Assembly (NCBI GenBank): GCA_046050355.1 | Contig: JBJOPW010000001.1 | Location: forward strand, 79,475 to 143,474 | DNA length: 64,000 nucleotides | Reading direction: 5' to 3' | From: Candidatus Parcubacteria bacterium | GTDB taxonomy: Bacteria; Patescibacteriota; Minisyncoccia; Phycocordibacterales; UBA918 | Shown: positions 1 through 64,000 of the stretch, piece by piece | Layout: each line of letters starts with the position of its first letter | How positions within the stretch are numbered: position 1 is the stretch's first letter | Notes under the pieces: generated by a model | Databases searched by the model: none | Told to the model about the DNA's origin: nothing | Seen by the model: the letters and a program-made list of their open reading frames with translations, nothing else | Made by a program: the position numbers and the translations under genes

Positions 1-3000
1 TTAAAATCATACAGACCAGCCGGTAGGTTTGCGTTGGCTACCCGTAACGTCATGCGTAGTCGCACCAGGTCACCATCTCCGAGTGGTTCGTCGGCAATTG
101 TAATGGGGTTGTTTTCACCCAAATCTGAGACACCAACCGGCCATGGGTCGGTGGGCTTCAGGGCATTATTATTAACATAGAACCGATAGTAATTTTGACG
201 AACAGCGAGTCCAGAAACTGGCCATTCCACAATTTCGGTACGATACGTCATTTCCCCTGAGGCTTCACTGCGCCACAGTTCATAGGTGGACGTGCTCGTA
301 ATACGAGCACCGGCCATTGGTAAGGGAAAGGTCGTATTAGCCCCCACGACGCGGGTATTAGCAAATATTGATGCATTGTTTGTCGCTTCAATTGGTGAGA
401 AGATTGAGATTGATAACGCTACTGGCTCAGTACCGGCGTTGGTCGTTCCATTTGTTCGTTGTACCTCCATAGCACCGGCACTGGTCTGCAGGTTTTCAAT
501 AATCCAAGCCACTGAAGTATGTCCGCTCGGTGCAGTAGCAGCGCCCTCAAGTCGGTATGATACGGCGCCAATACTCGACAGCCAAACTTCGTGGCCAAAG
601 TTGTTGACGTTGCCTTGAGCGGTCATGCGTTTTTGTGTGTGTATAAACGAACGCGCTAAACTATTGAGCGTTGTTGGTATTGATTCTGTTTCTACGGTTC
701 CAACTGCAGTATACGTATGTTCACTTCGTTGCACCTGCCAATTAATGCCGGTAAATTCAACCACGGCATAGCTCACATTGATAATAGCCCCACCGGCTCC
801 ACGATTAAAAACGGGTGCCGTACTGGTGGGACTCCAACTTGATGTTACTTGCCCGGCATAATACACGTTACGCGCAACATCACGGTTCTCAATACCAGTT
901 ATAAAGACCACCACATCAGTATTATCGGTAATGGTACCAAGGGCAGTGCCGGTGGCTATCAAGGCGGCACTCGCCATATTGACACTCCCCACCCCTCTTA
1001 CCTTCATTTCATTGTCGGTGCCAGCATCCCCAATAAACTCAACGATTTCCCAGTTCACCCGTGTATTTCCGGTGGCAGCTGGTGGCCGAGAAATGGTAAA
1101 ATTGCTCGGTAAGTTAGCCGCCGAAATGTACGCGGTGATATCATCGGCATTTTGCGCTCCTCCACCAGCTGTCGTGCGTCCCGGCCCAGTGTTGTGGGTG
1201 TCAGTGAGACGGACAAAGGCAGTCGTTGTGCTCGCTGGAGCAGTATAGTCAACACCAGCGGTTAGCGTTTGTGACGTACCGGCGATGGTAGCAGTGCCAC
1301 GCTGCACTTTAAAATCACGCTTGGGAGCAGTGGTTAGTTCTGCATAGTTACTATAGGTTAAGGGTTCTCCATTATTGGTGAGTCTAAAGCAATACGTAGT
1401 ATTATAAGCAGTAATATTGGTAGAGGTAATACTAAATTCATACTCAGCAAATTCAGTTGTACTCATGACCAGAGCAGAGGTAGTACTCGTGGTATCACGT
1501 TGGCCGGCATTTGCGACAATAAAGGTTGGATTTGGGTCGGTAACACCCCCGTTTGCAACCGCAATATTGGTAGTGTTGTTACCGTTGGTGAGATTAGTGC
1601 TATCAAACATATTCCAGTCATCAGCACTATCGCCAACCGGTGTCCACACACTCACCGCACTACAGGTAGTCACGCGCGGTCCAAATTCAAGGCGATAGGC
1701 GGTTGCAACAGAAGCAGCCGCACCTTCGTTTGAAAGTGCCAGGCGTAGTCGGATTGGTGTATTGGCAGGGTGTTCTGTCAGGAGGACATTTTCTGACCCA
1801 CCTGTAGCTGAAGTTGCTGTAGTTTCAGACCCATTGTCGTTACGCCAATGGTAACCATTTTGGGTAATCACTGGTCCTGAAAGCGTGGTGGTACCGTTAA
1901 TTGCTATCGGTGTAGATGGTGATACCGATCCAGCCGAGACACCGATATCATTAGCGGGTGAAGAAATTTCTATTTGCACGGTGTCACCATTGCTAGCCGC
2001 AGCGGTAACATCAAACACCACATAAAGACAAACGGTCTGTGTGGTTGTTACGGTCACCGAGCCACTAAACGTTGATGTACCATTTTGACTAGTAAAGCCA
2101 TCAGTATCGGTGCTACCAAATTGCGTTTCTGATCCACCATACGATTCACTGGCACAATCGTACGGAGCGGTGGTGTCTAAATCATATCTAAGCACTATGG
2201 TATCTAAGTGATTCTGTGCATCAACAGTGCCATTCTCAGCTATCATAATATTGGTAATATTTCGACTACTGGTGTTTTCACGAAAGACAAACTGGCCGCC
2301 GACATGTTGATTTGTAGATGGCACCAAGAGCGATGCTGTCTGACTACCTAAAGCGGTCACACTGACATCAGCGGCAATGGTGACACTTGGGAATTGTGAA
2401 TATACGGGTAAGGGGGTGCCAGCATTAGTAACACGAAAACAGTACGTTGTTCCCTCACTCGCTGAGGTTGATGCAACAATGGCATATTCTAATTCAACAA
2501 AATTAGTGTTCGTTAGCGTTAAAGAGCCAGTTTGTGAAGAGACTTCGCGCAAGCCACCATTGGGGGTTAAAAATGTCGTGTTTTCGTCGGCCACACCACC
2601 AGTACCCACTGCAATATTAGTAGTATCTCCCCCTTCGGTAATATTTGCAGATAACGACATATTCCAGGCATCATCGGCTGCCCCGACATCAGTCCAACTC
2701 GTGGTGTCATTACAGGTCGGGGCTGCTACCCCATACTCCAAACGAAATGTTGATGCGGCGCTAGATAGTGAGCCTTCGTTTGATACCTGCACGCGCAGGC
2801 GACGAGGGTTATTCGGCAACAGTGCAGCGATTGGTGTATCAGCTACTCCGCCGGTCGCAGATGAGGCGGTAGTTTCTGTACCGTTATCGTTACGCCAGTG
2901 GTAGTGCGTTTGGGTAAGTTCATCATTTTGAATCAGTGATGATGAAGCCATACGCACTGGAGATTCAGGCATTACCAGCACACCACCAGTGACAATCACG

Positions 3001-4718
3001 TCATCATTAGGAGCTTCAACTGAAACTGACAACGTATCACCATCAAGGGCAGCTTCTAGTACATCGAGCACGACGTAGAAGCACATGGCCTGTGTCGTGG
3101 TGATAGACTGTAAGCCAGAAAAACTCGAAACCCCATTAGCGCCAGAAAATCCATTAGTGTCTGTAAGTCCATACTGAGATTCAGTGCCACTATATGATTC
3201 ACTGACACAGTCATAGGGGGCCGAAGTATCAAGGTCATAAAACAATTTCACATTGCTCACCGCAGTACTACCATTAATACTGCCACGCTCGTTAACGACT
3301 ACAGCGGTCACATTCCGACTACTTTGGGTTTCTCGAATTGCAAACTTGCCGCCGACATAGACATTATTGGTACCGGCGGTGATAACACTGGTCGCTGTAC
3401 CGGTTGCATACAATTTTGTAATCGGTGCGATATCAGCAAGCGTATCACCAAAATAATCATCTGGTGCTGGGTCAGTCCAACTCACATAGATGCGCTCATC
3501 ACTCATGAGATTGATATCAAGACCACGATGGTCGCCAGCAGTCACACCCGAGACGGTTCGCTCAGGACTCCAGGTTGACATAGCAGAAGTTGAAGTCGCC
3601 CAGTAGATACCTCCGGTCGTGGCTGTCGCCGGTGTCGACCGTAGTACATAGGCAACATAAACAGTACTGGTATTGATATCTAATCCAATCGCAACCGTAT
3701 TAAGACCACGTGTTGTATTCGTAAATACTGCAGTTGTTCCAGTCCATGAACCGGATGAGAACTTAGCCGTACGAACATCATGATCAAGTGTAGTATACGT
3801 GTCATGATCAGCACCATAGGCAAGATACACATCACCGGAGTTTGGGTCAACAACAGCCGCCATACTGGTATCGTACGTAGCACTCTCAACGGCTGCCCCA
3901 TCAATAGTAGTCCAACTGGCTGACCAAGCTGATCCATTCCATACACGTGACTGAATCACGTTTAAACTAATGTCACGGTTTATAAGGAGTACATTGCCAT
4001 TAATAAGTGGCAACAATATATTCCAATCATTATCAAGATCCATAAAACGCGCACCACCCGGCTCACTCCAGCCAGTAGTGGCGGTGCACCCCGTGTCAGT
4101 ATCGCAACTCACCACAAAAGAATCAGCGGCATCTGAGATACCGATAAAAACTTCGTTACCAGCATTTTTTGTGACCGTGAGGTTGTTAGTACCCGATACG
4201 TAGGTGCCGGCCTGACTTGAGTTGGTACTCGCGTTCACTGGAGCAGTACCGAGGAGGAGAGTGTCGGTACTGGTATCAAGCGCATTATAAAATACATGGT
4301 CGGGGTTTGAGGCCGTTTCCATTGTTGCTATATGAATCGTGCTCCCAAAGTCGCCGGGTGTCCACTGGTCATACCACACCGCAATACTCGAACAGTCAGT
4401 TTGGGCATCTACAATCACTGGTGTATTCCAGACCGTACCACCGTTTGTAGTCTTACTATACACACAACTACCAGAGAGATCTCGGTAAAACTTGTACCCC
4501 ACCTGATCAGAAGTGAACACCGTTTGGGAGCCACCGAAGAAAAATGAGTTGGCATCGGTACTCACCGTAGCATCAATGGTATTTTGGGCAGCTTCGGCCA
4601 TAGTCGGCCAGGCCATATACTCCAAAAACGTGAAGTTGAGAAAAAACATCACAGCTAACATGATGCCAGCAATCAGTCGACGCCATCCATACCAAAAAAA
4701 CGCTGGAAACCTCCGCAT
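1..4718 (-). CDS. Giant secreted repeat protein, partial (>1,570 aa; 3' end lies outside the window)
   Basis: Not in the ORF track because it has no stop in the window. ATG at 4718 gives MRRFPAFFWYGWRRLIAGIMLAVMFFLNFTFLEYMAWPTMAEAAQNTIDAT (signal peptide-like). The same frame at the window edge reads ...ENNPITIADEPLGDGDLVRLRMTLRVANANLPAGLYDF, resembling a module in the 7,456-aa protein. It has an Asp-box-like YSKTTNGGTVW and a ~350-aa tandem unit (YDLDTxAPYDCxSESY and WRNDNG...YCFR). The frame was spot-checked, not read codon by codon. Confidence 0.88.
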   Translation of the reverse strand, partial: MRRFPAFFWYGWRRLIAGIMLAVMFFLNFTFLEYMAWPTMAEAAQNTIDATVSTDANSFFFGGSQTVFTSDQVGYKFYRDLSGSCVYSKTTNGGTVWNTPVIVDAQTDCSSIAVWYDQWTPGDFGSTIHIATMETASNPDHVFYNALDTSTDTLLLGTAPVNASTNSSQAGTYVSGTNNLTVTKNAGNEVFIGISDAADSFVVSCDTDTGCTATTGWSEPGGARFMDLDNDWNILLPLINGNVLLINRDISLNVIQSRVWNGSAWSASWTTIDGAAVESATYDTSMAAVVDPNSGDVYLAYGADHDTYTTLDHDVRTAKFSSGSWTGTTAVFTNTTRGLNTVAIGLDINTSTVYVAYVLRSTPATATTGGIYWATSTSAMSTWSPERTVSGVTAGDHRGLDINLMSDERIYVSWTDPAPDDYFGDTLADIAPITKLYATGTATSVITAGTNNVYVGGKFAIRETQSSRNVTAVVVNERGSINGSTAVSNVKLFYDLDTSAPYDCVSESYSGTESQYGLTDTNGFSGANGVSSFSGLQSITTTQAMCFYVVLDVLEAALDGDTLSVSVEAPNDDVIVTGGVLVMPESPVRMASSSLIQNDELTQTHYHWRNDNGTETTASSATGGVADTPIAALLPNNPRRLRVQVSNEGSLSSAASTFRLEYGVAAPTCNDTTSWTDVGAADDAWNMSLSANITEGGDTTNIAVGTGGVADENTTFLTPNGGLREVSSQTGSLTLTNTNFVELEYAIVASTSASEGTTYCFRVTNAGTPLPVYSQFPSVTIAADVSVTALGSQTASLLVPSTNQHVGGQFVFRENTSSRNITNIMIAENGTVDAQNHLDTIVLRYDLDTTAPYDCASESYGGSETQFGSTDTDGFTSQNGTSTFSGSVTVTTTQTVCLYVVFDVTAAASNGDTVQIEISSPANDIGVSAGSVSPSTPIAINGTTTLSGPVITQNGYHWRNDNGSETTATSATGGSENVLLTEHPANTPIRLRLALSNEGAAASVATAYRLEFGPRVTTCSAVSVWTPVGDSADDWNMFDSTNLTNGNNTTNIAVANGGVTDPNPTFIVANAGQRDTTSTTSALVMSTTEFAEYEFSITSTNITAYNTTYCFRLTNNGEPLTYSNYAELTTAPKRDFKVQRGTATIAGTSQTLTAGVDYTAPASTTTAFVRLTDTHNTGPGRTTAGGGAQNADDITAYISAANLPSNFTISRPPAATGNTRVNWEIVEFIGDAGTDNEMKVRGVGSVNMASAALIATGTALGTITDNTDVVVFITGIENRDVARNVYYAGQVTSSWSPTSTAPVFNRGAGGAIINVSYAVVEFTGINWQVQRSEHTYTAVGTVETESIPTTLNSLARSFIHTQKRMTAQGNVNNFGHEVWLSSIGAVSYRLEGAATAPSGHTSVAWIIENLQTSAGAMEVQRTNGTTNAGTEPVALSISIFSPIEATNNASIFANTRVVGANTTFPLPMAGARITSTSTYELWRSEASGEMTYRTEIVEWPVSGLAVRQNYYRFYVNNNALKPTDPWPVGVSDLGENNPITIADEPLGDGDLVRLRMTLRVANANLPAGLYDF

Positions 4719-4772
4719 AAGTTAATTTTGTCACGTTAAGTGAGAGTTTTCTATGTTTTTGCTGTAGAGAAC

Positions 4773-6299
4773 CTACTCGACCACAGGTATGTCTATAGGG
4801 GAAGCATCAGGTGTAAATGGAGTTACTACGAGGTCTGGAATGGCCGCCACAGGTTCTGATACAACTTCAGTTACCACGGTTGTTTCAGTGAGGTCAAGGG
4901 TGAGGCTCGTAGTGGTTGCAATCACCTCGGTACTAGTCGCGAGGTTGAGCTCTAAATCTGGTGGTGTACTCGAGGCATTACCGTCAGGATTTGCTGCTGC
5001 TTCAAGGCCATCTTCTTCGGTTGGTGACTTAGTTGATAGCAACGCTCGAGTCTCGCCAGTAGTATCTGGACTCGGAATCTCATCTGGCAGTGGCGCCGGT
5101 TCAGCTTCAAAAGAGGTAATTTCACCGGTGACAAGATCGTATCCGCGAGTTTCGATGTCACCATTCTCCATCGCCGCATCGTAGACAAGGACCATACGTG
5201 GATTTGAAATAGTGCCACCGTTATCATCACGAATGGTCATGAAGGCTTTTGAGTTCAGGTCATATACCTCGATAGTTTTTTCGTTGTACTGGACTCGGTG
5301 CCATACCACCAAATTATTCCGTATTACCGGTGCGAGATTATGCTCACTTGTGTTCGTCAGCTGCGTAGCTGTCTCGCCGTCATATAGCATAATCTGCCAA
5401 GCATCATTATCCCAGTATTGCCAAACAATGATATTGTCGGCACGGAACGGCTCCATGTTGTTGGTGCTCGTATCGGTGAGCTGACGCTCTTCACCTGAAG
5501 CCATATCATAGACAACAATTTGATAGCGCTCATCAACTAGACGGTGCCAAACGAGACTGTCGGAAGCTGGGTCATAGTATGGGGAGGCATCGTCAACCGT
5601 GTTGTAGGTAATCTGTTGGAGGCCGTCATTATTCTTGAGATAAATTTCAAGGTCACCATCACTATCGGGGAGCGAGAACAGGCCTTGTTCGTCAGCAGCT
5701 GGAACTGTCGTTGTCGCGAGTTGGCAGTAGAAAGAACCGTCCTCAACCGCGAGACAGTTGTCTTTACTGAACTGAATCATTTGGTCACTCTCCACGGTCA
5801 ACGTTGGCGTGGTTGGATCAGTGCTGGTAGCGGTTGTCGTGCCAGTTTGTTCGGTCGATGTCGCAACAGGCAGGTTAGTTGTATCGGTAGGTGGTTCTAC
5901 TTCCCCGCTTGCAGGAACATCAAGAACACCGGCATCAGGCGGTACTGGTGTAGGATCTTCCTCTGTTGCTATTGGTGTATCAGGTGGTGGAGATACATCA
6001 GGCGATGGCTCGTCGGCCGGTGCTGTTGCTTCACCAGACACTACTTCTGCTGGCGATTCGGCTCGGGTAGAAAACTCTTGCTGGATAGTCGCCACCGCTT
6101 CATCGGTTATCGTAACAGGTAGATTTGGCGCCGGTTCAGGCGGCGACTCGTTTGCATACGCTCGCTCGACAGTTTGGAGTAAGAATGAACAAACCAGCAC
6201 CACCACAAAGAGCCGTACTAGTGCACGTTCAAAGACAAATCGATACAACAGGGGTGTACCTGGTGGCGACGATGATCTATTGGCTGGTAATTGTTTCAT
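4773..6299 (-). CDS. Secreted protein with TolB-like beta-propeller repeats between acidic Pro/Thr-rich linkers
   Basis: N-terminal hydrophobic segment ending AYA. Repeats of the form QIVVYD..GEERQLTD...NMEP / QIMLYDG..ATQLTN...NLAP. Low-complexity P/T/E flanks. Confidence 0.75.
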   Translation of the reverse strand: MKQLPANRSSSPPGTPLLYRFVFERALVRLFVVVLVCSFLLQTVERAYANESPPEPAPNLPVTITDEAVATIQQEFSTRAESPAEVVSGEATAPADEPSPDVSPPPDTPIATEEDPTPVPPDAGVLDVPASGEVEPPTDTTNLPVATSTEQTGTTTATSTDPTTPTLTVESDQMIQFSKDNCLAVEDGSFYCQLATTTVPAADEQGLFSLPDSDGDLEIYLKNNDGLQQITYNTVDDASPYYDPASDSLVWHRLVDERYQIVVYDMASGEERQLTDTSTNNMEPFRADNIIVWQYWDNDAWQIMLYDGETATQLTNTSEHNLAPVIRNNLVVWHRVQYNEKTIEVYDLNSKAFMTIRDDNGGTISNPRMVLVYDAAMENGDIETRGYDLVTGEITSFEAEPAPLPDEIPSPDTTGETRALLSTKSPTEEDGLEAAANPDGNASSTPPDLELNLATSTEVIATTTSLTLDLTETTVVTEVVSEPVAAIPDLVVTPFTPDASPIDIPVVE

Positions 6300-6420
6300 T
6301 CAAAAGGGACTTTCAAAGCTGAAAGCTCTACGTTGTCCCATCCAACATATAATACCAGTCCTTTGTCAATGATGTTTTTTGCTTATCAACAGCTAAAAAA
6401 TAATCTAAATACTGCGCCGA

Positions 6421-7176
6421 TCAAGACTTCGATCGAAAATAATTAGCGAGAAGGATTGAAAAGTCTTTGAAGGTCATAGCCCCATCATTATTAAAATCGT
6501 AGCGGTTGTTCTGCTTTACCCATTCCGCCATAAATATACTGATATCGTCAAGTGAGACTTTTCCATCAGCATTCACATCGCTGACAAGGAGAACCACTGC
6601 TCCGGCTTCAAGTGTCCCATCCGTACTTTCGGCAATTTTAAGTCTTAACTGACTCTCTTCCCCGATTTTTGCGTTAATTTCGGTCCCCTTGCCATCACCT
6701 GCCAGTAGGTTGGCTTCGGTGGTTGAAAACACAATTTCCCCAGTAGCACGAGCTTTGGCTCTTATGGTGGCGATAAGGTGTTTACCTACAAACCCTTTGC
6801 GGTATGTCCCACCTTCGAGTAAAACCGCTCCATTTTCAACTCGCGGCTCACTTGTCCAAAGCGTAATTACTGACTCACCGCGGTCAATACCAAGTACTTC
6901 AATTTTGTCTTCAGGATACGCAATGCTCAGTGAGACAGCATTGACCGGTGTGTTTGCAACTGCATAGACAGCGATAAAGAATGTCTCATCTGGAGCACTT
7001 TGTGATTGTTTGGTTTCAAGTATAATTGATGATTTTGAAGAACCAACTACTGAAGCGAAACTTGCTACGACCATGAGAGCGAACAACCACGAAAACAGGT
7101 AGCGTACCGTTGTGGTTGATGTGCGGCTTCGCCGAGCGTGTATATAGGCTACAACTAGCTGCCATAGTTTGATCAT
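6421..7176 (-). CDS. Cohesin-like domain plus C-terminal dockerin-like paired EF-hand
   Basis: Cohesin-like core VNAVSLSIAYPEDKIEV...SVITLWTSEP...LLAGDGKGT. C-terminal DVNADGKVSLDDISIF / DFNNDGAMTFKDFSIL. ATGA overlap with the upstream gene. Confidence 0.78.
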   Translation of the reverse strand: MIKLWQLVVAYIHARRSRTSTTTVRYLFSWLFALMVVASFASVVGSSKSSIILETKQSQSAPDETFFIAVYAVANTPVNAVSLSIAYPEDKIEVLGIDRGESVITLWTSEPRVENGAVLLEGGTYRKGFVGKHLIATIRAKARATGEIVFSTTEANLLAGDGKGTEINAKIGEESQLRLKIAESTDGTLEAGAVVLLVSDVNADGKVSLDDISIFMAEWVKQNNRYDFNNDGAMTFKDFSILLANYFRSKS

Positions 7177-7850
7177 AGTGATTGCAGTTCGCGTCTGGTT
7201 GTTTCAATTTGCTGCATGCGCACCGTCATATTGTTCTTGAGATCAGTGACGGACTTGAGCGTATTCATAATCTCTTCAGAGTCACGACTCTTCCCTGCCA
7301 AAAGGGCTAAAATAATATCACCCTGCAACTCAACGAGTTGCGTGAAGTCCGCTGCCATAGTAAGTTCATCTTCAGCGATTCGTTGCCAAAGCGCTACACG
7401 ATTTGTCTTCTCGTCTTCAGTTTCAAGAATGCGTGAGCGGAGCGTAATGTATTCATCATACACAGTCACTTCTCGTGCTAGTCGAGCTGCCATCACTGAC
7501 TTTTTGTCGGCAAAATACCGACCACAGGCAAAAAACAGTCGGTCAAGCTCACTCAGTTCTGGCTTCGAAATTGAGGCAGATAATTTGTCGAGTAGCACCT
7601 CAAAACGTTGACGTTCTGTTGGCTGACAGTCGACCACAATACGTTCGGTAATTTCATCAGCTTCATTGCGTTTGGTGAGGTCAGCTATCGTAGCCAAAAC
7701 CAGTTCTTGTTCAGCTATATTTGCTTTAAGCGCTAGACTAGTTGAATCAAGTTTTTCACGAACAACTCTATTTGTGTAGATAGAAATTACCCACAAAAGG
7801 AGCCCGATACCAATAGCGAGTAGAGCTAGCTGGCGAGATGTTACATGCAT
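7173..7850 (-). CDS. Membrane-anchored helical/coiled-coil hypothetical protein
   Basis: N-terminal TM segment, helical heptad-like body, two Cys; tightly packed in the operon. Confidence 0.7.
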   Translation of the reverse strand: MHVTSRQLALLAIGIGLLLWVISIYTNRVVREKLDSTSLALKANIAEQELVLATIADLTKRNEADEITERIVVDCQPTERQRFEVLLDKLSASISKPELSELDRLFFACGRYFADKKSVMAARLAREVTVYDEYITLRSRILETEDEKTNRVALWQRIAEDELTMAADFTQLVELQGDIILALLAGKSRDSEEIMNTLKSVTDLKNNMTVRMQQIETTRRELQSL

Positions 7851-7860
7851 ACAGTAAGAA

Positions 7861-9576
7861 TTAGCGAGTTAAGGTGGTTACGTCTGATACTTCTTTTTGT
7901 ACAATTTGCTCTGCTGATTTTAACACGGTTCTTATATCTGTAATAAGGGCACCTTCGGTCGCTGTCAATTTACCGGTTTTGCGGCTACGAACAATATCCG
8001 CTTCGTGTGCATGCAGCAGTTCTTCAATAACAATAAATTGGGCATGAAGCGCAGTACCAACTTCACTACTTTCACGGTTAAGGAGTACCCGGAAGCGGCG
8101 ATACCGTGCCAAGAAGTAAAAACTGCCGAGGGTAGCCAGTACGAGCAGGGCAATCAGTGGAATAATGACCGAGAGCACATCAATCAAGAATGAACCGATT
8201 CGTACGAGACCCATAGGTTGTACAACAAATTGGACGGGGTCAGAAATACCACTTTGCGCACCAAACTCATCATGTGCAGCAGCCGTGAGGGCATAGACGC
8301 CTTCAGTGAGAGCGCTGTTCGGGATAAAACGAAACGTACCTGTTTCGTCACTCTTTACCTCGTAGATAGCTGGCTCTTGTCCAGTCTTCGTGAGGGTTAC
8401 GGCGACTGTAGCATTTGGTCTTGTGGTACCAAGGAATACTGGGATGACACCGGTACTGATCTCGGTTGGCACATCGCTAAAGCGTGGTGCTTCAAATGAT
8501 TCAATCTCGAACGTAAAGGTTGAGACCGTGCTGTTGCCGGCGGCATCAACCACTTCTACCACCATTGTTTGGCGACCGGGAGTCAATTTCTCGAGTTTTA
8601 TTTCATTTTTACCTTCTTCATTTTTGTACTCAACTGGTGCAGCGCCATTGAGTTGTACCCTAAAGACTTTAATTGGTGAGCCATTGGTATCAGTAGTTGA
8701 TGCTACGACAATTTGTGTCGGATTCGCCAGATTGCTATCGGGTTTGAGGCTCAACACCACATTTTGGGGAGCGTTAGTATCAACCCCGAGACGATAGTGC
8801 GCTACCTTGCCCCACCCCTCGGCATTTTTGAATTGGATATGGAAATACGATACCCCTTCATCGAGATCAGCAAGGGTAATCTCTTTGATAGGACTATCAT
8901 AGACTTTGGTTGGTATGGCAGTCGGAGATTCATCAAGTGCGGTTCGTACAGCGACTACATCTCCCGGTAGTGTCCAGCGGAGAATAGCGGTCTTGTCTTT
9001 TGACCAGCCGGCTGGGTCGCCATGGGTATCGGAGGTTATCTTTGGAGCCGCTGGTGTATTGGCTGGTGGTACGTATTCAACAATGGTTTCGGGGGCTGGG
9101 GTCTCAGTGGCAGCAGAGATGGTATACGCACCACTCCCCATACTCGAGAGCACATTGGTCCCGCGACCATCAGCCGCTAGAACAGAGCCACTACCAAAGG
9201 TGACACGCGCTGCTCCAGATCCCAGGGTGCGGAAGGTGATGTTCATCACTGTTCCTGACCCACCAGTGTAGCCGGTCGGCGTACCACCGCTAAAGTTAAT
9301 CGTACCAGCACTATTAGAGTAGGTTGGTTCGGTGGTCCAGAGATTAAAGATTGAACTACTGCGGGAAACCGACACTACCTGAAGCGCTTTATTATCAAAA
9401 TTAATCGTGCCATCAGCGGCATTAATGGCAGCTCCTTTAGTATCAACCGCCACGCGCACAGTAAAGGTACTGCCGCTGCCATAGACACCAGTAGCTGGTG
9501 ACATATTGAGAGTGGCCGCTAGAGCGAATGAACTAGAACCAAAGAGCGCAAGTAGTATAAGGAGACGACTAAACAT
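7861..9576 (-). CDS. Membrane-anchored cohesin-like + Ig-like protein with cytoplasmic helical tail
   Basis: Likely start is the ATG at 9576 (MFSRLLIL...ALA signal), 1 nt after the previous stop. Cohesin-like motif INAADGTINFD...SIFNLWTTEPTYSNSAGTINFSGG...VLAADGRGT, Ig-like segments (GTTRPNATV...GTFRF), TM, ~80-aa tail. Confidence 0.82.
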   Translation of the reverse strand: MFSRLLILLALFGSSSFALAATLNMSPATGVYGSGSTFTVRVAVDTKGAAINAADGTINFDNKALQVVSVSRSSSIFNLWTTEPTYSNSAGTINFSGGTPTGYTGGSGTVMNITFRTLGSGAARVTFGSGSVLAADGRGTNVLSSMGSGAYTISAATETPAPETIVEYVPPANTPAAPKITSDTHGDPAGWSKDKTAILRWTLPGDVVAVRTALDESPTAIPTKVYDSPIKEITLADLDEGVSYFHIQFKNAEGWGKVAHYRLGVDTNAPQNVVLSLKPDSNLANPTQIVVASTTDTNGSPIKVFRVQLNGAAPVEYKNEEGKNEIKLEKLTPGRQTMVVEVVDAAGNSTVSTFTFEIESFEAPRFSDVPTEISTGVIPVFLGTTRPNATVAVTLTKTGQEPAIYEVKSDETGTFRFIPNSALTEGVYALTAAAHDEFGAQSGISDPVQFVVQPMGLVRIGSFLIDVLSVIIPLIALLVLATLGSFYFLARYRRFRVLLNRESSEVGTALHAQFIVIEELLHAHEADIVRSRKTGKLTATEGALITDIRTVLKSAEQIVQKEVSDVTTLTR

Positions 9577-9577
9577 A

Positions 9578-10606
9578 TTAGTTAATTTCAGTGACCTCAG
9601 CCTCGGCACTCACCGCGGAAGCCTGCTTTTGGCGGCGGCGTCGACGCCAATACCAGACTCCAGCGAAACTGAAGAGGACAAGCGCTACTCCAGTGGCTGC
9701 AGCCACTGCCAGCGTTATTGGTGAAAAGCGACTGATATGAGCGTTTTGTGGGGCCAAAGTAGCAATGTATTCATTCCCCGCTTTATCAACGGCGCGCACG
9801 CGGATAGTACTCTTGAGTGACTGATCAGTGAGCACATATGGACTGCGTCCTTCCGTCCACACTGTTGTGGCCGCACCAAAGGTAAAGAGTCTCGTGTCCT
9901 CAACCGGTTCTTCGATTACTTCATAGTGACTCATGCCACTTTGTTTGTCGGTAGTGTTAAAGACAATATAGTACTTCTTTTCAAAAGCATAGTCGTCTTT
10001 CTCGAGGGTAATAGAAAATTCTTCGGGCGGGATATCATCATCTGCAACAACATCTCGCCACTCATCGATAATAGTAGACCCAACAACTTGATTGAGCGTC
10101 AATTCTGCCCCGAGTGTTTGGAGCGCTGCTTCAGTCCCAAAACCATCATTCAAAAAGGCGCGTGTTTCTGGATTAAATGTCACCGTTCCAAAGGGAGCGA
10201 CCTCCCCACCACCAACGGTGAGACCGGGAGCACGAAATACAATCTGGAGTAGTGTATTAGTGAGTCTCGGATCACCATCAACACGCCCACAATAGCCATT
10301 TGGAATACCGCCAGCAAATGAGATGGTGCGTGCATTTTTGTCAATCACTGGCTGTTCCACCCAAATTGGAAATATTGACTGGCCAATTGAAATATCAACC
10401 GGATTTATAGCCTCGTTGTAACTAATCACCCCATCAATAGCATTAATACATTCATCTTCAGCTTCGTTCGTATCTAGTCGCACTGAGAGTGTCACTGAAT
10501 CACCACGATTAAGTGTTGGTCGCGGCGGGTCAAGGTACAAGGTGGCTGCTGACACGGAATCAGCCACCAAAAACATACACAAAAAGAGAACGAGTCGGTA
10601 GACCAT
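9578..10606 (-). CDS. Membrane-anchored cohesin-like protein
   Basis: Likely start is the ATG at 10606 (MVYRLVLF...VSA), with TATACT 6 nt upstream. Cohesin-like INAIDGVISY...SIFPIWVEQP...ISFAGGIPNG...FLNDGFGT, Ig-like DKQSGMSHYEV...RAVDKAGN, C-terminal TM followed by RRRRR. Confidence 0.82.
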   Translation of the reverse strand: MVYRLVLFLCMFLVADSVSAATLYLDPPRPTLNRGDSVTLSVRLDTNEAEDECINAIDGVISYNEAINPVDISIGQSIFPIWVEQPVIDKNARTISFAGGIPNGYCGRVDGDPRLTNTLLQIVFRAPGLTVGGGEVAPFGTVTFNPETRAFLNDGFGTEAALQTLGAELTLNQVVGSTIIDEWRDVVADDDIPPEEFSITLEKDDYAFEKKYYIVFNTTDKQSGMSHYEVIEEPVEDTRLFTFGAATTVWTEGRSPYVLTDQSLKSTIRVRAVDKAGNEYIATLAPQNAHISRFSPITLAVAAATGVALVLFSFAGVWYWRRRRRQKQASAVSAEAEVTEIN

Positions 10607-10653
10607 ACTTGTAGTATACAGAATAGAATCATACAAAAACGGCTTTTTACACA

Positions 10654-10688
10654 AACAAAAACTCCCCGTGGTGGGGGAAGTTTTTGTT
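10654..10688 (-). terminator. Intrinsic terminator after the WxL-like subunit gene
   Basis: AACAAAAACTCCCC...GGGGAAGTTTTTGTT hairpin with T/A tails; close match to the terminator after the paralog (53439-53475). Confidence 0.7.
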
Positions 10689-10717
10689 GTATTACTCCAA
10701 GCTTGGACCAATATTCT

Positions 10718-11872
10718 TTAGAACACTGGGGTTGCTACGTATGTCAGCGTAGCGTTGTAGTCGTTCCCCGCTTCCTGGAGCGGAGAAATTTCAACCTTGT
10801 AACCAACGCGGGTACGACCAATATTTGGTGTAACTCCGTCTGATGGTCCATTGTGTCGAAATACTTCAACCGGTGTGGTCGAGGCAGAAACAAAGCGCTG
10901 CCCGGTTCCTCCGGCATCAAATGGATCGGTGAGACCAGCGGTGAGTGAGGCGTCTTCTGTGGTTAGACCCCAGTGACCCCACGTATTCTCATTACTGATT
11001 GTCCCGGTTGGTGGATCCCACGCCACTGGCGTGTTAGTGTACGCACCATCAATAAATCCATCGATATCAGCACCCGTTGAAGAGAGCAACTGCTGATCAA
11101 CTTCTACTGTTACCGCAAAGCCGTAACTCGCATTTGTTGACACAGACAATTGCTGAGCTGATGTCGTGGCTGAACCCTGTGTCAAAACTCCAAATGGAAT
11201 TGAGGTAGCAGAGGTCGAGCCAGTAATTGCTTCTTGGTTAACGGTACCGGTAGCGACACCACTTACCGTAAAGGTAAAGCTCGTGTCAACAGCGGCTGTA
11301 ACCACGACTGGTGAAATGATCGCTACTCGAGTAGACCCACTATCTACTGAACCAGCAGTGATGTCAATCTCGTATGAGCCGACAGCAGGGTTGGTCAATT
11401 GAGCGTTACCAGTGGCACCAAAGGTGGCATTGGTTCCGATCTGAATAGTGGTAGTGCCATTAGCCGGTAATGAGGCACCATCGCCGGGACAGAACTGGAG
11501 CGTAATGGTGTTGGTAGTTGTTGAAAAACCAACTTCATCAGATCCTCCACATCCGTTCCCAACAGACAAATCTGTTCCATCATCAGTGATATCTACATCG
11601 TCAAACGCGACTGCTCCAAGAGCGAAAGGCCCGTTAGAGAAATTGAGGACAATAGATTCACCGTTTGCTACGCCAGTAGGTGTAACAAAACTGATGGTGT
11701 GATTTGATGGCACACTCGGGGCTGAATCCGAGAGCGTATCACTTACTAATCTGACATTTGCGGCCTCCGCAAAGCGGAATGTTGGTAGACCCAATGACCA
11801 TAACAAAATGGCAAGTCCAACAACAGAAGCCAGTGCTTGGAGTAGTCCGAACGTTGAATTCGTTCTACTCAT
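10718..11872 (-). CDS. WxL-like/pilin-like secreted surface subunit (paralog 1)
   Basis: Likely start is the ATG at 11872 (MSRTNST...AEA). Two domains; the C-domain has IPFGVLT, VSTNASYGFAVTV and ends YNATLTYVATPVF, resembling the terminal YxxxLTWxL strand of WxL domains. Clearly paralogous to 53492-54622. Confidence 0.7.
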   Translation of the reverse strand: MSRTNSTFGLLQALASVVGLAILLWSLGLPTFRFAEAANVRLVSDTLSDSAPSVPSNHTISFVTPTGVANGESIVLNFSNGPFALGAVAFDDVDITDDGTDLSVGNGCGGSDEVGFSTTTNTITLQFCPGDGASLPANGTTTIQIGTNATFGATGNAQLTNPAVGSYEIDITAGSVDSGSTRVAIISPVVVTAAVDTSFTFTVSGVATGTVNQEAITGSTSATSIPFGVLTQGSATTSAQQLSVSTNASYGFAVTVEVDQQLLSSTGADIDGFIDGAYTNTPVAWDPPTGTISNENTWGHWGLTTEDASLTAGLTDPFDAGGTGQRFVSASTTPVEVFRHNGPSDGVTPNIGRTRVGYKVEISPLQEAGNDYNATLTYVATPVF

Positions 11873-12208
11873 GACTCTACGTTGTATTAGCCAGGCGCTG
11901 CTGCGAGAGCAAAAGCAATGCAGCAACGTGACTCGCGACCGTCATCGTTCACAGTGTGGTCTCCACCCCACTTCTGTATAGACGAGCGACAGGCATACTA
12001 ATGCTGTAACAGTGGCTGTTCTGTCCTAGCATTCCATTGTGGTGGGAGCTAGCAGTATCATTAAATAGATACCTCCAAACATTAGTACTCATTCATTGTA
12101 GCTTGCGCGTGTCAGCAAAAGAGAAACTTATACACAAAAAACAATCTCAAGTTTACCAACTATACAGACGATGTTAGAAATTTTTATACAAAATGATATA
12201 GTATATCA

Positions 12209-12802
12209 ATGCCAGATTTGGATTCACTCCTTGAGTTTACACGCCTGATGTCAAAGCTTTCAACTACTGAGCGTTTTGTTAACAAAATCGGTACTAATAC
12301 GCGTGAGAATTTCTCAGAACACTGCACACAACTTGCTTTTACTGCTTGGTACCTGATTGAAAAACATAAAATGTCGCTGGCTATAGAGAAAGTTCTACAA
12401 TACGCTCTCATACACGACATTGTGGAAACGTATACCGGCGACTTTCCCACCCATTTACCTAACTGTGACCGACAGGAAAAAGAACGCCGAGAACGTGAAG
12501 CCTTTGCATGTATCAAACAAGATTTTCCCGACGCTACAAGTTTATGGTTACAATACGCGCAATATGAACAAAAGATCGATGCCGAAAGTAAGTTCGTTTA
12601 CGCACTCGATAAACTACTACCAGGACTTAACATTTATTTAGACTCAGGCAAAGCCTGGGCTGAGAGGGATCCGGAGAATAACACTTGGAGTTTCGATGAT
12701 CTATCAAAACGGGTAGCACACGATCAGTTAGTTTCTCAGCTATGGGAAGAAATTCGGACTCGAATCTATACAGAACATCCAGAGTTTTTCTCCCAGCCGT
12801 AA
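12209..12802 (+). CDS. HD-domain phosphohydrolase (YfbR/HD_3-like)
   Basis: RENFSEH, ALIHDIVETYTGD, E..FVYALDKL motifs; TGaTATAGT 6 nt before the ATG. Confidence 0.88.
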   Translation: MPDLDSLLEFTRLMSKLSTTERFVNKIGTNTRENFSEHCTQLAFTAWYLIEKHKMSLAIEKVLQYALIHDIVETYTGDFPTHLPNCDRQEKERREREAFACIKQDFPDATSLWLQYAQYEQKIDAESKFVYALDKLLPGLNIYLDSGKAWAERDPENNTWSFDDLSKRVAHDQLVSQLWEEIRTRIYTEHPEFFSQP

Positions 12803-12831
12803 AAAAATGTAACATATACTGTCGTCAGTAA

Positions 12832-12955
12832 AGAGTTCGCCAAATGACCCTAGATTCGAGGCGTGCGAGGAAATTGTTGTGAGCCGTACTGGCTGTACGG
12901 TGAACTGCAATTTACCGAAGCACAACAAAGAAGATAGGGTTAGTTGGTGGACTCT
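12832..12955 (+). repeat. Structured ~125-nt dispersed repeat, copy A
   Basis: Outer stem with G-U pairs; core CGAGGCG...GAGCCGTAC-loop-GTACGGTGA...CAACAAAG; ends on the stop codon of 12954-14060. Confidence 0.8.
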
Positions 12956-14060
12956 ACCCGGTCCAGTTGAAGAGGAGGATTGAGAAGTCTTCAAGTCCAA
13001 CCTTCCCATTACTATTGATATCCGCCGGCGGGTTTGAGTCACCGCCATTAGTACTCCACCAGAAAATGAGAATAGAAAAGTCGGTTAGATTAACCTTACC
13101 ATCACGACTGAGGTCAGATGGCGAGCTGGGTGCGCCATCGACGCCTAAAAGCAGCTGCACGACACTACTATAACCACTTTGGGTCAGTAGTGGTGGTGTG
13201 CCAGTAATAGAGCGAACTTTGATTGGATAGGTGGCATTACGGAGACTCGCCGTATTGAGCGTATAGCTGTAACGACCACTAGTGTCACTGGTCGTTCGTT
13301 CGGTGCGAAGACTACTGTTCCCTACCTGGATTTCGATCGCAGCACTCGGGACTGCCTGTCCAGAAATCGTAACTGTTCCGCCAGGACTGACTTTAGTATT
13401 TGATAAGGCTAAGGTCGGCGGCAACAAAAGGCCACTGACATTTGTTACGGCGCCTTGAGTCACATCAAAGGTACTATTGAGCGTGATAGAGCGTACCCCC
13501 GTCGAGTCATTCGCCCACACACCCATGGTAGCGGTTCCTGGCGACGCTTTGGTCGAAAATTCAAAACGACCGGTACTATTAGCTCGTACGGAACCGACAG
13601 ACTTGGTATCAAGAAGAAAATTAACTTGCTGATTTGGATACGCAATACCAGTAATACTGATTGACGAATCACCAAGATCGCGGGTACCACCGCCACCTCC
13701 TCCACCGCCAGATGATCCACCGCCGCCAGAACCAGCCGGTTCTATTTGACAGGTAGCCGAACAAAAATCACCACCGGTGTTATTCGCATCGTCACACTCT
13801 TCTGCATAAGTAGTCTGCAAAATACCATCACCGCAGTATGGTCCATAGTCACAGACAGCATTGCATTGTCGCCCAGCAATGGTGGTACTGTAGAGACCAA
13901 TTTCACCAGGCACATCGCACTGTTCCCCGACATCGATGAGTGCGTTCCCGCAGATACTCAAATCAATAGTGGTTGTTGCTGTTGAAATAGTGACAGCGAG
14001 TACTTCGTGTGGCATAACACCAAGCGAAGCGACGAAGAGGAGGAGAGCAGCAAGGCGCAT
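12954..14060 (-). CDS. Secreted protein: Myxococcus-type Cys-rich repeats, Gly linker, two Ig-like domains, C-terminal dockerin
   Basis: CGNALIDVGEQCD and CGDGILQ...EECDDANNTGGDFCSATC (DUF4215-like); poly-Gly linker; DLSRDGKVNLTDFSIL / DINSNGKVGLEDFSIL. Confidence 0.82.
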   Translation of the reverse strand: MRLAALLLFVASLGVMPHEVLAVTISTATTTIDLSICGNALIDVGEQCDVPGEIGLYSTTIAGRQCNAVCDYGPYCGDGILQTTYAEECDDANNTGGDFCSATCQIEPAGSGGGGSSGGGGGGGGTRDLGDSSISITGIAYPNQQVNFLLDTKSVGSVRANSTGRFEFSTKASPGTATMGVWANDSTGVRSITLNSTFDVTQGAVTNVSGLLLPPTLALSNTKVSPGGTVTISGQAVPSAAIEIQVGNSSLRTERTTSDTSGRYSYTLNTASLRNATYPIKVRSITGTPPLLTQSGYSSVVQLLLGVDGAPSSPSDLSRDGKVNLTDFSILIFWWSTNGGDSNPPADINSNGKVGLEDFSILLFNWTG

Positions 14061-14065
14061 AACAA

Positions 14066-15013
14066 CTACGTTAAACGAGAACGACGGTTATGAATAAAGA
14101 ATAAGATGACAATAAGTACTGCGAAGATTGGCAGCAGGATCGATAGCTTGTGTGCTATTGATAGTCCCATAAAGCCGTAACCAGCGACCTGTAGCGTGCC
14201 ATATGGCAATATACTCAAGTTGAGTTCACCCTCTTGTTTGACATCCTCGCCATTTTTAATGGTATACCGCGCGATATAGCTACCAGCCGGTAACCGGGTC
14301 GGGAGTGAGGCACTAATTTCTTCTATCGCGTAGGGAGCGATTTTTTTGAGACGACCCGTATGGTGGGTTTCCTCGAGTAATACGGCGCCAGCGCGATCAT
14401 AAATACGAAACTCAACATCTGACGGAGCAACATCAATGTTACCGGTGTTCTCAATCAACATCGAAAAATTAATCTTGCCAGGGAAATACAACCAACCAAC
14501 TTTCTTTCCTTCATTGAGATCACTGACAGTAATCTTACGGACGCGGAAATCTTCGATGACTTTATCAATGACTGATAGATCGACATCAACTTGAGCACCC
14601 AGAGAAATGCTTACGACACCCTCAGCGACCTGATCATCAGCTGGCAGCGTACGGATACGAATCTTGCCGGTATAGTCTGCAAAATCTGCCTCAGCTGGAA
14701 CCTTGATACGTACTGTCATGGGCACTTTTTGTTGTCCACGTGGCAAGGCGATACTTTGACCTTCAACAATCTCTATCCAATCCTGAATCTCTGGTGCGTC
14801 AATTGTAATTTCGGCTTTGAGATTGTCACTTGGGTTACCACGAACCAGGAGAATCTGCTGTTCGTAGGTTGAGTTGCGTGTCAGGCTGGTGTTCCGAACA
14901 TACGGCGGGGTAATACCAAAACTAGCGTAACTTAAGGCTGGCCAAAAAGCCAAAGTTGCGAGCACACACAAAACAAAAGAACGAAGCAAAAACGTTGGCA
15001 AAATTACCTTCAT
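14066..15013 (-). CDS. DUF916/DUF3324-like (WxL-interacting-type) membrane-anchored protein
   Basis: Likely start is the ATG at 15013. Signal peptide; WIEI...IALPRGQQKVPMTVRIKVP.A...YTGKI; IENTGNIDVAP; LPAGSYIA; C-terminal TM with basic tail. Confidence 0.65.
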   Translation of the reverse strand: MKVILPTFLLRSFVLCVLATLAFWPALSYASFGITPPYVRNTSLTRNSTYEQQILLVRGNPSDNLKAEITIDAPEIQDWIEIVEGQSIALPRGQQKVPMTVRIKVPAEADFADYTGKIRIRTLPADDQVAEGVVSISLGAQVDVDLSVIDKVIEDFRVRKITVSDLNEGKKVGWLYFPGKINFSMLIENTGNIDVAPSDVEFRIYDRAGAVLLEETHHTGRLKKIAPYAIEEISASLPTRLPAGSYIARYTIKNGEDVKQEGELNLSILPYGTLQVAGYGFMGLSIAHKLSILLPIFAVLIVILFFIHNRRSRLT

Positions 15014-15105
15014 GCGATACTCACTATTATCGAAAATATTAGCCAAAAAAGCAATAACCACTGTTCGGATAACAGTGGTTATTGCTTGTTGTATAGAGTG
15101 ATGGT

Positions 15106-16983
15106 TTACCAACTTAATGGATTTGAGATTGCACCAGTGAAAGTGTTTTGTCCGGTGTATGATCCAGCGAGGGTGATCGTACCTGGTACCGCAATACCCC
15201 AGTAGGTTGTACCTGATGTTGGTGTCGAGGTCGCAGTTGGTTTTGGAATCTGAATCTGTAACGTTGCCGGTGACGTAGTTGGTTGAAGCGCTGCACCAGA
15301 GGCATAGGCAACCGCAGAAGTAGCATACCGCTGCTCACCTTGTGGAATTGTCGACGTGGCAGAAACTGGGCAAGGGTTAGTGGTACTAAAGGTCGTACAC
15401 ATAGACTCACCACCAAGGAGTTGATTAAGACCAGTGTTACCAAGGACTCGTAGTGATGACGATGAAGTCAAGTTTGGCATGTTTGTCCCCGGCTCAAGCT
15501 GATCGTACGCAATGGTACTCGTCAGGAGATCAATGGCCACGAGACTCAAGAGTTCTACCGGACTGGTGGTAGTCGCCATGGTACCAGTGGCATTATCATC
15601 ATCGACACCAGCTACACCAGCACTCCAAGCCTGCGTATCAAATGGTGTTCCAGAAACAGTTGGATCAGCAATGAACCAGAGTGGGAAGGAACATGAGTAA
15701 CTGATCGTATCGTCAGTGTTGCCGGTACACGATGTTGTGGAAGCTGTACATGAAAGGTTCCAAACTGAAGCAGCTACTCCACTTGGATAACAGTTGTTTG
15801 CATTGTAAGCTCCAGCTGATCCATCACAAGTTGTTGTTCCAACCGCACTACGGAAGATAGAGACCACCGAACGCTGGATTTCATCAGCCGCACCGCCACC
15901 AACCGCATCACAACTGTTAGCATCAGCCACCACAAAATCAAGCGTAAAACCTGTTGTTTGTGAACCCGGCACTGTAAGCACTATATCAAGTCCACCATTA
16001 AGAGAAATGGTACCACCGGCCACTGTTGGTGCGACGTTGCTGACTTCAAAGGTAACGTTTGTACCTTGTGCACCACCTGATGCTTCGTGACCGTGCTCAT
16101 CATAAAGATACGCAAATGCGTTGTAGTTAGTGTCCTGAAGAATAGTAGCCATTACTCGCGAGGTGGTGGCGTTAGCAAACGCAATCGAGAGTGATGATGA
16201 AGCAACAGTATCACCGGCGCCACAACTGTTCGTACTGGTACTATATGAAGCCGAACCACAAACTACCAGGTAAAGTGCGTCATCAGTATCTACAACGTCT
16301 GGGTCAGTAGAGGTTGATCTAAAGAGTAGTGTACCGCCTGGATTAACTGGACCATCATTACTAAACCCAGTGAAAACTGGTCGACGATTCACATTAAATG
16401 GTGACGAGTTCGTCGCATTTGTACCCTGTGAGAAAGTGGTACTACAACGGGGGTTTACCGGATCATCGTCACACACCCAGGCGTACCAGTCGTTTGATTC
16501 AGCAAAGGGCGCAACTTCTACGGTCGTGGTGGCAGCACGGGCTTCAGTGCCACTTGGCGTGCCCGTAGAAACCGCCCAGCGTGTACCAGCACTACAGACA
16601 GGAGCCGCAGTACCTAAGGTGGTTGTCGACTGTTGAGCAGTTGGGGTGGCGTTTGTACTACACACAATGAGGAAGTATGGTGCACCGTTGGCATCGCTTG
16701 CTGTTCCGACCCAAGCTACTTGATCACCTGAGTTCGTTGGCGAGGTTGAAGATGAGCTGATTAACTCACGACCCTCTTGTCCAGCCACCCAGGTTGGCGG
16801 CGTGTTAAGTACGGTCAACGTGGTCGTTGCAGTACTGGTCGCTTCGGCCTTTTCAAGCTCAGTTTTACCAATGTTAAGAATAAAGATGAAGGTAAAAATG
16901 AGCAACCCTGATAATGCTGATAATACGGTGATTTTCCCAGCGGTCTCTACATACCGTGGAAAGTTATTTTTGTTGTACAACAT
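15106..16983 (-). CDS. Secreted Cys/Thr-rich protein whose C-terminal region is shared with the giant protein
   Basis: N-terminal TM/signal ending AEA. The last ~300 aa align by eye with the giant's C-terminus (SLNGGLDI, NNCY, VELL, Q.YATS, KPT, YWGIAVP, G.NTFT). Confidence 0.8.
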   Translation of the reverse strand: MLYNKNNFPRYVETAGKITVLSALSGLLIFTFIFILNIGKTELEKAEATSTATTTLTVLNTPPTWVAGQEGRELISSSSTSPTNSGDQVAWVGTASDANGAPYFLIVCSTNATPTAQQSTTTLGTAAPVCSAGTRWAVSTGTPSGTEARAATTTVEVAPFAESNDWYAWVCDDDPVNPRCSTTFSQGTNATNSSPFNVNRRPVFTGFSNDGPVNPGGTLLFRSTSTDPDVVDTDDALYLVVCGSASYSTSTNSCGAGDTVASSSLSIAFANATTSRVMATILQDTNYNAFAYLYDEHGHEASGGAQGTNVTFEVSNVAPTVAGGTISLNGGLDIVLTVPGSQTTGFTLDFVVADANSCDAVGGGAADEIQRSVVSIFRSAVGTTTCDGSAGAYNANNCYPSGVAASVWNLSCTASTTSCTGNTDDTISYSCSFPLWFIADPTVSGTPFDTQAWSAGVAGVDDDNATGTMATTTSPVELLSLVAIDLLTSTIAYDQLEPGTNMPNLTSSSSLRVLGNTGLNQLLGGESMCTTFSTTNPCPVSATSTIPQGEQRYATSAVAYASGAALQPTTSPATLQIQIPKPTATSTPTSGTTYWGIAVPGTITLAGSYTGQNTFTGAISNPLSW

Positions 16984-17173
16984 ACTAAATACCTATATAT
17001 TGTATCGGATAAAGGCCTGAGTTATGCACTAGTTATGCACAGTAAGCAACCTCTGTGACAGCTGGTGAGTTTTAGTCACTGCGATAATTTTTAAAAAAGA
17101 CGAGGTCGGACCTCGTCCTTAGGGGCACCAAGAAACTAAAGTTCCTCAAATAAAGTGAGCGTCTGGTGGCCAA

Positions 17174-17494
17174 GAGACGTGGACTGGGCCATTAGGGATA
17201 GTGAGAAATGGGGTGGGACCCATTTCTCAAGACTCATTGTGGATATTTGTGAGTGATAACGAAACAAATAGCCCAATGAGTGGACAGCCTCTGTAAGAAG
17301 TCAGCTCACGGAAATTCGTCAGGTAAGCATAAAGAGAGTGTGCGGTAGCTGTGAGACGTGGACTGGGCCATTAGGTGAGAAAACGTGGGACGTTTTCGCA
17401 AGACTCATTGCGTAATTTTATGAGTGGTAACGAAATAAAATTGCCAATGAGTAGACAGTTTCTGTAAGAAATAGGCCCAGCTCACGGAAATTCG
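17174..17494. repeat. Two tandem ~145-nt structured repeats (17174-17318 and 17353-17494)
   Basis: Shared blocks GAGACGTGGACTGGGCCATTAGG, CAAGACTCATTG, GAGTGRTAACGAAA, CCAATGAGT, CTGTAAGAA, CAGCTCACGGAAATTCG; stems carry compensatory changes. Confidence 0.85.
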
Positions 17495-17614
17495 CAATAG
17501 TCGGCGAAGAAGATTCAAGAAACATAGTGATTCGGCCTAGAAAAGACATTAGGAATAGTCTTCTCTAGGTAAGTTCGCAATAGTCGGCTTGCGCTTCGTT
17601 TGCTCACTTAATTT

Positions 17615-18823
17615 CTATTCATAGCGAATCGCATCCAGTGGATTTAGAGACGAAGCCCGACGGGCTGGGAAGATTCCAGTCAAGTACCCCACCGCCGCTG
17701 AGAAGAGAGCAATAAATACGAGGAAGCCAATCGGGAAAGAAAAGAGCTTCACTGCCTGCCCGCCAAATTGCCCCGCCACAATATTCAAAAAGACATTGAT
17801 GGTCACCCCTAAACCTACCCCCATCACGATGCCACTAATACCGCCAAGGAAGCCTACTACCACCGACTCTGACACGAAGAGGTACTTCACATCATTTGGT
17901 GAGGCCCCAATCGTACGCATAATACCGATCTCTTTGGTACGCTCAAGGAGGGTCACCGTCATGGTATTGAACATACCAATGGCTGACACTACTAGCGCAA
18001 TACCACCGAAGGTAGCAAGTACGATCTGAATTCCTTGAAAGATTTTGGAAGCTTGCTCCACGGTCTTTGAGAGTGCTGTCACCCGGTAGCCAGCGTCGAT
18101 AAGTTTATTTTCTACAATCGGTAAATTCTCGTTGGTATCAACGCGTACTTGAATCCGTTCAAATTCTTCAATACCGACATAGTTGCGTAGTTCAGGCAAC
18201 ATCATCATCGCATTAAGGACACCTTCCTCTTTGGTAATGCCACGAACAGTGTATTCCTTATCAATAATGACTTCAGTGTTGTTGTTAGTCCCATCATTAG
18301 CCGGAATCAAAATACGAAATGATACTTTTTCACCAACAAAGGTGGCTGGATCATCAACTCCAAACAGCTTTAGTACGGCTGGCGAAAGCATCACAGAATT
18401 CGTATCACCAGCGTCAGCATCGGTAAAGACAGTGCCTTCAGTGGCCGATACGCCGGCATACCGCAGATAAGGTGGCTCCACACCTTGAATAAAGACGTTC
18501 CCGGTGAGACCTTTGTAGGTGACGAGAGCCGGAAAGCGAGCGAGCGGAGCGGCGTCGAGTACCTCAGGCATATTTTCAAAATCAGCCACGGTCTCGGTGG
18601 TCAATTTTAGGTTTTGCGCACCAGTAGCTGAGACACCGAGCGACAAAAGGGTCTCACCAAACACGATCTGTTCTAGAATGATTTGCTGCAAACCAAACCC
18701 AAGACCAACGAGAATCACCACGGCCCCTGTCCCCACACCCATACCCAAAATCGTGAGCCACGTACGAAGCGGGTTGGTTTTGAACATACGCGTCGAAAGC
18801 TGCGCCAGATCCTGAACTCGCAT
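17615..18823 (-). CDS. MacB/FtsX-family ABC transporter permease
   Basis: RTWLTILGMGVG, large extracytoplasmic domain, GMFNTMTVTLLERTKEIGIMRTIGAS, PARRASSLNPLDAIRYE; likely start is the ATG at 18823. Confidence 0.92.
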   Translation of the reverse strand: MRVQDLAQLSTRMFKTNPLRTWLTILGMGVGTGAVVILVGLGFGLQQIILEQIVFGETLLSLGVSATGAQNLKLTTETVADFENMPEVLDAAPLARFPALVTYKGLTGNVFIQGVEPPYLRYAGVSATEGTVFTDADAGDTNSVMLSPAVLKLFGVDDPATFVGEKVSFRILIPANDGTNNNTEVIIDKEYTVRGITKEEGVLNAMMMLPELRNYVGIEEFERIQVRVDTNENLPIVENKLIDAGYRVTALSKTVEQASKIFQGIQIVLATFGGIALVVSAIGMFNTMTVTLLERTKEIGIMRTIGASPNDVKYLFVSESVVVGFLGGISGIVMGVGLGVTINVFLNIVAGQFGGQAVKLFSFPIGFLVFIALFSAAVGYLTGIFPARRASSLNPLDAIRYE

Positions 18824-18829
18824 AGTACT

Positions 18830-18843
18830 TACATTATGACACA
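18830..18843 (-). promoter_or_regulatory. Extended -10 promoter motif TGTGTCATAATGTA
   Basis: The identical 14-mer lies just upstream of both the permease and the ATPase start codons. Confidence 0.6.
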
Positions 18844-18960
18844 ACTACTTTTCGTAAACATTAGATAACCCCCATGTCAAAATGAATATAAATATAGAAT
18901 AGACAAAGTATTCAGTCACTTTTCAATTTTCCATCTTCACTATTCTATATTTATTTGATG

Positions 18961-20283
18961 CTAACTTTTGTAACTAACATCTACCCCTTGTGCAATCAAC
19001 TTTTCAAAGTAACGAGTCATGTCATCAGCCTCCTTCTCAGACAAAGAGAGACCTTTGCTCCGGATCCCTTCCATTAATCGTGTATTAAAGTCTTTCTCTT
19101 CGACGACACCAGTCACTCGGTCCGCCACTAGTTCAACGAGGTTAGCATCTTGCTCTTTACTAAGCTTCATACGGTATACCTCTTGGAGGTGATCACGGAG
19201 TCGCTCAGCGAGTTTATGTTGACTAAAGAAAACACCGGCATTGTCCTTCTTGGCACGAAAACGGCGAATATCATCTGATTGTTCAATCAATTTTTCACTC
19301 CGTTTGGCCATATCTTTGGCTACCGACTCTGGCACCTCCACTCCCCCGCGTTCTAATGGCAATACAAGTGCATTTATAAAGGCGTCGCGATCAATTTTGC
19401 CTTTAATGAAGAAACCAACCGCACGTTCAAGTCGTTGGATTTGGTCAAAGGTGTAGTCTTGTGTGAGGTAGTTTACAAGACTTTTTACCCGCAGAGTTTC
19501 TACCGAATCATACGGGAAGAGTCGTGCCAGCTGCTCGAGTTCAGTCACAATCGTCTCCCCTTCACGTACTGGCTTAATCTGTTTACGTTGCGGGTTGACC
19601 ACTTCGCGCACAATAAAGCCATCTTTGAGATAGTACACCCGGTGCGCATACGAAAGATGCGCAGCGTTGTGTGACACCATAATAATGGTACGACGGTCAA
19701 AGGTGTTAATTTCGTCAATTTTATCCATTACTTGCTGAGTCGAAATCGAGTCAAGGTTACCGGTTGGTTCGTCCGCCAGAAGAATCTTTGGATCATTCAC
19801 CATACTCCGAGCTACTGATACACGCTGTTGCTGTCCACCGGAGAGCATCGAGGGGATTTTGTGTGACACATGCCCTACCCCAAAACGATCGAGGAGCGAT
19901 TGGGCTCGTCGATCACGGGTCTGTTTGTCGGCATTACAAAAAATCATTGGTAGAGCTACATTATCAAGCACCGACAGCGACCCAATGAGGTTAAACGACT
20001 GGAAGATAATACCCATCACGTAGCGCTGGAAGTACACACGTTCTGAAGGTGGATAGGAATAGATATCATCCCCTCGAATAAGGAGTGTTCCGTCTCCTGG
20101 TGGCAAAGAACCCTGAATTGAATACATGAGTGTCGACTTCCCTGACCCTGAGGCCCCGAAGAGAATGATGTACTCACCTTCATAGATGTCCGTGTTCACA
20201 TTTTGGAGCGCACGAAATTCGTTACTCTTGCCTTTATTATAAATAATCGACAAGTCACGACAAACAATCAGAGGCTTCGCCAT
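18961..20283 (-). CDS. LolD/MacB-type ABC ATPase with ~200-aa C-terminal extension
   Basis: Walker [31 protein letters not shown]-loop VSH; extra helical C-terminal region. Confidence 0.93.
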
Positions 20284-20290
20284 ACGTAGC

Positions 20291-20304
20291 TACATTATGA
20301 CACA
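20291..20304 (-). promoter_or_regulatory. Extended -10 promoter motif TGTGTCATAATGTA
   Basis: Second copy; the CATAAT hexamer is 10 nt before the ATG at 20283. Confidence 0.6.
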
Positions 20305-20387
20305 GCATAACAATTGAAGACGTCTCTCATATCCCCATTACCAAATCAAAACAAATAAGATGTGTGATTTGTTTCAGCATGAGTCTG

Positions 20388-20511
20388 CTAGGATTTACAA
20401 ACTTGATGCAGTTCGAGGCGGACGAGTAAAATTTTGTGAGGCGTATTAAATATACGTTTAATAAAATTTTATGAAGTCCAACAAAGAAATGCGCTAGTTT
20501 GGAGATTCTAG
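20388..20511 (+). repeat. Structured ~125-nt dispersed repeat, copy E
   Basis: CGAGGCG-GAC...GAGGCGTAT-loop-ATACG...GTC-CAACAAAG, closed by CTAGGATTT/AGATTCTAG. Confidence 0.75.
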
Positions 20512-20639
20512 TTGGTAATGTTCTTAACCCAACCAAAAAGTAAAACAACAACCGTGAGGTTGTATGATTTTACTTTGTTCCAACTTTCTATTCCTAATGA
20601 AAGTTCTGGAACCTTTTGGTGGATTAAGATATAACTAAT

Positions 20640-22115
20640 TTAATTAGTTATATTCTTAACCCAACCAAAAGTAGACTCAAAGTTCTCAAGAATCAAATCA
20701 ATAATATTCTTCTCTTGAATCGGTGTAAAGAGCACGAAGTTTTCAGACTGTATGGTATTTTCAGCTTCATCAGTACAGTTAAGCCAGAATTGGTAGACAG
20801 TCGCCGGCGCAAAATCAGTAATAACCTCAACGTGGTTGGTATTATATTCAAGTACTTCTTTTTCGAGCACAATCGGTTCAACTCCACCCGCCACTCCTTC
20901 ACGATAGGTCATAATACATGAAGCCGGTTCATCAGTATTCCATTCAACGATTGTCTGTACCCGTGATTCTCCCCCCGGGAAAATAGTAGATTCATTGGTC
21001 ACATTTGAGATCAGCGGAGCCGAATTATCGCGTACCGTAATAAATTGAATCGGTTGACTACGAACGCGGTCTCCGCCAGAGTTTTCGGCAATCACAAACG
21101 CGACATAGCGAGTACCCAGAGTAAGATCAGAGAGACGCATCTGGTGTGTAGTGGCTAAAGTTGGTCGCCCTACAGAATTCTGGGTACCAAGGGTGAGATC
21201 TTGGTATTCAATGAGCGCTTTCGCCGGCACGGTTGTATCCCACGCTAGGGTGGCAGCATTTTCTTCTACCTTGACGATGCGTAAGTTACGAATGTCGGGT
21301 AACGAGGCTTTGGTTTTAAACGTGTACGTTCTACTTTCACCAGTAATTTGGTACGAATCGGTGGAACGAACTTGAAAACTGTACTCAGTAAATGGCTCAA
21401 GACCAATGAGCTTAATCTCGTGGTCAGTGACCGCACCAGCGGTTGACGATTGTGAGAAATCAAAATTGGTACCATCAAAGCCGTTAGTTCGGGCAAAACG
21501 AACTTCTGAATTGGCTTCACGATCAGTCACCCAGGACACAGTTGCTGAAGTAGTTTCTGGTACTACCGTTGGTGGACCAACAATGGTCAAATCTTCAGTA
21601 ATACCCTGAATCGCTTTGACAGTTTCGTTAAGAATTTCCTGGAGCTGTTGTGGGCTTTGGATTTGCTGAATTTGTTCAACAATCTCTTGCGGTGTATTAG
21701 TTTGTCCGGGTCCAACCCCACTACCTGAGCCACTGTCTGAAGATTTCTCGCTATCGACATCTATTTTGTAGTCAGCGGAGATACCTTGGTTACCATCAGC
21801 ATCAGCGGAAATCACTCGAAAATAGTACGTACGACCAGGGTCGAGGTTTTCGAGGGTCACCGAATGACTGGTACGATTTGCTACTGGCACACGGACAACT
21901 CCCAGATCTGGATTGAGACTGTAATTTACTGCCGAATCCGCGCTTTCATTCGTCTTCCAAGTAATCGTTACCGTTGTTTCGGTGGATGAAGCAACTTTTA
22001 CTTCGGTGATTTCTGGTGCTTTTGTATCACTGGTTTGCGCTATAAGCGGGTTACTCGGTAACGCAAAAACACCGAGGAAGAGGAGGAGTAGCGGAAATAA
22101 ACGCAACATAATCAT
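20640..22115 (-). CDS. Secreted multi-fibronectin type III protein (four Fn3-like domains)
   Basis: Four repeats of A/VTxxWxT(N/D)xxA.S...H...L..L.P...Y; signal peptide; amphipathic C-terminus IIDLILENFESTFGWVK. The start may be 22115 or 22109. Confidence 0.85.
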   Translation of the reverse strand: MIMLRLFPLLLLFLGVFALPSNPLIAQTSDTKAPEITEVKVASSTETTVTITWKTNESADSAVNYSLNPDLGVVRVPVANRTSHSVTLENLDPGRTYYFRVISADADGNQGISADYKIDVDSEKSSDSGSGSGVGPGQTNTPQEIVEQIQQIQSPQQLQEILNETVKAIQGITEDLTIVGPPTVVPETTSATVSWVTDREANSEVRFARTNGFDGTNFDFSQSSTAGAVTDHEIKLIGLEPFTEYSFQVRSTDSYQITGESRTYTFKTKASLPDIRNLRIVKVEENAATLAWDTTVPAKALIEYQDLTLGTQNSVGRPTLATTHQMRLSDLTLGTRYVAFVIAENSGGDRVRSQPIQFITVRDNSAPLISNVTNESTIFPGGESRVQTIVEWNTDEPASCIMTYREGVAGGVEPIVLEKEVLEYNTNHVEVITDFAPATVYQFWLNCTDEAENTIQSENFVLFTPIQEKNIIDLILENFESTFGWVKNITN

Positions 22116-22133
22116 AGGTAGTATACCATCACG

Positions 22134-25100
22134 TTATGGTGAGACTGGCGTAAAGACGTTGATACCAGAGTGAGGCGCACTGTTCACCCCAAACGGTACC
22201 TCAATTCCCCAGAAGATGTCCGTGGTTACTGGTGGCGTTGGTACGGTCGGTTTACTGAGATTAACATCAAGTGCTACTGGAGTTGAACTTGAGAGGAGTG
22301 AGCAGACGGCACAGCCACTGTAGGTGAACGTACTCGTAGCAAATTTTTGTTTATTGGCTGGAATCACTGATGAGGCGCCATCACTGAGATCAGTTCCCTC
22401 TACTTCGATATCAAATGGTACGTTACCAGCATTTGCAATAGTCGTTGTTGCATTATAAGAACCGGTATCAGCTTGAGGGGCCAAAGAACCGTAGTTAATA
22501 CCAGAATTTATACTCAGTGATCTTACCGTAAGTAGTTCAACGGCCAAGCTATCAGCAAAATCATATCCGCCACTATTATCAATCACTTCAGTGAAGGCGA
22601 ACCACTCAGCTGCGCCATCATCTGAAGGAGTTGCAAAGAATTGTATATCAGCATAACAAATTAAGTTACAGTTGTTGCCTGTGCACTGCAGATTACATTG
22701 ATTACTGGTATCAACACGGTAACAATTGTTGTCATCAGGTGTACATGATGAGGTACCGGACGCGGTTTTGTAGAAGGTAGTCGTAGCCATTTTAATATCA
22801 CTCGCACCGTTAAAGTCGGTAATGGTTGTCGTGGCGTAAATGCGGGTGGTTGTTCCTGGTAGCAATGCAATGTCAAACCCGTCATTGAGGTTGACTGTGC
22901 CAATCACCGGATCAAATTGGAGACCAAGTTCAGCCACTTTAGCGTAGTAGTCGATTGGAGTTGAACCGTTTACCACGCGGAAACAGTAGTTATCAGAAGC
23001 ATTGTTAGTCGGAGTAATCACATACTCAAGTTCGGTGTAACGATCTTGATTAACTGATAAACCACTAGTCATAGTAGACGGACTTTCAACAACCGCACCA
23101 GCACTAAACTGACCATTACTGGTAGTAAGCAAGTCGGTAGTCGCTTCACCGTCGGTAACGTTGCTGGATACCTGCATACAAACGGGTGACGATCCGCACG
23201 ATGCCTGATTTGGTACGGCTGCAAAGCTACCACTACTGACCGCTTCACAACTCGGAGCACCACCCTTGGCGGCATACTGGAGCCGGTAGGTCTGTCCTGT
23301 CACATCGAGACCAGAATTCTCTATGCCGATACGTAGACGACGAGTGACATTTGGCAAGCCACTACCTAAAGTATTCTCCGCAGCGACCCACGATGCACCA
23401 CCGGCAGTTTGTTTGGCACCAAAGGAAATACCGGGATTAATCGGACCTCGTCCGCTCACCTGGTAGCTATCCCAGGCGCCATTTTGTACCCAGAAGGTAA
23501 AGCCCATACCACCACTGGTATACGAACTATCGGTAGCGGTAGTCGACGCTACAATCGAGCCAGCAGCATTATAGAGGTACACATCAATACGATTGCTGGT
23601 TTGCCAATCAATTTCGACCAGATACCAACCAGTAGCAAAGGTGACCGTGGTAGACGCCAAGCGGGTACCGGAAACATCGTTATCAGTTACATTCTTCGAC
23701 AGTGAGAGGCGGTCTGTTCCAAACAGTTCAAGACACACTGCGTAGTTATTATTATTGGTGCCGGGAGTTTGTACACCAAATAGTGCACAACCTTCATCGG
23801 CTGATCCCGTTGTAGTATCGACGTATTGGCGATATCGAATAACTTGACCCTGCGCTGTTAGACTGCCGGTACGGAAGATACCATCAGTGGTTCGACCTGA
23901 CTTATTTAAGGCTTCAAGCGCATAGCTACCACCAAAGACTGGCGCGGTATCGGTCTGGAATAATGTCGTATCGCCACTGTACTCAGTAATATTGTTATCT
24001 TCAAAGTCGTCACTAAAGCTGAAAGTGGCAGCCGCTGAACTTGAACTGGTTGAACTTGCATTTCCAAAGTACGCAAAGACATCAGTATATGCATTTGCCG
24101 CTAGACTCGGCACCTCTACCCACACCACGGCTTCAGTACTCGCCGTGTAACGATCAAGCCAGAAATCAAGTGGCGTCACCCCGTCAATACGGGTAAAGCG
24201 AAGATCATCAAAGTCAGATTGCATCGCACTATCGTACGGTACGACAATCTTAACCGTGGTGGTCGAGAAAGTGGTAGCGGTAATGTTTTCGATGCGGACT
24301 CGCTGCCGATTACTCCATGACAAGTTATACCACTCACTATTTGGCGCTCCTTCTCCCCCATCATCAGCACGCCAACGGTAGCTGGTCTGTGAAGTCAAAA
24401 GACAACCACTATCGTCAAAGCGTATTGAACCACATGCGTCAACACCGTCACTGTCAAACGCTTCTCCACCGATGTTGCCGTAGCTACCACTAAAGCGCCA
24501 CGCATTACTGGTACTACCGACCAGTGCTGTATTGGTACCATTCCAACTATTTCCAGCATTAAAGCCAACGGCGGTAAATATCTTTGACGCATTGGCATTA
24601 AGCGCTGTGTCAGCCAATGTGATGAGGGTACCACCGTTAAGCGCTAGATTGTAGTAACCGTTACTCAAATTGGTGATAGTAGGCGTATTGATGAAATTAA
24701 GACCGGTGCTATTGAGGGCGTTAAAGCGATAGTACTGGGCATTAAAGGTACCACCAGTGACAATAAACGCGTGGGTGCCGGTACTGATGTTACCAATGGT
24801 AGTCGAGGCACTTAGTCCACCAATGATACTAAGAGTACCGCTCTGGACAGTGGTAGTTGCATTTTCATTGATCCGAACGGTTACTGCTCGCTCAGTGCCA
24901 GTAAGTGCAGTACCATCAAAATCGGTAGCGTACGACCAGTATTCACTCGTGGTGGCAACGGTGAAGTCTCCATAAATATTGAGGGCTCCGTCAACTACGC
25001 CATGGTCTTGTGAGTAGAGTGAGGCCCCCGCACCGGTAGTGGTGGTAGCCACCGAACTATTCCACAGGCGTAGATCAGCGACATTGATTGACAAGGTGGC

Positions 25101-28100
25101 ATAATCGTCACCACCAGTGGTTTTAGTATTGATAGTGTATGGCGCACTGTTGGTGAGACTGATAATGGTATTAGTCCAGGTCGTTGCACCACCACCAACA
25201 AGATTAGTGAACACACCACCAATACTAAGCGAAGTACCAGCTTCTTTGGTAAATGCTGATGCGGTGGTGAGGGTAAGGTTATTTGTTGTCGTGGCATTAC
25301 CTTGCCAGGTCCATCCACCGGAAGCACTGGCAAACTGGACATTGTAGAACGGACTGGTACTTGCATTGATGGTCTTGCCACTGGCTGTCGCATTGAAGAG
25401 GACGGTTCCAGAAGCATGACTGAAGGTACCGCCAGTCACGAGGAATGAGCCACCAACAGAGAGTGTATTTGTCGCTGCCACGAGGGATCCAGATGCTATG
25501 ACTACATCATCACGGAAGGTCGCTGAGGCATCAGTGATATTGATGGTACCAACATCAGTCTTGCGGAGCGCAAAGAGATCAGAACCACGGGTGGTGATTG
25601 AGGCGGCACTGGCACTCGTCATATAGAGGTCAGCAGTGTTATGAGTGACAGTACCACTCGCATTAGTGAATGAACCACCGACAGCGAGGGCGCCACTTGG
25701 CAGCGTGACAGTACCAGTGTTACTGATAATAAAGCTACCGGTAGTCGTAGCATTGGTATCAGTCATACTCCAGGCACCGCCAGCACCCGTGAAGTACAAG
25801 GCTGGCACCATCGCGTCATCAAAGCGGACAATATTACCAGTTGAAGAACTGACAAAGGCAATACCGGTACCTGGCATCGAGAAGCTACCACCCGTCGCAT
25901 TAAACGAAGCACCAATAGTGGTCGTACCACTACCAAAGGTTACCGTACCAGCGCTTTGAGTGTAAGAACGAGTAGTAGTCAGCGCACTATCGGCTACTGT
26001 CCAAGAACCACTACCAGTGATATAGAGGTTGTAGAATGCCCCACTATTGACGTCAATCGTACGACCAGCACCCGTAGTGGTGAGTGTGGTTGTTGATTGA
26101 CCAGCGGTAAAGACAGCTCCAGCACCAAAGATGATACTGCCAGCAATACTGTGTGTCTCATTGCCCTGTGCGCGCCAAGTGGCATTCGCAAGAGCCTCAA
26201 GCGTGCCGTCTTGCGCACCGCCACCACCGCCACCACTAAGGGTGACATTACCATTTGGTTCAAAGGTCTTACTTGTCCAGATAAGGAGCTTCTGGTCAGC
26301 TGGCAAGCTGAGCGTATCGCTGCCAGCATCAACCGCCGTGAAGAGAATATCACCATCATCACTACTATCCCAAACCGCCATGTCGGCAATTGAAAGTGGG
26401 CTAGTGTTTTCGTGGCGGACAATCACCCGATTTTCGTACAAGTGCATGTCACTAATCGATGAGATTGGATCAGCACTGACGGTTACTGCCTTGCGGATGT
26501 TGTTGTCGATATACACCGTCAACGTATCAGCCGGACTAAAGGCTACGTTTGGAATACTATATGCTCCGGTAGTGGCATTACATGGTGTTGAGTAGGTCGT
26601 AAGCCCTGCAACGCGGAGCACAATGTTGGCGGTGACGCCGTTACAAACTGGCGAGACCGTCACCCCTTCGTCACTGTAGACATTACCCGATACCGTGATA
26701 AGCGCAGCTGAGTCATCCCAGACGATGTACCCAGGATCACCAGCCGGATCATTGTCATATACTTCCCCATCAATTGAGCCGGTGTGGTTCGTAAAGCGCC
26801 ACGAACTAACCGCCGTTCCGGTCGCGGTCACGTTGGTAGCAGCACTCACACCAGTTGAAGTGGCGAAATGGTTGTTAGTTAAGTTCTTCGCCGGGTTGTT
26901 ATTAAGGACAGTACTACCAATGGTAACGCCTGTACCACCAGTAGCCCCAACTTCGATATCCACTCGTGAGAAATCGGTGACGATTGGTGTGCCGGTAAAG
27001 ATGATACCACTGGTGCTAGCGTTGCGCACCGTTGCATAGTTCCAGTTAGCAGTGCCACTACCACCAATTATCACACCATAAGTGCCCGCGCCTTGATTGG
27101 TGATTGAGGTGGATGCTCCAGCAGCCCCAATTACCGAGAGACTACCACCAGTGAGATTATAGGCTGCACCTGAAGCAAAGGCTACGGTCACGACACGTTC
27201 ACTACCACTAAGAGCGGTGCCATCAAAGTCAGTGGCGTAACTCCAGTAATCAGACGCGCTTGTTTCGGCAAACGTGCCGTAGACGTGGAGAAGACCATTG
27301 GTGTTGTTGTGATCTTGTGAGTAGATACCACCGAGCGCATTGTAGGTAGTAGCGCTACTATTCCAGAGACGGATACGAGTATCACTGGCCACTCCGAGTG
27401 TACTGTATGTATCGGCAGTAGTTTTTTGGTTCACTGCTATGCTGCTACCACCATAGAAGTAGAGCGTGCCCGGGAAATCAGTGGCTGCGCCACCCAGTTG
27501 ATTATCAAAGGTACCCGCGAGTGCCAGTGTCGTACCCGTCGCGACTCTAAAGAGTGCGTGGTTCTGGAGAGTAAAGCTCACGGTAGAGGTCGCTGATTCA
27601 GATACGGTAAATGAACCAGTGCCATTAATACGGGTGCGAGCGAGCGGTGAAGTACCCATCGCAATGGTATGAGTTCCACTACCAGTGAAAGCAGCTATGC
27701 CACCGTTTGCTAGTACCGTCCCGTTATTATCGATACTACCGGCAATAGTGGTGGTCGCCGTATCACTGAGACTCAAGGTCGAAGCTGAAGCTACAAACAC
27801 GTCGCCACTTACCGTAAGTACTGGGTCTGACTGATTGGTGGTGAAGGTTGAAGAAGCAGTACCGTTACCGATAGTGAGATTACGGTTAACGAGGATACCA
27901 ACACCACTGGTCGTGAAGGTAGAACTACCAACGCTGGCTCCGACAGCTAAGTCGTAGTAGGTCGTACCGAGCACAGTTGCGTTCGCACCACTATAGGTAA
28001 CGAGCCCAGTGCCTGGTCGATACGTTCCAGACACCGAGAAGACGGTACCGCTACCCGTGAGATTAATTGGCGAAGAGCCAACATCGTACACATGAGCAGC

Positions 28101-31100
28101 ACTAATGGTGAGGCGGCCGCTGACTGTCGTAGTAGCGGCACTAGCTGGTGTAGTAGTACCAGCTACTGACCCATTACCCAAGACTAGGTTTGCAAAGGTC
28201 CATGGCGTGGTACCACCAAGGGTATTAGTGCGGGAAATGGTTGTCGTACCTGAGCCAAGGGACAATGTGCCGTTCCCGGTAAGTTGTCCGTTAAGGAGTG
28301 AGATATTATTGGTGCCCGTGACGGTACCAGCGCTGATGGTCATATCTCCAGTGAGACTGAGTGGTGCGCCAATATTCCATGCCCCACCCACTCCGGTAAA
28401 GGAAAGGTTATGGAAGTTTTGGGTGGTGGCCGCAGTAATACTCTTACCAGTAGTGGTGGCGGTAAAGACAAAGGTCGAAGATGCCGCGGTAATAGTGGCA
28501 TTCTGACCAACTACCAGTCGACCAGCCAAGCTATGCGTATCAGTACCAGCGGCGATGAATTGTGACGAGGTCGCCAGTGTAAGACTTCCCTCAAAGGCGC
28601 TACTTGAGGCATTACCGGCGAGCGTGACTGGTCCGCCTGGAGTAAAGGTCGTGCTCGCCCAGACAAAGAGGCCATTATTCGAGAGGACAGTGAGTGACGT
28701 CGACGGTGTCGTGGTGGCACTAAAACGCATATCGGTATCTGAAGCAGTATCAAAGAGCGTCAGGTCAGCAATTGAGAGCGGCACTGCCCCTTCATGACGA
28801 GTAATGAGTTGGTAGGCATACACATCAAGATTCGTGATGTCACTGGTTGGAGTTTTGGTGACTGCCGCACCCGAAACACCTCCGTTAGTATTGAGGTACA
28901 CGGTAATCTTTGGGTCGCCAATAAACGCAACATTACTAAAGCTGTAGGCACCAGTAGTGACATTACACGAGGTTTGCGCAGTGTAACTACCACTATTAAC
29001 GACGACCCGCACGTTTGGCGTTACTCCATCACACACCGGTGCACCAAGCGAGGCTCCGCCATCACTCGTGAGCACTCGTCCAGACACCGTAATGAGATAC
29101 GAACTATCATCAAAGCGAATGGCGCCAGGATTTGCATCCCCGCTATCAAAGGCCTCGCCGTACAGGTTGCCGCTTCCCTCCTTGAACCAAACAAAACTAG
29201 TTGAAGTGCCGGTAAAGGTAACGTTTGCTCCGGTACCAGCAGTCGTGGTCGCAAAGGCGACGCGGAGTAGTTGTTTGGCTGGATTGGTACTTACGGTCGT
29301 ACCATCAATCCGCAGACCCGAGGTTCCTGGAGTAACATCAATATAACCATCGTCAAATTGTGACAGCGTCGTTGAACTTAAGAGACCAAAGCCGGCTGAT
29401 CCGGTACTCGCCACACTAAAGTAGCGAGCCGTCACAATACTGTTCGTGGCATTAAGCGAGAACGAACCGGTGAGTGCCGCAATGGTTGTCGATGCCGAAC
29501 TAGTACCCGTAAAGTTGAGTGAGGCCGCCGTGAAGCCAACACTCGAACCGCTCGCCACCCGCACATCTACCTGGCGTGGACTACCGAGTACCGTACCGTC
29601 AAAGTCAGTGGCGTAGGCCCAATGTTCGGTGCCGGTACTACGGATGTAATTACCGTAAATGTTGAGATCGCCATCAACTGCGGCATGATCTTGTGAGTAG
29701 ATTGAGCCAGTATCACTCGTGATGTAGGTGGTGGCTGATGAATTCCACATTGCAATATCTGCATCATTGGCTACTTGGAGCGTACCGTAAACGTCACCAC
29801 CAAAGGACTTAGTATGCATACTGTGATCGGTACCGATGAAACGAAGGAGTGAGCCCGTCCAGGTGGTCGACGTACCAGACATAGTTTGTGAGAACGTACC
29901 TGATGCGGTCAGTGACAAACCGCTCTGTAATGTAAATTGAGTGGCATTAGTCAAATTGATGGCAACCGTAGCAGTAGCGCTTTCGGTGACAGTAAAGTCG
30001 CCACCAGCACCATTAAATTCGAGGGTGGCAAAGGTTGATGATCCAACCGCTATCGTTTCACTGCCGGCGGTTGAATTAAAGCGGACAGTACCGTTGTTAG
30101 CACTAAACGCACCATTGTTATCAAATGATCCGCCCACACTGAGGATGCCACTCGGGAAAGTTGCACTCGCTCCAGCGTCGGCAATGTAGTTACCAAGAAT
30201 TGTTGTGTTGGTATCAGTAAAGACACGAGCGAACCTGGCTTCTGCAGTACTGGTACTATAGAACGAAGTTGACGTACTCTGGTTATTGAACTCAGTACCA
30301 AGCCAACCTGCATCACGTACCACCGAAGCTAGACGGAACTCGTCGATACGTCCATCATGATATTGACTCGCGCCGAGACTACCAAGTGAGAAGCCGGTTA
30401 AGGTCACGTTTGGATCACTCGCGGTACTACTCGTGATAAAGGCACCGTCAAAGTAGATACTCATATTGCCACCACCAGCGCCAGGAGACACCAACCCGAT
30501 ATGAGTCCATTTGTTTCGGTACGAAGCATATGAACTCGACACGCGACCGGGTACACCAGCAGCACCAAAGTCCCAGTAGAGTATGGCATCACTCCACGGT
30601 CCATGGGTTGCCACCCGCTGCCCACCACTTTCAGTAAAGCCAAAGAGATTGGCAGCTTTTGTTTCGGCCGTTGTCACATTGTTCCAAGCAGTAACGGTGA
30701 TCGTATTTGACGCATTCACCCAGGCAAACGCTGCATTGGTAAGATAATCATTGACGCCATCAAAATCGATCGCATTCCCAAGCACACCGGCCACGACGTC
30801 AGTAGCATCCATCGCACCTACCTGACTCAAACGCCTATCAAACCGCGTACTATCAACAGTGATACCCGCTGGGTCAGAGTCCAAGTGGTACACCGCCTGG
30901 TAGCCGTTGGTCCAAACATTTTGAGCACCAAAGGCAGACGTCGAGGCGTAAGCGGTAGCACCACTATTACCGTAGTATACGTAGAAGTCGGCACTGGTTG
31001 AGGTCGCGAGACTTGGCGCTCTGAAGTACACCTCACCTCGCTTCGTACTGGTACTGACAGACACCACTTCAAGTGGTACTTCGGTGACTCCATCACTCGC

Positions 31101-34100
31101 CGTAATGCGGATATCAGCCCCACCGGTAGTAATTCCAGTGAAGAAATCATCGCCAAGATCGGCCAGATTGAGGTACACTGGGAAGTTTGTCATACTACCC
31201 ATCACCTTCGATCCTTGAATAGTAATCTTCTTGCGTGCTGACCAACTATCGTTGTACCAGCCAGAAGCAGCGCCACGGACGCGTAGATTATTAAACGATG
31301 AACCATTCGTCGAAAGCGTATCGGCATCCTGAACCAGGAGTATGACTTCCCCGTTATTATGGGCAAAGGCACCTGAACCAGTGGTGACAAAATCACCACC
31401 AACCGCAAGCGTTGTCGTTGGCATAGTTACGGTACCGGCCGTGATACGCATATCGCGGGTCGTCGTCGCTGCTCCCGTGAAGGTCCAGCCACCAGCACCG
31501 GTAAACACTAAATCGTAAAAGTTATTGAGGAATGGTGTACCGCTGGTCGTAATTGACCGACCAGCCACACTACTCGTCATGCGTACCTCACCGTTGTTGT
31601 GCGCAAATTGCCCACCAGTGTTGAGGAATGAACCACCAATGGTCGTCGTACCAGTTGGCAAGGTGACGGTACCAGTGGCGATAGTCAAGGTACCGTTAAG
31701 CGCCAATGTACTCGTACTAAATGACCAATTACCACCAACACCGGTGAACGAAAGATTATTAAAGGCTGACGTACCACGTGCAATGACTCCCGTTGAGGTA
31801 CCAATAAATGAGACCGTACCAGACTGTGGTACAAAGGCATTGTTATTTGTCCAATGGCGCAGCACGTTGATATTAAAACCAGAACCAGACGCATTGAGGG
31901 TATCGTCATTACCGATGGTGAGAGACTCACTACCAACGTTGCCTGACAAAGTAATCGTCTTAGCGGTACCATCAATAACGACATTACCAATATTGGTACT
32001 GAGATTTGCAGCTTTTGCGTCACCCCAGAGACTACTACCAGTACCATCAAAGGTCGTTGTGCCGAGTCCACTAAACGTACCGTTGGCACCGAGACTGAGG
32101 TTGCCACCTATGTTCAGTGTCGTTGTCCCGCGAGCCAGAGTACCGTAGTTTACGGTGAGATTGCCATAGGTAATGAGTGGTTTCGTCAGGGTAAAGGTTG
32201 CATTGCCACTACTTTCACCAAAGGTAACATTATAGAACGCTAGTGAACTTGAGGCGTTTTGTGGTGTCTGGGTTGAAGTGGTGGCCGTGAAGATAATGGT
32301 TGATTGTCCCACCGTAAAGGTACTCTGATTATCCCAAACATTACTAATACGGAAGGTACTGGTGGCTGGGGCAAAGGTACCATTATTTTGGAAATTGATA
32401 ACACTGGTATCAGCTCCTGGTGCGTAGGTGGCACCAGAGAGTACTCGCAATCTGGCATCGCTACAGGTTGATTCAGCACAAAGGCTAATGGTACTACCGC
32501 CACTAGCGCTATAGAAAATATCTTCGTTGGCAGCATTGGCGTAGAGGGCCAAATTGGCATTCGTTACCGTCGTACCATCATTAGAACCAATAGTGAGATG
32601 ACGTTTACTCAGTTGCATACCGGTAATGTCACCAGAGCCATCATATACAGTCACCGCTACCGCTTCGTCAGTACCACTCGCATTTTGGATAAACACAGTA
32701 ATCACATCACCTGCCACGGCAGATACGTTTGGAATCGACCAGGTACCCGCCGAAGCGACGGTCGACCACGTCACCACTACCTTACCATTACCGCCACTTG
32801 ATCCGTTGGTAATTGAGGTTACCGCTGCCGCACCTACCCCCACGCCAGCACTATAGTCTGGATCAGCGGTATTAGCAGCCTGTGTACCAGAGCCACTAAT
32901 CGTCGAGGTAGCCGAAACTCCGGTGAGCGCAGTGTACGAGGAACCACCGCCGCCGCCAGCGCCAGGGTTGTGCGTATAAAAATCACTGGCGTTTGCTCCA
33001 CCACCGCCACCATAGTAGCCTGCACCACCACCACCGCCACCGGCCAAGATAGCAGTAGTCGAACCAGAACCGCCTGTGCCGCCACCACCAATACCACCAG
33101 CGCCACCAGCCCCCACACCACCAGCGGTACCAGCACCAAGCCCTCCTTGGTAGGCTGCACCAACGGTCGCATTACTACCACCAATGGCCCCGCCCGCTAC
33201 TTGTGTTCCTCCGCCACCACCACCTGATGCAGCCGTAGTAGAGCCTGTTTCCCCAGTGAGACCACCGCCCGCCCCACCATTACCAAGCACCAACCCATCA
33301 GTAGCTTGTGGTCGCAAAGCAAAGGTAAAGTAACGTCCTACATCAGCACCAAGCGTTGCTTGCGTCATTGTTGGTGCACCGAGTGAACCGGCACTTGAAA
33401 TTGGATTATCTCGATAACACAAGAACACTGAGTTATCAGTACCATTTGCGTTCGCTGCATAAAAATTCGCATCCGCAGCATTAGGGGTATTACACGAACC
33501 ACCACCTGGACCCCAAGTATTATTGTCCATTGACCCACCCACATGGACGACCATAGCGTCAGGCACCGTGCTCGAAAGATTACTACCAGTGAAGACTGTG
33601 TTTGCGACCGTTACCGCGGTATTAGTCCCAAGCACATCATAAGGGTTGCCAGTAATAGCCGCTCCTCGGAACGCCCAGATACGCCCCGTGTATGATTCGG
33701 TAGCAGGACCCGCAAAGGTAGGGTTGGCTGGTGCCGCACCCGTACGGCGGTAATACCATACCGATACTCGTCCTTCACCAGCTGAACCAGCCTGGGTTGA
33801 AAACTCAGTCCAACCAGTACAGTTTGTAGTACAGGTGTGAGCTGTATCAGTGCGTGAATGCAGGACGGCGATGTAGAGATCATTAACCGCTGTAGACGCA
33901 GGAATTGTTGGCGTACAAGCAGCTCCGTTAACGCCACAAGCGGTTCCTGCTCCAACATATTTAATGTTTGTTACTCCACCACCACCGCCACCACCACCAC
34001 CAGCGACGAGAAGTGGGGTTGAAGTACGAAATACTCCTGAGTAGCCGCCACCGCCACCGCCACCGGTAGAAGTCGCTGCCGTGCCACCAGCACCTCCACC

Positions 34101-37100
34101 ACCCACCCGTACTGTCAGATTTTCGGCCGGAATGGTTGTAACGTTACCCTGTACAAACCCGCCACCACCACCGGCACCAGCCCCACCACCATTTGTTGAA
34201 TAACTGGCACCACTACCACCACCAGCACCCCACGATTTGACCGTAACACTAGTAACCCCACTCGGAACAGTGAACGTACTGGTACCAGCCGCAGTGTACA
34301 CCACCTGTTGTGTCGAGGTGCCAGCCGCTACTTGCGCTGTCTTCCCTGATTGCAGTACACCATTAACAGCCACAGCCACAGTACCTGAAGCGAGCGCGGT
34401 GAGTTGATCATAATCAAAGATACTACCAGAGATGGTAAGTCCTTCTGACCATTCCACCGACCAATCTTGCACCGATGGACAATTACCGCTATCACAGAGG
34501 AGTTCGGCGTCGAGCTTAAGTACGTTGTAGATGTTTTTATCAAGTCCTGAAATATTGATTGGCGAATTAGTAAAACCAGCTGCATTACCAGACAAGGCCG
34601 AATCTGGGACCAAGGCAAAAGTACCTGGCGTCGTTTCGTAATAAACACGATACAGCACGTTACTCAGGCCGGGAGTGGTATCAGTAAATCGAACCCGCTC
34701 CCACCGAGGACTGGCACCATCAGCAAAATTGATAGCCGTCGAACGGATTGACGCCGATGTGAAATTTGGATAAATCTGTGCAGCGATGGTCAAAGAACCG
34801 TCAAATGGTTGCGCCGCAATTGATGGGCTACTACTAAAGTTCTCTCGGGCTGTCCACACTGATCCATTCCACCGACTCGTATCATACCGATCTGGGTTTG
34901 ATCCATCATCAAAAGCCAGTGCATGGACAGTACCATCACCACCCCGCACAGTCTGGAAGCGCCAACTATTATTAATAACATCGAGACTAAATTCACCTGA
35001 CGTTGTCCCGGTACCAAACGAATAGGTTTGGTAGCGGGCTGCAACCGTATCAGAATAAGCAATCACTACATCTCCATCCGTCCCTTGTGTCGTCTGGAAA
35101 TCACAGTCAGCAGGCAAGCCGCGGTTATCATTACCGGTAATAGTTAATTCGGTGAAAGTTCCAAAGGCACTGCCCGTCCACGGTACGATACCAATATCAG
35201 TATCAGCATCCATATAGCAGAGCATCATGCGATCGGTTCCCTCATCGCGCTTGAGGCTACCCCAGGTCATAACGTTACCAAGCGCTACGGTATTAGTCGC
35301 CGACCACGTCGAGCCATTCCAGGTCTTCCACGGCATATTAACCGTACCGTTTGGTAAAGCCAAAACCGCCTGGTCTCCCGATTCTTCATACTCAATCACC
35401 ATCCCTTCGTTTGTGTTCGCACTCACATCACCGAAGCGATTGCTATTACCCCAACTTGAGCCATTCCAAACGAGTGCTTCATAATCAGGGGTGCCGGTAT
35501 TGGTATGACGGAATACCGCAATAATTTCGTTTGAGACGGGATCACTCGCCATCTGTACCCACTCGCAGTCATTTGTGTTAGCCAAGACAAGACTTGAGGT
35601 TGCACTCCAGGATGAACCATCCCAGGTTGCATACACGGCATCATTTCCAAGACAGGCCACTGCCATAAGCTTTCCTGAAACTGTTTCATATGCAATGTCA
35701 TAGCGGCGCTTCGTCGATTCGGTAGCTGAATTCACAATTTCAAATATATTGCCCCACGATTCGGTGATCGCGTCATATATCTGAATATTGATATCGAGGT
35801 CGGTTCCAAGAGTACCAAGCGCATACTCAGGCCGTGTGGTCGCTGCCTTGAGTCTGGTCCAGCGGATTTGCGCACTGACTGTATCAGCAGAAATTGGAGC
35901 ACTCCAGGCGGAACCATTCCAGGTTCGATACTGCGGGGCTTGCGCTGTCCCCTCTGCATAGGCGACCATCACGCCGTTAATCACTGACGAGACTTGGGCG
36001 CCACCGAGGGTAGTTTCGATATCAACAGTATCATTGGTGCTAAATTGCTCTCCTGTAGTCTGGTACCAAACGGACACATTGGTCGCAGTATCAACTGTAA
36101 AGCTAAATGGGGTCGAATAATTCGACCAACTATTACTACCACCCGGGTCACGTGCCCGAGTACGCCACCAATAAGTCACGCTGTTGGTAAGTGGTGCCTG
36201 TGTCTGGTATCTGATGGTATTACCCGAATTAAATGGCGACGTATCAGCTGGGGTTGTAACATTCGAAAATCCTGCGTCAACACCAGACATAAATGTGGTT
36301 GGTGCGGCAAAGTCTTGCGTGGTTGAAATTTGAATTTCATACTGCAAATCATCAGCTTGCGGATCAATCGTCGTAAACGTAAAGGCTGGAGTAACCGTTG
36401 CGGTCTTAGCATTATCAAAGAGTGTCAGGTGGGTTGGTGGTTCAATTTTCAAACTCCACGTCACGGTCATGTCTAAGAGTCGCGGTAACGTCGCATTACC
36501 CGAAAAGACTGAGGTGATACGGAGCACATTGTAGGTTGTTGTATCAAGTGCGGCGATCGAAATTGGTGACGATGCAAAACCAGCACTGTTGCCAGGCAGA
36601 TCAGTGTCGGGCACTAACGCAAAATTATTGCTTGATACTTCATACTCAACATAGTGCCTGATAGTACCTGAAGTTACATTCTGATTGAAGCTAATACTGC
36701 CCCAGGCATTGCCAATAGCTCGGTTATCATAGTCAATTTCGGTGGTTGTGGTGGTAGCAGCAGTGAAGCTTGTATTGATACCAACATCGTTAGTTGAAAC
36801 ATTCGCTAGTGCATCATTGAGACTATTAGTATTAAACTGATCACCAGTAGTCTGGAACCACGTCGTAAGTGTCGTCGCACTATTAACCGTAAAGCTTCGT
36901 GGCTCAGACCAGCTTCCATATGTATTGGAGCCAAAGTCATCTTTTGCCCGGACACGCCACCAATAGGTAACCCCATTAGTTAAACCGGTATTAGGTACAA
37001 ATTGAATCGTCTGGCCGGAAGAATACTGACTACGTTCAGATGGTGATGCAATATTAGTGAACTGAGAAAAGTCAGCGTTTGATTCGCGGGTAATAGTTGG

Positions 37101-40100
37101 TGAAGAAAAATCAGCATCATTATCAATGACAACCTCATACGAGACAAGATCACCAAGCTCATCAATCGCGGCAAATTCAAAAGTTGGTGTCGTCGAAGCG
37201 AGTTGCCGATTATCAAACGGTGCGGTCAACGTCGGTTGTAGCGGTGCCGCATTAGTGATCAATCGTGGGTAGGTACTGTAGGTGTTGAGAATGGCTCCAT
37301 CTGCATACACAAGACGGAAACAGTAACTTGTATTGGCTGTGGCTCCATTGTTTTGTAACGTAAAATCCCATTCTGTTTTTTGACCAACCAAGAGCCCATT
37401 CCGATTGAGAATGGTTGGATTATTTTCTTCGTATGTCTCACTAAAATTACTATCAGAAAGTAACGTGCTTGGCAGGACTCGACCGTCACCAATCAACTCT
37501 TCTGCTTGTACAGTATAAAATCCCGTTGCATTTGTCTGGTTGTTATATTCGGTCTTTAACCAGCTCGCTGAGCGCGCTACTGAGGCAATTCTAAACTCGT
37601 CGATCCGGCCTCGGTGATACGTACCACCAGCCGTTGATACAGAACCAAGCGCAAAACCGGTCAACGCTACGTTTGGATTATCTGACGTGGCCGCCGTTGC
37701 GATGGGCGCACCGTCTAAGTAAATACCCATGAAAGTGCCGCCAGTACCGTGTGATACGAGCCCAACGTGTGTCCACTTATTACGATAACTCGTGTAGTTT
37801 GTTGTGAGTCGTCCCGGGGCACTACAACAGGTACCAAAGTCCCAGTATAGTACCGCATCTCCCCATGGTGCATGGGCAGCAAACCGCTCTGCTCCAGCAG
37901 CAGTAAAGCTGAAGAGGTTTGAGTTCTGTGTTTCAGCAGTACTCACATTATTCCAGGCGGTGACGGTCACGGTCGCTGTGTTCCAGCTCCAACCAGTATT
38001 GGTTAAATAGTCGTTAACGCCATCAAAATTCAAACCATTGCCAATTTTTGAACTAGTACTGTTCGTGGCCACCATGCCTGACGACGTTAGATTGCGTCCA
38101 TTACTGGTACTATCAATCATGGCACTGGTCGGATTGGTGCCTAAGTGATACACCGCTTGGTAGCCATTATTCCAGACGTTATTTCGACCATATGTTGCTG
38201 TGGCCGCATACCCACTTGCGCCACTATTGCCATAGTAGATATAAAATCCAGTGTCGGTGGTGGTTGAGAGACTTGGTGCTTTAAAGTGAAGTTCACCAGT
38301 GTCAGCACTAGTATCAATTGCTACAAGCTCATACGGCACTTCGGTGATACCGTCACTCGTGGTAATACGAATATCGTCACCATCACTCTGCACAGTATCA
38401 AAGAAGACGGCTGGCAAATCATCGAGATTTACATACACAGGAAAGTCAGTCACTGCTGATGATGTACCAACGAGCGCATTATCAACTTCAATCTTAATTC
38501 GACGTCCCCAAGCCGCTCCATACCAATCGCTACCAACAATCGAGTTGGCATAGCCACGCCAGAGAGCTGTTGTACTACCGACCGCACCGACATCAGACCA
38601 CCCGGTAGCGATACTACAAGAAGAACCAGGAGCATACTGAAGTTTAAAAGCAGAAGTACTGGTTGCCAGTGGTACATTTGCACCCTGAAGTGATAGCCGT
38701 AGTCGCAGGACATCATTAAGACTCACCGCTTCAGCTGAAGACAAAGCGACATTTTCGTTGACGTCAGTACCGCCGACTGGCCAGGCATCAGTTGGTGTGA
38801 AAAAGCTACCATTCGCATACCAGCGAAAGTTACTTTGCACTAATTTTGGTTTACGTAGCCAGGCGACTGACCAATCATCAAGACTCGCACTTTGTGAGCC
38901 GAATGTAGTTAACGTAGCTTCAAGACAAATCTGACTATAAGTCGAAGTCGAAAGACTGGTGAGGTTGAGAGGCATCGCACTCTGATCAAATCCCGTACTA
39001 TTACCCGGAAGTGCTCCATCAGGGATATAGGTATCACAGGTAGTGGTATTAGTATATTTGAGTTTCACCGTCACATCAGTACCAAAAGGTTCCGTTGAAC
39101 CAAACGACAAATCACCCCAGGTATTTTGATTGGGGACAGACGTAAAGACGATTGGCTGGGTCGTCACGATACCCTGTGTGAAGGTGTAGCGTTTGGCGGC
39201 CATCTCGAATGTTTCGTAAGGGGCGCCAATAATTGAGGAGGGATTCGGAACTATAGATTGTTTGGTAGACCAATTGGTTCCATTCCAATATGTCGACTCA
39301 ATTTCATCACCCGCCACCGCATCATCATGACTAATTGCGACAATGGTGCCATCCCCAGCACGTTCTGTTTGTACCCAAAATACACCAGCCCCAGAGCCGA
39401 CACCAGACACTGTTTGTTGGGCATCCCAGGTTGATGTCGCAAAGGTACGGTAGCGTAGGTTTGTGGTATCAGAGTATGTACCGAGAATATAACCTGACCG
39501 ACCGGCAGTAGTTTCGTATTCACAATCAACCGGTCGACCAGCTTGTGAGTTACCGGTAATAGTAAAGTCGGTAAAAGTACCAGTCCAGACACTACCATCC
39601 CAGCGTATGGCACCAACCCGCGCTGAGTCATTGATGAAACAAAGCGTCATGAGATCAGAGTTAGGATCGGCAGCCAGTGAACCAAATTCAAAATCGTTGA
39701 AGAGTGCCTGCGTACCATTACTACTCCAACCCAAACTAGGACCGAGCCAGGTCACATAGGCAAAGTTGTTGTTAGTACCATTAGTCACGGCTATCACCGC
39801 TTGGTCGCCAGAAGACTCATACTTCACGCCAATACCGGCTCGCAGTTCTTGACCAGCCTGTACTGAACCAAGGACCCGACTACTTATCCAACCAGTACCA
39901 TCCCACACCAGCGCTTCGTAGTTGTTCCCTACCGCCGCGCCACTATCGCGCACGACGAGAATCATTTCATCTGAAGTTGGATCAGACGCAATTTCGACAT
40001 GGTTACAGACATTGACGAGGCTAGTGGTGATACTACTGGTGGCTGACCACGTACTCCCATTCCAGGTGCGGTATACCGGATCTTTAGTGTTACTACAAGA

Positions 40101-43100
40101 CACCACCATCGCGTCACCGGAGACACTTTCATAGCCCACGGCAATACCCTTGCGCGTGACATTCGAAACAGTGCTCGTAATCAGTGTCTGATTACCCCAC
40201 GAACTGCTCGTGGCATTGTACACCTGCGCATACGTCGCATTAGATTGGTCCATCGTCACGAGAATGTATTCATCCCGCTTTACTCCAGCAGCTGTACGGA
40301 CCCAGTTAATAGTACCGCCGACCGCAATCGCCGACTGCTCAATCCCCCAGCTCGTACCATTCCAGAGGCGATACCGTGGGGTGGTGTTGGTACCATCACC
40401 ATAAGCCAACATAATCTCAGAACTCACCGTTGAGTTTACAGTGACATTATTATTCACATCATTGGCCGTCGCGCCAAAGAGCGTATTCGTTTGGAATTGT
40501 CCACTGGTAGTTTGGTACCAGTTTGCAACGGTATCTCCTGCATTAACAGTAAAGCTTTGTGTTGTTGAATAATCACCAAAGCCACCTGAACCAGTAACGT
40601 CTTTCGCGCGGACCCGCCAATAGTATGTCGTTAGGTCTGTGAGTGTGTCACCTGGTTGTAACTGATAGCGGATTTTATTGCCTTCGGTAAATGGCGCAGT
40701 GTCACCACCACTCACGGTGTTTACAAATCCTGCATCGGCACTAGAAACTCGCACGGTAGCAGTCGCAAAGGTTGAGGAGGTAGAAATTGAGAACTCGTAT
40801 TCAATATCAGAAGCTCCGTCCGGGTCACTCGCGGTAAATTCAAAATACGGTGACGTTGAAGCAAACCGGGCATTATCAAATGGAGTTTGTAATGTTGGTG
40901 CTGCCGGGCGGAAATCAAGCGCAGCTTTTTTCCATAGCATGAGGGTAGCTGGAGTAGTAGAGCTTACCTGACCAGCCGTTGCTTCTTGCTGACTTTGCAC
41001 TGACACGATCTGTCCCGCGCCAACCCCCTCAAGCAAGAAGACGAGATTGCCTGACGCATCAGTGTGTCCGTTTTGGTTACGAATGTAGTTTGATTTGGTT
41101 TGGGCACCCGTTGTCGTCGCCCCATTAACTGTTACGGTAATACGATTGTTCGTACGAGCAGTAGCACCAGTCACGGCCACGTTGTACATGAGGAAATAGT
41201 CACCACTTTGACCAACCGTAATCTGATGACTGTTAGTGGTTGATGAATAGGTATAGGTACCGGTATCGTGTGCCAATGGTACATTGAAGCGTGTTGAGGA
41301 AGCGTTTGTGTTATTGAAGTTCATTCCCGTCGTACCGTTGAAGTAGTTACCAGTGACGGCAATCACACCCGCAGTTGGTAACTTTTCAATCACAATCGAA
41401 CCAGCAAAGCCTGGTGTCACAACGACGTTCCCGCCACCGGCTTCTTGTTGTGCTGTTACGGTGAGCACACTATTTGTACTACTGGCAACCACCACCCCGG
41501 ACCAATGAATACTCGAGTCGCCATCACTTTCGGTAGCTGCCGTTTCCATGTACCCCTGCATAAATTGCGCACCTGGCACGGCCATACCATTGATAAGTAC
41601 TCGTCCAGTGACGTTTGTCTGCACTGTATGGTTTACTCCCGTAAGTGGAATATTGACATGGACCATGTAGGTACCAGTAGCGGACAACGTAATATTTTGT
41701 GGCGATACAGTGTTTGAGTGTACAAAGCCGGTGTCTTGTCGAGTCTCAATCCAATCCAATGCGTTGGCCGTGGCAGTGTTGAGACTGGTGGTTGCCGTCG
41801 ATCGAGTGGTTGTGGCCGCAAAGACAATATCGCTACTTGTCATGTACTCAACATACAGTGACGCCAACCCAGATACATTAACGGTGTCGCCGGCATCAAT
41901 AGTATTTAAGTTTTCGACAAACACTTCAATGTAGTCATTCGCATTGACATCAGTAAGGAGAAACGCGACGTTTGATGATGACTCTGATTGTGCACCGGCA
42001 TTTTCGATATAGCCACTACGCCCAAGACCTTCTTGTACCGCCACGCCGTTTTTACGTACCTCAATACCCGAACGAGTGCGACTCGTGTTGGCATCGGTTC
42101 GTTGTACTGGCAAGTTTACTGCGACAAAGTAATCACCACTTTGACGGAGGGTTACTCGCTGTGAGTTTGATGAAGTTGAGTGAGTATAGTAGTAGTTATC
42201 AATTGAACTCGTCGACCACTGCATCGGACTAGGTACACTGTTGAGGTTCGTTCCAGCAACGGTCCGCGTACCCTTAAACCACCCGATGTTGTTAAGCGCA
42301 TCAGACGCAATCTGCCACTGCCTCAGCTCTGAGAAGCTGTCCATAGTGAGTGGCCCAAGGAGATACATATAAGGACTAACATCAGGCGCATCAAAGGTAT
42401 ACGAGAAGGTACGTTCGTCGCCGACATTCATTGTCACGTTTGACCAGGTTATAAGACTATACTGTGGTAGTGCCGTAATCGTCGCCCCCTCGAGACCCTC
42501 GATGATAAAGCCACGTGGTACTCGCTCGGTGATATCACCGGTGTAGGTACGGTTGGCTTTGACCTTAAGCTCTACCTTATATGGTGCGGGTGGGTAGATA
42601 CGGGTAGGTGCCGTACGAGTGATATCAAATGGGATATAGTCACGCACTTCAAAGGAGTCAGTAATCTTGTGTACGACTTCCCCGCTTACGTTTAGATGTT
42701 GTAGCTGAATAGTGTACTTACCCCATTCGCCCGTATCTTTAAAGGTAGCCAGGTAGTCTGGCACATCAGTAACGTTGTTCGCGTTACACGAACCAGATTG
42801 CGACACTGGCACTTCGAAGATTGCTCCCTTTGGATCGATAATCTTCATCTCTAAGTTCGCATCACAAATCGTGTCGCCACTATCAGTCAAGGCAGCGAGA
42901 TTGAGCACTACTTCCTCGTTCGGGAAGTACATGCTCTTCTTGGTGTTTACAGCCAAAAGCCCCCAGTAGAATTCAAAAGTGTCGGTGAACTTTTCACCAT
43001 TTTCAAGTACCTCAACGGTCACTTCGTACTTTCCTGGTGCGAGCGTATACGGCAGTTCTTCAACTTGCATTGACCAGGTGAGGTCATCGTAGTATTTGAT

Positions 43101-44504
43101 ATCAAACAGGGCTGGAATCTCAGTCCCGTCGGGATTCTTGATACTCACCCGATCCACGGCAAAGGTATTCTCAGCAAAGATAGAACGGAAGATGCGATTG
43201 AAGAAACCTTGCTGTGGATCGTACGACAAGGTAAACATCGGTGACTTACCAAGAACTTGGTCCAAGTCAGCATTCACAAGTTCATTGAGACTTGGTGCCT
43301 TCAGATCTCGTTCGTAGCCAATGGCATCGGTTGGCTTTTCAAAGTCTGATGATTCGTAAAAGCGTCCTGAGGTCACATCAAGCCATACACCATCAACAAA
43401 GACAGCTTCGGTCTCAGCTTCAATGCCTTCGTAGGCGACTTTGACCCGAAGGTTTGAGAGGTCATTACTGTATGGCGAAACAGCGAGGGCCACGAGGAAG
43501 TGGTCACCATTAAGGCTATTTGAAATCTCACCACCAACGTCAATCACGGTACCAGGGAGATACGTCGCACCCGCATCAAGTGAGTATGACACGACGAAAC
43601 GCTGGATAGCACTACCAGGTTTCGCTTTGGCCGCTAGTGAGAGTCGTAGTTGTACCGTATCTAGTACCGTGCCGTTGGTGAACTCAGGCAACGCAAAATT
43701 ATCAAAGGTCAGCGACCGAGTTTTACAGCCAGCTTCGACGAGACAAGGTTCCAGGCCAAAGAGGTCAGTGGTGGTAGTACCAACTGCAGCAGGTGATTCA
43801 GGAGTACTCGTCGTAGCCCCATCGCTAATAGTCTCAGAGGCGTCACTTGGTGAGTCACTTGCTTCCGTTGGCGTTGCTGTCGTTACCTCAGGTATCTCTG
43901 GAGTAGATGCTTCGTTTGGCGCAGAAGCTGGTTCTATGTCAGGCGCAGTTGTATCTGGTGCTACTTCCTCAACCACCGGCACCGCATCGGTGACCGGAGT
44001 CGTTTCATCAAATTGTGCGAGTGGATAGGCTACCGCCCGCATGGATGTCTCAAGCGGCGTATCACTCGGCACTGGTTCGGTTGGTGGTGTTGATTCAGTT
44101 GATGGCTCGGTAGCTGGAGTTTCAGCTGGTGGAGTATCAGTAGTAGCACCGTCTGAAGCAGCTCCATCATCTGGCGTACCGGTTGGCGGATTTTCAGTTG
44201 GCACAGCAGGAGATGGCGTTTGTGATTGTGTTGGTTCTACGTACTTGAAGTGTGCAGAATTGGCATTGGTGAAGTTTTGTAAGATACCATCACCATCAAC
44301 ATCTTGAATCAAAACCTCATTCGGATTATCAAAGCCATCTGCCACTACACCTCCTGGTACAACCAGCAATTCTTCGGTCGTATAGACCGTTCGGTCAATG
44401 TACGAGTACGCCAAAAAGCCACTGATACAGACAAATACCAGCAGAACCCGCAGAGTAAGGCGGTTTAGCTTAGGAATTACATGCGACACAACTCTAACGC
44501 CCAA
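22134..44504 (-). CDS. Giant (7,456 aa) multi-domain surface adhesin-like protein
   Basis: Single 22.4-kb ORF. N-terminal TM, acidic P/T stalk, three C1q/TNF-like modules (QxTxxxxGxY), three Fn3-like units (FDNA...YWWRxRAxD), two W(N/D)GxxW propeller-like regions, three DUF2341-like domains (two followed by LamG-like), a Gly-rich domain, long beta-helix-like tracts, and a WxL/pilin-like C-terminus. The start codon is uncertain. Confidence 0.93.
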   Translation of the reverse strand: MGVRVVSHVIPKLNRLTLRVLLVFVCISGFLAYSYIDRTVYTTEELLVVPGGVVADGFDNPNEVLIQDVDGDGILQNFTNANSAHFKYVEPTQSQTPSPAVPTENPPTGTPDDGAASDGATTDTPPAETPATEPSTESTPPTEPVPSDTPLETSMRAVAYPLAQFDETTPVTDAVPVVEEVAPDTTAPDIEPASAPNEASTPEIPEVTTATPTEASDSPSDASETISDGATTSTPESPAAVGTTTTDLFGLEPCLVEAGCKTRSLTFDNFALPEFTNGTVLDTVQLRLSLAAKAKPGSAIQRFVVSYSLDAGATYLPGTVIDVGGEISNSLNGDHFLVALAVSPYSNDLSNLRVKVAYEGIEAETEAVFVDGVWLDVTSGRFYESSDFEKPTDAIGYERDLKAPSLNELVNADLDQVLGKSPMFTLSYDPQQGFFNRIFRSIFAENTFAVDRVSIKNPDGTEIPALFDIKYYDDLTWSMQVEELPYTLAPGKYEVTVEVLENGEKFTDTFEFYWGLLAVNTKKSMYFPNEEVVLNLAALTDSGDTICDANLEMKIIDPKGAIFEVPVSQSGSCNANNVTDVPDYLATFKDTGEWGKYTIQLQHLNVSGEVVHKITDSFEVRDYIPFDITRTAPTRIYPPAPYKVELKVKANRTYTGDITERVPRGFIIEGLEGATITALPQYSLITWSNVTMNVGDERTFSYTFDAPDVSPYMYLLGPLTMDSFSELRQWQIASDALNNIGWFKGTRTVAGTNLNSVPSPMQWSTSSIDNYYYTHSTSSNSQRVTLRQSGDYFVAVNLPVQRTDANTSRTRSGIEVRKNGVAVQEGLGRSGYIENAGAQSESSSNVAFLLTDVNANDYIEVFVENLNTIDAGDTVNVSGLASLYVEYMTSSDIVFAATTTRSTATTSLNTATANALDWIETRQDTGFVHSNTVSPQNITLSATGTYMVHVNIPLTGVNHTVQTNVTGRVLINGMAVPGAQFMQGYMETAATESDGDSSIHWSGVVVASSTNSVLTVTAQQEAGGGNVVVTPGFAGSIVIEKLPTAGVIAVTGNYFNGTTGMNFNNTNASSTRFNVPLAHDTGTYTYSSTTNSHQITVGQSGDYFLMYNVAVTGATARTNNRITVTVNGATTTGAQTKSNYIRNQNGHTDASGNLVFLLEGVGAGQIVSVQSQQEATAGQVSSTTPATLMLWKKAALDFRPAAPTLQTPFDNARFASTSPYFEFTASDPDGASDIEYEFSISTSSTFATATVRVSSADAGFVNTVSGGDTAPFTEGNKIRYQLQPGDTLTDLTTYYWRVRAKDVTGSGGFGDYSTTQSFTVNAGDTVANWYQTTSGQFQTNTLFGATANDVNNNVTVNSTVSSEIMLAYGDGTNTTPRYRLWNGTSWGIEQSAIAVGGTINWVRTAAGVKRDEYILVTMDQSNATYAQVYNATSSSWGNQTLITSTVSNVTRKGIAVGYESVSGDAMVVSCSNTKDPVYRTWNGSTWSATSSITTSLVNVCNHVEIASDPTSDEMILVVRDSGAAVGNNYEALVWDGTGWISSRVLGSVQAGQELRAGIGVKYESSGDQAVIAVTNGTNNNFAYVTWLGPSLGWSSNGTQALFNDFEFGSLAADPNSDLMTLCFINDSARVGAIRWDGSVWTGTFTDFTITGNSQAGRPVDCEYETTAGRSGYILGTYSDTTNLRYRTFATSTWDAQQTVSGVGSGAGVFWVQTERAGDGTIVAISHDDAVAGDEIESTYWNGTNWSTKQSIVPNPSSIIGAPYETFEMAAKRYTFTQGIVTTQPIVFTSVPNQNTWGDLSFGSTEPFGTDVTVKLKYTNTTTCDTYIPDGALPGNSTGFDQSAMPLNLTSLSTSTYSQICLEATLTTFGSQSASLDDWSVAWLRKPKLVQSNFRWYANGSFFTPTDAWPVGGTDVNENVALSSAEAVSLNDVLRLRLSLQGANVPLATSTSAFKLQYAPGSSCSIATGWSDVGAVGSTTALWRGYANSIVGSDWYGAAWGRRIKIEVDNALVGTSSAVTDFPVYVNLDDLPAVFFDTVQSDGDDIRITTSDGITEVPYELVAIDTSADTGELHFKAPSLSTTTDTGFYIYYGNSGASGYAATATYGRNNVWNNGYQAVYHLGTNPTSAMIDSTSNGRNLTSSGMVATNSTSSKIGNGLNFDGVNDYLTNTGWSWNTATVTVTAWNNVSTAETQNSNLFSFTAAGAERFAAHAPWGDAVLYWDFGTCCSAPGRLTTNYTSYRNKWTHVGLVSHGTGGTFMGIYLDGAPIATAATSDNPNVALTGFALGSVSTAGGTYHRGRIDEFRIASVARSASWLKTEYNNQTNATGFYTVQAEELIGDGRVLPSTLLSDSNFSETYEENNPTILNRNGLLVGQKTEWDFTLQNNGATANTSYCFRLVYADGAILNTYSTYPRLITNAAPLQPTLTAPFDNRQLASTTPTFEFAAIDELGDLVSYEVVIDNDADFSSPTITRESNADFSQFTNIASPSERSQYSSGQTIQFVPNTGLTNGVTYWWRVRAKDDFGSNTYGSWSEPRSFTVNSATTLTTWFQTTGDQFNTNSLNDALANVSTNDVGINTSFTAATTTTTEIDYDNRAIGNAWGSISFNQNVTSGTIRHYVEYEVSSNNFALVPDTDLPGNSAGFASSPISIAALDTTTYNVLRITSVFSGNATLPRLLDMTVTWSLKIEPPTHLTLFDNAKTATVTPAFTFTTIDPQADDLQYEIQISTTQDFAAPTTFMSGVDAGFSNVTTPADTSPFNSGNTIRYQTQAPLTNSVTYWWRTRARDPGGSNSWSNYSTPFSFTVDTATNVSVWYQTTGEQFSTNDTVDIETTLGGAQVSSVINGVMVAYAEGTAQAPQYRTWNGSAWSAPISADTVSAQIRWTRLKAATTRPEYALGTLGTDLDINIQIYDAITESWGNIFEIVNSATESTKRRYDIAYETVSGKLMAVACLGNDAVYATWDGSSWSATSSLVLANTNDCEWVQMASDPVSNEIIAVFRHTNTGTPDYEALVWNGSSWGNSNRFGDVSANTNEGMVIEYEESGDQAVLALPNGTVNMPWKTWNGSTWSATNTVALGNVMTWGSLKRDEGTDRMMLCYMDADTDIGIVPWTGSAFGTFTELTITGNDNRGLPADCDFQTTQGTDGDVVIAYSDTVAARYQTYSFGTGTTSGEFSLDVINNSWRFQTVRGGDGTVHALAFDDGSNPDRYDTSRWNGSVWTARENFSSSPSIAAQPFDGSLTIAAQIYPNFTSASIRSTAINFADGASPRWERVRFTDTTPGLSNVLYRVYYETTPGTFALVPDSALSGNAAGFTNSPINISGLDKNIYNVLKLDAELLCDSGNCPSVQDWSVEWSEGLTISGSIFDYDQLTALASGTVAVAVNGVLQSGKTAQVAAGTSTQQVVYTAAGTSTFTVPSGVTSVTVKSWGAGGGSGASYSTNGGGAGAGGGGGFVQGNVTTIPAENLTVRVGGGGAGGTAATSTGGGGGGGYSGVFRTSTPLLVAGGGGGGGGGVTNIKYVGAGTACGVNGAACTPTIPASTAVNDLYIAVLHSRTDTAHTCTTNCTGWTEFSTQAGSAGEGRVSVWYYRRTGAAPANPTFAGPATESYTGRIWAFRGAAITGNPYDVLGTNTAVTVANTVFTGSNLSSTVPDAMVVHVGGSMDNNTWGPGGGSCNTPNAADANFYAANANGTDNSVFLCYRDNPISSAGSLGAPTMTQATLGADVGRYFTFALRPQATDGLVLGNGGAGGGLTGETGSTTAASGGGGGGTQVAGGAIGGSNATVGAAYQGGLGAGTAGGVGAGGAGGIGGGGTGGSGSTTAILAGGGGGGAGYYGGGGGANASDFYTHNPGAGGGGGSSYTALTGVSATSTISGSGTQAANTADPDYSAGVGVGAAAVTSITNGSSGGNGKVVVTWSTVASAGTWSIPNVSAVAGDVITVFIQNASGTDEAVAVTVYDGSGDITGMQLSKRHLTIGSNDGTTVTNANLALYANAANEDIFYSASGGSTISLCAESTCSDARLRVLSGATYAPGADTSVINFQNNGTFAPATSTFRISNVWDNQSTFTVGQSTIIFTATTSTQTPQNASSSLAFYNVTFGESSGNATFTLTKPLITYGNLTVNYGTLARGTTTLNIGGNLSLGANGTFSGLGTTTFDGTGSSLWGDAKAANLSTNIGNVVIDGTAKTITLSGNVGSESLTIGNDDTLNASGSGFNINVLRHWTNNNAFVPQSGTVSFIGTSTGVIARGTSAFNNLSFTGVGGNWSFSTSTLALNGTLTIATGTVTLPTGTTTIGGSFLNTGGQFAHNNGEVRMTSSVAGRSITTSGTPFLNNFYDLVFTGAGGWTFTGAATTTRDMRITAGTVTMPTTTLAVGGDFVTTGSGAFAHNNGEVILLVQDADTLSTNGSSFNNLRVRGAASGWYNDSWSARKKITIQGSKVMGSMTNFPVYLNLADLGDDFFTGITTGGADIRITASDGVTEVPLEVVSVSTSTKRGEVYFRAPSLATSTSADFYVYYGNSGATAYASTSAFGAQNVWTNGYQAVYHLDSDPAGITVDSTRFDRRLSQVGAMDATDVVAGVLGNAIDFDGVNDYLTNAAFAWVNASNTITVTAWNNVTTAETKAANLFGFTESGGQRVATHGPWSDAILYWDFGAAGVPGRVSSSYASYRNKWTHIGLVSPGAGGGNMSIYFDGAFITSSTASDPNVTLTGFSLGSLGASQYHDGRIDEFRLASVVRDAGWLGTEFNNQSTSTSFYSTSTAEARFARVFTDTNTTILGNYIADAGASATFPSGILSVGGSFDNNGAFSANNGTVRFNSTAGSETIAVGSSTFATLEFNGAGGDFTVTESATATVAINLTNATQFTLQSGLSLTASGTFSQTMSGTSTTWTGSLLRFIGTDHSMHTKSFGGDVYGTLQVANDADIAMWNSSATTYITSDTGSIYSQDHAAVDGDLNIYGNYIRSTGTEHWAYATDFDGTVLGSPRQVDVRVASGSSVGFTAASLNFTGTSSASTTIAALTGSFSLNATNSIVTARYFSVASTGSAGFGLLSSTTLSQFDDGYIDVTPGTSGLRIDGTTVSTNPAKQLLRVAFATTTAGTGANVTFTGTSTSFVWFKEGSGNLYGEAFDSGDANPGAIRFDDSSYLITVSGRVLTSDGGASLGAPVCDGVTPNVRVVVNSGSYTAQTSCNVTTGAYSFSNVAFIGDPKITVYLNTNGGVSGAAVTKTPTSDITNLDVYAYQLITRHEGAVPLSIADLTLFDTASDTDMRFSATTTPSTSLTVLSNNGLFVWASTTFTPGGPVTLAGNASSSAFEGSLTLATSSQFIAAGTDTHSLAGRLVVGQNATITAASSTFVFTATTTGKSITAATTQNFHNLSFTGVGGAWNIGAPLSLTGDMTISAGTVTGTNNISLLNGQLTGNGTLSLGSGTTTISRTNTLGGTTPWTFANLVLGNGSVAGTTTPASAATTTVSGRLTISAAHVYDVGSSPINLTGSGTVFSVSGTYRPGTGLVTYSGANATVLGTTYYDLAVGASVGSSTFTTSGVGILVNRNLTIGNGTASSTFTTNQSDPVLTVSGDVFVASASTLSLSDTATTTIAGSIDNNGTVLANGGIAAFTGSGTHTIAMGTSPLARTRINGTGSFTVSESATSTVSFTLQNHALFRVATGTTLALAGTFDNQLGGAATDFPGTLYFYGGSSIAVNQKTTADTYSTLGVASDTRIRLWNSSATTYNALGGIYSQDHNNTNGLLHVYGTFAETSASDYWSYATDFDGTALSGSERVVTVAFASGAAYNLTGGSLSVIGAAGASTSITNQGAGTYGVIIGGSGTANWNYATVRNASTSGIIFTGTPIVTDFSRVDIEVGATGGTGVTIGSTVLNNNPAKNLTNNHFATSTGVSAATNVTATGTAVSSWRFTNHTGSIDGEVYDNDPAGDPGYIVWDDSAALITVSGNVYSDEGVTVSPVCNGVTANIVLRVAGLTTYSTPCNATTGAYSIPNVAFSPADTLTVYIDNNIRKAVTVSADPISSISDMHLYENRVIVRHENTSPLSIADMAVWDSSDDGDILFTAVDAGSDTLSLPADQKLLIWTSKTFEPNGNVTLSGGGGGGAQDGTLEALANATWRAQGNETHSIAGSIIFGAGAVFTAGQSTTTLTTTGAGRTIDVNSGAFYNLYITGSGSWTVADSALTTTRSYTQSAGTVTFGSGTTTIGASFNATGGSFSMPGTGIAFVSSSTGNIVRFDDAMVPALYFTGAGGAWSMTDTNATTTGSFIISNTGTVTLPSGALAVGGSFTNASGTVTHNTADLYMTSASAASITTRGSDLFALRKTDVGTINITDASATFRDDVVIASGSLVAATNTLSVGGSFLVTGGTFSHASGTVLFNATASGKTINASTSPFYNVQFASASGGWTWQGNATTTNNLTLTTASAFTKEAGTSLSIGGVFTNLVGGGATTWTNTIISLTNSAPYTINTKTTGGDDYATLSINVADLRLWNSSVATTTTGAGASLYSQDHGVVDGALNIYGDFTVATTSEYWSYATDFDGTALTGTERAVTVRINENATTTVQSGTLSIIGGLSASTTIGNISTGTHAFIVTGGTFNAQYYRFNALNSTGLNFINTPTITNLSNGYYNLALNGGTLITLADTALNANASKIFTAVGFNAGNSWNGTNTALVGSTSNAWRFSGSYGNIGGEAFDSDGVDACGSIRFDDSGCLLTSQTSYRWRADDGGEGAPNSEWYNLSWSNRQRVRIENITATTFSTTTVKIVVPYDSAMQSDFDDLRFTRIDGVTPLDFWLDRYTASTEAVVWVEVPSLAANAYTDVFAYFGNASSTSSSSAAATFSFSDDFEDNNITEYSGDTTLFQTDTAPVFGGSYALEALNKSGRTTDGIFRTGSLTAQGQVIRYRQYVDTTTGSADEGCALFGVQTPGTNNNNYAVCLELFGTDRLSLSKNVTDNDVSGTRLASTTVTFATGWYLVEIDWQTSNRIDVYLYNAAGSIVASTTATDSSYTSGGMGFTFWVQNGAWDSYQVSGRGPINPGISFGAKQTAGGASWVAAENTLGSGLPNVTRRLRIGIENSGLDVTGQTYRLQYAAKGGAPSCEAVSSGSFAAVPNQASCGSSPVCMQVSSNVTDGEATTDLLTTSNGQFSAGAVVESPSTMTSGLSVNQDRYTELEYVITPTNNASDNYCFRVVNGSTPIDYYAKVAELGLQFDPVIGTVNLNDGFDIALLPGTTTRIYATTTITDFNGASDIKMATTTFYKTASGTSSCTPDDNNCYRVDTSNQCNLQCTGNNCNLICYADIQFFATPSDDGAAEWFAFTEVIDNSGGYDFADSLAVELLTVRSLSINSGINYGSLAPQADTGSYNATTTIANAGNVPFDIEVEGTDLSDGASSVIPANKQKFATSTFTYSGCAVCSLLSSSTPVALDVNLSKPTVPTPPVTTDIFWGIEVPFGVNSAPHSGINVFTPVSP

Positions 44505-44528
44505 AAGATAACTTTTGGGTTACCTATA

Positions 44529-44565
44529 GTATAACGCGCCAGTACTCGGTACTGGCGCGTTATAC
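44529..44565. promoter_or_regulatory. Perfect 17-bp hairpin overlapping the putative -10 (TATACT) of the giant gene
   Basis: GTATAACGCGCCAGTAC-TCG-GTACTGGCGCGTTATAC; no U-tract on the minus strand. Confidence 0.6.
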
Positions 44566-44593
44566 GAATTTTATTGTGGATTGTTTGTGCTCA

Positions 44594-46138
44594 TTAGCGC
44601 AAAATCGTCTTTACGTCATTGATTTCTTTTTCAATCAAGGTCTCAGATACTTCGAGCGCTTGGTTGAGACCCTCCACCGCTTCTTTTTCTTTCTTAGAGA
44701 GCCGTGGACGCTTCGTGATGAGGTTGATCTGATCGTAGATCTCATCACGCAAGGCGGAGAAGATTTTTTCCATTTGATCCTGAATTTCGCGAGTTTCGCG
44801 ACGGAGTTTGTCTTCGCGCAGTTTGTTCTGCTTCCGATCGTACCAAATGTAGATAAACTGCATCAAGATTGTTACCAGGAGGAGCGCAGTAAAGATATTC
44901 CTTCCGGTAAAGTAGTCCCAAATGGTGGTTTCTATCTCTACTTCGGCCGGTTTAATCCATCCAGCCGTAATCTGCACTGCTACACTTGATTCTTTACTGT
45001 TACCAGCCTTGTCGTAAGCCACTACCGTGACAGTGTAGGTACCGTCCTCGAGTTCCTTGAGGAGGTAACCGATTTTTGCTTCATCCGGAGTGACTTTGAT
45101 CGGTTCGTTGTCGGCAATGGTCATCTCATAGTAATCGATGCCAGATGTCGTATCGTTCGCAGCAAAGTTAAGCTGCGGGAACCCGGTTGGTGAATTTGAG
45201 ACCCGAACATCAATGGTGAAGTTTTCTGGTTCGGTAGTATCAATCATGATTTTGCGATTGAGTACCGCACCCCAGCCCACCTGATTCTTATATTTGATAC
45301 TCAAGTACTGGATACCTTCAATCGCATTTTCCTTATTGAGCGCAAACTCTTTAATTGGAGGATTTGCGATCGCTGACTTAGTTAGCTCAGGCTGGTTCTC
45401 CGATGAAGTCGCAAGCATGACAGCGAGCTCATTGACATCAAATGGTATTTCCCATTCAAATAAGCCATCAGTAGTGGCGTACCAAACCTCTGGATCAAGG
45501 AAGGTTTTTGAACCAACCTCTGGCGCCCGTGGCGGATCGCCAAACACGATGGCCTCATCCCCTCCTTCTTCTTCATCTTCTGCCGCTGGGGTTGTTGGTT
45601 CAGGGGTTGGCGTAGGGGTTGGTGTTGGCGTAGTAGCCGCTGCAACTGTAAAGGAGCCATTAGTACTCTTACTGTAGACATCAGTACCACGACCATCAGC
45701 CGCCAGCACCGACGCATTGGAGACCGTGAGGGCGCCCGTCCCCGCCGCTACTGCTCGGAACGTGACACTGACAAGATTTGACTGGGCCGTAAATGGAGAT
45801 GGGCTACCACCACCAAAAGTAATAGTTCCGGCACTATTTGAGTAGGTCGGTTCAGTAGTCCAGAGTGAGAACACTGATCCTGTCTTACTGACATTTACTA
45901 CGGCGAGCACCGCAGGATCAAACTTAAGGGTAGCCTCAACCGCATTGACACTCTGACCACCGGGCGATACCCGCACCGACACCGTAAAAGTCTGCCCCGG
46001 TGTGTAGCTACCCGTACTCGGTGCAATCACCACATCAGCCGCGAAAGCCACTGTAGCAAACCAGACAAAAAGCCCAAACACCCCCACAAGGGTCAGGAGT
46101 TTGTATAACGTGGTGAGTATGTGTGTGCGTGAGAACAT
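44594..46138 (-). CDS. Membrane-anchored cohesin-like + Ig-like protein with cytoplasmic helical tail (paralog of 7861-9576)
   Basis: VNAVEATLKFD...SVFSLWTTEPTYSNSAGTITFGGG...VLAADGRGTDV, (PT)n linker, DTTSGIDYYEM...AYDKAGN, TM, helical tail. Confidence 0.84.
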   Translation of the reverse strand: MFSRTHILTTLYKLLTLVGVFGLFVWFATVAFAADVVIAPSTGSYTPGQTFTVSVRVSPGGQSVNAVEATLKFDPAVLAVVNVSKTGSVFSLWTTEPTYSNSAGTITFGGGSPSPFTAQSNLVSVTFRAVAAGTGALTVSNASVLAADGRGTDVYSKSTNGSFTVAAATTPTPTPTPTPEPTTPAAEDEEEGGDEAIVFGDPPRAPEVGSKTFLDPEVWYATTDGLFEWEIPFDVNELAVMLATSSENQPELTKSAIANPPIKEFALNKENAIEGIQYLSIKYKNQVGWGAVLNRKIMIDTTEPENFTIDVRVSNSPTGFPQLNFAANDTTSGIDYYEMTIADNEPIKVTPDEAKIGYLLKELEDGTYTVTVVAYDKAGNSKESSVAVQITAGWIKPAEVEIETTIWDYFTGRNIFTALLLVTILMQFIYIWYDRKQNKLREDKLRRETREIQDQMEKIFSALRDEIYDQINLITKRPRLSKKEKEAVEGLNQALEVSETLIEKEINDVKTILR

Positions 46139-46163
46139 AAGAACTATCTGAATTACTACTAAA

Positions 46164-46625
46164 CTATTTTGGCCTGGTCTTATCGGCAGTGATTTTGAGC
46201 TTGACTCGCTCTTTCTCCTCCGGCTTTAAGAGTGGCAGTATTAAAATGAGTACACCGTTTTTTATCTTTGCCTCGGCCTTTTCAATATCAACACTCTCAG
46301 GCAAGATTATCCGTCGATAAAAATCACCCCAGACACATTCTTCAGTAAAATACGAACCACGCGGTTTACTTTTAGGAAAGACAATAAATTCCGGTCGAAT
46401 GCGGCGACCTTCGATGAGGACGATATCGGCATCCCCTTCAATCGAGACGTGGACATCATTCATATCAGCACCAGCTGACTGCGCATAGATGACAATCGTC
46501 CGTTCCGTCTGATAGACATCAACATCAAGCTGCGCCACTTTGTCGACAGCAGTCTCTTCCTCACTAGACTGCAGAGTCTGGTCAGAACGAACACCTCTCC
46601 CTTTGAGACGTTGTAAAAATGACAT
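46164..46625 (-). CDS. Hsp20/alpha-crystallin small heat-shock protein
   Basis: LDVDVYQT, EECVWGDFYRRIILPESVD, AKIKNGVLILILP; TATAAT and GAGGA upstream. Confidence 0.92.
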   Translation of the reverse strand: MSFLQRLKGRGVRSDQTLQSSEEETAVDKVAQLDVDVYQTERTIVIYAQSAGADMNDVHVSIEGDADIVLIEGRRIRPEFIVFPKSKPRGSYFTEECVWGDFYRRIILPESVDIEKAEAKIKNGVLILILPLLKPEEKERVKLKITADKTRPK

Positions 46626-46920
46626 ACCAATTCCTCTACATTATATATGTGTCAGCCTATCATGATGTAACGTTACCCACAGTAAGTTTTATATAGAAGA
46701 TAGAAGATTGAATACGGAATATACAATATACGAGACAAAGACAGGCACTGCCTCTTTACACTATTCAATGTTATCAGTTCAATCTTCCCTAGAATTTTAA
46801 CTTAAAACTTTGAAAGAAAATTTTCTCAGACGAGGCGCACAAAGAAGAAAAGCGAAGGGGAGTTAAATAAGGAGCTTTTCTAATGTAATAATGAATAAGT
46901 GAACAAATTATAAAGCTGGT

Positions 46921-47040
46921 GGCTCTAGAATAAAATCGTTTATGACAAGGCGTCTGAACGCCAAAGAACGAGCCGTATTGCTATACGGTGAGGATTTCGA
47001 GTGAAACACAACACAGTCAGAGGCGATTTTAGTCAGAGCC
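46921..47040 (+). repeat. Structured ~125-nt dispersed repeat, copy C (a decayed copy D lies at ~46810-46910)
   Basis: CAAGGCG...GAGCCGTAT-loop-ATACGGTGA...CAACACAG, closed by GGCTCT...TAAAATCG / CGATTTTA...AGAGCC; ends on the stop codon at 47040. Confidence 0.78.
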
Positions 47041-48953
47041 TAGCCGGTCCAGTTGAAGAGGAGAATCGAGAAGTCCGTCAAATTCACCTTACCGTCCTGA
47101 CTAATATCCGCGGGCGGATTGGAGTCGCCACCATCAGTACTCCACCAGAAAAGGAGAATAGAAAAGTCGGTGAGGTTCACCTTACCATCACGATTGAGAT
47201 CAGAATTATTACCCGCTGCTTGTGATGGCCCACCGACTCCATAGAGGGTGTACTGTGAGAAGTTTGATGTCAGTGTACCATCAACTGCTCTCGCACGTAC
47301 TTTGTAGGTGCCATTACTAAATCCACTGGTATCCACTGGTGTTGACCACGCCCCACTACTATTAGCGGTAACGGTGTATGACTTGCGTGACGCGGTGTTT
47401 TTGTCCTTTTCATTCTCAATGGTAACCTGAGCATTCGGGAAAGTATAGCCAGAAATCGTCAATGCTTGTCCGGGATTAACTGGATTCGGTGAAACCAGAA
47501 TCGAAGGCGGAATATTGATATTACTGAGAGCAGATTCACGAGCTCCGGCCACGGTAAAGGAAGTACTGAAGGTTGAAGACTTCGTCCCCGCTTGATCGGT
47601 GGCATAGATGCCAAAGGTGTATGCACCCCGAGCGATTTTGTCCACGGTGGCAGTATACGAACCATCATTGGTAGCGTTGGCAGTTACCGCTGCTTTGCCG
47701 TCAACGAGCACCGTTATCTTTGCTCGTGGCGAAGCATAACCAGTGATCACCACTTGTCCATCACCACTACGGTACGGACCCGGAGCTGATTCGAATCCCC
47801 CGCCCCCGCCCCCGCCACTAGCGCCGCCACTACCACCCCCACCGCCACCGCCACTGCCGCCACCAGAACTACCTGAAGTACTACCACCACCGGTAGCCGG
47901 TCCACCACTATTACCACTACCGGAACCACTTCCAGTGCCCCCATTACCGGTACCAGTACCTGAGCCGCTACCATTACCATTTTCGGTTGAGCTACCGGTC
48001 GGCTGGTTGCTCACGAAGAAGCTAATAAGGTAGTCGTCGGGGTTAGTGTTACCTTCATCATCACGGCACCGCACGTAAAAATCTTGTTGAGAATTGGGTG
48101 TCACCGCCACCACCTGAGAATGGAAGAGGAGGCCTGAGTTAGAGAAGACAGCGGACATAGTGTTGTAATCAGCGCCTGGACTGCGCGCAAAACGACAAAA
48201 CGCAAACTCATCAGTTTCGAGACTAATCTCTACATTTAAGGTCGTGCCACCAACGGTCGAGGTAGGCTGACCATTAAACCGAAATGGGGGAATGGCTTCC
48301 GTCGTATCGACGGGGGCGACACCGACTTGATCAACAAGGGCAATCAAAAAACCAGCATTGCCAATCTCGCTAGCGGTATTATCAAAAATACGCATAGCTA
48401 CTTCATGAGTACCAACCGTTGATCCATTAGTAATGCCAGGAATATCTGCCGGGGTGGTAGTAGTGCCGGTTGTGGTACTAAAACTCGTACCGCCGGTTTG
48501 TGCGAGTGTCGTATGATTACCGATTTTTAACTCGAGCAAACTACCCGCTGCAATTCCTGTGGTTTGGTTGAGACGATACCGGATGAGCCCCGGCGTACCC
48601 GGGACAATATCAACCTTATCATCACTTGCCGATACGACTGAACCAACCTCACGTCGCACACCGTTGACTCGTAACTCGACATTACGGAGCTCGGAAAACT
48701 GGGCACTGCCCGCGACTGTAAAGTCTGTTGGTGGTGTAATCTCTAGATAGCCCTCAGGTGGTATACCCGTATCAACCAAACGAAAAGACAAGGTATGATT
48801 TGCAGCCCTTGTCGGCGCTGACTGCGAAATAGTGTCTTTGTACTCCTTCACATTACGAGCAAACGAAAATTGTGGCGATACAAACAAAAAACCAATGAAG
48901 CCAAGCCACAAAGTCAAAGCAATGACCAGACGCAACGGTCTCGTGATATGCAT
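47040..48953 (-). CDS. Secreted protein: subunit-like N-domain, Gly/Ser linker, two Ig-like domains, C-terminal dockerin
   Basis: Likely start is the ATG at 48953 (TACAAT 6 nt upstream). N-domain DTISQSAP...NHTLSF...LKIG resembles the N-domain of the WxL-like subunits. DLNRDGKVNLTDFSIL / DISQDGKVNLTDFSIL. Confidence 0.83.
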   Translation of the reverse strand: MHITRPLRLVIALTLWLGFIGFLFVSPQFSFARNVKEYKDTISQSAPTRAANHTLSFRLVDTGIPPEGYLEITPPTDFTVAGSAQFSELRNVELRVNGVRREVGSVVSASDDKVDIVPGTPGLIRYRLNQTTGIAAGSLLELKIGNHTTLAQTGGTSFSTTTGTTTTPADIPGITNGSTVGTHEVAMRIFDNTASEIGNAGFLIALVDQVGVAPVDTTEAIPPFRFNGQPTSTVGGTTLNVEISLETDEFAFCRFARSPGADYNTMSAVFSNSGLLFHSQVVAVTPNSQQDFYVRCRDDEGNTNPDDYLISFFVSNQPTGSSTENGNGSGSGTGTGNGGTGSGSGSGNSGGPATGGGSTSGSSGGGSGGGGGGGSGGASGGGGGGGFESAPGPYRSGDGQVVITGYASPRAKITVLVDGKAAVTANATNDGSYTATVDKIARGAYTFGIYATDQAGTKSSTFSTSFTVAGARESALSNINIPPSILVSPNPVNPGQALTISGYTFPNAQVTIENEKDKNTASRKSYTVTANSSGAWSTPVDTSGFSNGTYKVRARAVDGTLTSNFSQYTLYGVGGPSQAAGNNSDLNRDGKVNLTDFSILLFWWSTDGGDSNPPADISQDGKVNLTDFSILLFNWTG

Positions 48954-49019
48954 AGGTATATTGTACCTTGTGAGGATGAACAAAATGGGTGTTCTCCCAC
49001 AGTTAAACAATGTTTGAAA

Positions 49020-50771
49020 CTACGTTTCAAGGAATCCTCCTGCTTGATGCGACCACAACCGAGCATACGTCCCACCAAACTGTAGCAGGCTATCGTGGGT
49101 CCCGTCTTCACTGATTTTACCTTCTTCGAGCACTATAATGCGATCCATCTCGCGGAGCGTGGAGAGGCGGTGAGCAATAGCGATGACCGTCTTCCCTGCC
49201 ATCAGTACATGGAGCGCCTTTTGAATTTCGACCTCACTTTCGCTATCAAGTGCTGAAGTCGCCTCGTCCAGCACGAGAATTGGCGCATCTTTGAGCATGG
49301 CGCGCGCAATCGCGATGCGCTGCTTTTGACCACCCGAGAGCTTTACACCACGCTCACCAACGAGGGTGTCGTAGCCCTGTGGTAGAGTCTCAATAAAGTC
49401 GTGGGCGTGCGCCTTTTTGGCCACCGCAATAACCTCTTCGTCGGTAACGTCTGGCTTCCCGTAGGCGATATTCTCACGAATAGTACGGTGGAATAAGGCC
49501 GGTTCTTGTGGCACTACCGCTATCGCGGCTCGTAGTGAATCTTGAGTCACGGCGGCGATATTTTGTCCATCAATTTCGATAGCACCACTTTCGATATCGT
49601 ATTGACGCAAGAGGAGCGACACAAAAGTACTCTTCCCAGCCCCTGATGGACCAACGAGACCAAGTCGCTGCCCGGCTGGGATAGTGAGCGAGAAGTCAGT
49701 AAACACTTCAGTACTTTCATGGTTAAACAACACTTGGTTAAAATCAATCTGTCCGTCTCTTACTTGCAGTGCTTTGGCGCCAACCTGGTCAGTAACCGTA
49801 TGTGGTTGGAGTATTTCTTTAAGACCTTCTTCGATGTTCCCATACTCACGAATAAAGCGATTGAGGGCCTGTCCGGTTGTAATAAATAGATGTCCAACCC
49901 GTCCAAGGAGACCCAGAACGAGAACAAAAACACCAACGGATATCGCCTCTTCGCGCATCAGTATGTACAAGGTACTCAAAATGAGGGCTGTCATAAGAAT
50001 GGCAAAAAGAGTATTCACCACCATGATGTTTTCGCCAAAAAATGATTGTTTAAGGTCACGCTTACTCCGCTCAGTAAAAAAACCGGCCAAGCGCTGTAGT
50101 TCATTCTCGTATTGTGAAAAAAGACGAACTGCAGAAATGTTAGAGATGACATCCACCCCTTCACCACGCGACTTTGAGGCTGATTCTGCGTAATGGACAA
50201 CGTACGGACGTCGACGTTTTACCGCGAGGATATTAAATATAAAAACCGCAATAGTAATGAGTAACAGAATTACGCCAATACGGAAATCAACACTAAAAAA
50301 CAAAACTAAGGTAACTATCAAACCAACGAACTCAGAGAAAAATGTCCAAACAATTTGAAACATTAATCCTGCACTACTATCCATAGCATTTGAGACCTTG
50401 TTTGAAAGTGCCCCAGCAAAGCGGTCACTGAAATAGGTGTGGCTATGTTTGGCCAGATAGCCATACAAAATATTGTAGCCATCTTGGTGGAACTTTATAA
50501 TCCAGTAAATGAGGGTGTAGCCACTAAGACGATAGAATATGAGATGAGCAGCATACAGAGCCAAAAATAATCCACCCCAAAAGACCACCGTGTTGGCTTG
50601 GTCAACTTGGTTTTGAGCTTGCGAGAATCGCTCTACCAACTGTGCCGATACATAAAATATAAGAATATTCGCCAACTCAGCGGCCAGTACCAGTAACAAA
50701 GAAACTATTCCCAAGGTTTTGTAGCGGGAACTGATATACCATAAAAACTTTAATGGGGTGCGCGGAATCAT
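49020..50771 (-). CDS. ABC exporter, fused TMD-NBD (MsbA/MdlB-like family)
   Basis: Six-TM N-terminal half, GPSGAGKST, VGERGVKLSGGQKQR, LDEATSALD, IAHRLST; TGaTATAGT 8 nt before the ATG at 50771. Confidence 0.93.
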   Translation of the reverse strand: MIPRTPLKFLWYISSRYKTLGIVSLLLVLAAELANILIFYVSAQLVERFSQAQNQVDQANTVVFWGGLFLALYAAHLIFYRLSGYTLIYWIIKFHQDGYNILYGYLAKHSHTYFSDRFAGALSNKVSNAMDSSAGLMFQIVWTFFSEFVGLIVTLVLFFSVDFRIGVILLLITIAVFIFNILAVKRRRPYVVHYAESASKSRGEGVDVISNISAVRLFSQYENELQRLAGFFTERSKRDLKQSFFGENIMVVNTLFAILMTALILSTLYILMREEAISVGVFVLVLGLLGRVGHLFITTGQALNRFIREYGNIEEGLKEILQPHTVTDQVGAKALQVRDGQIDFNQVLFNHESTEVFTDFSLTIPAGQRLGLVGPSGAGKSTFVSLLLRQYDIESGAIEIDGQNIAAVTQDSLRAAIAVVPQEPALFHRTIRENIAYGKPDVTDEEVIAVAKKAHAHDFIETLPQGYDTLVGERGVKLSGGQKQRIAIARAMLKDAPILVLDEATSALDSESEVEIQKALHVLMAGKTVIAIAHRLSTLREMDRIIVLEEGKISEDGTHDSLLQFGGTYARLWSHQAGGFLET

Positions 50772-50809
50772 AGACACCCACTATATCACAGGCTTATTTT
50801 GGCCCGAAA

Positions 50810-51802
50810 TCACGTAAACAACGAGACAATCACAAAGTAGACGAGGAGTGTCATCACATCACGAATCACGGTCGCTACCGGACCACTCGTCAGGGCTGGG
50901 TCATATTTGAGCTTCGTGGCCAAAAACGGGATAACAAGCGCGACTACCATGGCGAGGGTAAGGGTGGCCAAAATAGCAGTAAATAAGAGTGATACGAGCT
51001 CGGGCGCCCCAAACCACCATGAGGTAATTCCACCCACCAGGATACCGAGGATGGTAGCGAGGGTGCCAGAGACAATCACCTCACGCATAAAGTACTTGCG
51101 AAACCGAGCAAAATGTCCTAATTCTGGATCAAGGGCAATGGCCCGGACAAAAATAATCTCCGTCTGTGAACCCACCGCATCAGCGAGATATACGACGAGT
51201 GGAATAAATGCCACAATGAGGACATGGGCCGCTAGCGCCTCTTCAAAGCCCTGGACAATTGAAGCTGCTAGCAGGCCACCAAGGAGACCAAGAATGAGCC
51301 ATGGCAGACGCTTCCGGATGTGGAGCAGTGGTGTACCGGACAATAATGAGTTCTGTGGGTCTTCAAAATTAGTGGCCCCCGCATGCGCCAGTGCATCATG
51401 GATCCGACCATAATGGAGAATATCGCGCACTTTGTCTGGTGTGACCACTCCGAGGAGCCGTCCAGTGGCCTGATCTACCACTGGTACTGCTTTGAGATTG
51501 TGATTGATAGCAGTGAGGGCTACCTGTTCGGCCGGAAGTGTCGCTGGTACAGATACCAATGTGGCCTTAGCGGCCGCAGCGGCAATGGTATGGTGTGAAT
51601 GCGTAAAAACTTCTTTTATTGATACAACACCGGTAAGTTTTCGATTGGCATCTACCAAGTAAACATAGGCCACACTCGAGTAAGACGAGGCGTGTCTGGA
51701 GAGCAGGATCACAATCTCACCAATCGTAGCCTTGGGTGAAATTACTGGAACATTTTCCACCATGCAGTCGGTGGCGGTCTTACCCTTAAAACGATCAGAC
51801 AT
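50810..51802 (-). CDS. mgtE: MgtE-family magnesium transporter (CBS pair + membrane domain, short N-terminus)
   Basis: CBS pair (YVYLVD...LTGVVS; VPVVD), RKRLPWL, FIPLV...VGSQT, DPALTSGP.ATVIRD. Confidence 0.88.
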   Translation of the reverse strand: MSDRFKGKTATDCMVENVPVISPKATIGEIVILLSRHASSYSSVAYVYLVDANRKLTGVVSIKEVFTHSHHTIAAAAAKATLVSVPATLPAEQVALTAINHNLKAVPVVDQATGRLLGVVTPDKVRDILHYGRIHDALAHAGATNFEDPQNSLLSGTPLLHIRKRLPWLILGLLGGLLAASIVQGFEEALAAHVLIVAFIPLVVYLADAVGSQTEIIFVRAIALDPELGHFARFRKYFMREVIVSGTLATILGILVGGITSWWFGAPELVSLLFTAILATLTLAMVVALVIPFLATKLKYDPALTSGPVATVIRDVMTLLVYFVIVSLFT

Positions 51803-51865
51803 AGCTAATCAGTATTATAGAGGGCGCTTTCTAAATAACCAACCCTCAGGCGTGTATTACCACCT

Positions 51866-52297
51866 CTATACAGACGGTATTGGTGTGGTGGTAGCGATTT
51901 GTAGTCGTCGCTCGCGGGCCCGGACATAGTCAAGGGCATAATTAAGCACAATGAGCACGAGGAGGATAAAAAGGATGGTGGTCAGTATAAAGGTTCCCGA
52001 ATCCATTCCGGGTAACGGACTATTGTTGTTTAGGCCAACTTCTATCTCCCGCTCCGCTACGGCAAGTTCACGGGCATCGAGCTCACGGTCACGGGCAGTG
52101 AGAGCGGCTGTCATTTGGTTGAGCTCCGTTGGCGCCACCCCCACTGAGACACCAACCGCATTGGCTAGATACAGTTCGGTATTATCGGCCAAACGAGCAG
52201 TCAATGGACTAAGGAGACCACCTTCAAAGACGAGCATAAGTGCTACCACCGCACTGGCAATACGCAATAGACTGTGGTACGTGGAATTGTATCCCAT
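51866..52297 (-). CDS. Small membrane protein with two TM segments around a short coiled coil
   Basis: Likely start is the ATG at 52297 (TATACT 6 nt upstream); VGVAPTELNQ...RDRELDARE; ILFILLVLIVLNYALD. Confidence 0.75.
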   Translation of the reverse strand: MGYNSTYHSLLRIASAVVALMLVFEGGLLSPLTARLADNTELYLANAVGVSVGVAPTELNQMTAALTARDRELDARELAVAEREIEVGLNNNSPLPGMDSGTFILTTILFILLVLIVLNYALDYVRARERRLQIATTTPIPSV

Positions 52298-52313
52298 ACA
52301 CGTAGTATACACC

Positions 52314-53372
52314 TTAGGCAAACAGGATGAGAAGTCCAATAAAGAACAGTGCACTCACCGATAACATCACAAAGAAGATGAGGAGGAACGGATTACCGGT
52401 ATTGCGGCGACTCACAATCTTGCGACTACTGCCAGCCGTATAGTAGGCGAGCTTACGACGAATGTAGAGCTTCACACCGATATAGACACTGAGGAGCAGT
52501 ACCGTGAGGATACCAAGTGCAGGTAAAACAATTTTAACTGGCAGAATCCAAAAAGTAACGGTACTTGACATCGTCTGCTTCGCACCTTCTTCACCATAAA
52601 TCGGACTAATCACCGCCTCGTACCGACCAAAACCATAACCTTCACCCTTCCAGTCAAAAGTAAATTCACGAGTGTCGCTCGGAAACACAGCTGCAGCTGC
52701 TTCGTTGAAAATGAGGTTCTTGTCTACTTTCTGTCCGAACATATTGGTAATTTCTACTGGCCCAACTGGTCGCACCAGTGTATTGCCATCATTTTCAATT
52801 CGCACATTAAAGGTGACATTTGGTGAACCGTAGATATAGTTGTCGGTAGAGAACTGTCGAATCTTGGCTGACTCAACACACTCACCGGCTACACGAAGAC
52901 TCACAATATTGGCTACCTCATAGCCAATGGCCGCACCACTTTCACGCATCTCCGGTGGCTCCATCGAGACGAAGATACCAGCAAAGTGGTTACATGGTGG
53001 AGCGTCTGGCGGGACCGACACGACAAAAGAGACTGGAACTTCCCCACCAGCAGGCACGGTCACGCTATTAGTAGCCAAGGTGATCCAACTACTCATATCA
53101 AGTGGTGTTGGTTCTACGTTTTCATTTGCATAGATCGGTACACTACCATCACGCACACCGATGATATCACGGCGACCGAGGTAGTAGGTCTGTTCGATCT
53201 GACTTTCATTTTTGATTGACGTTGTAAACGTCTTGGTGGTACCAGGATCAATTTTCTCTTCGATCGTCGCTGGTTTGAGAGTGACACCAGCACTACTTTG
53301 TGCCCACGCACCCGTTGGCACCACCATAAGAGCGAAGAGAATTAATAAAATTGATGTTGGAATCAAGCGCAT
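52314..53372 (-). CDS. DUF916/DUF3324-like (WxL-interacting-type) membrane-anchored protein
   Basis: IDPGTTKT..IKN, SWITL...VTVPAGGEVPVSFVVSVPPDAPP..HFAGI, RIENDGNTLVRP.G, VFPSDTREF, GRYEA, FWILP then TM; a second C-terminal TM. Directly downstream of the WxL-like gene. Confidence 0.75.
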   Translation of the reverse strand: MRLIPTSILLILFALMVVPTGAWAQSSAGVTLKPATIEEKIDPGTTKTFTTSIKNESQIEQTYYLGRRDIIGVRDGSVPIYANENVEPTPLDMSSWITLATNSVTVPAGGEVPVSFVVSVPPDAPPCNHFAGIFVSMEPPEMRESGAAIGYEVANIVSLRVAGECVESAKIRQFSTDNYIYGSPNVTFNVRIENDGNTLVRPVGPVEITNMFGQKVDKNLIFNEAAAAVFPSDTREFTFDWKGEGYGFGRYEAVISPIYGEEGAKQTMSSTVTFWILPVKIVLPALGILTVLLLSVYIGVKLYIRRKLAYYTAGSSRKIVSRRNTGNPFLLIFFVMLSVSALFFIGLLILFA

Positions 53373-53403
53373 GCAAAAACGTATAAAGTAATAACGTTTA
53401 TTA

Positions 53404-53440
53404 TTATAGCATCACAGTACAAGGAACTGTGATGCTATAA
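53404..53440. promoter_or_regulatory. 15-bp inverted repeat containing an extended -10 (TGcTATAAT) for the DUF916-like gene
   Basis: TTATAGCATCACAGT-N7-ACTGTGATGCTATAA. Confidence 0.6.
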
Positions 53441-53475
53441 ACAACAAAAACTCCCAAAGGGAGTTTTTGTTGTTT
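53439..53475 (-). terminator. Intrinsic terminator after the WxL-like subunit gene
   Basis: AAACAACAAAAACTCCC-AAA-GGGAGTTTTTGTTGTTT, a perfect 17-bp stem. Confidence 0.85.
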
Positions 53476-53491
53476 GCGTCAAGCTTTCTTG

Positions 53492-54622
53492 TTAGAAAGT
53501 AGGAGTCGCAATGTAGGTAAGGATGGTGTTGTAGTCATCACCCGCTTCCTGGAGTGGCGTGATCTGGATAGCATACGCTACGTCAGATTGACCAATCTGG
53601 GCAGTTGTTCCGTCAGATGGACCGTTGTGACCGAATATCTGACGAGGTGTGGTACTGGCAGACACGTATCGTGTACCACCAGTATTAAACTCATTAGAGT
53701 TAATATCATCTGCTGACGTTAGACCCCAGTGACCCCATGTGTTTTCCTGTGCAATGTTTGGTGTTGGAGCTGCCCAAAGTGCAGGTGCGTTTGTGTAGGC
53801 ACCATCGATGAAGCCATCGATATCAGCACCCGTTGATGAGAGAAGGTTTTGATCCTGCTCTACCGTCACTACGAAGCCGTTACGGGCGTTTGTTGTAACA
53901 TTGAGGCGCTGACCAAGAACTTTTGGTACTCCAGCAGTCAAGACACCGAATGGAATGGCGGTGGCTGTACTTGAACCCGTAGTGGTCGTACCGTTGATCG
54001 TTGTACTGGTCGCAAGACCTGTCACCACAAAGGTGAATGAGGTATTGACGATCGCTGTAACATCGACGTTGTCTAGAATAGCTACTCGTGTGCGACCGGT
54101 ATCAACGGTCCCCGCTGTCACAAGAAATTCATATGAACCCGCAGTTGGGTTCGTGACACGGTCTGTACCAGTTGTACCGAAAGTAGCATTTGTTCCAATC
54201 TCGATAACGACCGCTTGTCCAGCTGTTACGACACCAGTAGCTGAGGTGAGTGTAAGCACCTGACTCGAGGTGGACACACCCCAGGTGGCACCAGCGGCAG
54301 CGGCTGCCAGGGCTTGGTCAGTTCCGTTGATTGAGAAGTCGACATCAGTGAAGTCGATGGTTCCCAAGTTGAATCCTGCCGGGAATGTGACGGTAATCGT
54401 CCCACCAGCCGAAACTCCAGAGGATGACGTAGCCATCGTGAATCGGATGGTGTGGTTCGAGAGAGCCGACACGTCTGAGTCTGATAAGGTGTTGCTAACC
54501 TGGAAGAGGTTGGCGGCACCAGCCGTGTTGTAGTAACCCACAGACACCGCTAGCACAGCTGCAGCAACGAGCATCGCGACTACTCGGTGCAAAGCTTCAA
54601 CACTCGTTGAAATTTTTTGCAT
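53492..54622 (-). CDS. WxL-like/pilin-like secreted surface subunit (paralog 2)
   Basis: Signal peptide ending AGA; NTLSDS...SNHTIRF; IPFGVLT; VTTNARNGF; LLSSTGADIDGFIDGAYTN identical to paralog 1; ends YNTILTYIATPTF. Confidence 0.72.
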   Translation of the reverse strand: MQKISTSVEALHRVVAMLVAAAVLAVSVGYYNTAGAANLFQVSNTLSDSDVSALSNHTIRFTMATSSSGVSAGGTITVTFPAGFNLGTIDFTDVDFSINGTDQALAAAAAGATWGVSTSSQVLTLTSATGVVTAGQAVVIEIGTNATFGTTGTDRVTNPTAGSYEFLVTAGTVDTGRTRVAILDNVDVTAIVNTSFTFVVTGLATSTTINGTTTTGSSTATAIPFGVLTAGVPKVLGQRLNVTTNARNGFVVTVEQDQNLLSSTGADIDGFIDGAYTNAPALWAAPTPNIAQENTWGHWGLTSADDINSNEFNTGGTRYVSASTTPRQIFGHNGPSDGTTAQIGQSDVAYAIQITPLQEAGDDYNTILTYIATPTF

Positions 54623-54932
54623 GAATATTATTTTTTAAATAACTAATATGTAGTCAGAGGCGACTCTCCGGTACAAGCTCGGCTGAAGGTGGAGATATGC
54701 GAGATAATTGTTTGAAAAAATTTCAGCCATTATTCGCACATGTCTTCAACCGATCTGATGTCATTATAAAGTACATCTCTCCACCCTGTCTCAATTCCCG
54801 TGTTGATAAGTGAAACCAGCGCAACAATGTACCTATAGAAATCGTAGCGTTGGTCTACGTTTTTGTGAGCGTGGTATGTCTTTTGCGCTTTTTTTGCTAA
54901 AGAACACACGTCGTTTAGTGTCTCGGACACAC

Positions 54933-56195
54933 TTAGGCACGTACTGTCTGGAGTGATTGCCAATCAGTCGTATAGGCTGGTGACCGGAGAGCATTTTTAG
55001 TCTGCCAGGTTGGTGTCTTCGTGAACATCCCTTGCTTCACCGTATCGCGACCAAAACGTTTATTGAGGCTATCAACCACACCATCAATCACTTTTGCAGC
55101 CACATTGTTAGTTCCCTCCAGTGGCGAAAAAAGACTCTCTGGTACAAACTGAGCTGGTACTAAGTCAAAGGCCACCACACCAGTTTTGGCATACGGTACA
55201 CCACGGCGATACAGCTGTTTGAGGGCGACAATCGCCTCTTCAAGGACCGTAGCGGTGGTAGCGGTGGGAAGGGTAAATATAACCCCCTGACTCCCCCCAT
55301 ATCCGCGCCAATCACCATGTCGTGACGTATAGAGCATCACCTGAATACCTCCCGCGAGGAGGCTTTGTTCGCGCAATTCCTCACAGACAAAGCGCACATG
55401 GTAGGACAAAGCGTCGGTGATAGCCGAAAGATCGTTGGTCTTTTCACCAAAGGACCGGGTGGACATCACCGACTTAGGGATTGTCATAGAGCGCGTTACT
55501 GAGTAGACGGACTGCCCGGAGAGCTCAGCTTGTAACTGTACGCCATTTTTGTGAAAGAGTTTTGTGATACGGGGCGTCGGAGCAGCGAGCAAGTCATTGA
55601 TGGTATAAAGCTTAGCCTCATTATATGCCACCACCAGCTGACGCCCTACCCCCCAGATATCACCAAGCGATGTCTCGCCGAATTCAGCCACAAAATCTTC
55701 GCCCACGAAGACGCCGATCCCACCATTGCGCTTGGCGTAGGCATTCACCCGCTTGGCCCGGGTCTTGGTATCAGAGACACCAATTGATACGGGGATACCG
55801 ACCTGCCGTTCGACTGTCTCTTTGAGCCCACGCACATAAGTAGCTGCTTCACTGTCGCTCGTAGCTGGTATCACAAAAAATGCTTCATCGATAGAATACT
55901 GTTCTATTTCGCCACAATATTTTTTTACTACCGAAAACACCCGACGTGAGATATCACGATAGAGCGCAAAATGTGAAGAAAAGCAGACGCCACCTATGTC
56001 TTTTAGTATGTCTTTTACCTCGAAATAAGGGACACCCATCGGGATGCCACTGTCCTTTATCTCTTGCGAGCGGGCGACTACGCAACCATCGTTACTCGAC
56101 AGCACGACGACCGGCTTTCCGACCAAATCAGGGCGAAACAGCCGCTCACAGGAGACAAAGAAGTTGTTGCAATCAAGGACCGCGAGATACGCCAT
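54933..56195 (-). CDS. umuC: Y-family DNA polymerase V catalytic subunit
   Basis: LDCNNFFVSCER, VVVLSSNDGCVVARS, YSIDEAF, C-terminal SPAYTTDW; start at ATG 56195 after TGgTATAAT-AGGAG. Confidence 0.93.
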   Translation of the reverse strand: MAYLAVLDCNNFFVSCERLFRPDLVGKPVVVLSSNDGCVVARSQEIKDSGIPMGVPYFEVKDILKDIGGVCFSSHFALYRDISRRVFSVVKKYCGEIEQYSIDEAFFVIPATSDSEAATYVRGLKETVERQVGIPVSIGVSDTKTRAKRVNAYAKRNGGIGVFVGEDFVAEFGETSLGDIWGVGRQLVVAYNEAKLYTINDLLAAPTPRITKLFHKNGVQLQAELSGQSVYSVTRSMTIPKSVMSTRSFGEKTNDLSAITDALSYHVRFVCEELREQSLLAGGIQVMLYTSRHGDWRGYGGSQGVIFTLPTATTATVLEEAIVALKQLYRRGVPYAKTGVVAFDLVPAQFVPESLFSPLEGTNNVAAKVIDGVVDSLNKRFGRDTVKQGMFTKTPTWQTKNALRSPAYTTDWQSLQTVRA

Positions 56196-56210
56196 GATTC
56201 TCCTATTATA

Positions 56211-56245
56211 CCAAAAACCCCCAGCCATAGGCTGGGGGTTTTTGG
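56211..56245. terminator. Bidirectional intrinsic terminator abutting the umuC promoter
   Basis: CCAAAAACCCCCAGCC-ATA-GGCTGGGGGTTTTTGG, a perfect 16-bp stem. Confidence 0.85.
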
Positions 56246-56310
56246 ACCTCCATTCTTCATTTCTGTGAGATAGTTGATTTTGAACTTCTACGAATAATCT
56301 ATCCGTAACA

Positions 56311-56440
56311 TTTTAAACTCTGCAGATGACTCCAGCTACGAGGCGACAAGGAATGAAATTGCGAGGCGTACTTGGTGGTACGGTGAGAAATTTAATGACG
56401 CAGTCAACAAAGTAGCTGGGGTTAGCTGGTGAGTTTAAAA
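56311..56440 (+). repeat. Structured ~125-nt dispersed repeat, copy B
   Basis: TTTTAAACTC...CCAGCTAC / GTAGCTGG...GAGTTTAAAA outer stem; core CGAGGCG...GAGGCGTAC-loop-GTACGGTGA...CAACAAAG; overlaps the GH18 stop codon. Confidence 0.8.
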
Positions 56441-57637
56441 TAGTTTCCAGATATTCTTATCTTCTTCACCGTCTATTTTAAACAGTACCGTGCCGCGAAG
56501 TTTGTATTTATTAGCCAGCGCGAGTTTCTCCTCTATGGCCTTGGCATCACTATAGGTAATAAAGCGGACACTAACAGTCTCCCCCGTCTTATTGGCATAA
56601 GCAAGCGCTTTTGCTGCGGCTTCCATCCCCTTTGGAGTACCTTTTGGGAGCTTCTGCTTGTTGAGCTTTTCCCAGGTGGTATCTTCGGGGAAATAACTCA
56701 TGACAGCTTCCCCACCGACACTTCGTCCAATTGGCGTTTTATAAATTTTCTTTGAAAGTTCCATAATACGCGGTGGATTGAGTGTCGCTACTCGGGTATA
56801 GTCACTAAACCAGTCTGGCTGCACCGTCACATCCCAGGCCCGACCGTAGGTTGCTACACCCACGAGCACCTTATCTTTTGGAAAATCTTCAAGAGCGAGT
56901 TTTACCACCTTTTCTACCCACTCCTTGTCTGCTACCGGGGCATAGGGGTAACCGGTACGCTTTTTATTGAGCGTCAGGTCTGCCCGCTGCTGATCGTAGG
57001 TCATGAGTTCGATACGATCACAGTGCTTGGCAATTTCTTTGTAATCATTGGCGTAATTGAGGGGATTCGGCACATTCACGTAGAGGTCTTTGGCTGGTGT
57101 CCGAGCTTCTACCGTACAAGTCAAATGTTTGCCTTTAAGAGCACTTTTGAGGTCTTTGAGGAAGAGAGAGAAATAGTCCTTGGTTTCACTATTTTTGTCC
57201 TCGTAGTCGATATTGATACCGTCAAACTTCCCTTTCTCCACAATCCGCACAATTGATTCGATCTGCTCGTTACGGAACTTGTCGTTACTCAAAATGGGGT
57301 GAATTTGATCACCGTCAAACCACGCTACCGTGGGGATAATCTCAACTTTATTCTTACGGGCAGTTTTAAAAAATGCCTGCCACTGCCGTTCGTCGAGATT
57401 GGCTTTATCGATGATACTGCCGGCCGCGTCTACCTCATAGACAAACGGGTAGACGGTATCGAGCTTTTTGATATTTTTGGTAGCGCTTTTGATACCTTCG
57501 GTATCACTCCACCACGGTATCCACCCACCGACCTCACCTTCATAGGTGGCCGCTAGAGCAACTCCTGGAGCCGCTATGGCACCAACAAATAACATGGCGA
57601 ATAATACCCCTTTACTGATAGATTTTGATTGTGTCAT
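56435..57637 (-). CDS. Secreted glycoside hydrolase family 18 protein
   Basis: Signal peptide; FDGINIDYE catalytic motif, LMTYDQ, GVATYGRAW, KYKLRG. Confidence 0.88.
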   Translation of the reverse strand: MTQSKSISKGVLFAMLFVGAIAAPGVALAATYEGEVGGWIPWWSDTEGIKSATKNIKKLDTVYPFVYEVDAAGSIIDKANLDERQWQAFFKTARKNKVEIIPTVAWFDGDQIHPILSNDKFRNEQIESIVRIVEKGKFDGINIDYEDKNSETKDYFSLFLKDLKSALKGKHLTCTVEARTPAKDLYVNVPNPLNYANDYKEIAKHCDRIELMTYDQQRADLTLNKKRTGYPYAPVADKEWVEKVVKLALEDFPKDKVLVGVATYGRAWDVTVQPDWFSDYTRVATLNPPRIMELSKKIYKTPIGRSVGGEAVMSYFPEDTTWEKLNKQKLPKGTPKGMEAAAKALAYANKTGETVSVRFITYSDAKAIEEKLALANKYKLRGTVLFKIDGEEDKNIWKLF

Positions 57638-57919
57638 AGTCCTTGTGACGAAATGAGAGCGCCATTCTTACGAGTAACTTCTATACTGTACCGTGAGTAA
57701 TAATACATAGCAACCGAAGGAGTTCCTTGTGCGCTTCAACCTTGTACTTCATCTGCGAGCGATGCGCCTCATTCGCTTGCGCCGGCGCCATGTTGCGCAA
57801 GGAAGTGGCAGTCACCTCCTACGCTACAGCGCCGCGCTAGCTATCGTTCGCGAAGCCAGCAACTATCGCTACAAACCAATGTGATTCCGCACCCGTGCGG
57901 AATCACACCACGACAGAGC

Positions 57920-57951
57920 GCCCGAACCTCCTTAGGTTCGGGCATGTTTTT
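57920..57951 (+). terminator. Plus-strand intrinsic terminator-like hairpin
   Basis: GCCCGAACCT-CCTT-AGGTTCGGGC followed by ATGTTTTT; no credible plus-strand CDS upstream. Confidence 0.55.
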
Positions 57952-57970
57952 GCGAAGCTAAGTATAATCC

Positions 57971-57998
57971 TTGACTTTTTTTTAAAGTCAGGTACACT
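57971..57998 (+). promoter_or_regulatory. Sigma70-type promoter pointing antisense into the NYN gene
   Basis: TTGACT-N16-TACACT, with the inverted repeat TGACTTT-N5-AAAGTCA over the -35. Confidence 0.5.
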
Positions 57999-58052
57999 TA
58001 CATCATCACGACGAAAAGGGGCCCAAACGGTTAATTGCCTAAGGCCCCCTTT

Positions 58053-58556
58053 TCATTTCTCGATTTTCTTTCGGATATCAACCTTACCAATATCATCGAA
58101 ATACTGTCTGGTAATTTGCTTATAGAGAGATGAAGCGCGTTTGCCATCCGGAAAAAGTATCTTCCTCAACCTCCCTTCTTCAATGAGGAAGTCAACAAGC
58201 ATTTTATAATCTCCGTCACCAGAAACCAGTACTACTTGATCAAAGTTTTCTTTTTTGTATAAACGTTTCATTATTGAAAAGATAATATCTGAGTCGACAT
58301 TTCCTTTCTTGGTACCAAGCATAGCGGAATTATGCTCACGAAATACAAGAATAAAACCAGCCGACTGTATCTCTTCATATAATCTCTGATACACATCATC
58401 ATTTTGTACGTAACCGAGATAATAATAGGCACGATCAACATGATACAAGTCTCGTAAATAAACTCGAAAGCGCACCGAGCTGACTTGCCAAGGAACAGCT
58501 GAGCGTGTTGTTCCCATAAATAAATTTTGCCCATCTATATACGCAATATTTTTCAT
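58053..58556 (-). CDS. NYN/LabA (DUF88) PIN-like ribonuclease
   Basis: AYIDGQNL, KKGNVDSD, LVSGDGDY; likely start is the ATG at 58556. Confidence 0.9.
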   Translation of the reverse strand: MKNIAYIDGQNLFMGTTRSAVPWQVSSVRFRVYLRDLYHVDRAYYYLGYVQNDDVYQRLYEEIQSAGFILVFREHNSAMLGTKKGNVDSDIIFSIMKRLYKKENFDQVVLVSGDGDYKMLVDFLIEEGRLRKILFPDGKRASSLYKQITRQYFDDIGKVDIRKKIEK

Positions 58557-58564
58557 GGAAGATA

Positions 58565-59002
58565 TCAAAACTGGCGAATACTGCCAGTCACTACCCCCCA
58601 CACCGTACAACCGGTCTCAGGACTAATAACAATCGGTGCGTACGCAGCATTTTCAGACACAAGGAACATCTCCCTACTCGTTATCCGCACCCGCTTCACG
58701 ACGAGACCCCCATCGACGACCGCCACCACAATACTGCCATTTTTTGGTTCGACGCTGCGATCAATGACGAGCACATCCCCCGAAAAAATGCCGGCCCCTT
58801 CCATCGAATCGCCTTCGACTCGAACAAAAAAAGTGCTTTCTGGGTGTTTGACGAGAAGATCGTGGACATTAAGTTCGTCCCGCACCAGATCATCACCTGG
58901 TGCAGGAAAGCCTGCTTGCGGTGAGGCGGCAAACATCTGCACTGCTACAGAATCTGTTTGTTGCACCCGACTGGTACTGATTACCCGCGTGTGTTCGGTC
59001 AT
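58565..59002 (-). CDS. umuD: UmuD-like S24 peptidase (polymerase V accessory subunit)
   Basis: AGFPAPG cleavage region, TFFVRVEGDSM, GDVLVIDRS, VVKR, VWGVVT; no HTH domain. Confidence 0.9.
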   Translation of the reverse strand: MTEHTRVISTSRVQQTDSVAVQMFAASPQAGFPAPGDDLVRDELNVHDLLVKHPESTFFVRVEGDSMEGAGIFSGDVLVIDRSVEPKNGSIVVAVVDGGLVVKRVRITSREMFLVSENAAYAPIVISPETGCTVWGVVTGSIRQF

Positions 59003-59003
59003 A

Positions 59004-60128
59004 TTACGTTACCAAAACACCACCAGTCACGAGCGTATGTACGTAAAACAGCGTCGCCATCATACACAGTAGCAGTACGCCATACACCACTTGCAGTGGT
59101 CGCTGTTCACGCCACTCGATCGCTACCGACGTAATCAAAGCCACTATCACTAAAAGTCCAAGCACCCAGTACACCCGCTGCATCATGGTTGATGGGCTGG
59201 TGGTTATCATGGCTAGTTCGGTGACCGGGGCTGGACTCGGTGTAGAGAAGGTCGTATCAATTGGCGCCTCAACTAGATCAGAAGTGGTAGTAATGGTGTC
59301 ACTGTATACCACGACACCATGATCCTCAATCGTGGTGGCGGCGACACGCACCGGCTCTGTGATCGGCGGTTCAATATCAGGTGTACGGAGAACCGCTGGC
59401 TCCGTAACCGGGACCGCTGGAGTCTCTAGGGACTCAGAGGAGGTCTCAATACCGGCCACTACCGGCTCCTCTGGTGTCACCACGCGTGGCAAAAGCGCTA
59501 CTTCTGGCGCAAGGGGAGTCGGAGCCACTGCCACCGGCGTAACCGACTCGTCAGCCTCGGGAATCACACCAGGAGTACCAAATAGCTGCACCACAAACAC
59601 CGTATCAAAGCCCTGATAACGGCCGCGAGCCGTACCTACACCGATCTCACGGTAATTTTGGTTCACAATATTGGCCCGGTGGGTTGGTGACAACATCCAC
59701 GCTTCGACCACTTCTTTGGAGTCAGTGAAGTGAACAGCAAGATTCTCACCGGCATGCACGTAGGCATACCCAGCTTCATTAAACCAATACCATGGTGATA
59801 TACCATCAGGACTATAGTGAGCAAAATAACTATTTTTTGCCATATCTTCCGCCTTAAGACGTGCAGCAGTATCAAGAGCGGTATTACGCACGAGAGCAGA
59901 CAGAGCCAAATCTTCTCGTTCCTTGTTGGTTTTCTCAACCACTACCGCTGGCAGTACGGCACTCGTGAGCCATACCGACTGCTGCCACAGTAGCGCATAG
60001 ACATTAGTCATGGTGAAAGTGAGCAGAGCCAAGCCACCCATCACCAAAATGGCGGTTCGTTGCAACAAATCGGGAGTAAAGTCATTGCTCGTATGTGGCA
60101 TAAACCACCGCCACAGCTTTTCTTTCAT
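59004..60128 (-). CDS. CAP/SCP-domain membrane protein with Pro/Thr stalk
   Basis: AARLKAEDM...YFAHYSPDG, AGENLA, WMLSPTHRANI, VVQLFG; two C-terminal TMs; TGgTATACT 6 nt before the ATG at 60128. Confidence 0.9.
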   Translation of the reverse strand: MKEKLWRWFMPHTSNDFTPDLLQRTAILVMGGLALLTFTMTNVYALLWQQSVWLTSAVLPAVVVEKTNKEREDLALSALVRNTALDTAARLKAEDMAKNSYFAHYSPDGISPWYWFNEAGYAYVHAGENLAVHFTDSKEVVEAWMLSPTHRANIVNQNYREIGVGTARGRYQGFDTVFVVQLFGTPGVIPEADESVTPVAVAPTPLAPEVALLPRVVTPEEPVVAGIETSSESLETPAVPVTEPAVLRTPDIEPPITEPVRVAATTIEDHGVVVYSDTITTTSDLVEAPIDTTFSTPSPAPVTELAMITTSPSTMMQRVYWVLGLLVIVALITSVAIEWREQRPLQVVYGVLLLCMMATLFYVHTLVTGGVLVT

Positions 60129-60221
60129 ACCTCTAGTATACCAGACAGTCATAACCGTCCATAGGTGTCTGACGAAATAATTCCCAGACCTCAGTAAATG
60201 TGCTTTAATTGGTCAGCTTTT

Positions 60222-61280
60222 ATGAAAATCTGCTTCTTAGGAACGTATGACCCCGACTACCCTCGTAATAAGATACTCATTGATGGACTTCGTCAAAACG
60301 GCATTGAGGTAGTCGAATGTAATATTAAAGGTGGTGGCTATTTCATCTACTTCCCGTTGATCAAAAAGTTTTTGACGACAAAACGAGACTACGATTATGT
60401 CTTTTGTGCATTTCCGGTACATTTGTCGATTTTTTTAGCACTGTGGGGACGCAAACCGATCATTGCTGATGCCCTTATCTCACTCTACGACACAGCGGTA
60501 CGTGATCGACAGCTTTATGCTTGGTGGAATCCGTTTGCGCTAGCACTCTACGCACTTGATATCCTGACGGTTAAAATCGCTCACCATGTCACCGTCGACA
60601 CTATCGAACATAAGACTTATTTTGCAAAGTGGTGCAATCCAAAAGACATCACCGTGATTCCCCTTGGCGTCCATAGTAAAGAATTTTTTGTGGTGCCCAC
60701 AGCCAAGAAACCAATGGAAGAATTTTTGGTGCAATTTCATGGTGGCTATATTCCGCTACAAGGTATTGATAAAATTGTGGAAGCGGCTAGAATCCTCAAA
60801 GACGACCAGAGTATCCATTTTCGTCTCGTTGGTGGTGGTCAACAATACGACGAGATAACAGCTCGTATTACTGAGTATCAGCTCACAAATATTACACTCG
60901 TCCCTTGGCAAACGGTACCAAGTCTCAATGTTATGTTGAGTGAAGCAGATGTGATATTTGGAGTGTTTGGCGATTCAGAGAAAACCAATCGGGTAATTCC
61001 AAACAAAATCTTTCAAGGCCTTGCCGTCGGTAAGCCGGTGATCACCAAAAACACCGGTTCGGTACGGGCACTATTTTCGGACGATGACCTTGTGCTAGTA
61101 GAAAATACACCAGAAGCTATCGCTATGGCGATCGTCAAATTAAAAGATAACCCGGTCTGGCGCCAGCAGTTGTCTCTAAATGGCAAAGAGAAAATCGCTA
61201 CATCATACCGAGAAGTGAAAATTGCCAAAAAACTCGTCGATGCTATTACAGCAGAACTTTTACCACAAACAACCACCTAG
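60222..61280 (+). CDS. GT4-family glycosyltransferase
   Basis: GTYDPDYPRN, FHGGYIPLQG, GVFG...VIPNKIFQGLAVGKPVIT. Confidence 0.88.
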   Translation: MKICFLGTYDPDYPRNKILIDGLRQNGIEVVECNIKGGGYFIYFPLIKKFLTTKRDYDYVFCAFPVHLSIFLALWGRKPIIADALISLYDTAVRDRQLYAWWNPFALALYALDILTVKIAHHVTVDTIEHKTYFAKWCNPKDITVIPLGVHSKEFFVVPTAKKPMEEFLVQFHGGYIPLQGIDKIVEAARILKDDQSIHFRLVGGGQQYDEITARITEYQLTNITLVPWQTVPSLNVMLSEADVIFGVFGDSEKTNRVIPNKIFQGLAVGKPVITKNTGSVRALFSDDDLVLVENTPEAIAMAIVKLKDNPVWRQQLSLNGKEKIATSYREVKIAKKLVDAITAELLPQTTT

Positions 61281-61353
61281 CCGTAAGCGACTCCTGATAG
61301 AGGTAATATTCCTCCGCTTGAAACAATTACCGATAAATACAACTGGTTCTATC

Positions 61354-61382
61354 TTGACATATAATAATATATATTATACAGT
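61354..61382 (+). promoter_or_regulatory. Sigma70-type promoter
   Basis: TTGACA-N17-TACAGT upstream of the ATG at 61405. Confidence 0.6.
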
Positions 61383-61404
61383 AACAAAATACCCAAATCG
61401 GTGT

Positions 61405-62273
61405 ATGTCACTCAAAAAAAGTATCAATAGCAGTATCAAATACGTGATTGGCCTCACTGGTCAAAAGACGGCTATTCGTTTACGTTATCTCCATGTCTTT
61501 GGTCACCTGCCCAATCTCAAAAATCCGAAGACTTTTAATGAAAAAATAAACGCCTATAAGTTTTGCAATAATTACAACTTTGAACGTTACGCTGACAAAA
61601 TACTCGTTAAAGACTACATTCGCGAAAAGATCGGTGAACAGTACCTCATCAAGACATTGTTTGCTGGACCTGAACTACCCCTCGCTCGGAACGTACCTGG
61701 CCAATACCCTACGCTATAAAAATGAATCACTGTTGCGGTTGGAATATTTTTGTACGCAATAAAAACGAACAGAATTGGCTACAAATTGAAAAGAAACTTG
61801 CCTTCTGGAAAAAGAAGGTGTTTGGGTATGACACCGGCGAACCCCATTACGCAAAAATAACACCGCGGGTTTTGGTTGAAGAATTTTTGACCGATGACGG
61901 TTATGCATCACCAAATGACTTCAAGCTATTTGTTATGAATGGTAAAGCGCAATTCATTCAAGTCGATGTCGATCGAGAATTTGACCACAAAGAATGCTTC
62001 TATGATACTAATTGGCAACTATTACCATTTACTATCGGAAATCCGAAACCCTCAGGTCTCACAATACCACGTCCAGACAATCTCAAAACACTGGTTTGTC
62101 TCGCAGAGACTATCGGGGCTGACTTCCCGTTTGTTCGTGTAGACTTTTATAATTTGAATGGGCGTATCTTCTTTGGGGAACTGACGTTTTTCCCATCAGC
62201 TGGCTTTACTCCATTTTATCCGGACCATTTTGATAGCTACTACGGAGATATACTTACTCTACTTCGTATTTAA
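61405..62273 (+). pseudogene. TupA-like ATP-grasp protein, frameshifted
   Basis: NLKNPKTFNEKI...YADK..VKDY in one frame; KMNH...VEEFL...DFKLF...FVRVDFY...FGELTFFP in another. Adding one C to the C4 run at 61678-61681 restores LPPRSERTWPIPY, matching the paralog's LPPRAERTWALPY. Confidence 0.85.
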
Positions 62274-63575
62274 GAGAGTGTTATGCGCTGCTTTATACTT
62301 GTTATCTGATGTAATGAGACCAAAATGTCCTTCTGGGTCGGTACTTTTTGAGTTAATATCGATGAGTGAATACCAAAATACCGGTCCTAGCCAGCGGGTA
62401 ATTTTATTACTTTCAGATATAACGGCCGCTATTGTTTCCGCCTGGGCGTTTTGTGTGAGGTAATCACTACCGTGGTTAAAATTGAGAACTCCAAGTTCAC
62501 GACCAATACCTGAACCACCAGTTGGTGCACCAATCTCGGTAATCCAGACTTTCTTAGCTGCGTCACCGTTTTTGTTCATCAGGTCATAAATCTTGTACAT
62601 TTGGTACCAGTGATTCCAAGGTAAAGTACTGGCCGGGGAGAGCGCATAGGTGTACGGGTGATGGCCAATCGCGTCAAAACTCCCTTTACCACCGGCTGCG
62701 TACATATCTTTGAGGAAGACCAGCGGGTCAACCGTGGTCCCACTACTCGTGACCGGACTAAGACCACCAGTAATCACAATCGCTCCTGGTTGTGCTGTTT
62801 TAATTGCTGCATAGCCAGCTTTAAGTACAGCGGTGTATTCAGTCCCATTGGCTTTTGGCGACCAGAAGTAATCCATATTAGGTTCATTCCAGATTTCCCA
62901 GGCAGTGATGTTGTTCTTGTAACGAGTAGCTGCAACACCTGCAAAAGTGGCAAATGAGGTCGGGTCCTTTGGTGCACAATTTTGCCCCATAACACAGCCG
63001 TCCTTTGCGGCCCAACTAGGTGAATAAGCGAGAATAGCTAGCATATTCATACCGTATTCATTGCCTAACTTCACGATGCGATCAATTTCGGTCCAGTTGT
63101 AAGATGTAGGTCCATTATGTTGTACTCCTGACCAGTTAATATCAAAGCGCACCCATGTCATTCCTAGTTTCTTCATCTCGGAAAAGTAGTTACGGATTTG
63201 TGCTTCCGTCATAGTTGAAAGGACGTATCCCGCTGCGATTCCTGTAACTATCTTTTGTCCTGGAGCTGGTGCGCTAGCTGACGAAGTAGTGGCCGTAGAT
63301 GTAGTAGCAGGTTTTGTAGTGGTCGCAATGGCTGTCGTTGGAGCTGTAACAGTCGTTCGAGTACGGCGATATTTTGCACGTGAGGTCGCGGCTTCCTGAT
63401 CTTCTATAGTTTCTGGAGCAAAAATTTCTTCAGTGACTACTGGTGCTGGTTCAGCGTAACGTTCGACCAAATTAACATTAACTCGCCAGGCATCATAGAG
63501 ACAAACACAAAAGACAACGGCGACAGCAAAGATAATAACTGCAGCAATCTGTAAAATAATGACTGGTATTTTCAT
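62259..63575 (-). CDS. Membrane-anchored clan-A glycoside hydrolase (GH5/GH39-like) on a Thr-rich stalk
   Basis: WVRFDINW, WEIWNEPN (acid/base), HHPY, VWITEIG (nucleophile), FGL; N-terminal TM. Confidence 0.85.
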   Translation of the reverse strand: MKIPVIILQIAAVIIFAVAVVFCVCLYDAWRVNVNLVERYAEPAPVVTEEIFAPETIEDQEAATSRAKYRRTRTTVTAPTTAIATTTKPATTSTATTSSASAPAPGQKIVTGIAAGYVLSTMTEAQIRNYFSEMKKLGMTWVRFDINWSGVQHNGPTSYNWTEIDRIVKLGNEYGMNMLAILAYSPSWAAKDGCVMGQNCAPKDPTSFATFAGVAATRYKNNITAWEIWNEPNMDYFWSPKANGTEYTAVLKAGYAAIKTAQPGAIVITGGLSPVTSSGTTVDPLVFLKDMYAAGGKGSFDAIGHHPYTYALSPASTLPWNHWYQMYKIYDLMNKNGDAAKKVWITEIGAPTGGSGIGRELGVLNFNHGSDYLTQNAQAETIAAVISESNKITRWLGPVFWYSLIDINSKSTDPEGHFGLITSDNKYKAAHNTLLNTK

Positions 63576-63640
63576 AAGAATTACTTATCAGTATAGCAAA
63601 TTAACTTACTTGATAGTGCAAAATAAACTCACGATGACTA

Positions 63641-63668
63641 TTGACTTTGGTATAAAATAATTTATAAT
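63641..63668 (+). promoter_or_regulatory. Sigma70-type promoter
   Basis: TTGACT-N16-TATAAT, divergent from a TGcTATACT box for the hydrolase gene. Confidence 0.65.
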
Positions 63669-63684
63669 GTTAGAAATTACCGTT

Positions 63685-64000
63685 ATGCCTCTCAAAAAAG
63701 CCGTCCGCCTACGCATTAAGCGTCTCATTGGTCTTTTAGGACCAAAAACCGCTATTCGTCTGCGCTATTTCCATGGCTTCAAGCGCTTTCCGAATCTACA
63801 AAACCCAGCAACATTTAATGAGAAGATAAACGCATACAAATTTATGGGTGACGAGTACAATTTTGCTCGGTATGCTGACAAAGTAGCGGTCAAAGACTTC
63901 GTGACAGAAAAAATAGGTGCCGAACATGTCATCCCTACCCTCTACGCTGGTGAGACTCTCCCTCCACGTGCGGAACGTACCTGGGCGCTGCCGTATGTCA
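63685..64000 (+). CDS. Second TupA-like ATP-grasp protein, partial (runs off the window)
   Basis: Not in the ORF track. MPLKKAVRLRIKRLIGLLGPKTAIRLRYFHGFKRFPNLQNPATFNEKINAYKF...YADKVAVKDFV...IPTLYAGETLPPRAERTWALPYV. Confidence 0.88.
   Translation, partial: MPLKKAVRLRIKRLIGLLGPKTAIRLRYFHGFKRFPNLQNPATFNEKINAYKFMGDEYNFARYADKVAVKDFVTEKIGAEHVIPTLYAGETLPPRAERTWALPYV

Follow-up and report, generated by a model that had tools for sequence, protein, structure and literature searches.

Gene content of the locus

The window analysed here is a stretch of 64,000 nucleotides from the genome of a Candidatus Parcubacteria bacterium, in which all the gene classes singled out by an earlier note lie on the minus strand between positions 3 and 54622, according to the ORF calls. 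The inventory of that note (four cohesin-like, three dockerin-bearing, two pilin-like and two DUF916-like proteins, and two giants) was confirmed, as were, by Pfam, its MacB-type ABC pair, Fn3 protein and Hsp20. Family assignments and domain orders were established by sequence or fold comparison. The genes, with the proposed fibre systems (A and B) to which some are assigned, are as follows.

3..4718, minus strand: giant2, N-terminal 1572 aa in the window (full protein 2053 aa, C1:78031-84192)
4773..6299, minus strand: bprop508, secreted or anchored, TolB-like beta-propeller repeats (NCBIfam)
6421..7176, minus strand: cohdoc251, small, cohesin-like domain plus C-terminal dockerin
7173..7850, minus strand: cc225, N-terminal hydrophobic segment, remainder mostly polar and charged
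7861..9609, minus strand: coh582, long, with cohesin, Big_13 domains, TM anchor and cytoplasmic tail
9578..10711, minus strand: coh377, short, cohesin-like, with C-terminal TM anchor and basic tail
10718..11926, minus strand: pilin402, second Pam-type pilin, paralogue of pilin376
12954..14060, minus strand: doc368, signal peptide, ATTTIDLSI strand, Cys-rich repeat, Gly spacer, two Ig domains, dockerin
14066..15112, minus strand: chap348, divergent DUF916-like membrane-anchored chaperone, proposed system B
15106..16983, minus strand: p625, signal peptide, N-terminal ATTTLTV-type strand, middle region, Cys-rich C-terminal domain
17615-18844, minus strand: MacB/FtsX-type permease (Pfam, NCBIfam)
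18961-20283, minus strand: MacB/FtsX-type ATPase with a C-terminal extension of ~200 aa (Pfam, NCBIfam)
20640..22115, minus strand: secreted protein with four Fn3-like domains (Pfam)
22134..44504, minus strand: giant7456, secreted, 7456 aa, Laminin_G_3, DUF2341 and Ig_Rha78A_N domains
44594..46138, minus strand: coh514, signal peptide, cohesin, Fn3/Big-like domains, TM helix, charged cytoplasmic tail
46164..46625, minus strand: Hsp20 small heat-shock protein (PF00011, 41 bits), no signal peptide
47040..49010, minus strand: doc656, pilin-like N-domain and linker strand, Ig-like domain, Gly-rich spacer, two Ig domains, dockerin
49020-50777, minus strand: MsbA-like ABC exporter (Pfam)
50810-51802, minus strand: MgtE/CBS Mg transporter (Pfam)
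51866..52354, minus strand: p162, small, hydrophobic in two segments, with a coiled region, conserved in module 2
52314..53372, minus strand: chap352, membrane-anchored two-domain chaperone, DUF916/WxLIP-like, PapD-like fold, proposed system A
53492..54622, minus strand: pilin376, Pam-type, proposed major pilin of system A

The locus extends some 4 kb beyond the window start, to C1:75423, which adds two chaperone-like genes, chap328 and chap569, matching chap352 with E-values of 2e-16 and 1e-38, respectively. The Pam-type C-terminal domain of giant2 likewise sits just beyond the window edge. The supposition of a CPR host was borne out by the genome, which measures 940 kb and is 99.97% complete, the nearest records among the matches listed being named Paceibacteria, Kaiserbacteria or Nomurabacteria. 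p162 was found in five loci, every one of which contains a doc656 orthologue. The MsbA-like exporter and MgtE are probably passengers within module 2, neither of which occurs in the interval from p162 to the doc656 orthologue on the two module-2 gene maps examined (L077 and L084). The Hsp20 gene lies between doc656 and coh514 in five of the seven loci with a doc656 orthologue, the remaining two stopping just past that gene.

Pilins, chaperones and a modelled subunit contact

Two described pili bear on these genes. According to the available part of Troman et al. (PMC13278184), Candidatus Mycosynbacter amalyticus (CPR, Saccharimonadia) has a Pam pilus made up of the pilins PamA, PamB and PamE, the chaperones PamC and PamD, the tip PamT and the anchor PamR; neither “cohesin” nor “dockerin” occurs in that text. 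In Enterococcus faecalis and other Bacillota, the WxL/Elr pilus comprises, in the available part of Sleutel et al. (10.64898/2026.10.17.759780), the pilin ElrD, the DUF916/DUF3324 chaperone ElrE, the tip ElrA and the LPxTG base protein ElrB; the same text mentions neither CPR nor Pam, and the Pam subunit-chaperone core is related to the pilus that it describes.

pilin376 and pilin402 match each other at E 1e-100 (phmmer). Unlike the Pam pilins, both fall below the NF058581 cut-off of 55 bits (pilin402 scoring 23.9 bits and pilin376 giving no match), but profile A1 gave a Pam-like match to a member of that family, aligning over the full length with a paralogous pilin on contig C3 that is NF058581-positive (Prob 99.2, E 1e-19). 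Relatives of pilin376 numbered 1673, the best 120 of which are 64-100% identical, with the query's own protein as the top row. The AF2 model of pilin376 (pLDDT 81) consists of two all-beta domains, recalling the two-domain Pam pilins with their N-terminal sandwich, linker strand and open C-terminal domain, as far as the available text describes them (PMC13278184); fold searches with the pilin model returned generic Ig-type adhesin or pilin matches only. The subunits had been described as WxL/pilin-like; they do not match the WxL family of Pfam, PF13731 having no match genome-wide. Judged by sequence and fold, the genes termed WxL/DUF916-like belong to the Pam pilus kind (cf. PMC13278184).

The kinship claimed between the DUF916-like proteins and WxL-interacting proteins was upheld. 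chap352 matches PF06030 weakly (19.6 bits, where the cut-off is 27.3), the chaperone family profile matches EfmWxLIP1 (E 9e-8), and a Foldseek search with the chap352 AF2 model (pLDDT 84, with long C-terminal helices) returned first 9i25_C and 9i1y (E. faecium WxLIP, E 5e-14), from the solved WxLIP structures 9i1y and 9i25, and then CfaA, CsuC, Caf1M, PapD and SafB. chap348, which is 22% identical to chap352 (alignment A2), matches the chaperone HMM at E 4e-58 and carries a hydrophobic segment at its C-terminus; C-terminal hydrophobic helices are found in all the chaperones.

In both sequence and fold, the chaperones of the locus come closest to the membrane-anchored one of the WxL/Elr pilus. 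The locus departs from that pilus in having no PF13731 match, PF06030 only below its cut-off, no LPxTG-like tail among its proteins, and a CPR host, the WxL/Elr pilus being reported as Bacillota-only in the available text (10.64898/2026.10.17.759780, section 12). As in Pam, insofar as its available description goes (PMC13278184), the host is a CPR bacterium, the chaperones are PapD-like and carry a membrane helix at the C-terminus, there is no usher, none being found in the genome, and a divalent-cation transporter gene lies nearby (MgtE here, CorB in Pam). The locus resembles the chaperone-usher pili of Gram-negative bacteria (Pap/Fim, CFA/I, Csu, Caf1) in the fold of its chaperones and in a modelled interface that follows donor-strand logic; it differs from them in the extra N-terminal domain of its pilins, in lacking an usher and an outer membrane, and in the membrane anchoring of its chaperones.

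The giants, already taken for adhesins in the earlier note, resemble fibre-attached ones. Profile A1 aligns with the last 170 aa of giant2 (hhalign, Prob 95.5, E 1.4e-8), a protein that scores 20.3 bits against NF058581 (model positions 3-148), and the C-terminal ~250 aa of giant7456 align with p625 (27% identity, E 1.6e-12). giant2 is accordingly a candidate tip adhesin of system A, which we propose from sequence comparison. A giant multi-domain tip with a pilin C-terminal domain differs from PamT, given as single-domain in the available text (PMC13278184), and resembles the WxL/Elr tip adhesins, in which, by the part available, the payload varies while the C-terminal module stays the same (10.64898/2026.10.17.759780).

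Residues 1-320 of doc656 align with A1 across the pilin N-domain and linker (hhalign, Prob 91.7, E 7.7e-7) and match pilin402 orthologues (phmmer, E 1e-8). A complex model of pilin376 (37-376) with doc656 (45-340) scored 0.82 (runs 0.82, 0.76 and 0.83), the best of three controls reaching 0.00; the score expresses the model's confidence and is not a measurement. Of 157 solved complexes, 116 reach the mark for this score, as against 2 among 215 mismatched pairs; the counts are only roughly valid because our own alignments served as input. At least 73% of the contacts agree between runs, with a partner pLDDT of at least 85. They fall on doc656 residues 219-238, of which 226-238 are sandwiched by pilin376 residues 220-230 and 358-376. 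The model suggests that the linker strand of doc656 inserts into the C-terminal groove of pilin376, and doc656 is proposed to be the base (terminator) subunit of system A.

The p625 genes and the conserved neighbourhood

The proposed shaft subunit of system B is p625, whose gene overlaps that of chap348 by 7 bases. Its C-terminal domain family holds 505 representative clusters, and in full-length matches the domain runs to the C-terminus, in proteins of up to 2188 aa. Profile searches detected no similarity of this domain to Pam pilins, WxL or any PDB chain, and the one hint, an ESM Atlas look-alike, scores 0.76, too low to count. The case for system B is therefore made by gene context together with a single motif. 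The donor-like motif [AS]T[TS][TS][LIV]x[LVI], looked for within the N-terminal 100 residues, is present in 54 of 78 p625-like and 55 of 74 doc368-type proteins, against 8 of 2293 unclassified ORFs, 1 of 66 pilins, none of 162 cohesins and none of 73 chaperones, and is absent from 37 of 38 large proteins with a p625-type C-terminal domain; since it was picked after viewing the sequences and the loci are kin, the contrast overstates independence. A second subunit class, with an N-terminal strand, sets the locus apart from Pam, and the proposed donor strand would follow the Elr layout, as given in the available text (10.64898/2026.10.17.759780). giant7456 and doc368 are proposed as the tip adhesin and the base (terminator) subunit of system B, respectively.

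Alternatively, the p625 family and giant7456 could be independent secreted adhesins or coat proteins whose C-terminal module is folded or held by chap348, system A alone being a pilus. Such an arrangement, which we regard as rather doubtful, would fit the missing profile or fold link between the p625 domain and the Pam or WxL pilins. It fits less well with the overlap between p625 and the gene of a DUF916-like chaperone, a type that in 74 of the 80 loci scanned is the neighbour of the dockerin gene, or with the p625-type domain in 68 of these loci. Nor does it sit easily with the position of that domain at the C-terminus of full-length matches that vary in size, an arrangement also known from WxL tip adhesins (10.64898/2026.10.17.759780, in the part available), or with a donor-like motif common to p625 and doc368 and absent from the giants.

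With the dockerin protein as seed, a search gave at least 498 confirmed relatives among at least 598 matched stretches, and the gene neighbourhood was scanned in 80 loci seeded in this way. A chaperone is present in 78 of these loci, a p625-type domain in 68, a pilin in 65, a MacB permease in 64 and a cohesin in 59. Where full 10-kb flanks were available (35 of these dockerin-seeded loci), cohesin, chaperone and a large C-terminal-domain protein are present in all 35, pilin and MacB in 33 each, Fn3 in 32, cc225 in 30 and bprop508 in 28; in every one, the dockerin gene comes directly after the chaperone gene and is followed by cohesin genes of the same operon. The order subunit, chaperone, dockerin, cohesin, cohesin is repeated on contig C3 of the same genome and recurs in L085 and L086 (Azambacteria and Falkowbacteria records). 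The gene order is conserved, and the families listed in the earlier note hold up as real, co-oriented and kept together. Unlike Pam, the operon includes a MacB-type ABC pair.

This operon order, held in 35 of 35 full-flank loci, tells against the idea that the pilus and cohesin-dockerin genes are two separate surface systems in one envelope island, the cohesins displaying dockerin-tagged Ig-domain proteins as a scaffold or coat free of fibres. That idea draws on a lone cohesin-dockerin protein on contig C14 and on the finding that, of 38 Pam loci sampled across the phylum, only 3 have a cohesin or dockerin, from which it follows that the fibre in general does not need them. We consider it unlikely, given also that doc656 bears a pilin N-domain and linker and was modelled in the pilin groove, and that doc368 and p625 have the N-terminal strand motif in common.

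Proposed cohesin-dockerin anchoring and fibres

Against PF00963 (cut-off 24.1 bits), coh514 scores 41.7 and coh582 35.7 bits, the latter also scoring 51 bits against Big_13. coh377 and the cohesin-like region of cohdoc251 have no Pfam match; the two proteins are paralogues of the other cohesin-like proteins (phmmer, E 1e-17 to 1e-9), coh377 matching coh582 at E 1e-17 and coh318 of contig C3 at E 5e-20, and the cohdoc251 region matching coh514 at E 3e-13. Three of the four carry a hydrophobic segment near the C-terminus, with TM-like segments at residues 413-431 (coh514), 328-346 (coh377) and 465-502 (coh582). The dockerin of doc656 scores 32.5 bits against PF00404 (Dockerin_1, cut-off 22.9), those of cohdoc251 (22.8 bits; 26.8 bits against NF041540) and doc368 (22.4 bits; DUF4215 and Big_7 also found) lying just under, so that Pfam cut-offs are missed by two cohesin-like domains out of four and by every dockerin of the three except that of doc656. 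A profile of the three dockerin segments finds PDB cellulosomal dockerins at E 7e-7 to 1e-3, and the cohesin profile reaches PDB cohesins at E 0.025 only. Orthologues of coh514 occur in 13 of 24 sampled genomes of the same genus, at 61-88% identity over near full length.

Peer et al. are said to have described, in 2009, non-cellulosomal cohesin-dockerin occurrences across the domains of life. The present modules resemble the Clostridia/Ruminococcus pairs in their PF00963 cohesin and type-I-like dockerin with two Ca-binding repeats, and cohdoc251, one small protein with both modules, resembles an adaptor scaffoldin. They differ in having neither enzymes nor CBMs, in cohesins held by their own membrane helix and not by SLH or sortase, and in dockerins borne by pilin-like or Ig-domain proteins within a pilus operon. 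All five dockerin ORFs of the genome are in non-enzyme proteins of such kind, which extends genome-wide the earlier remark that no dockerin is fused to an enzyme. A cellulosome-like complex degrading host or environmental polysaccharide is therefore highly improbable, for all that cohesin and dockerin domains are found and that the window has GH18 and GH5-like genes further downstream (56435-57637 and 62259-63575): none of the five ORFs has a catalytic domain, the nearby glycoside hydrolases carry no dockerin, and a CBM-bearing scaffoldin was not seen.

The earlier note had itself proposed an undescribed scaffold, with cohesins capturing free dockerin adaptors and DUF916-like proteins nucleating WxL-like subunits and the giant. 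We give this little credence, even though the families it named were all found, conserved together, and its DUF916-like proteins are related to WxLIP. Its subunit-chaperone core corresponds to the Pam pilus, which has a description already (PMC13278184, in the part available), as has the WxL/Elr pilus (10.64898/2026.10.17.759780, in the part available), a WxL Pfam match is lacking, and the dockerin proteins resemble fibre subunits rather than free adaptors; the pilin N-domain of doc656, its model with pilin376 and the motif of doc368 make them better read as the last (base) subunits of a fibre. The system is not new in its entirety; no paper was found on cohesin-dockerin pairs that clip fibres to the cell membrane, the use apparently made of them here.

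We hold it probable that the locus is a pilus and adhesin island of the Pam/WxL kind in expanded form, with two fibre systems and cohesin-dockerin anchoring. The ~60-kb island most likely encodes adhesive surface fibres of the Pam/WxL strand-swapping kind, and seems to comprise two interleaved fibre systems, each with subunit, chaperone, giant tip, dockerin base and membrane cohesin; we infer both the split into A and B and the tip and base roles. The surface fibres of this single-membrane bacterium would be assembled by chaperone-guided donor-strand exchange without an usher. In system A, pilin376 and pilin402 would be exported by Sec and held by the membrane-anchored, DUF916/PapD-like chap352, chap328 and chap569, the linker strand of one subunit filling the open C-terminal domain of the next to yield a polymer. 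giant2 (2053 aa), ending in a pilin C-terminal acceptor domain, would cap the tip as an adhesin, and doc656, having the N-domain and linker strand with a dockerin replacing the acceptor domain, would join last and stop growth. In system B, the subunit would be p625, the chaperone chap348 and the tip giant7456 with its p625-type C-terminal domain, and doc368, combining a p625-like N-terminal strand motif with a dockerin, would be the terminator.

A PamR-type directly anchored terminator, as known from the available text on Pam (PMC13278184), was not recognised here, the proposed dockerin terminators and membrane cohesins being found instead. Other routes of anchoring are also missing, as the locus proteins have no LPxTG-like tail and the genome gave neither an usher nor a WxL Pfam match. 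The dockerins would plug into the membrane cohesins, coh514, the proposed membrane anchor of system A, and coh377 and coh582, with cohdoc251 as a possible bridging adaptor. Given such binding at the fibre base, the base would be tied non-covalently to the membrane, and the cohesin-dockerin link would stand in for PamR, which is anchored directly in Mycosynbacter, or for ElrB, which is linked by sortase in Enterococcus.

Gene content of a probable pilus locus

The window comprises the final 64 kb of a 143-kb contig in a 940-kb genome (17 contigs, 99.97% complete), and all long ORFs from base 3 to position 60152 lie on its minus strand. The pilus island, of about 60 kb and with two giant proteins, amounts to approximately 6% of the 940-kb genome. 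Its members are as follows, in window positions unless the contig prefix C1 is given.

3-4718, minus: giant2, open-ended in the window; the N-terminal portion of a 2053-aa protein
4773-6299, minus: bprop508, propeller protein
6421-7176, minus: cohdoc251, cohesin-like protein with a dockerin
7173-7850, minus: cc225
7861-9609, minus: coh582, cohesin
9578-10711, minus: coh377, cohesin-like protein
10718-11926, minus: pilin402, secreted pilin of 402 aa, paralogue of pilin376
12954-14060, minus: doc368, dockerin protein
14066-15112, minus: chap348, DUF916-like chaperone of 348 aa with a C-terminal hydrophobic anchor
15106-16983, minus: p625, the gene just upstream of chap348
17615-20283, minus: MacB/FtsX-type permease and ABC ATPase, the latter with a C-terminal extension of about 200 aa
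20640-22115, minus: four-domain Fn3 protein
22134-44504, minus: giant7456, a 7456-aa ORF
44594-46138, minus: coh514, cohesin
46164-46625, minus: Hsp20, cytoplasmic-looking
47040-49010, minus: doc656, dockerin protein
49020-51802, minus: MgtE and an MsbA-like exporter
51866-52354, minus: p162
52314-53372, minus: chap352, DUF916-like chaperone of 352 aa with a C-terminal hydrophobic anchor
53492-54622, minus: pilin376, secreted pilin of 376 aa
C1:77038-78024, outside the window after giant2: chap328, chaperone-like
C1:75423-77132 (L005:15924-17633), outside the window: chap569, chaperone-like, with one additional membrane segment and LytR_C as its C-terminal domain

Housekeeping genes start beyond chap328 and chap569. 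The gene inventory of the earlier note was borne out by Pfam and NCBIfam searches, phmmer being used for two cohesin-like paralogues, and the whole genome was found to encode five dockerin, seven cohesin and six chaperone-like ORFs. Neither Rfam matches nor tRNAs were found within the window. Within the operon, two intergenic gaps of unusual length (11927-12953 and 16984-17614) carry small dispersed repeat copies of 70-170 bp that are 75-86% identical; one repeat is in tandem within 16984-17614, and more copies occur on at least eight other contigs. On the plus strand at 61222-62273, a TupA-like ATP-grasp gene appears to be in two pieces, with profile positions 67-240 alone in the second ORF, which is preceded by an unannotated 165-aa ORF in a different frame.

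Pilins, chaperones and the Pam and WxL/Elr pili

In the available portion of their preprint, Troman et al. (PMC13278184) described Pam pili as CPR-specific fibres of two-domain pilins joined by donor-strand exchange, with PapD-like, membrane-anchored chaperones (PamC/D), a tip (PamT) consisting of the C-terminal domain alone, and a membrane-anchored terminator (PamR). Judged by sequence comparison, pilin376 and pilin402 are divergent Pam-type pilins, since the pilin376 family profile (A1, 45 sequences) aligned over its full length with a pilin on another contig (C3) of this genome that passes the cut-off of NF058581 (CPR_Pam_pilin_C) (Prob 99.2, E 1e-19). The C3 paralogues exceed this 55-bit cut-off at 81.8 and 66.9 bits; the window pilins miss it, with pilin402 reaching 23.9 bits and pilin376 giving no match at E≤0.01, and the C-terminus of giant2 scored 20.3 bits over the whole model. 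The pilin376 family has 1673 relatives, the best 120 of which are 64-100% identical (headed by the query's own protein). The AF2 model of pilin376 (pLDDT 81) displays two beta domains, the N-terminal sandwich being confident and the C-terminal domain less so. Foldseek returned generic two-Ig-domain adhesins and CfaB alone (TM 0.2), and VIA-align gave YcnI, YweA and Gram-positive pilins as matches of the N-domain (Z 9-11), with a Z of about 8 at best for the C-domain. As no Pam or WxL pilin structure was among the Foldseek or VIA-align matches, the fold search is uninformative on family membership; the pilin profile also matched nothing among PDB sequences at E≤1. The adjacent PapD/FimC-like chaperone with its C-terminal membrane helix is a further likeness to the Pam pilus, and this locus very probably builds a pilin-chaperone fibre.

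The label “DUF916-like”, given to the anchored proteins by the earlier note, is supported by profile and fold matches. The chap352 family profile matches the E. faecium WxL-interacting protein EfmWxLIP1 in the PDB (E 9e-8), and Foldseek of the chap352 AF2 model (pLDDT 84; two beta domains, then long helices) placed WxLIP first (9i25_C and 9i1y, E 5e-14), followed by CfaA, CsuC, Caf1M, PapD and SafB. PF06030, which together with PF11797 (DUF916/DUF3324) makes up the WxL/Elr chaperone criterion, gave 19.6 bits for chap352 and 23.1 bits for chap569, both below its cut-off of 27.3; it is present in the precomputed annotation of some chaperone orthologues. The companion label of “WxL-like” subunits held in spirit, but not by domain: PF13731 is absent from the locus proteins (E≤0.01) and from the genome (E≤0.1), and neither the pilin nor the p625 profile matched the WxL chains in the PDB.

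According to the accessible text of Sleutel et al. (10.64898/2026.10.17.759780), the WxL/DUF916 clusters of Enterococcus assemble a pilus by Pam-like chemistry with the DUF916 protein as the membrane chaperone, the large tip adhesins of this Elr pilus have the subunit domain at their C-terminus, and the system is confined to Bacillota. Its subunits carry a WxL domain and its base is of the sortase/LPxTG type, whereas the CPR locus is without both, an LPxT[GAS] motif being found in none of its proteins. The single sortase gene of the genome lies at C6:27457-27858, and the LPxTG-like tails genome-wide comprise two weak candidates, neither of which is in the pilus locus. Chaperone-usher pili, in turn, have an outer-membrane usher, whereas PF00577 gave no match in this genome at E≤0.01. 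Through their relationship to WxLIP, the chaperones tie together two systems that appeared in separate publications of 2026 and were each reported as confined to a single lineage; this implies that CPR Pam pili and Bacillota WxL pili might belong to a single, ancient superfamily of pili in bacteria with one membrane.

The earlier note had also proposed a new system joining both sets of parts. The linkage of cohesin and dockerin genes with subunit and chaperone genes stood, whereas the subunit-chaperone core had already been described, as the available text of PMC13278184 indicates. The locus is a variant of a very recently described pilus kind; the original observation is confirmed and its first interpretation partly supported.

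Dockerin proteins, membrane cohesins and proposed giant tips

Four cohesin-like and three dockerin-bearing proteins had been counted, and both counts were upheld. The PF00963 cohesin cut-off (24.1) is exceeded by coh514 (41.7 bits) and coh582 (35.7 bits), coh377 and cohdoc251 count as cohesin-like by phmmer paralogy alone, and a C-terminal hydrophobic segment is present in three of the four; the cohesin profile matches PDB cohesins weakly (E 0.025). For the PF00404 dockerin (cut-off 22.9), doc656 scored 32.5 bits, with doc368 (22.4) and cohdoc251 (22.8) falling a fraction of a bit short. Both duplicated Ca-binding repeats are visible in the dockerin alignment (A6), and the profile of the three dockerin segments matches PDB dockerins from cellulosomes (E 7e-7 to 1e-3). 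A cellulosome reading was rejected: none of the five dockerin ORFs genome-wide carries a catalytic or CBM domain, in agreement with the earlier remark that no dockerin is fused to an enzyme.

The N-domain and linker of the pilin profile align with residues 1-320 of doc656 (Prob 91.7, E 7.7e-7), and these residues also match pilin402 orthologues of other genomes (phmmer, E 1e-8); past the linker, the protein continues with an Ig-like domain of another kind, a glycine-rich spacer, a pair of Ig domains and the dockerin. With a pilin N-domain and linker succeeded by non-pilin domains, doc656 could, from its sequence, donate a strand yet is without the pilin acceptor domain. The complex of pilin376 (residues 37-376) with doc656 (45-340), predicted with an alignment supplied for each and alongside three controls, scored 0.82 (runs 0.82, 0.76 and 0.83), the best of the controls reaching 0.00. 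In a benchmark that is roughly valid only, own alignments having been used here, a score of 0.82 was attained by 116 of 157 solved complexes and by 2 of 215 mismatched pairs. At least 73% of the contacts agreed between runs with a partner pLDDT of at least 85, and the confident contacts placed the doc656 linker (226-238) between residues 220-230 and the C-terminal strand (358-376) of pilin376. The modelled interface has donor-strand geometry, the score being one of model confidence and no measurement; the strand insertion of the Pam pilus is seen here for this pair in the predicted complex alone.

No pilin domain was found in doc368, the mature N-terminus of which has a short strand motif shared with the start of mature p625. 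When every ORF of 80 related loci was searched over its first 100 residues for [AS]T[TS][TS][LIV]x[LVI], the motif was present in 54 of 78 p625-like and 55 of 74 doc368-type proteins, as against 8 of 2293 unclassified ORFs, 1 of 66 pilins, 1 of 38 large proteins carrying a C-terminal domain of the p625 type, and none of 162 cohesins or 73 chap348-type chaperones, a class contrast that is illustrative and not statistical, the motif having been picked after viewing the sequences and the loci being related. Its presence in p625 and doc368 and near-absence from the giants fit the Elr layout, as given in the accessible part of that preprint, in which strands are donated from the N-terminus by shaft and base subunits alike, the tip being an acceptor only. 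The dockerin proteins are fairly likely to act as fibre terminators.

A PamR-type terminator (tandem FnIII domains, its own C-terminal membrane helix and an N-terminal strand), judged by description, was not recognised in the locus by Pfam or by eye, and the Fn3 protein at 20640-22115 is without a C-terminal hydrophobic segment. With neither an LPxTG-like tail nor a PamR-like anchored terminator recognised, the membrane cohesins encoded beside the dockerin proteins are the obvious candidate anchors. That they would bind the dockerin proteins and serve as their membrane sockets is slightly favoured. In the mechanism proposed, each fibre type would have a dedicated terminator with a copy of the donor strand found in the matching shaft subunit and with a dockerin at its end; this dockerin would plug into a membrane-spanning cohesin whose tail is cytoplasmic. 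In combination with the conserved MacB-type ABC pair, the clasp could make a socket, detachable and dependent on Ca2+, that possibly transmits force or signals and would link giant host-binding fibres to the interior of the episymbiont cell. The reading in which cohesin-dockerin pairs couple donor-strand-exchange pili at the base, taken jointly with the terminators, the socket and the pilus superfamily, is put forward tentatively and is rather doubtful as a whole.

A literature search of limited reach found no paper linking dockerins or cohesins to pili of CPR or the Parcubacteria group, or to donor-strand pili. The terms “cohesin”, “dockerin”, “WxL” and “DUF916” do not occur in the available text of the Pam preprint (PMC13278184), nor do “Patescibacteria”, “candidate phyla”, “Pam”, “cohesin” or “dockerin” in that of the Elr preprint (10.64898/2026.10.17.759780). 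An essential dockerin-domain protein, SEML1_0315, was reported in the Saccharibacterium Southlakia by Wang et al. 2023 (PMC10633639, from the part available); it was dropped as a parallel, its neighbours in the accessible table being a hydrolase, a protease and a tRNA and not pilus genes.

Two separate fibre systems may be present, at a likelihood just short of even, as the chaperones and the subunits split alike: chap352, chap328 and chap569 closely resemble one another (E 1e-38 to 2e-16), and chap348 is merely 22% identical to chap352. System A would comprise pilin376 and pilin402, chap352/chap328/chap569 and giant2 as the tip, the final 170 residues of giant2 resembling the C-terminal domain of Pam-type pilins (Prob 95.5, E 1.4e-8). 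System B, the weaker part, for which gene context is the evidence, would comprise p625, chap348 and giant7456 as the tip. A C-terminal domain of about 250-290 residues is common to giant7456 and p625 (27% identity, E 1.6e-12); it gave no hhalign link to pilin profile A1 and no match in the PDB. Its family spans 505 representative clusters and takes the C-terminal position in full-length matches, in proteins of up to 2188 aa, a pattern akin to that described for WxL tip adhesins in the available text of 10.64898/2026.10.17.759780. As a lead only, the nearest named ESM Atlas cluster to the p625 C-terminal domain (15109-16086) is WxL (0.76). The closest clusters are unnamed (0.94-0.97), some being labelled archaeal (Methanobacteriota, Aenigmatarchaeota), a hint that the p625-type module may occur in DPANN-type archaea too. 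Giant tip adhesins on Pam-type fibres seem widespread in CPR, as in other CPR genomes (G060, G176, G087 and G080, among others) NF058581 lies at the end of ORFs that span 2122 to 6452 aa.

Conservation of the locus and its possible bearing on CPR attachment

A dockerin-seeded scan of species-representative genomes confirmed at least 498 relatives among at least 598 matched stretches. Local HMMs and phmmer were run on the best 80 loci, which come from records labelled Paceibacteria, Paceibacterota, Kaiserbacteria, Nomurabacteria, Parcubacteria, Azambacteria, Falkowbacteria and “uncultured Candidatus Saccharibacteria”. Many loci are truncated at contig ends, which lowers the counts, and 35 have full 10-kb flanks.

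Table. Gene families in the best 80 dockerin-seeded loci and in the 35 with full flanks
Chaperone: 78/80; 35/35 full-flank
Cohesin: 59/80; 35/35 full-flank
p625-type domain: 68/80
Giant-type C-terminal domain: 61/80
Any large C-terminal-domain protein: 35/35 full-flank
Pilin: 65/80; 33/35 full-flank
MacB permease: 64/80; 33/35 full-flank
Fn3 protein: 53/80; 32/35 full-flank
cc225: 46/80; 30/35 full-flank
Propeller protein: 42/80; 28/35 full-flank

The co-occurrence of the families in other genomes, the lack of which the earlier note had listed as a refutation, was found in this neighbourhood survey, chaperone and cohesin accompanying the dockerin in all 35 full-flank loci. The gene order is as in the window: giant, Fn3, ABC ATPase, permease, p625, chap348, doc368, pilin402, coh377, coh582, cc225, cohdoc251 and propeller. 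These dockerin-seeded loci are kin and show conserved linkage, not independent origins. A minimal form of subunit, chaperone, dockerin and two cohesins is seen in the Falkowbacteria record, with the Azambacteria record being similar and without a pilin. The MacB/FtsX-type permease and ATPase lie inside the operon in 33 of the 35 full-flank loci; the available text of the two pilus preprints (PMC13278184; 10.64898/2026.10.17.759780) gives no ATPase a part in the assembly model.

The block from pilin376 to coh514 runs uninterrupted in two loci (L077 and L084) as pilin376, chap352, p162, doc656, Hsp20 and coh514, so that the MgtE and MsbA-like exporter genes at 49020-51802 are probably passengers here. 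A CorB Mg2+ transporter has been noted near pam operons in the accessible part of PMC13278184, and a divalent-cation transporter beside Pam-type pili may recur, MgtE/CBS being the one here. The Hsp20 gene stands between doc656 and coh514 in five of the seven loci with a doc656 orthologue, the other two ending directly after that gene. Within the genus, coh514 has matches in 20 of 24 genomes, with a full-length orthologue as the best match in 13 (61-88% identity), and orthologues on long contigs show spacing equal to that of the window.

A pilin-seeded survey found NF058581 in 40 of 151 phylum-wide genomes at E≤1e-6 (12 over the cut-off), including this genome and the unpublished genome G190; one Pam locus was taken from each of the 38 others, with G190 left out. 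A chaperone-like gene was present in 27 of these 38 loci, and local HMMs detected a cohesin or dockerin in only three (both in L093 and L109, cohesin alone in L123). Of 153 candidate secreted ORFs, the 77 from loci L087-L102 were scanned with Pfam and revealed no cohesin or dockerin, the other 76 being covered by local HMMs alone; the top NF058581-scoring loci, L087 and L088, have pilin and chaperones and are without either. With cohesin or dockerin in 3 of 38 phylum-wide Pam loci, the proposed cohesin-dockerin clasp is a lineage-restricted variant of the Pam kind and no general feature.

If the clasp truly binds a strand-exchange fibre to the membrane, cohesin-dockerin biology would reach beyond cellulosomes, and the clasp would constitute a third anchoring route for such pili, besides the terminator membrane helix (Pam) and sortase (Elr). 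Its interfaces offer natural handles for pull-downs and for fibre labelling in enrichment cultures. Much of bacterial diversity belongs to the CPR, whose members live fastened to other microbes by means of which little has been described. The locus, its gene order conserved across many species of the Paceibacteria group, provides for such attachment a concrete and testable list of parts, namely a shaft, a chaperone, a giant tip adhesin, a terminator and an anchor.
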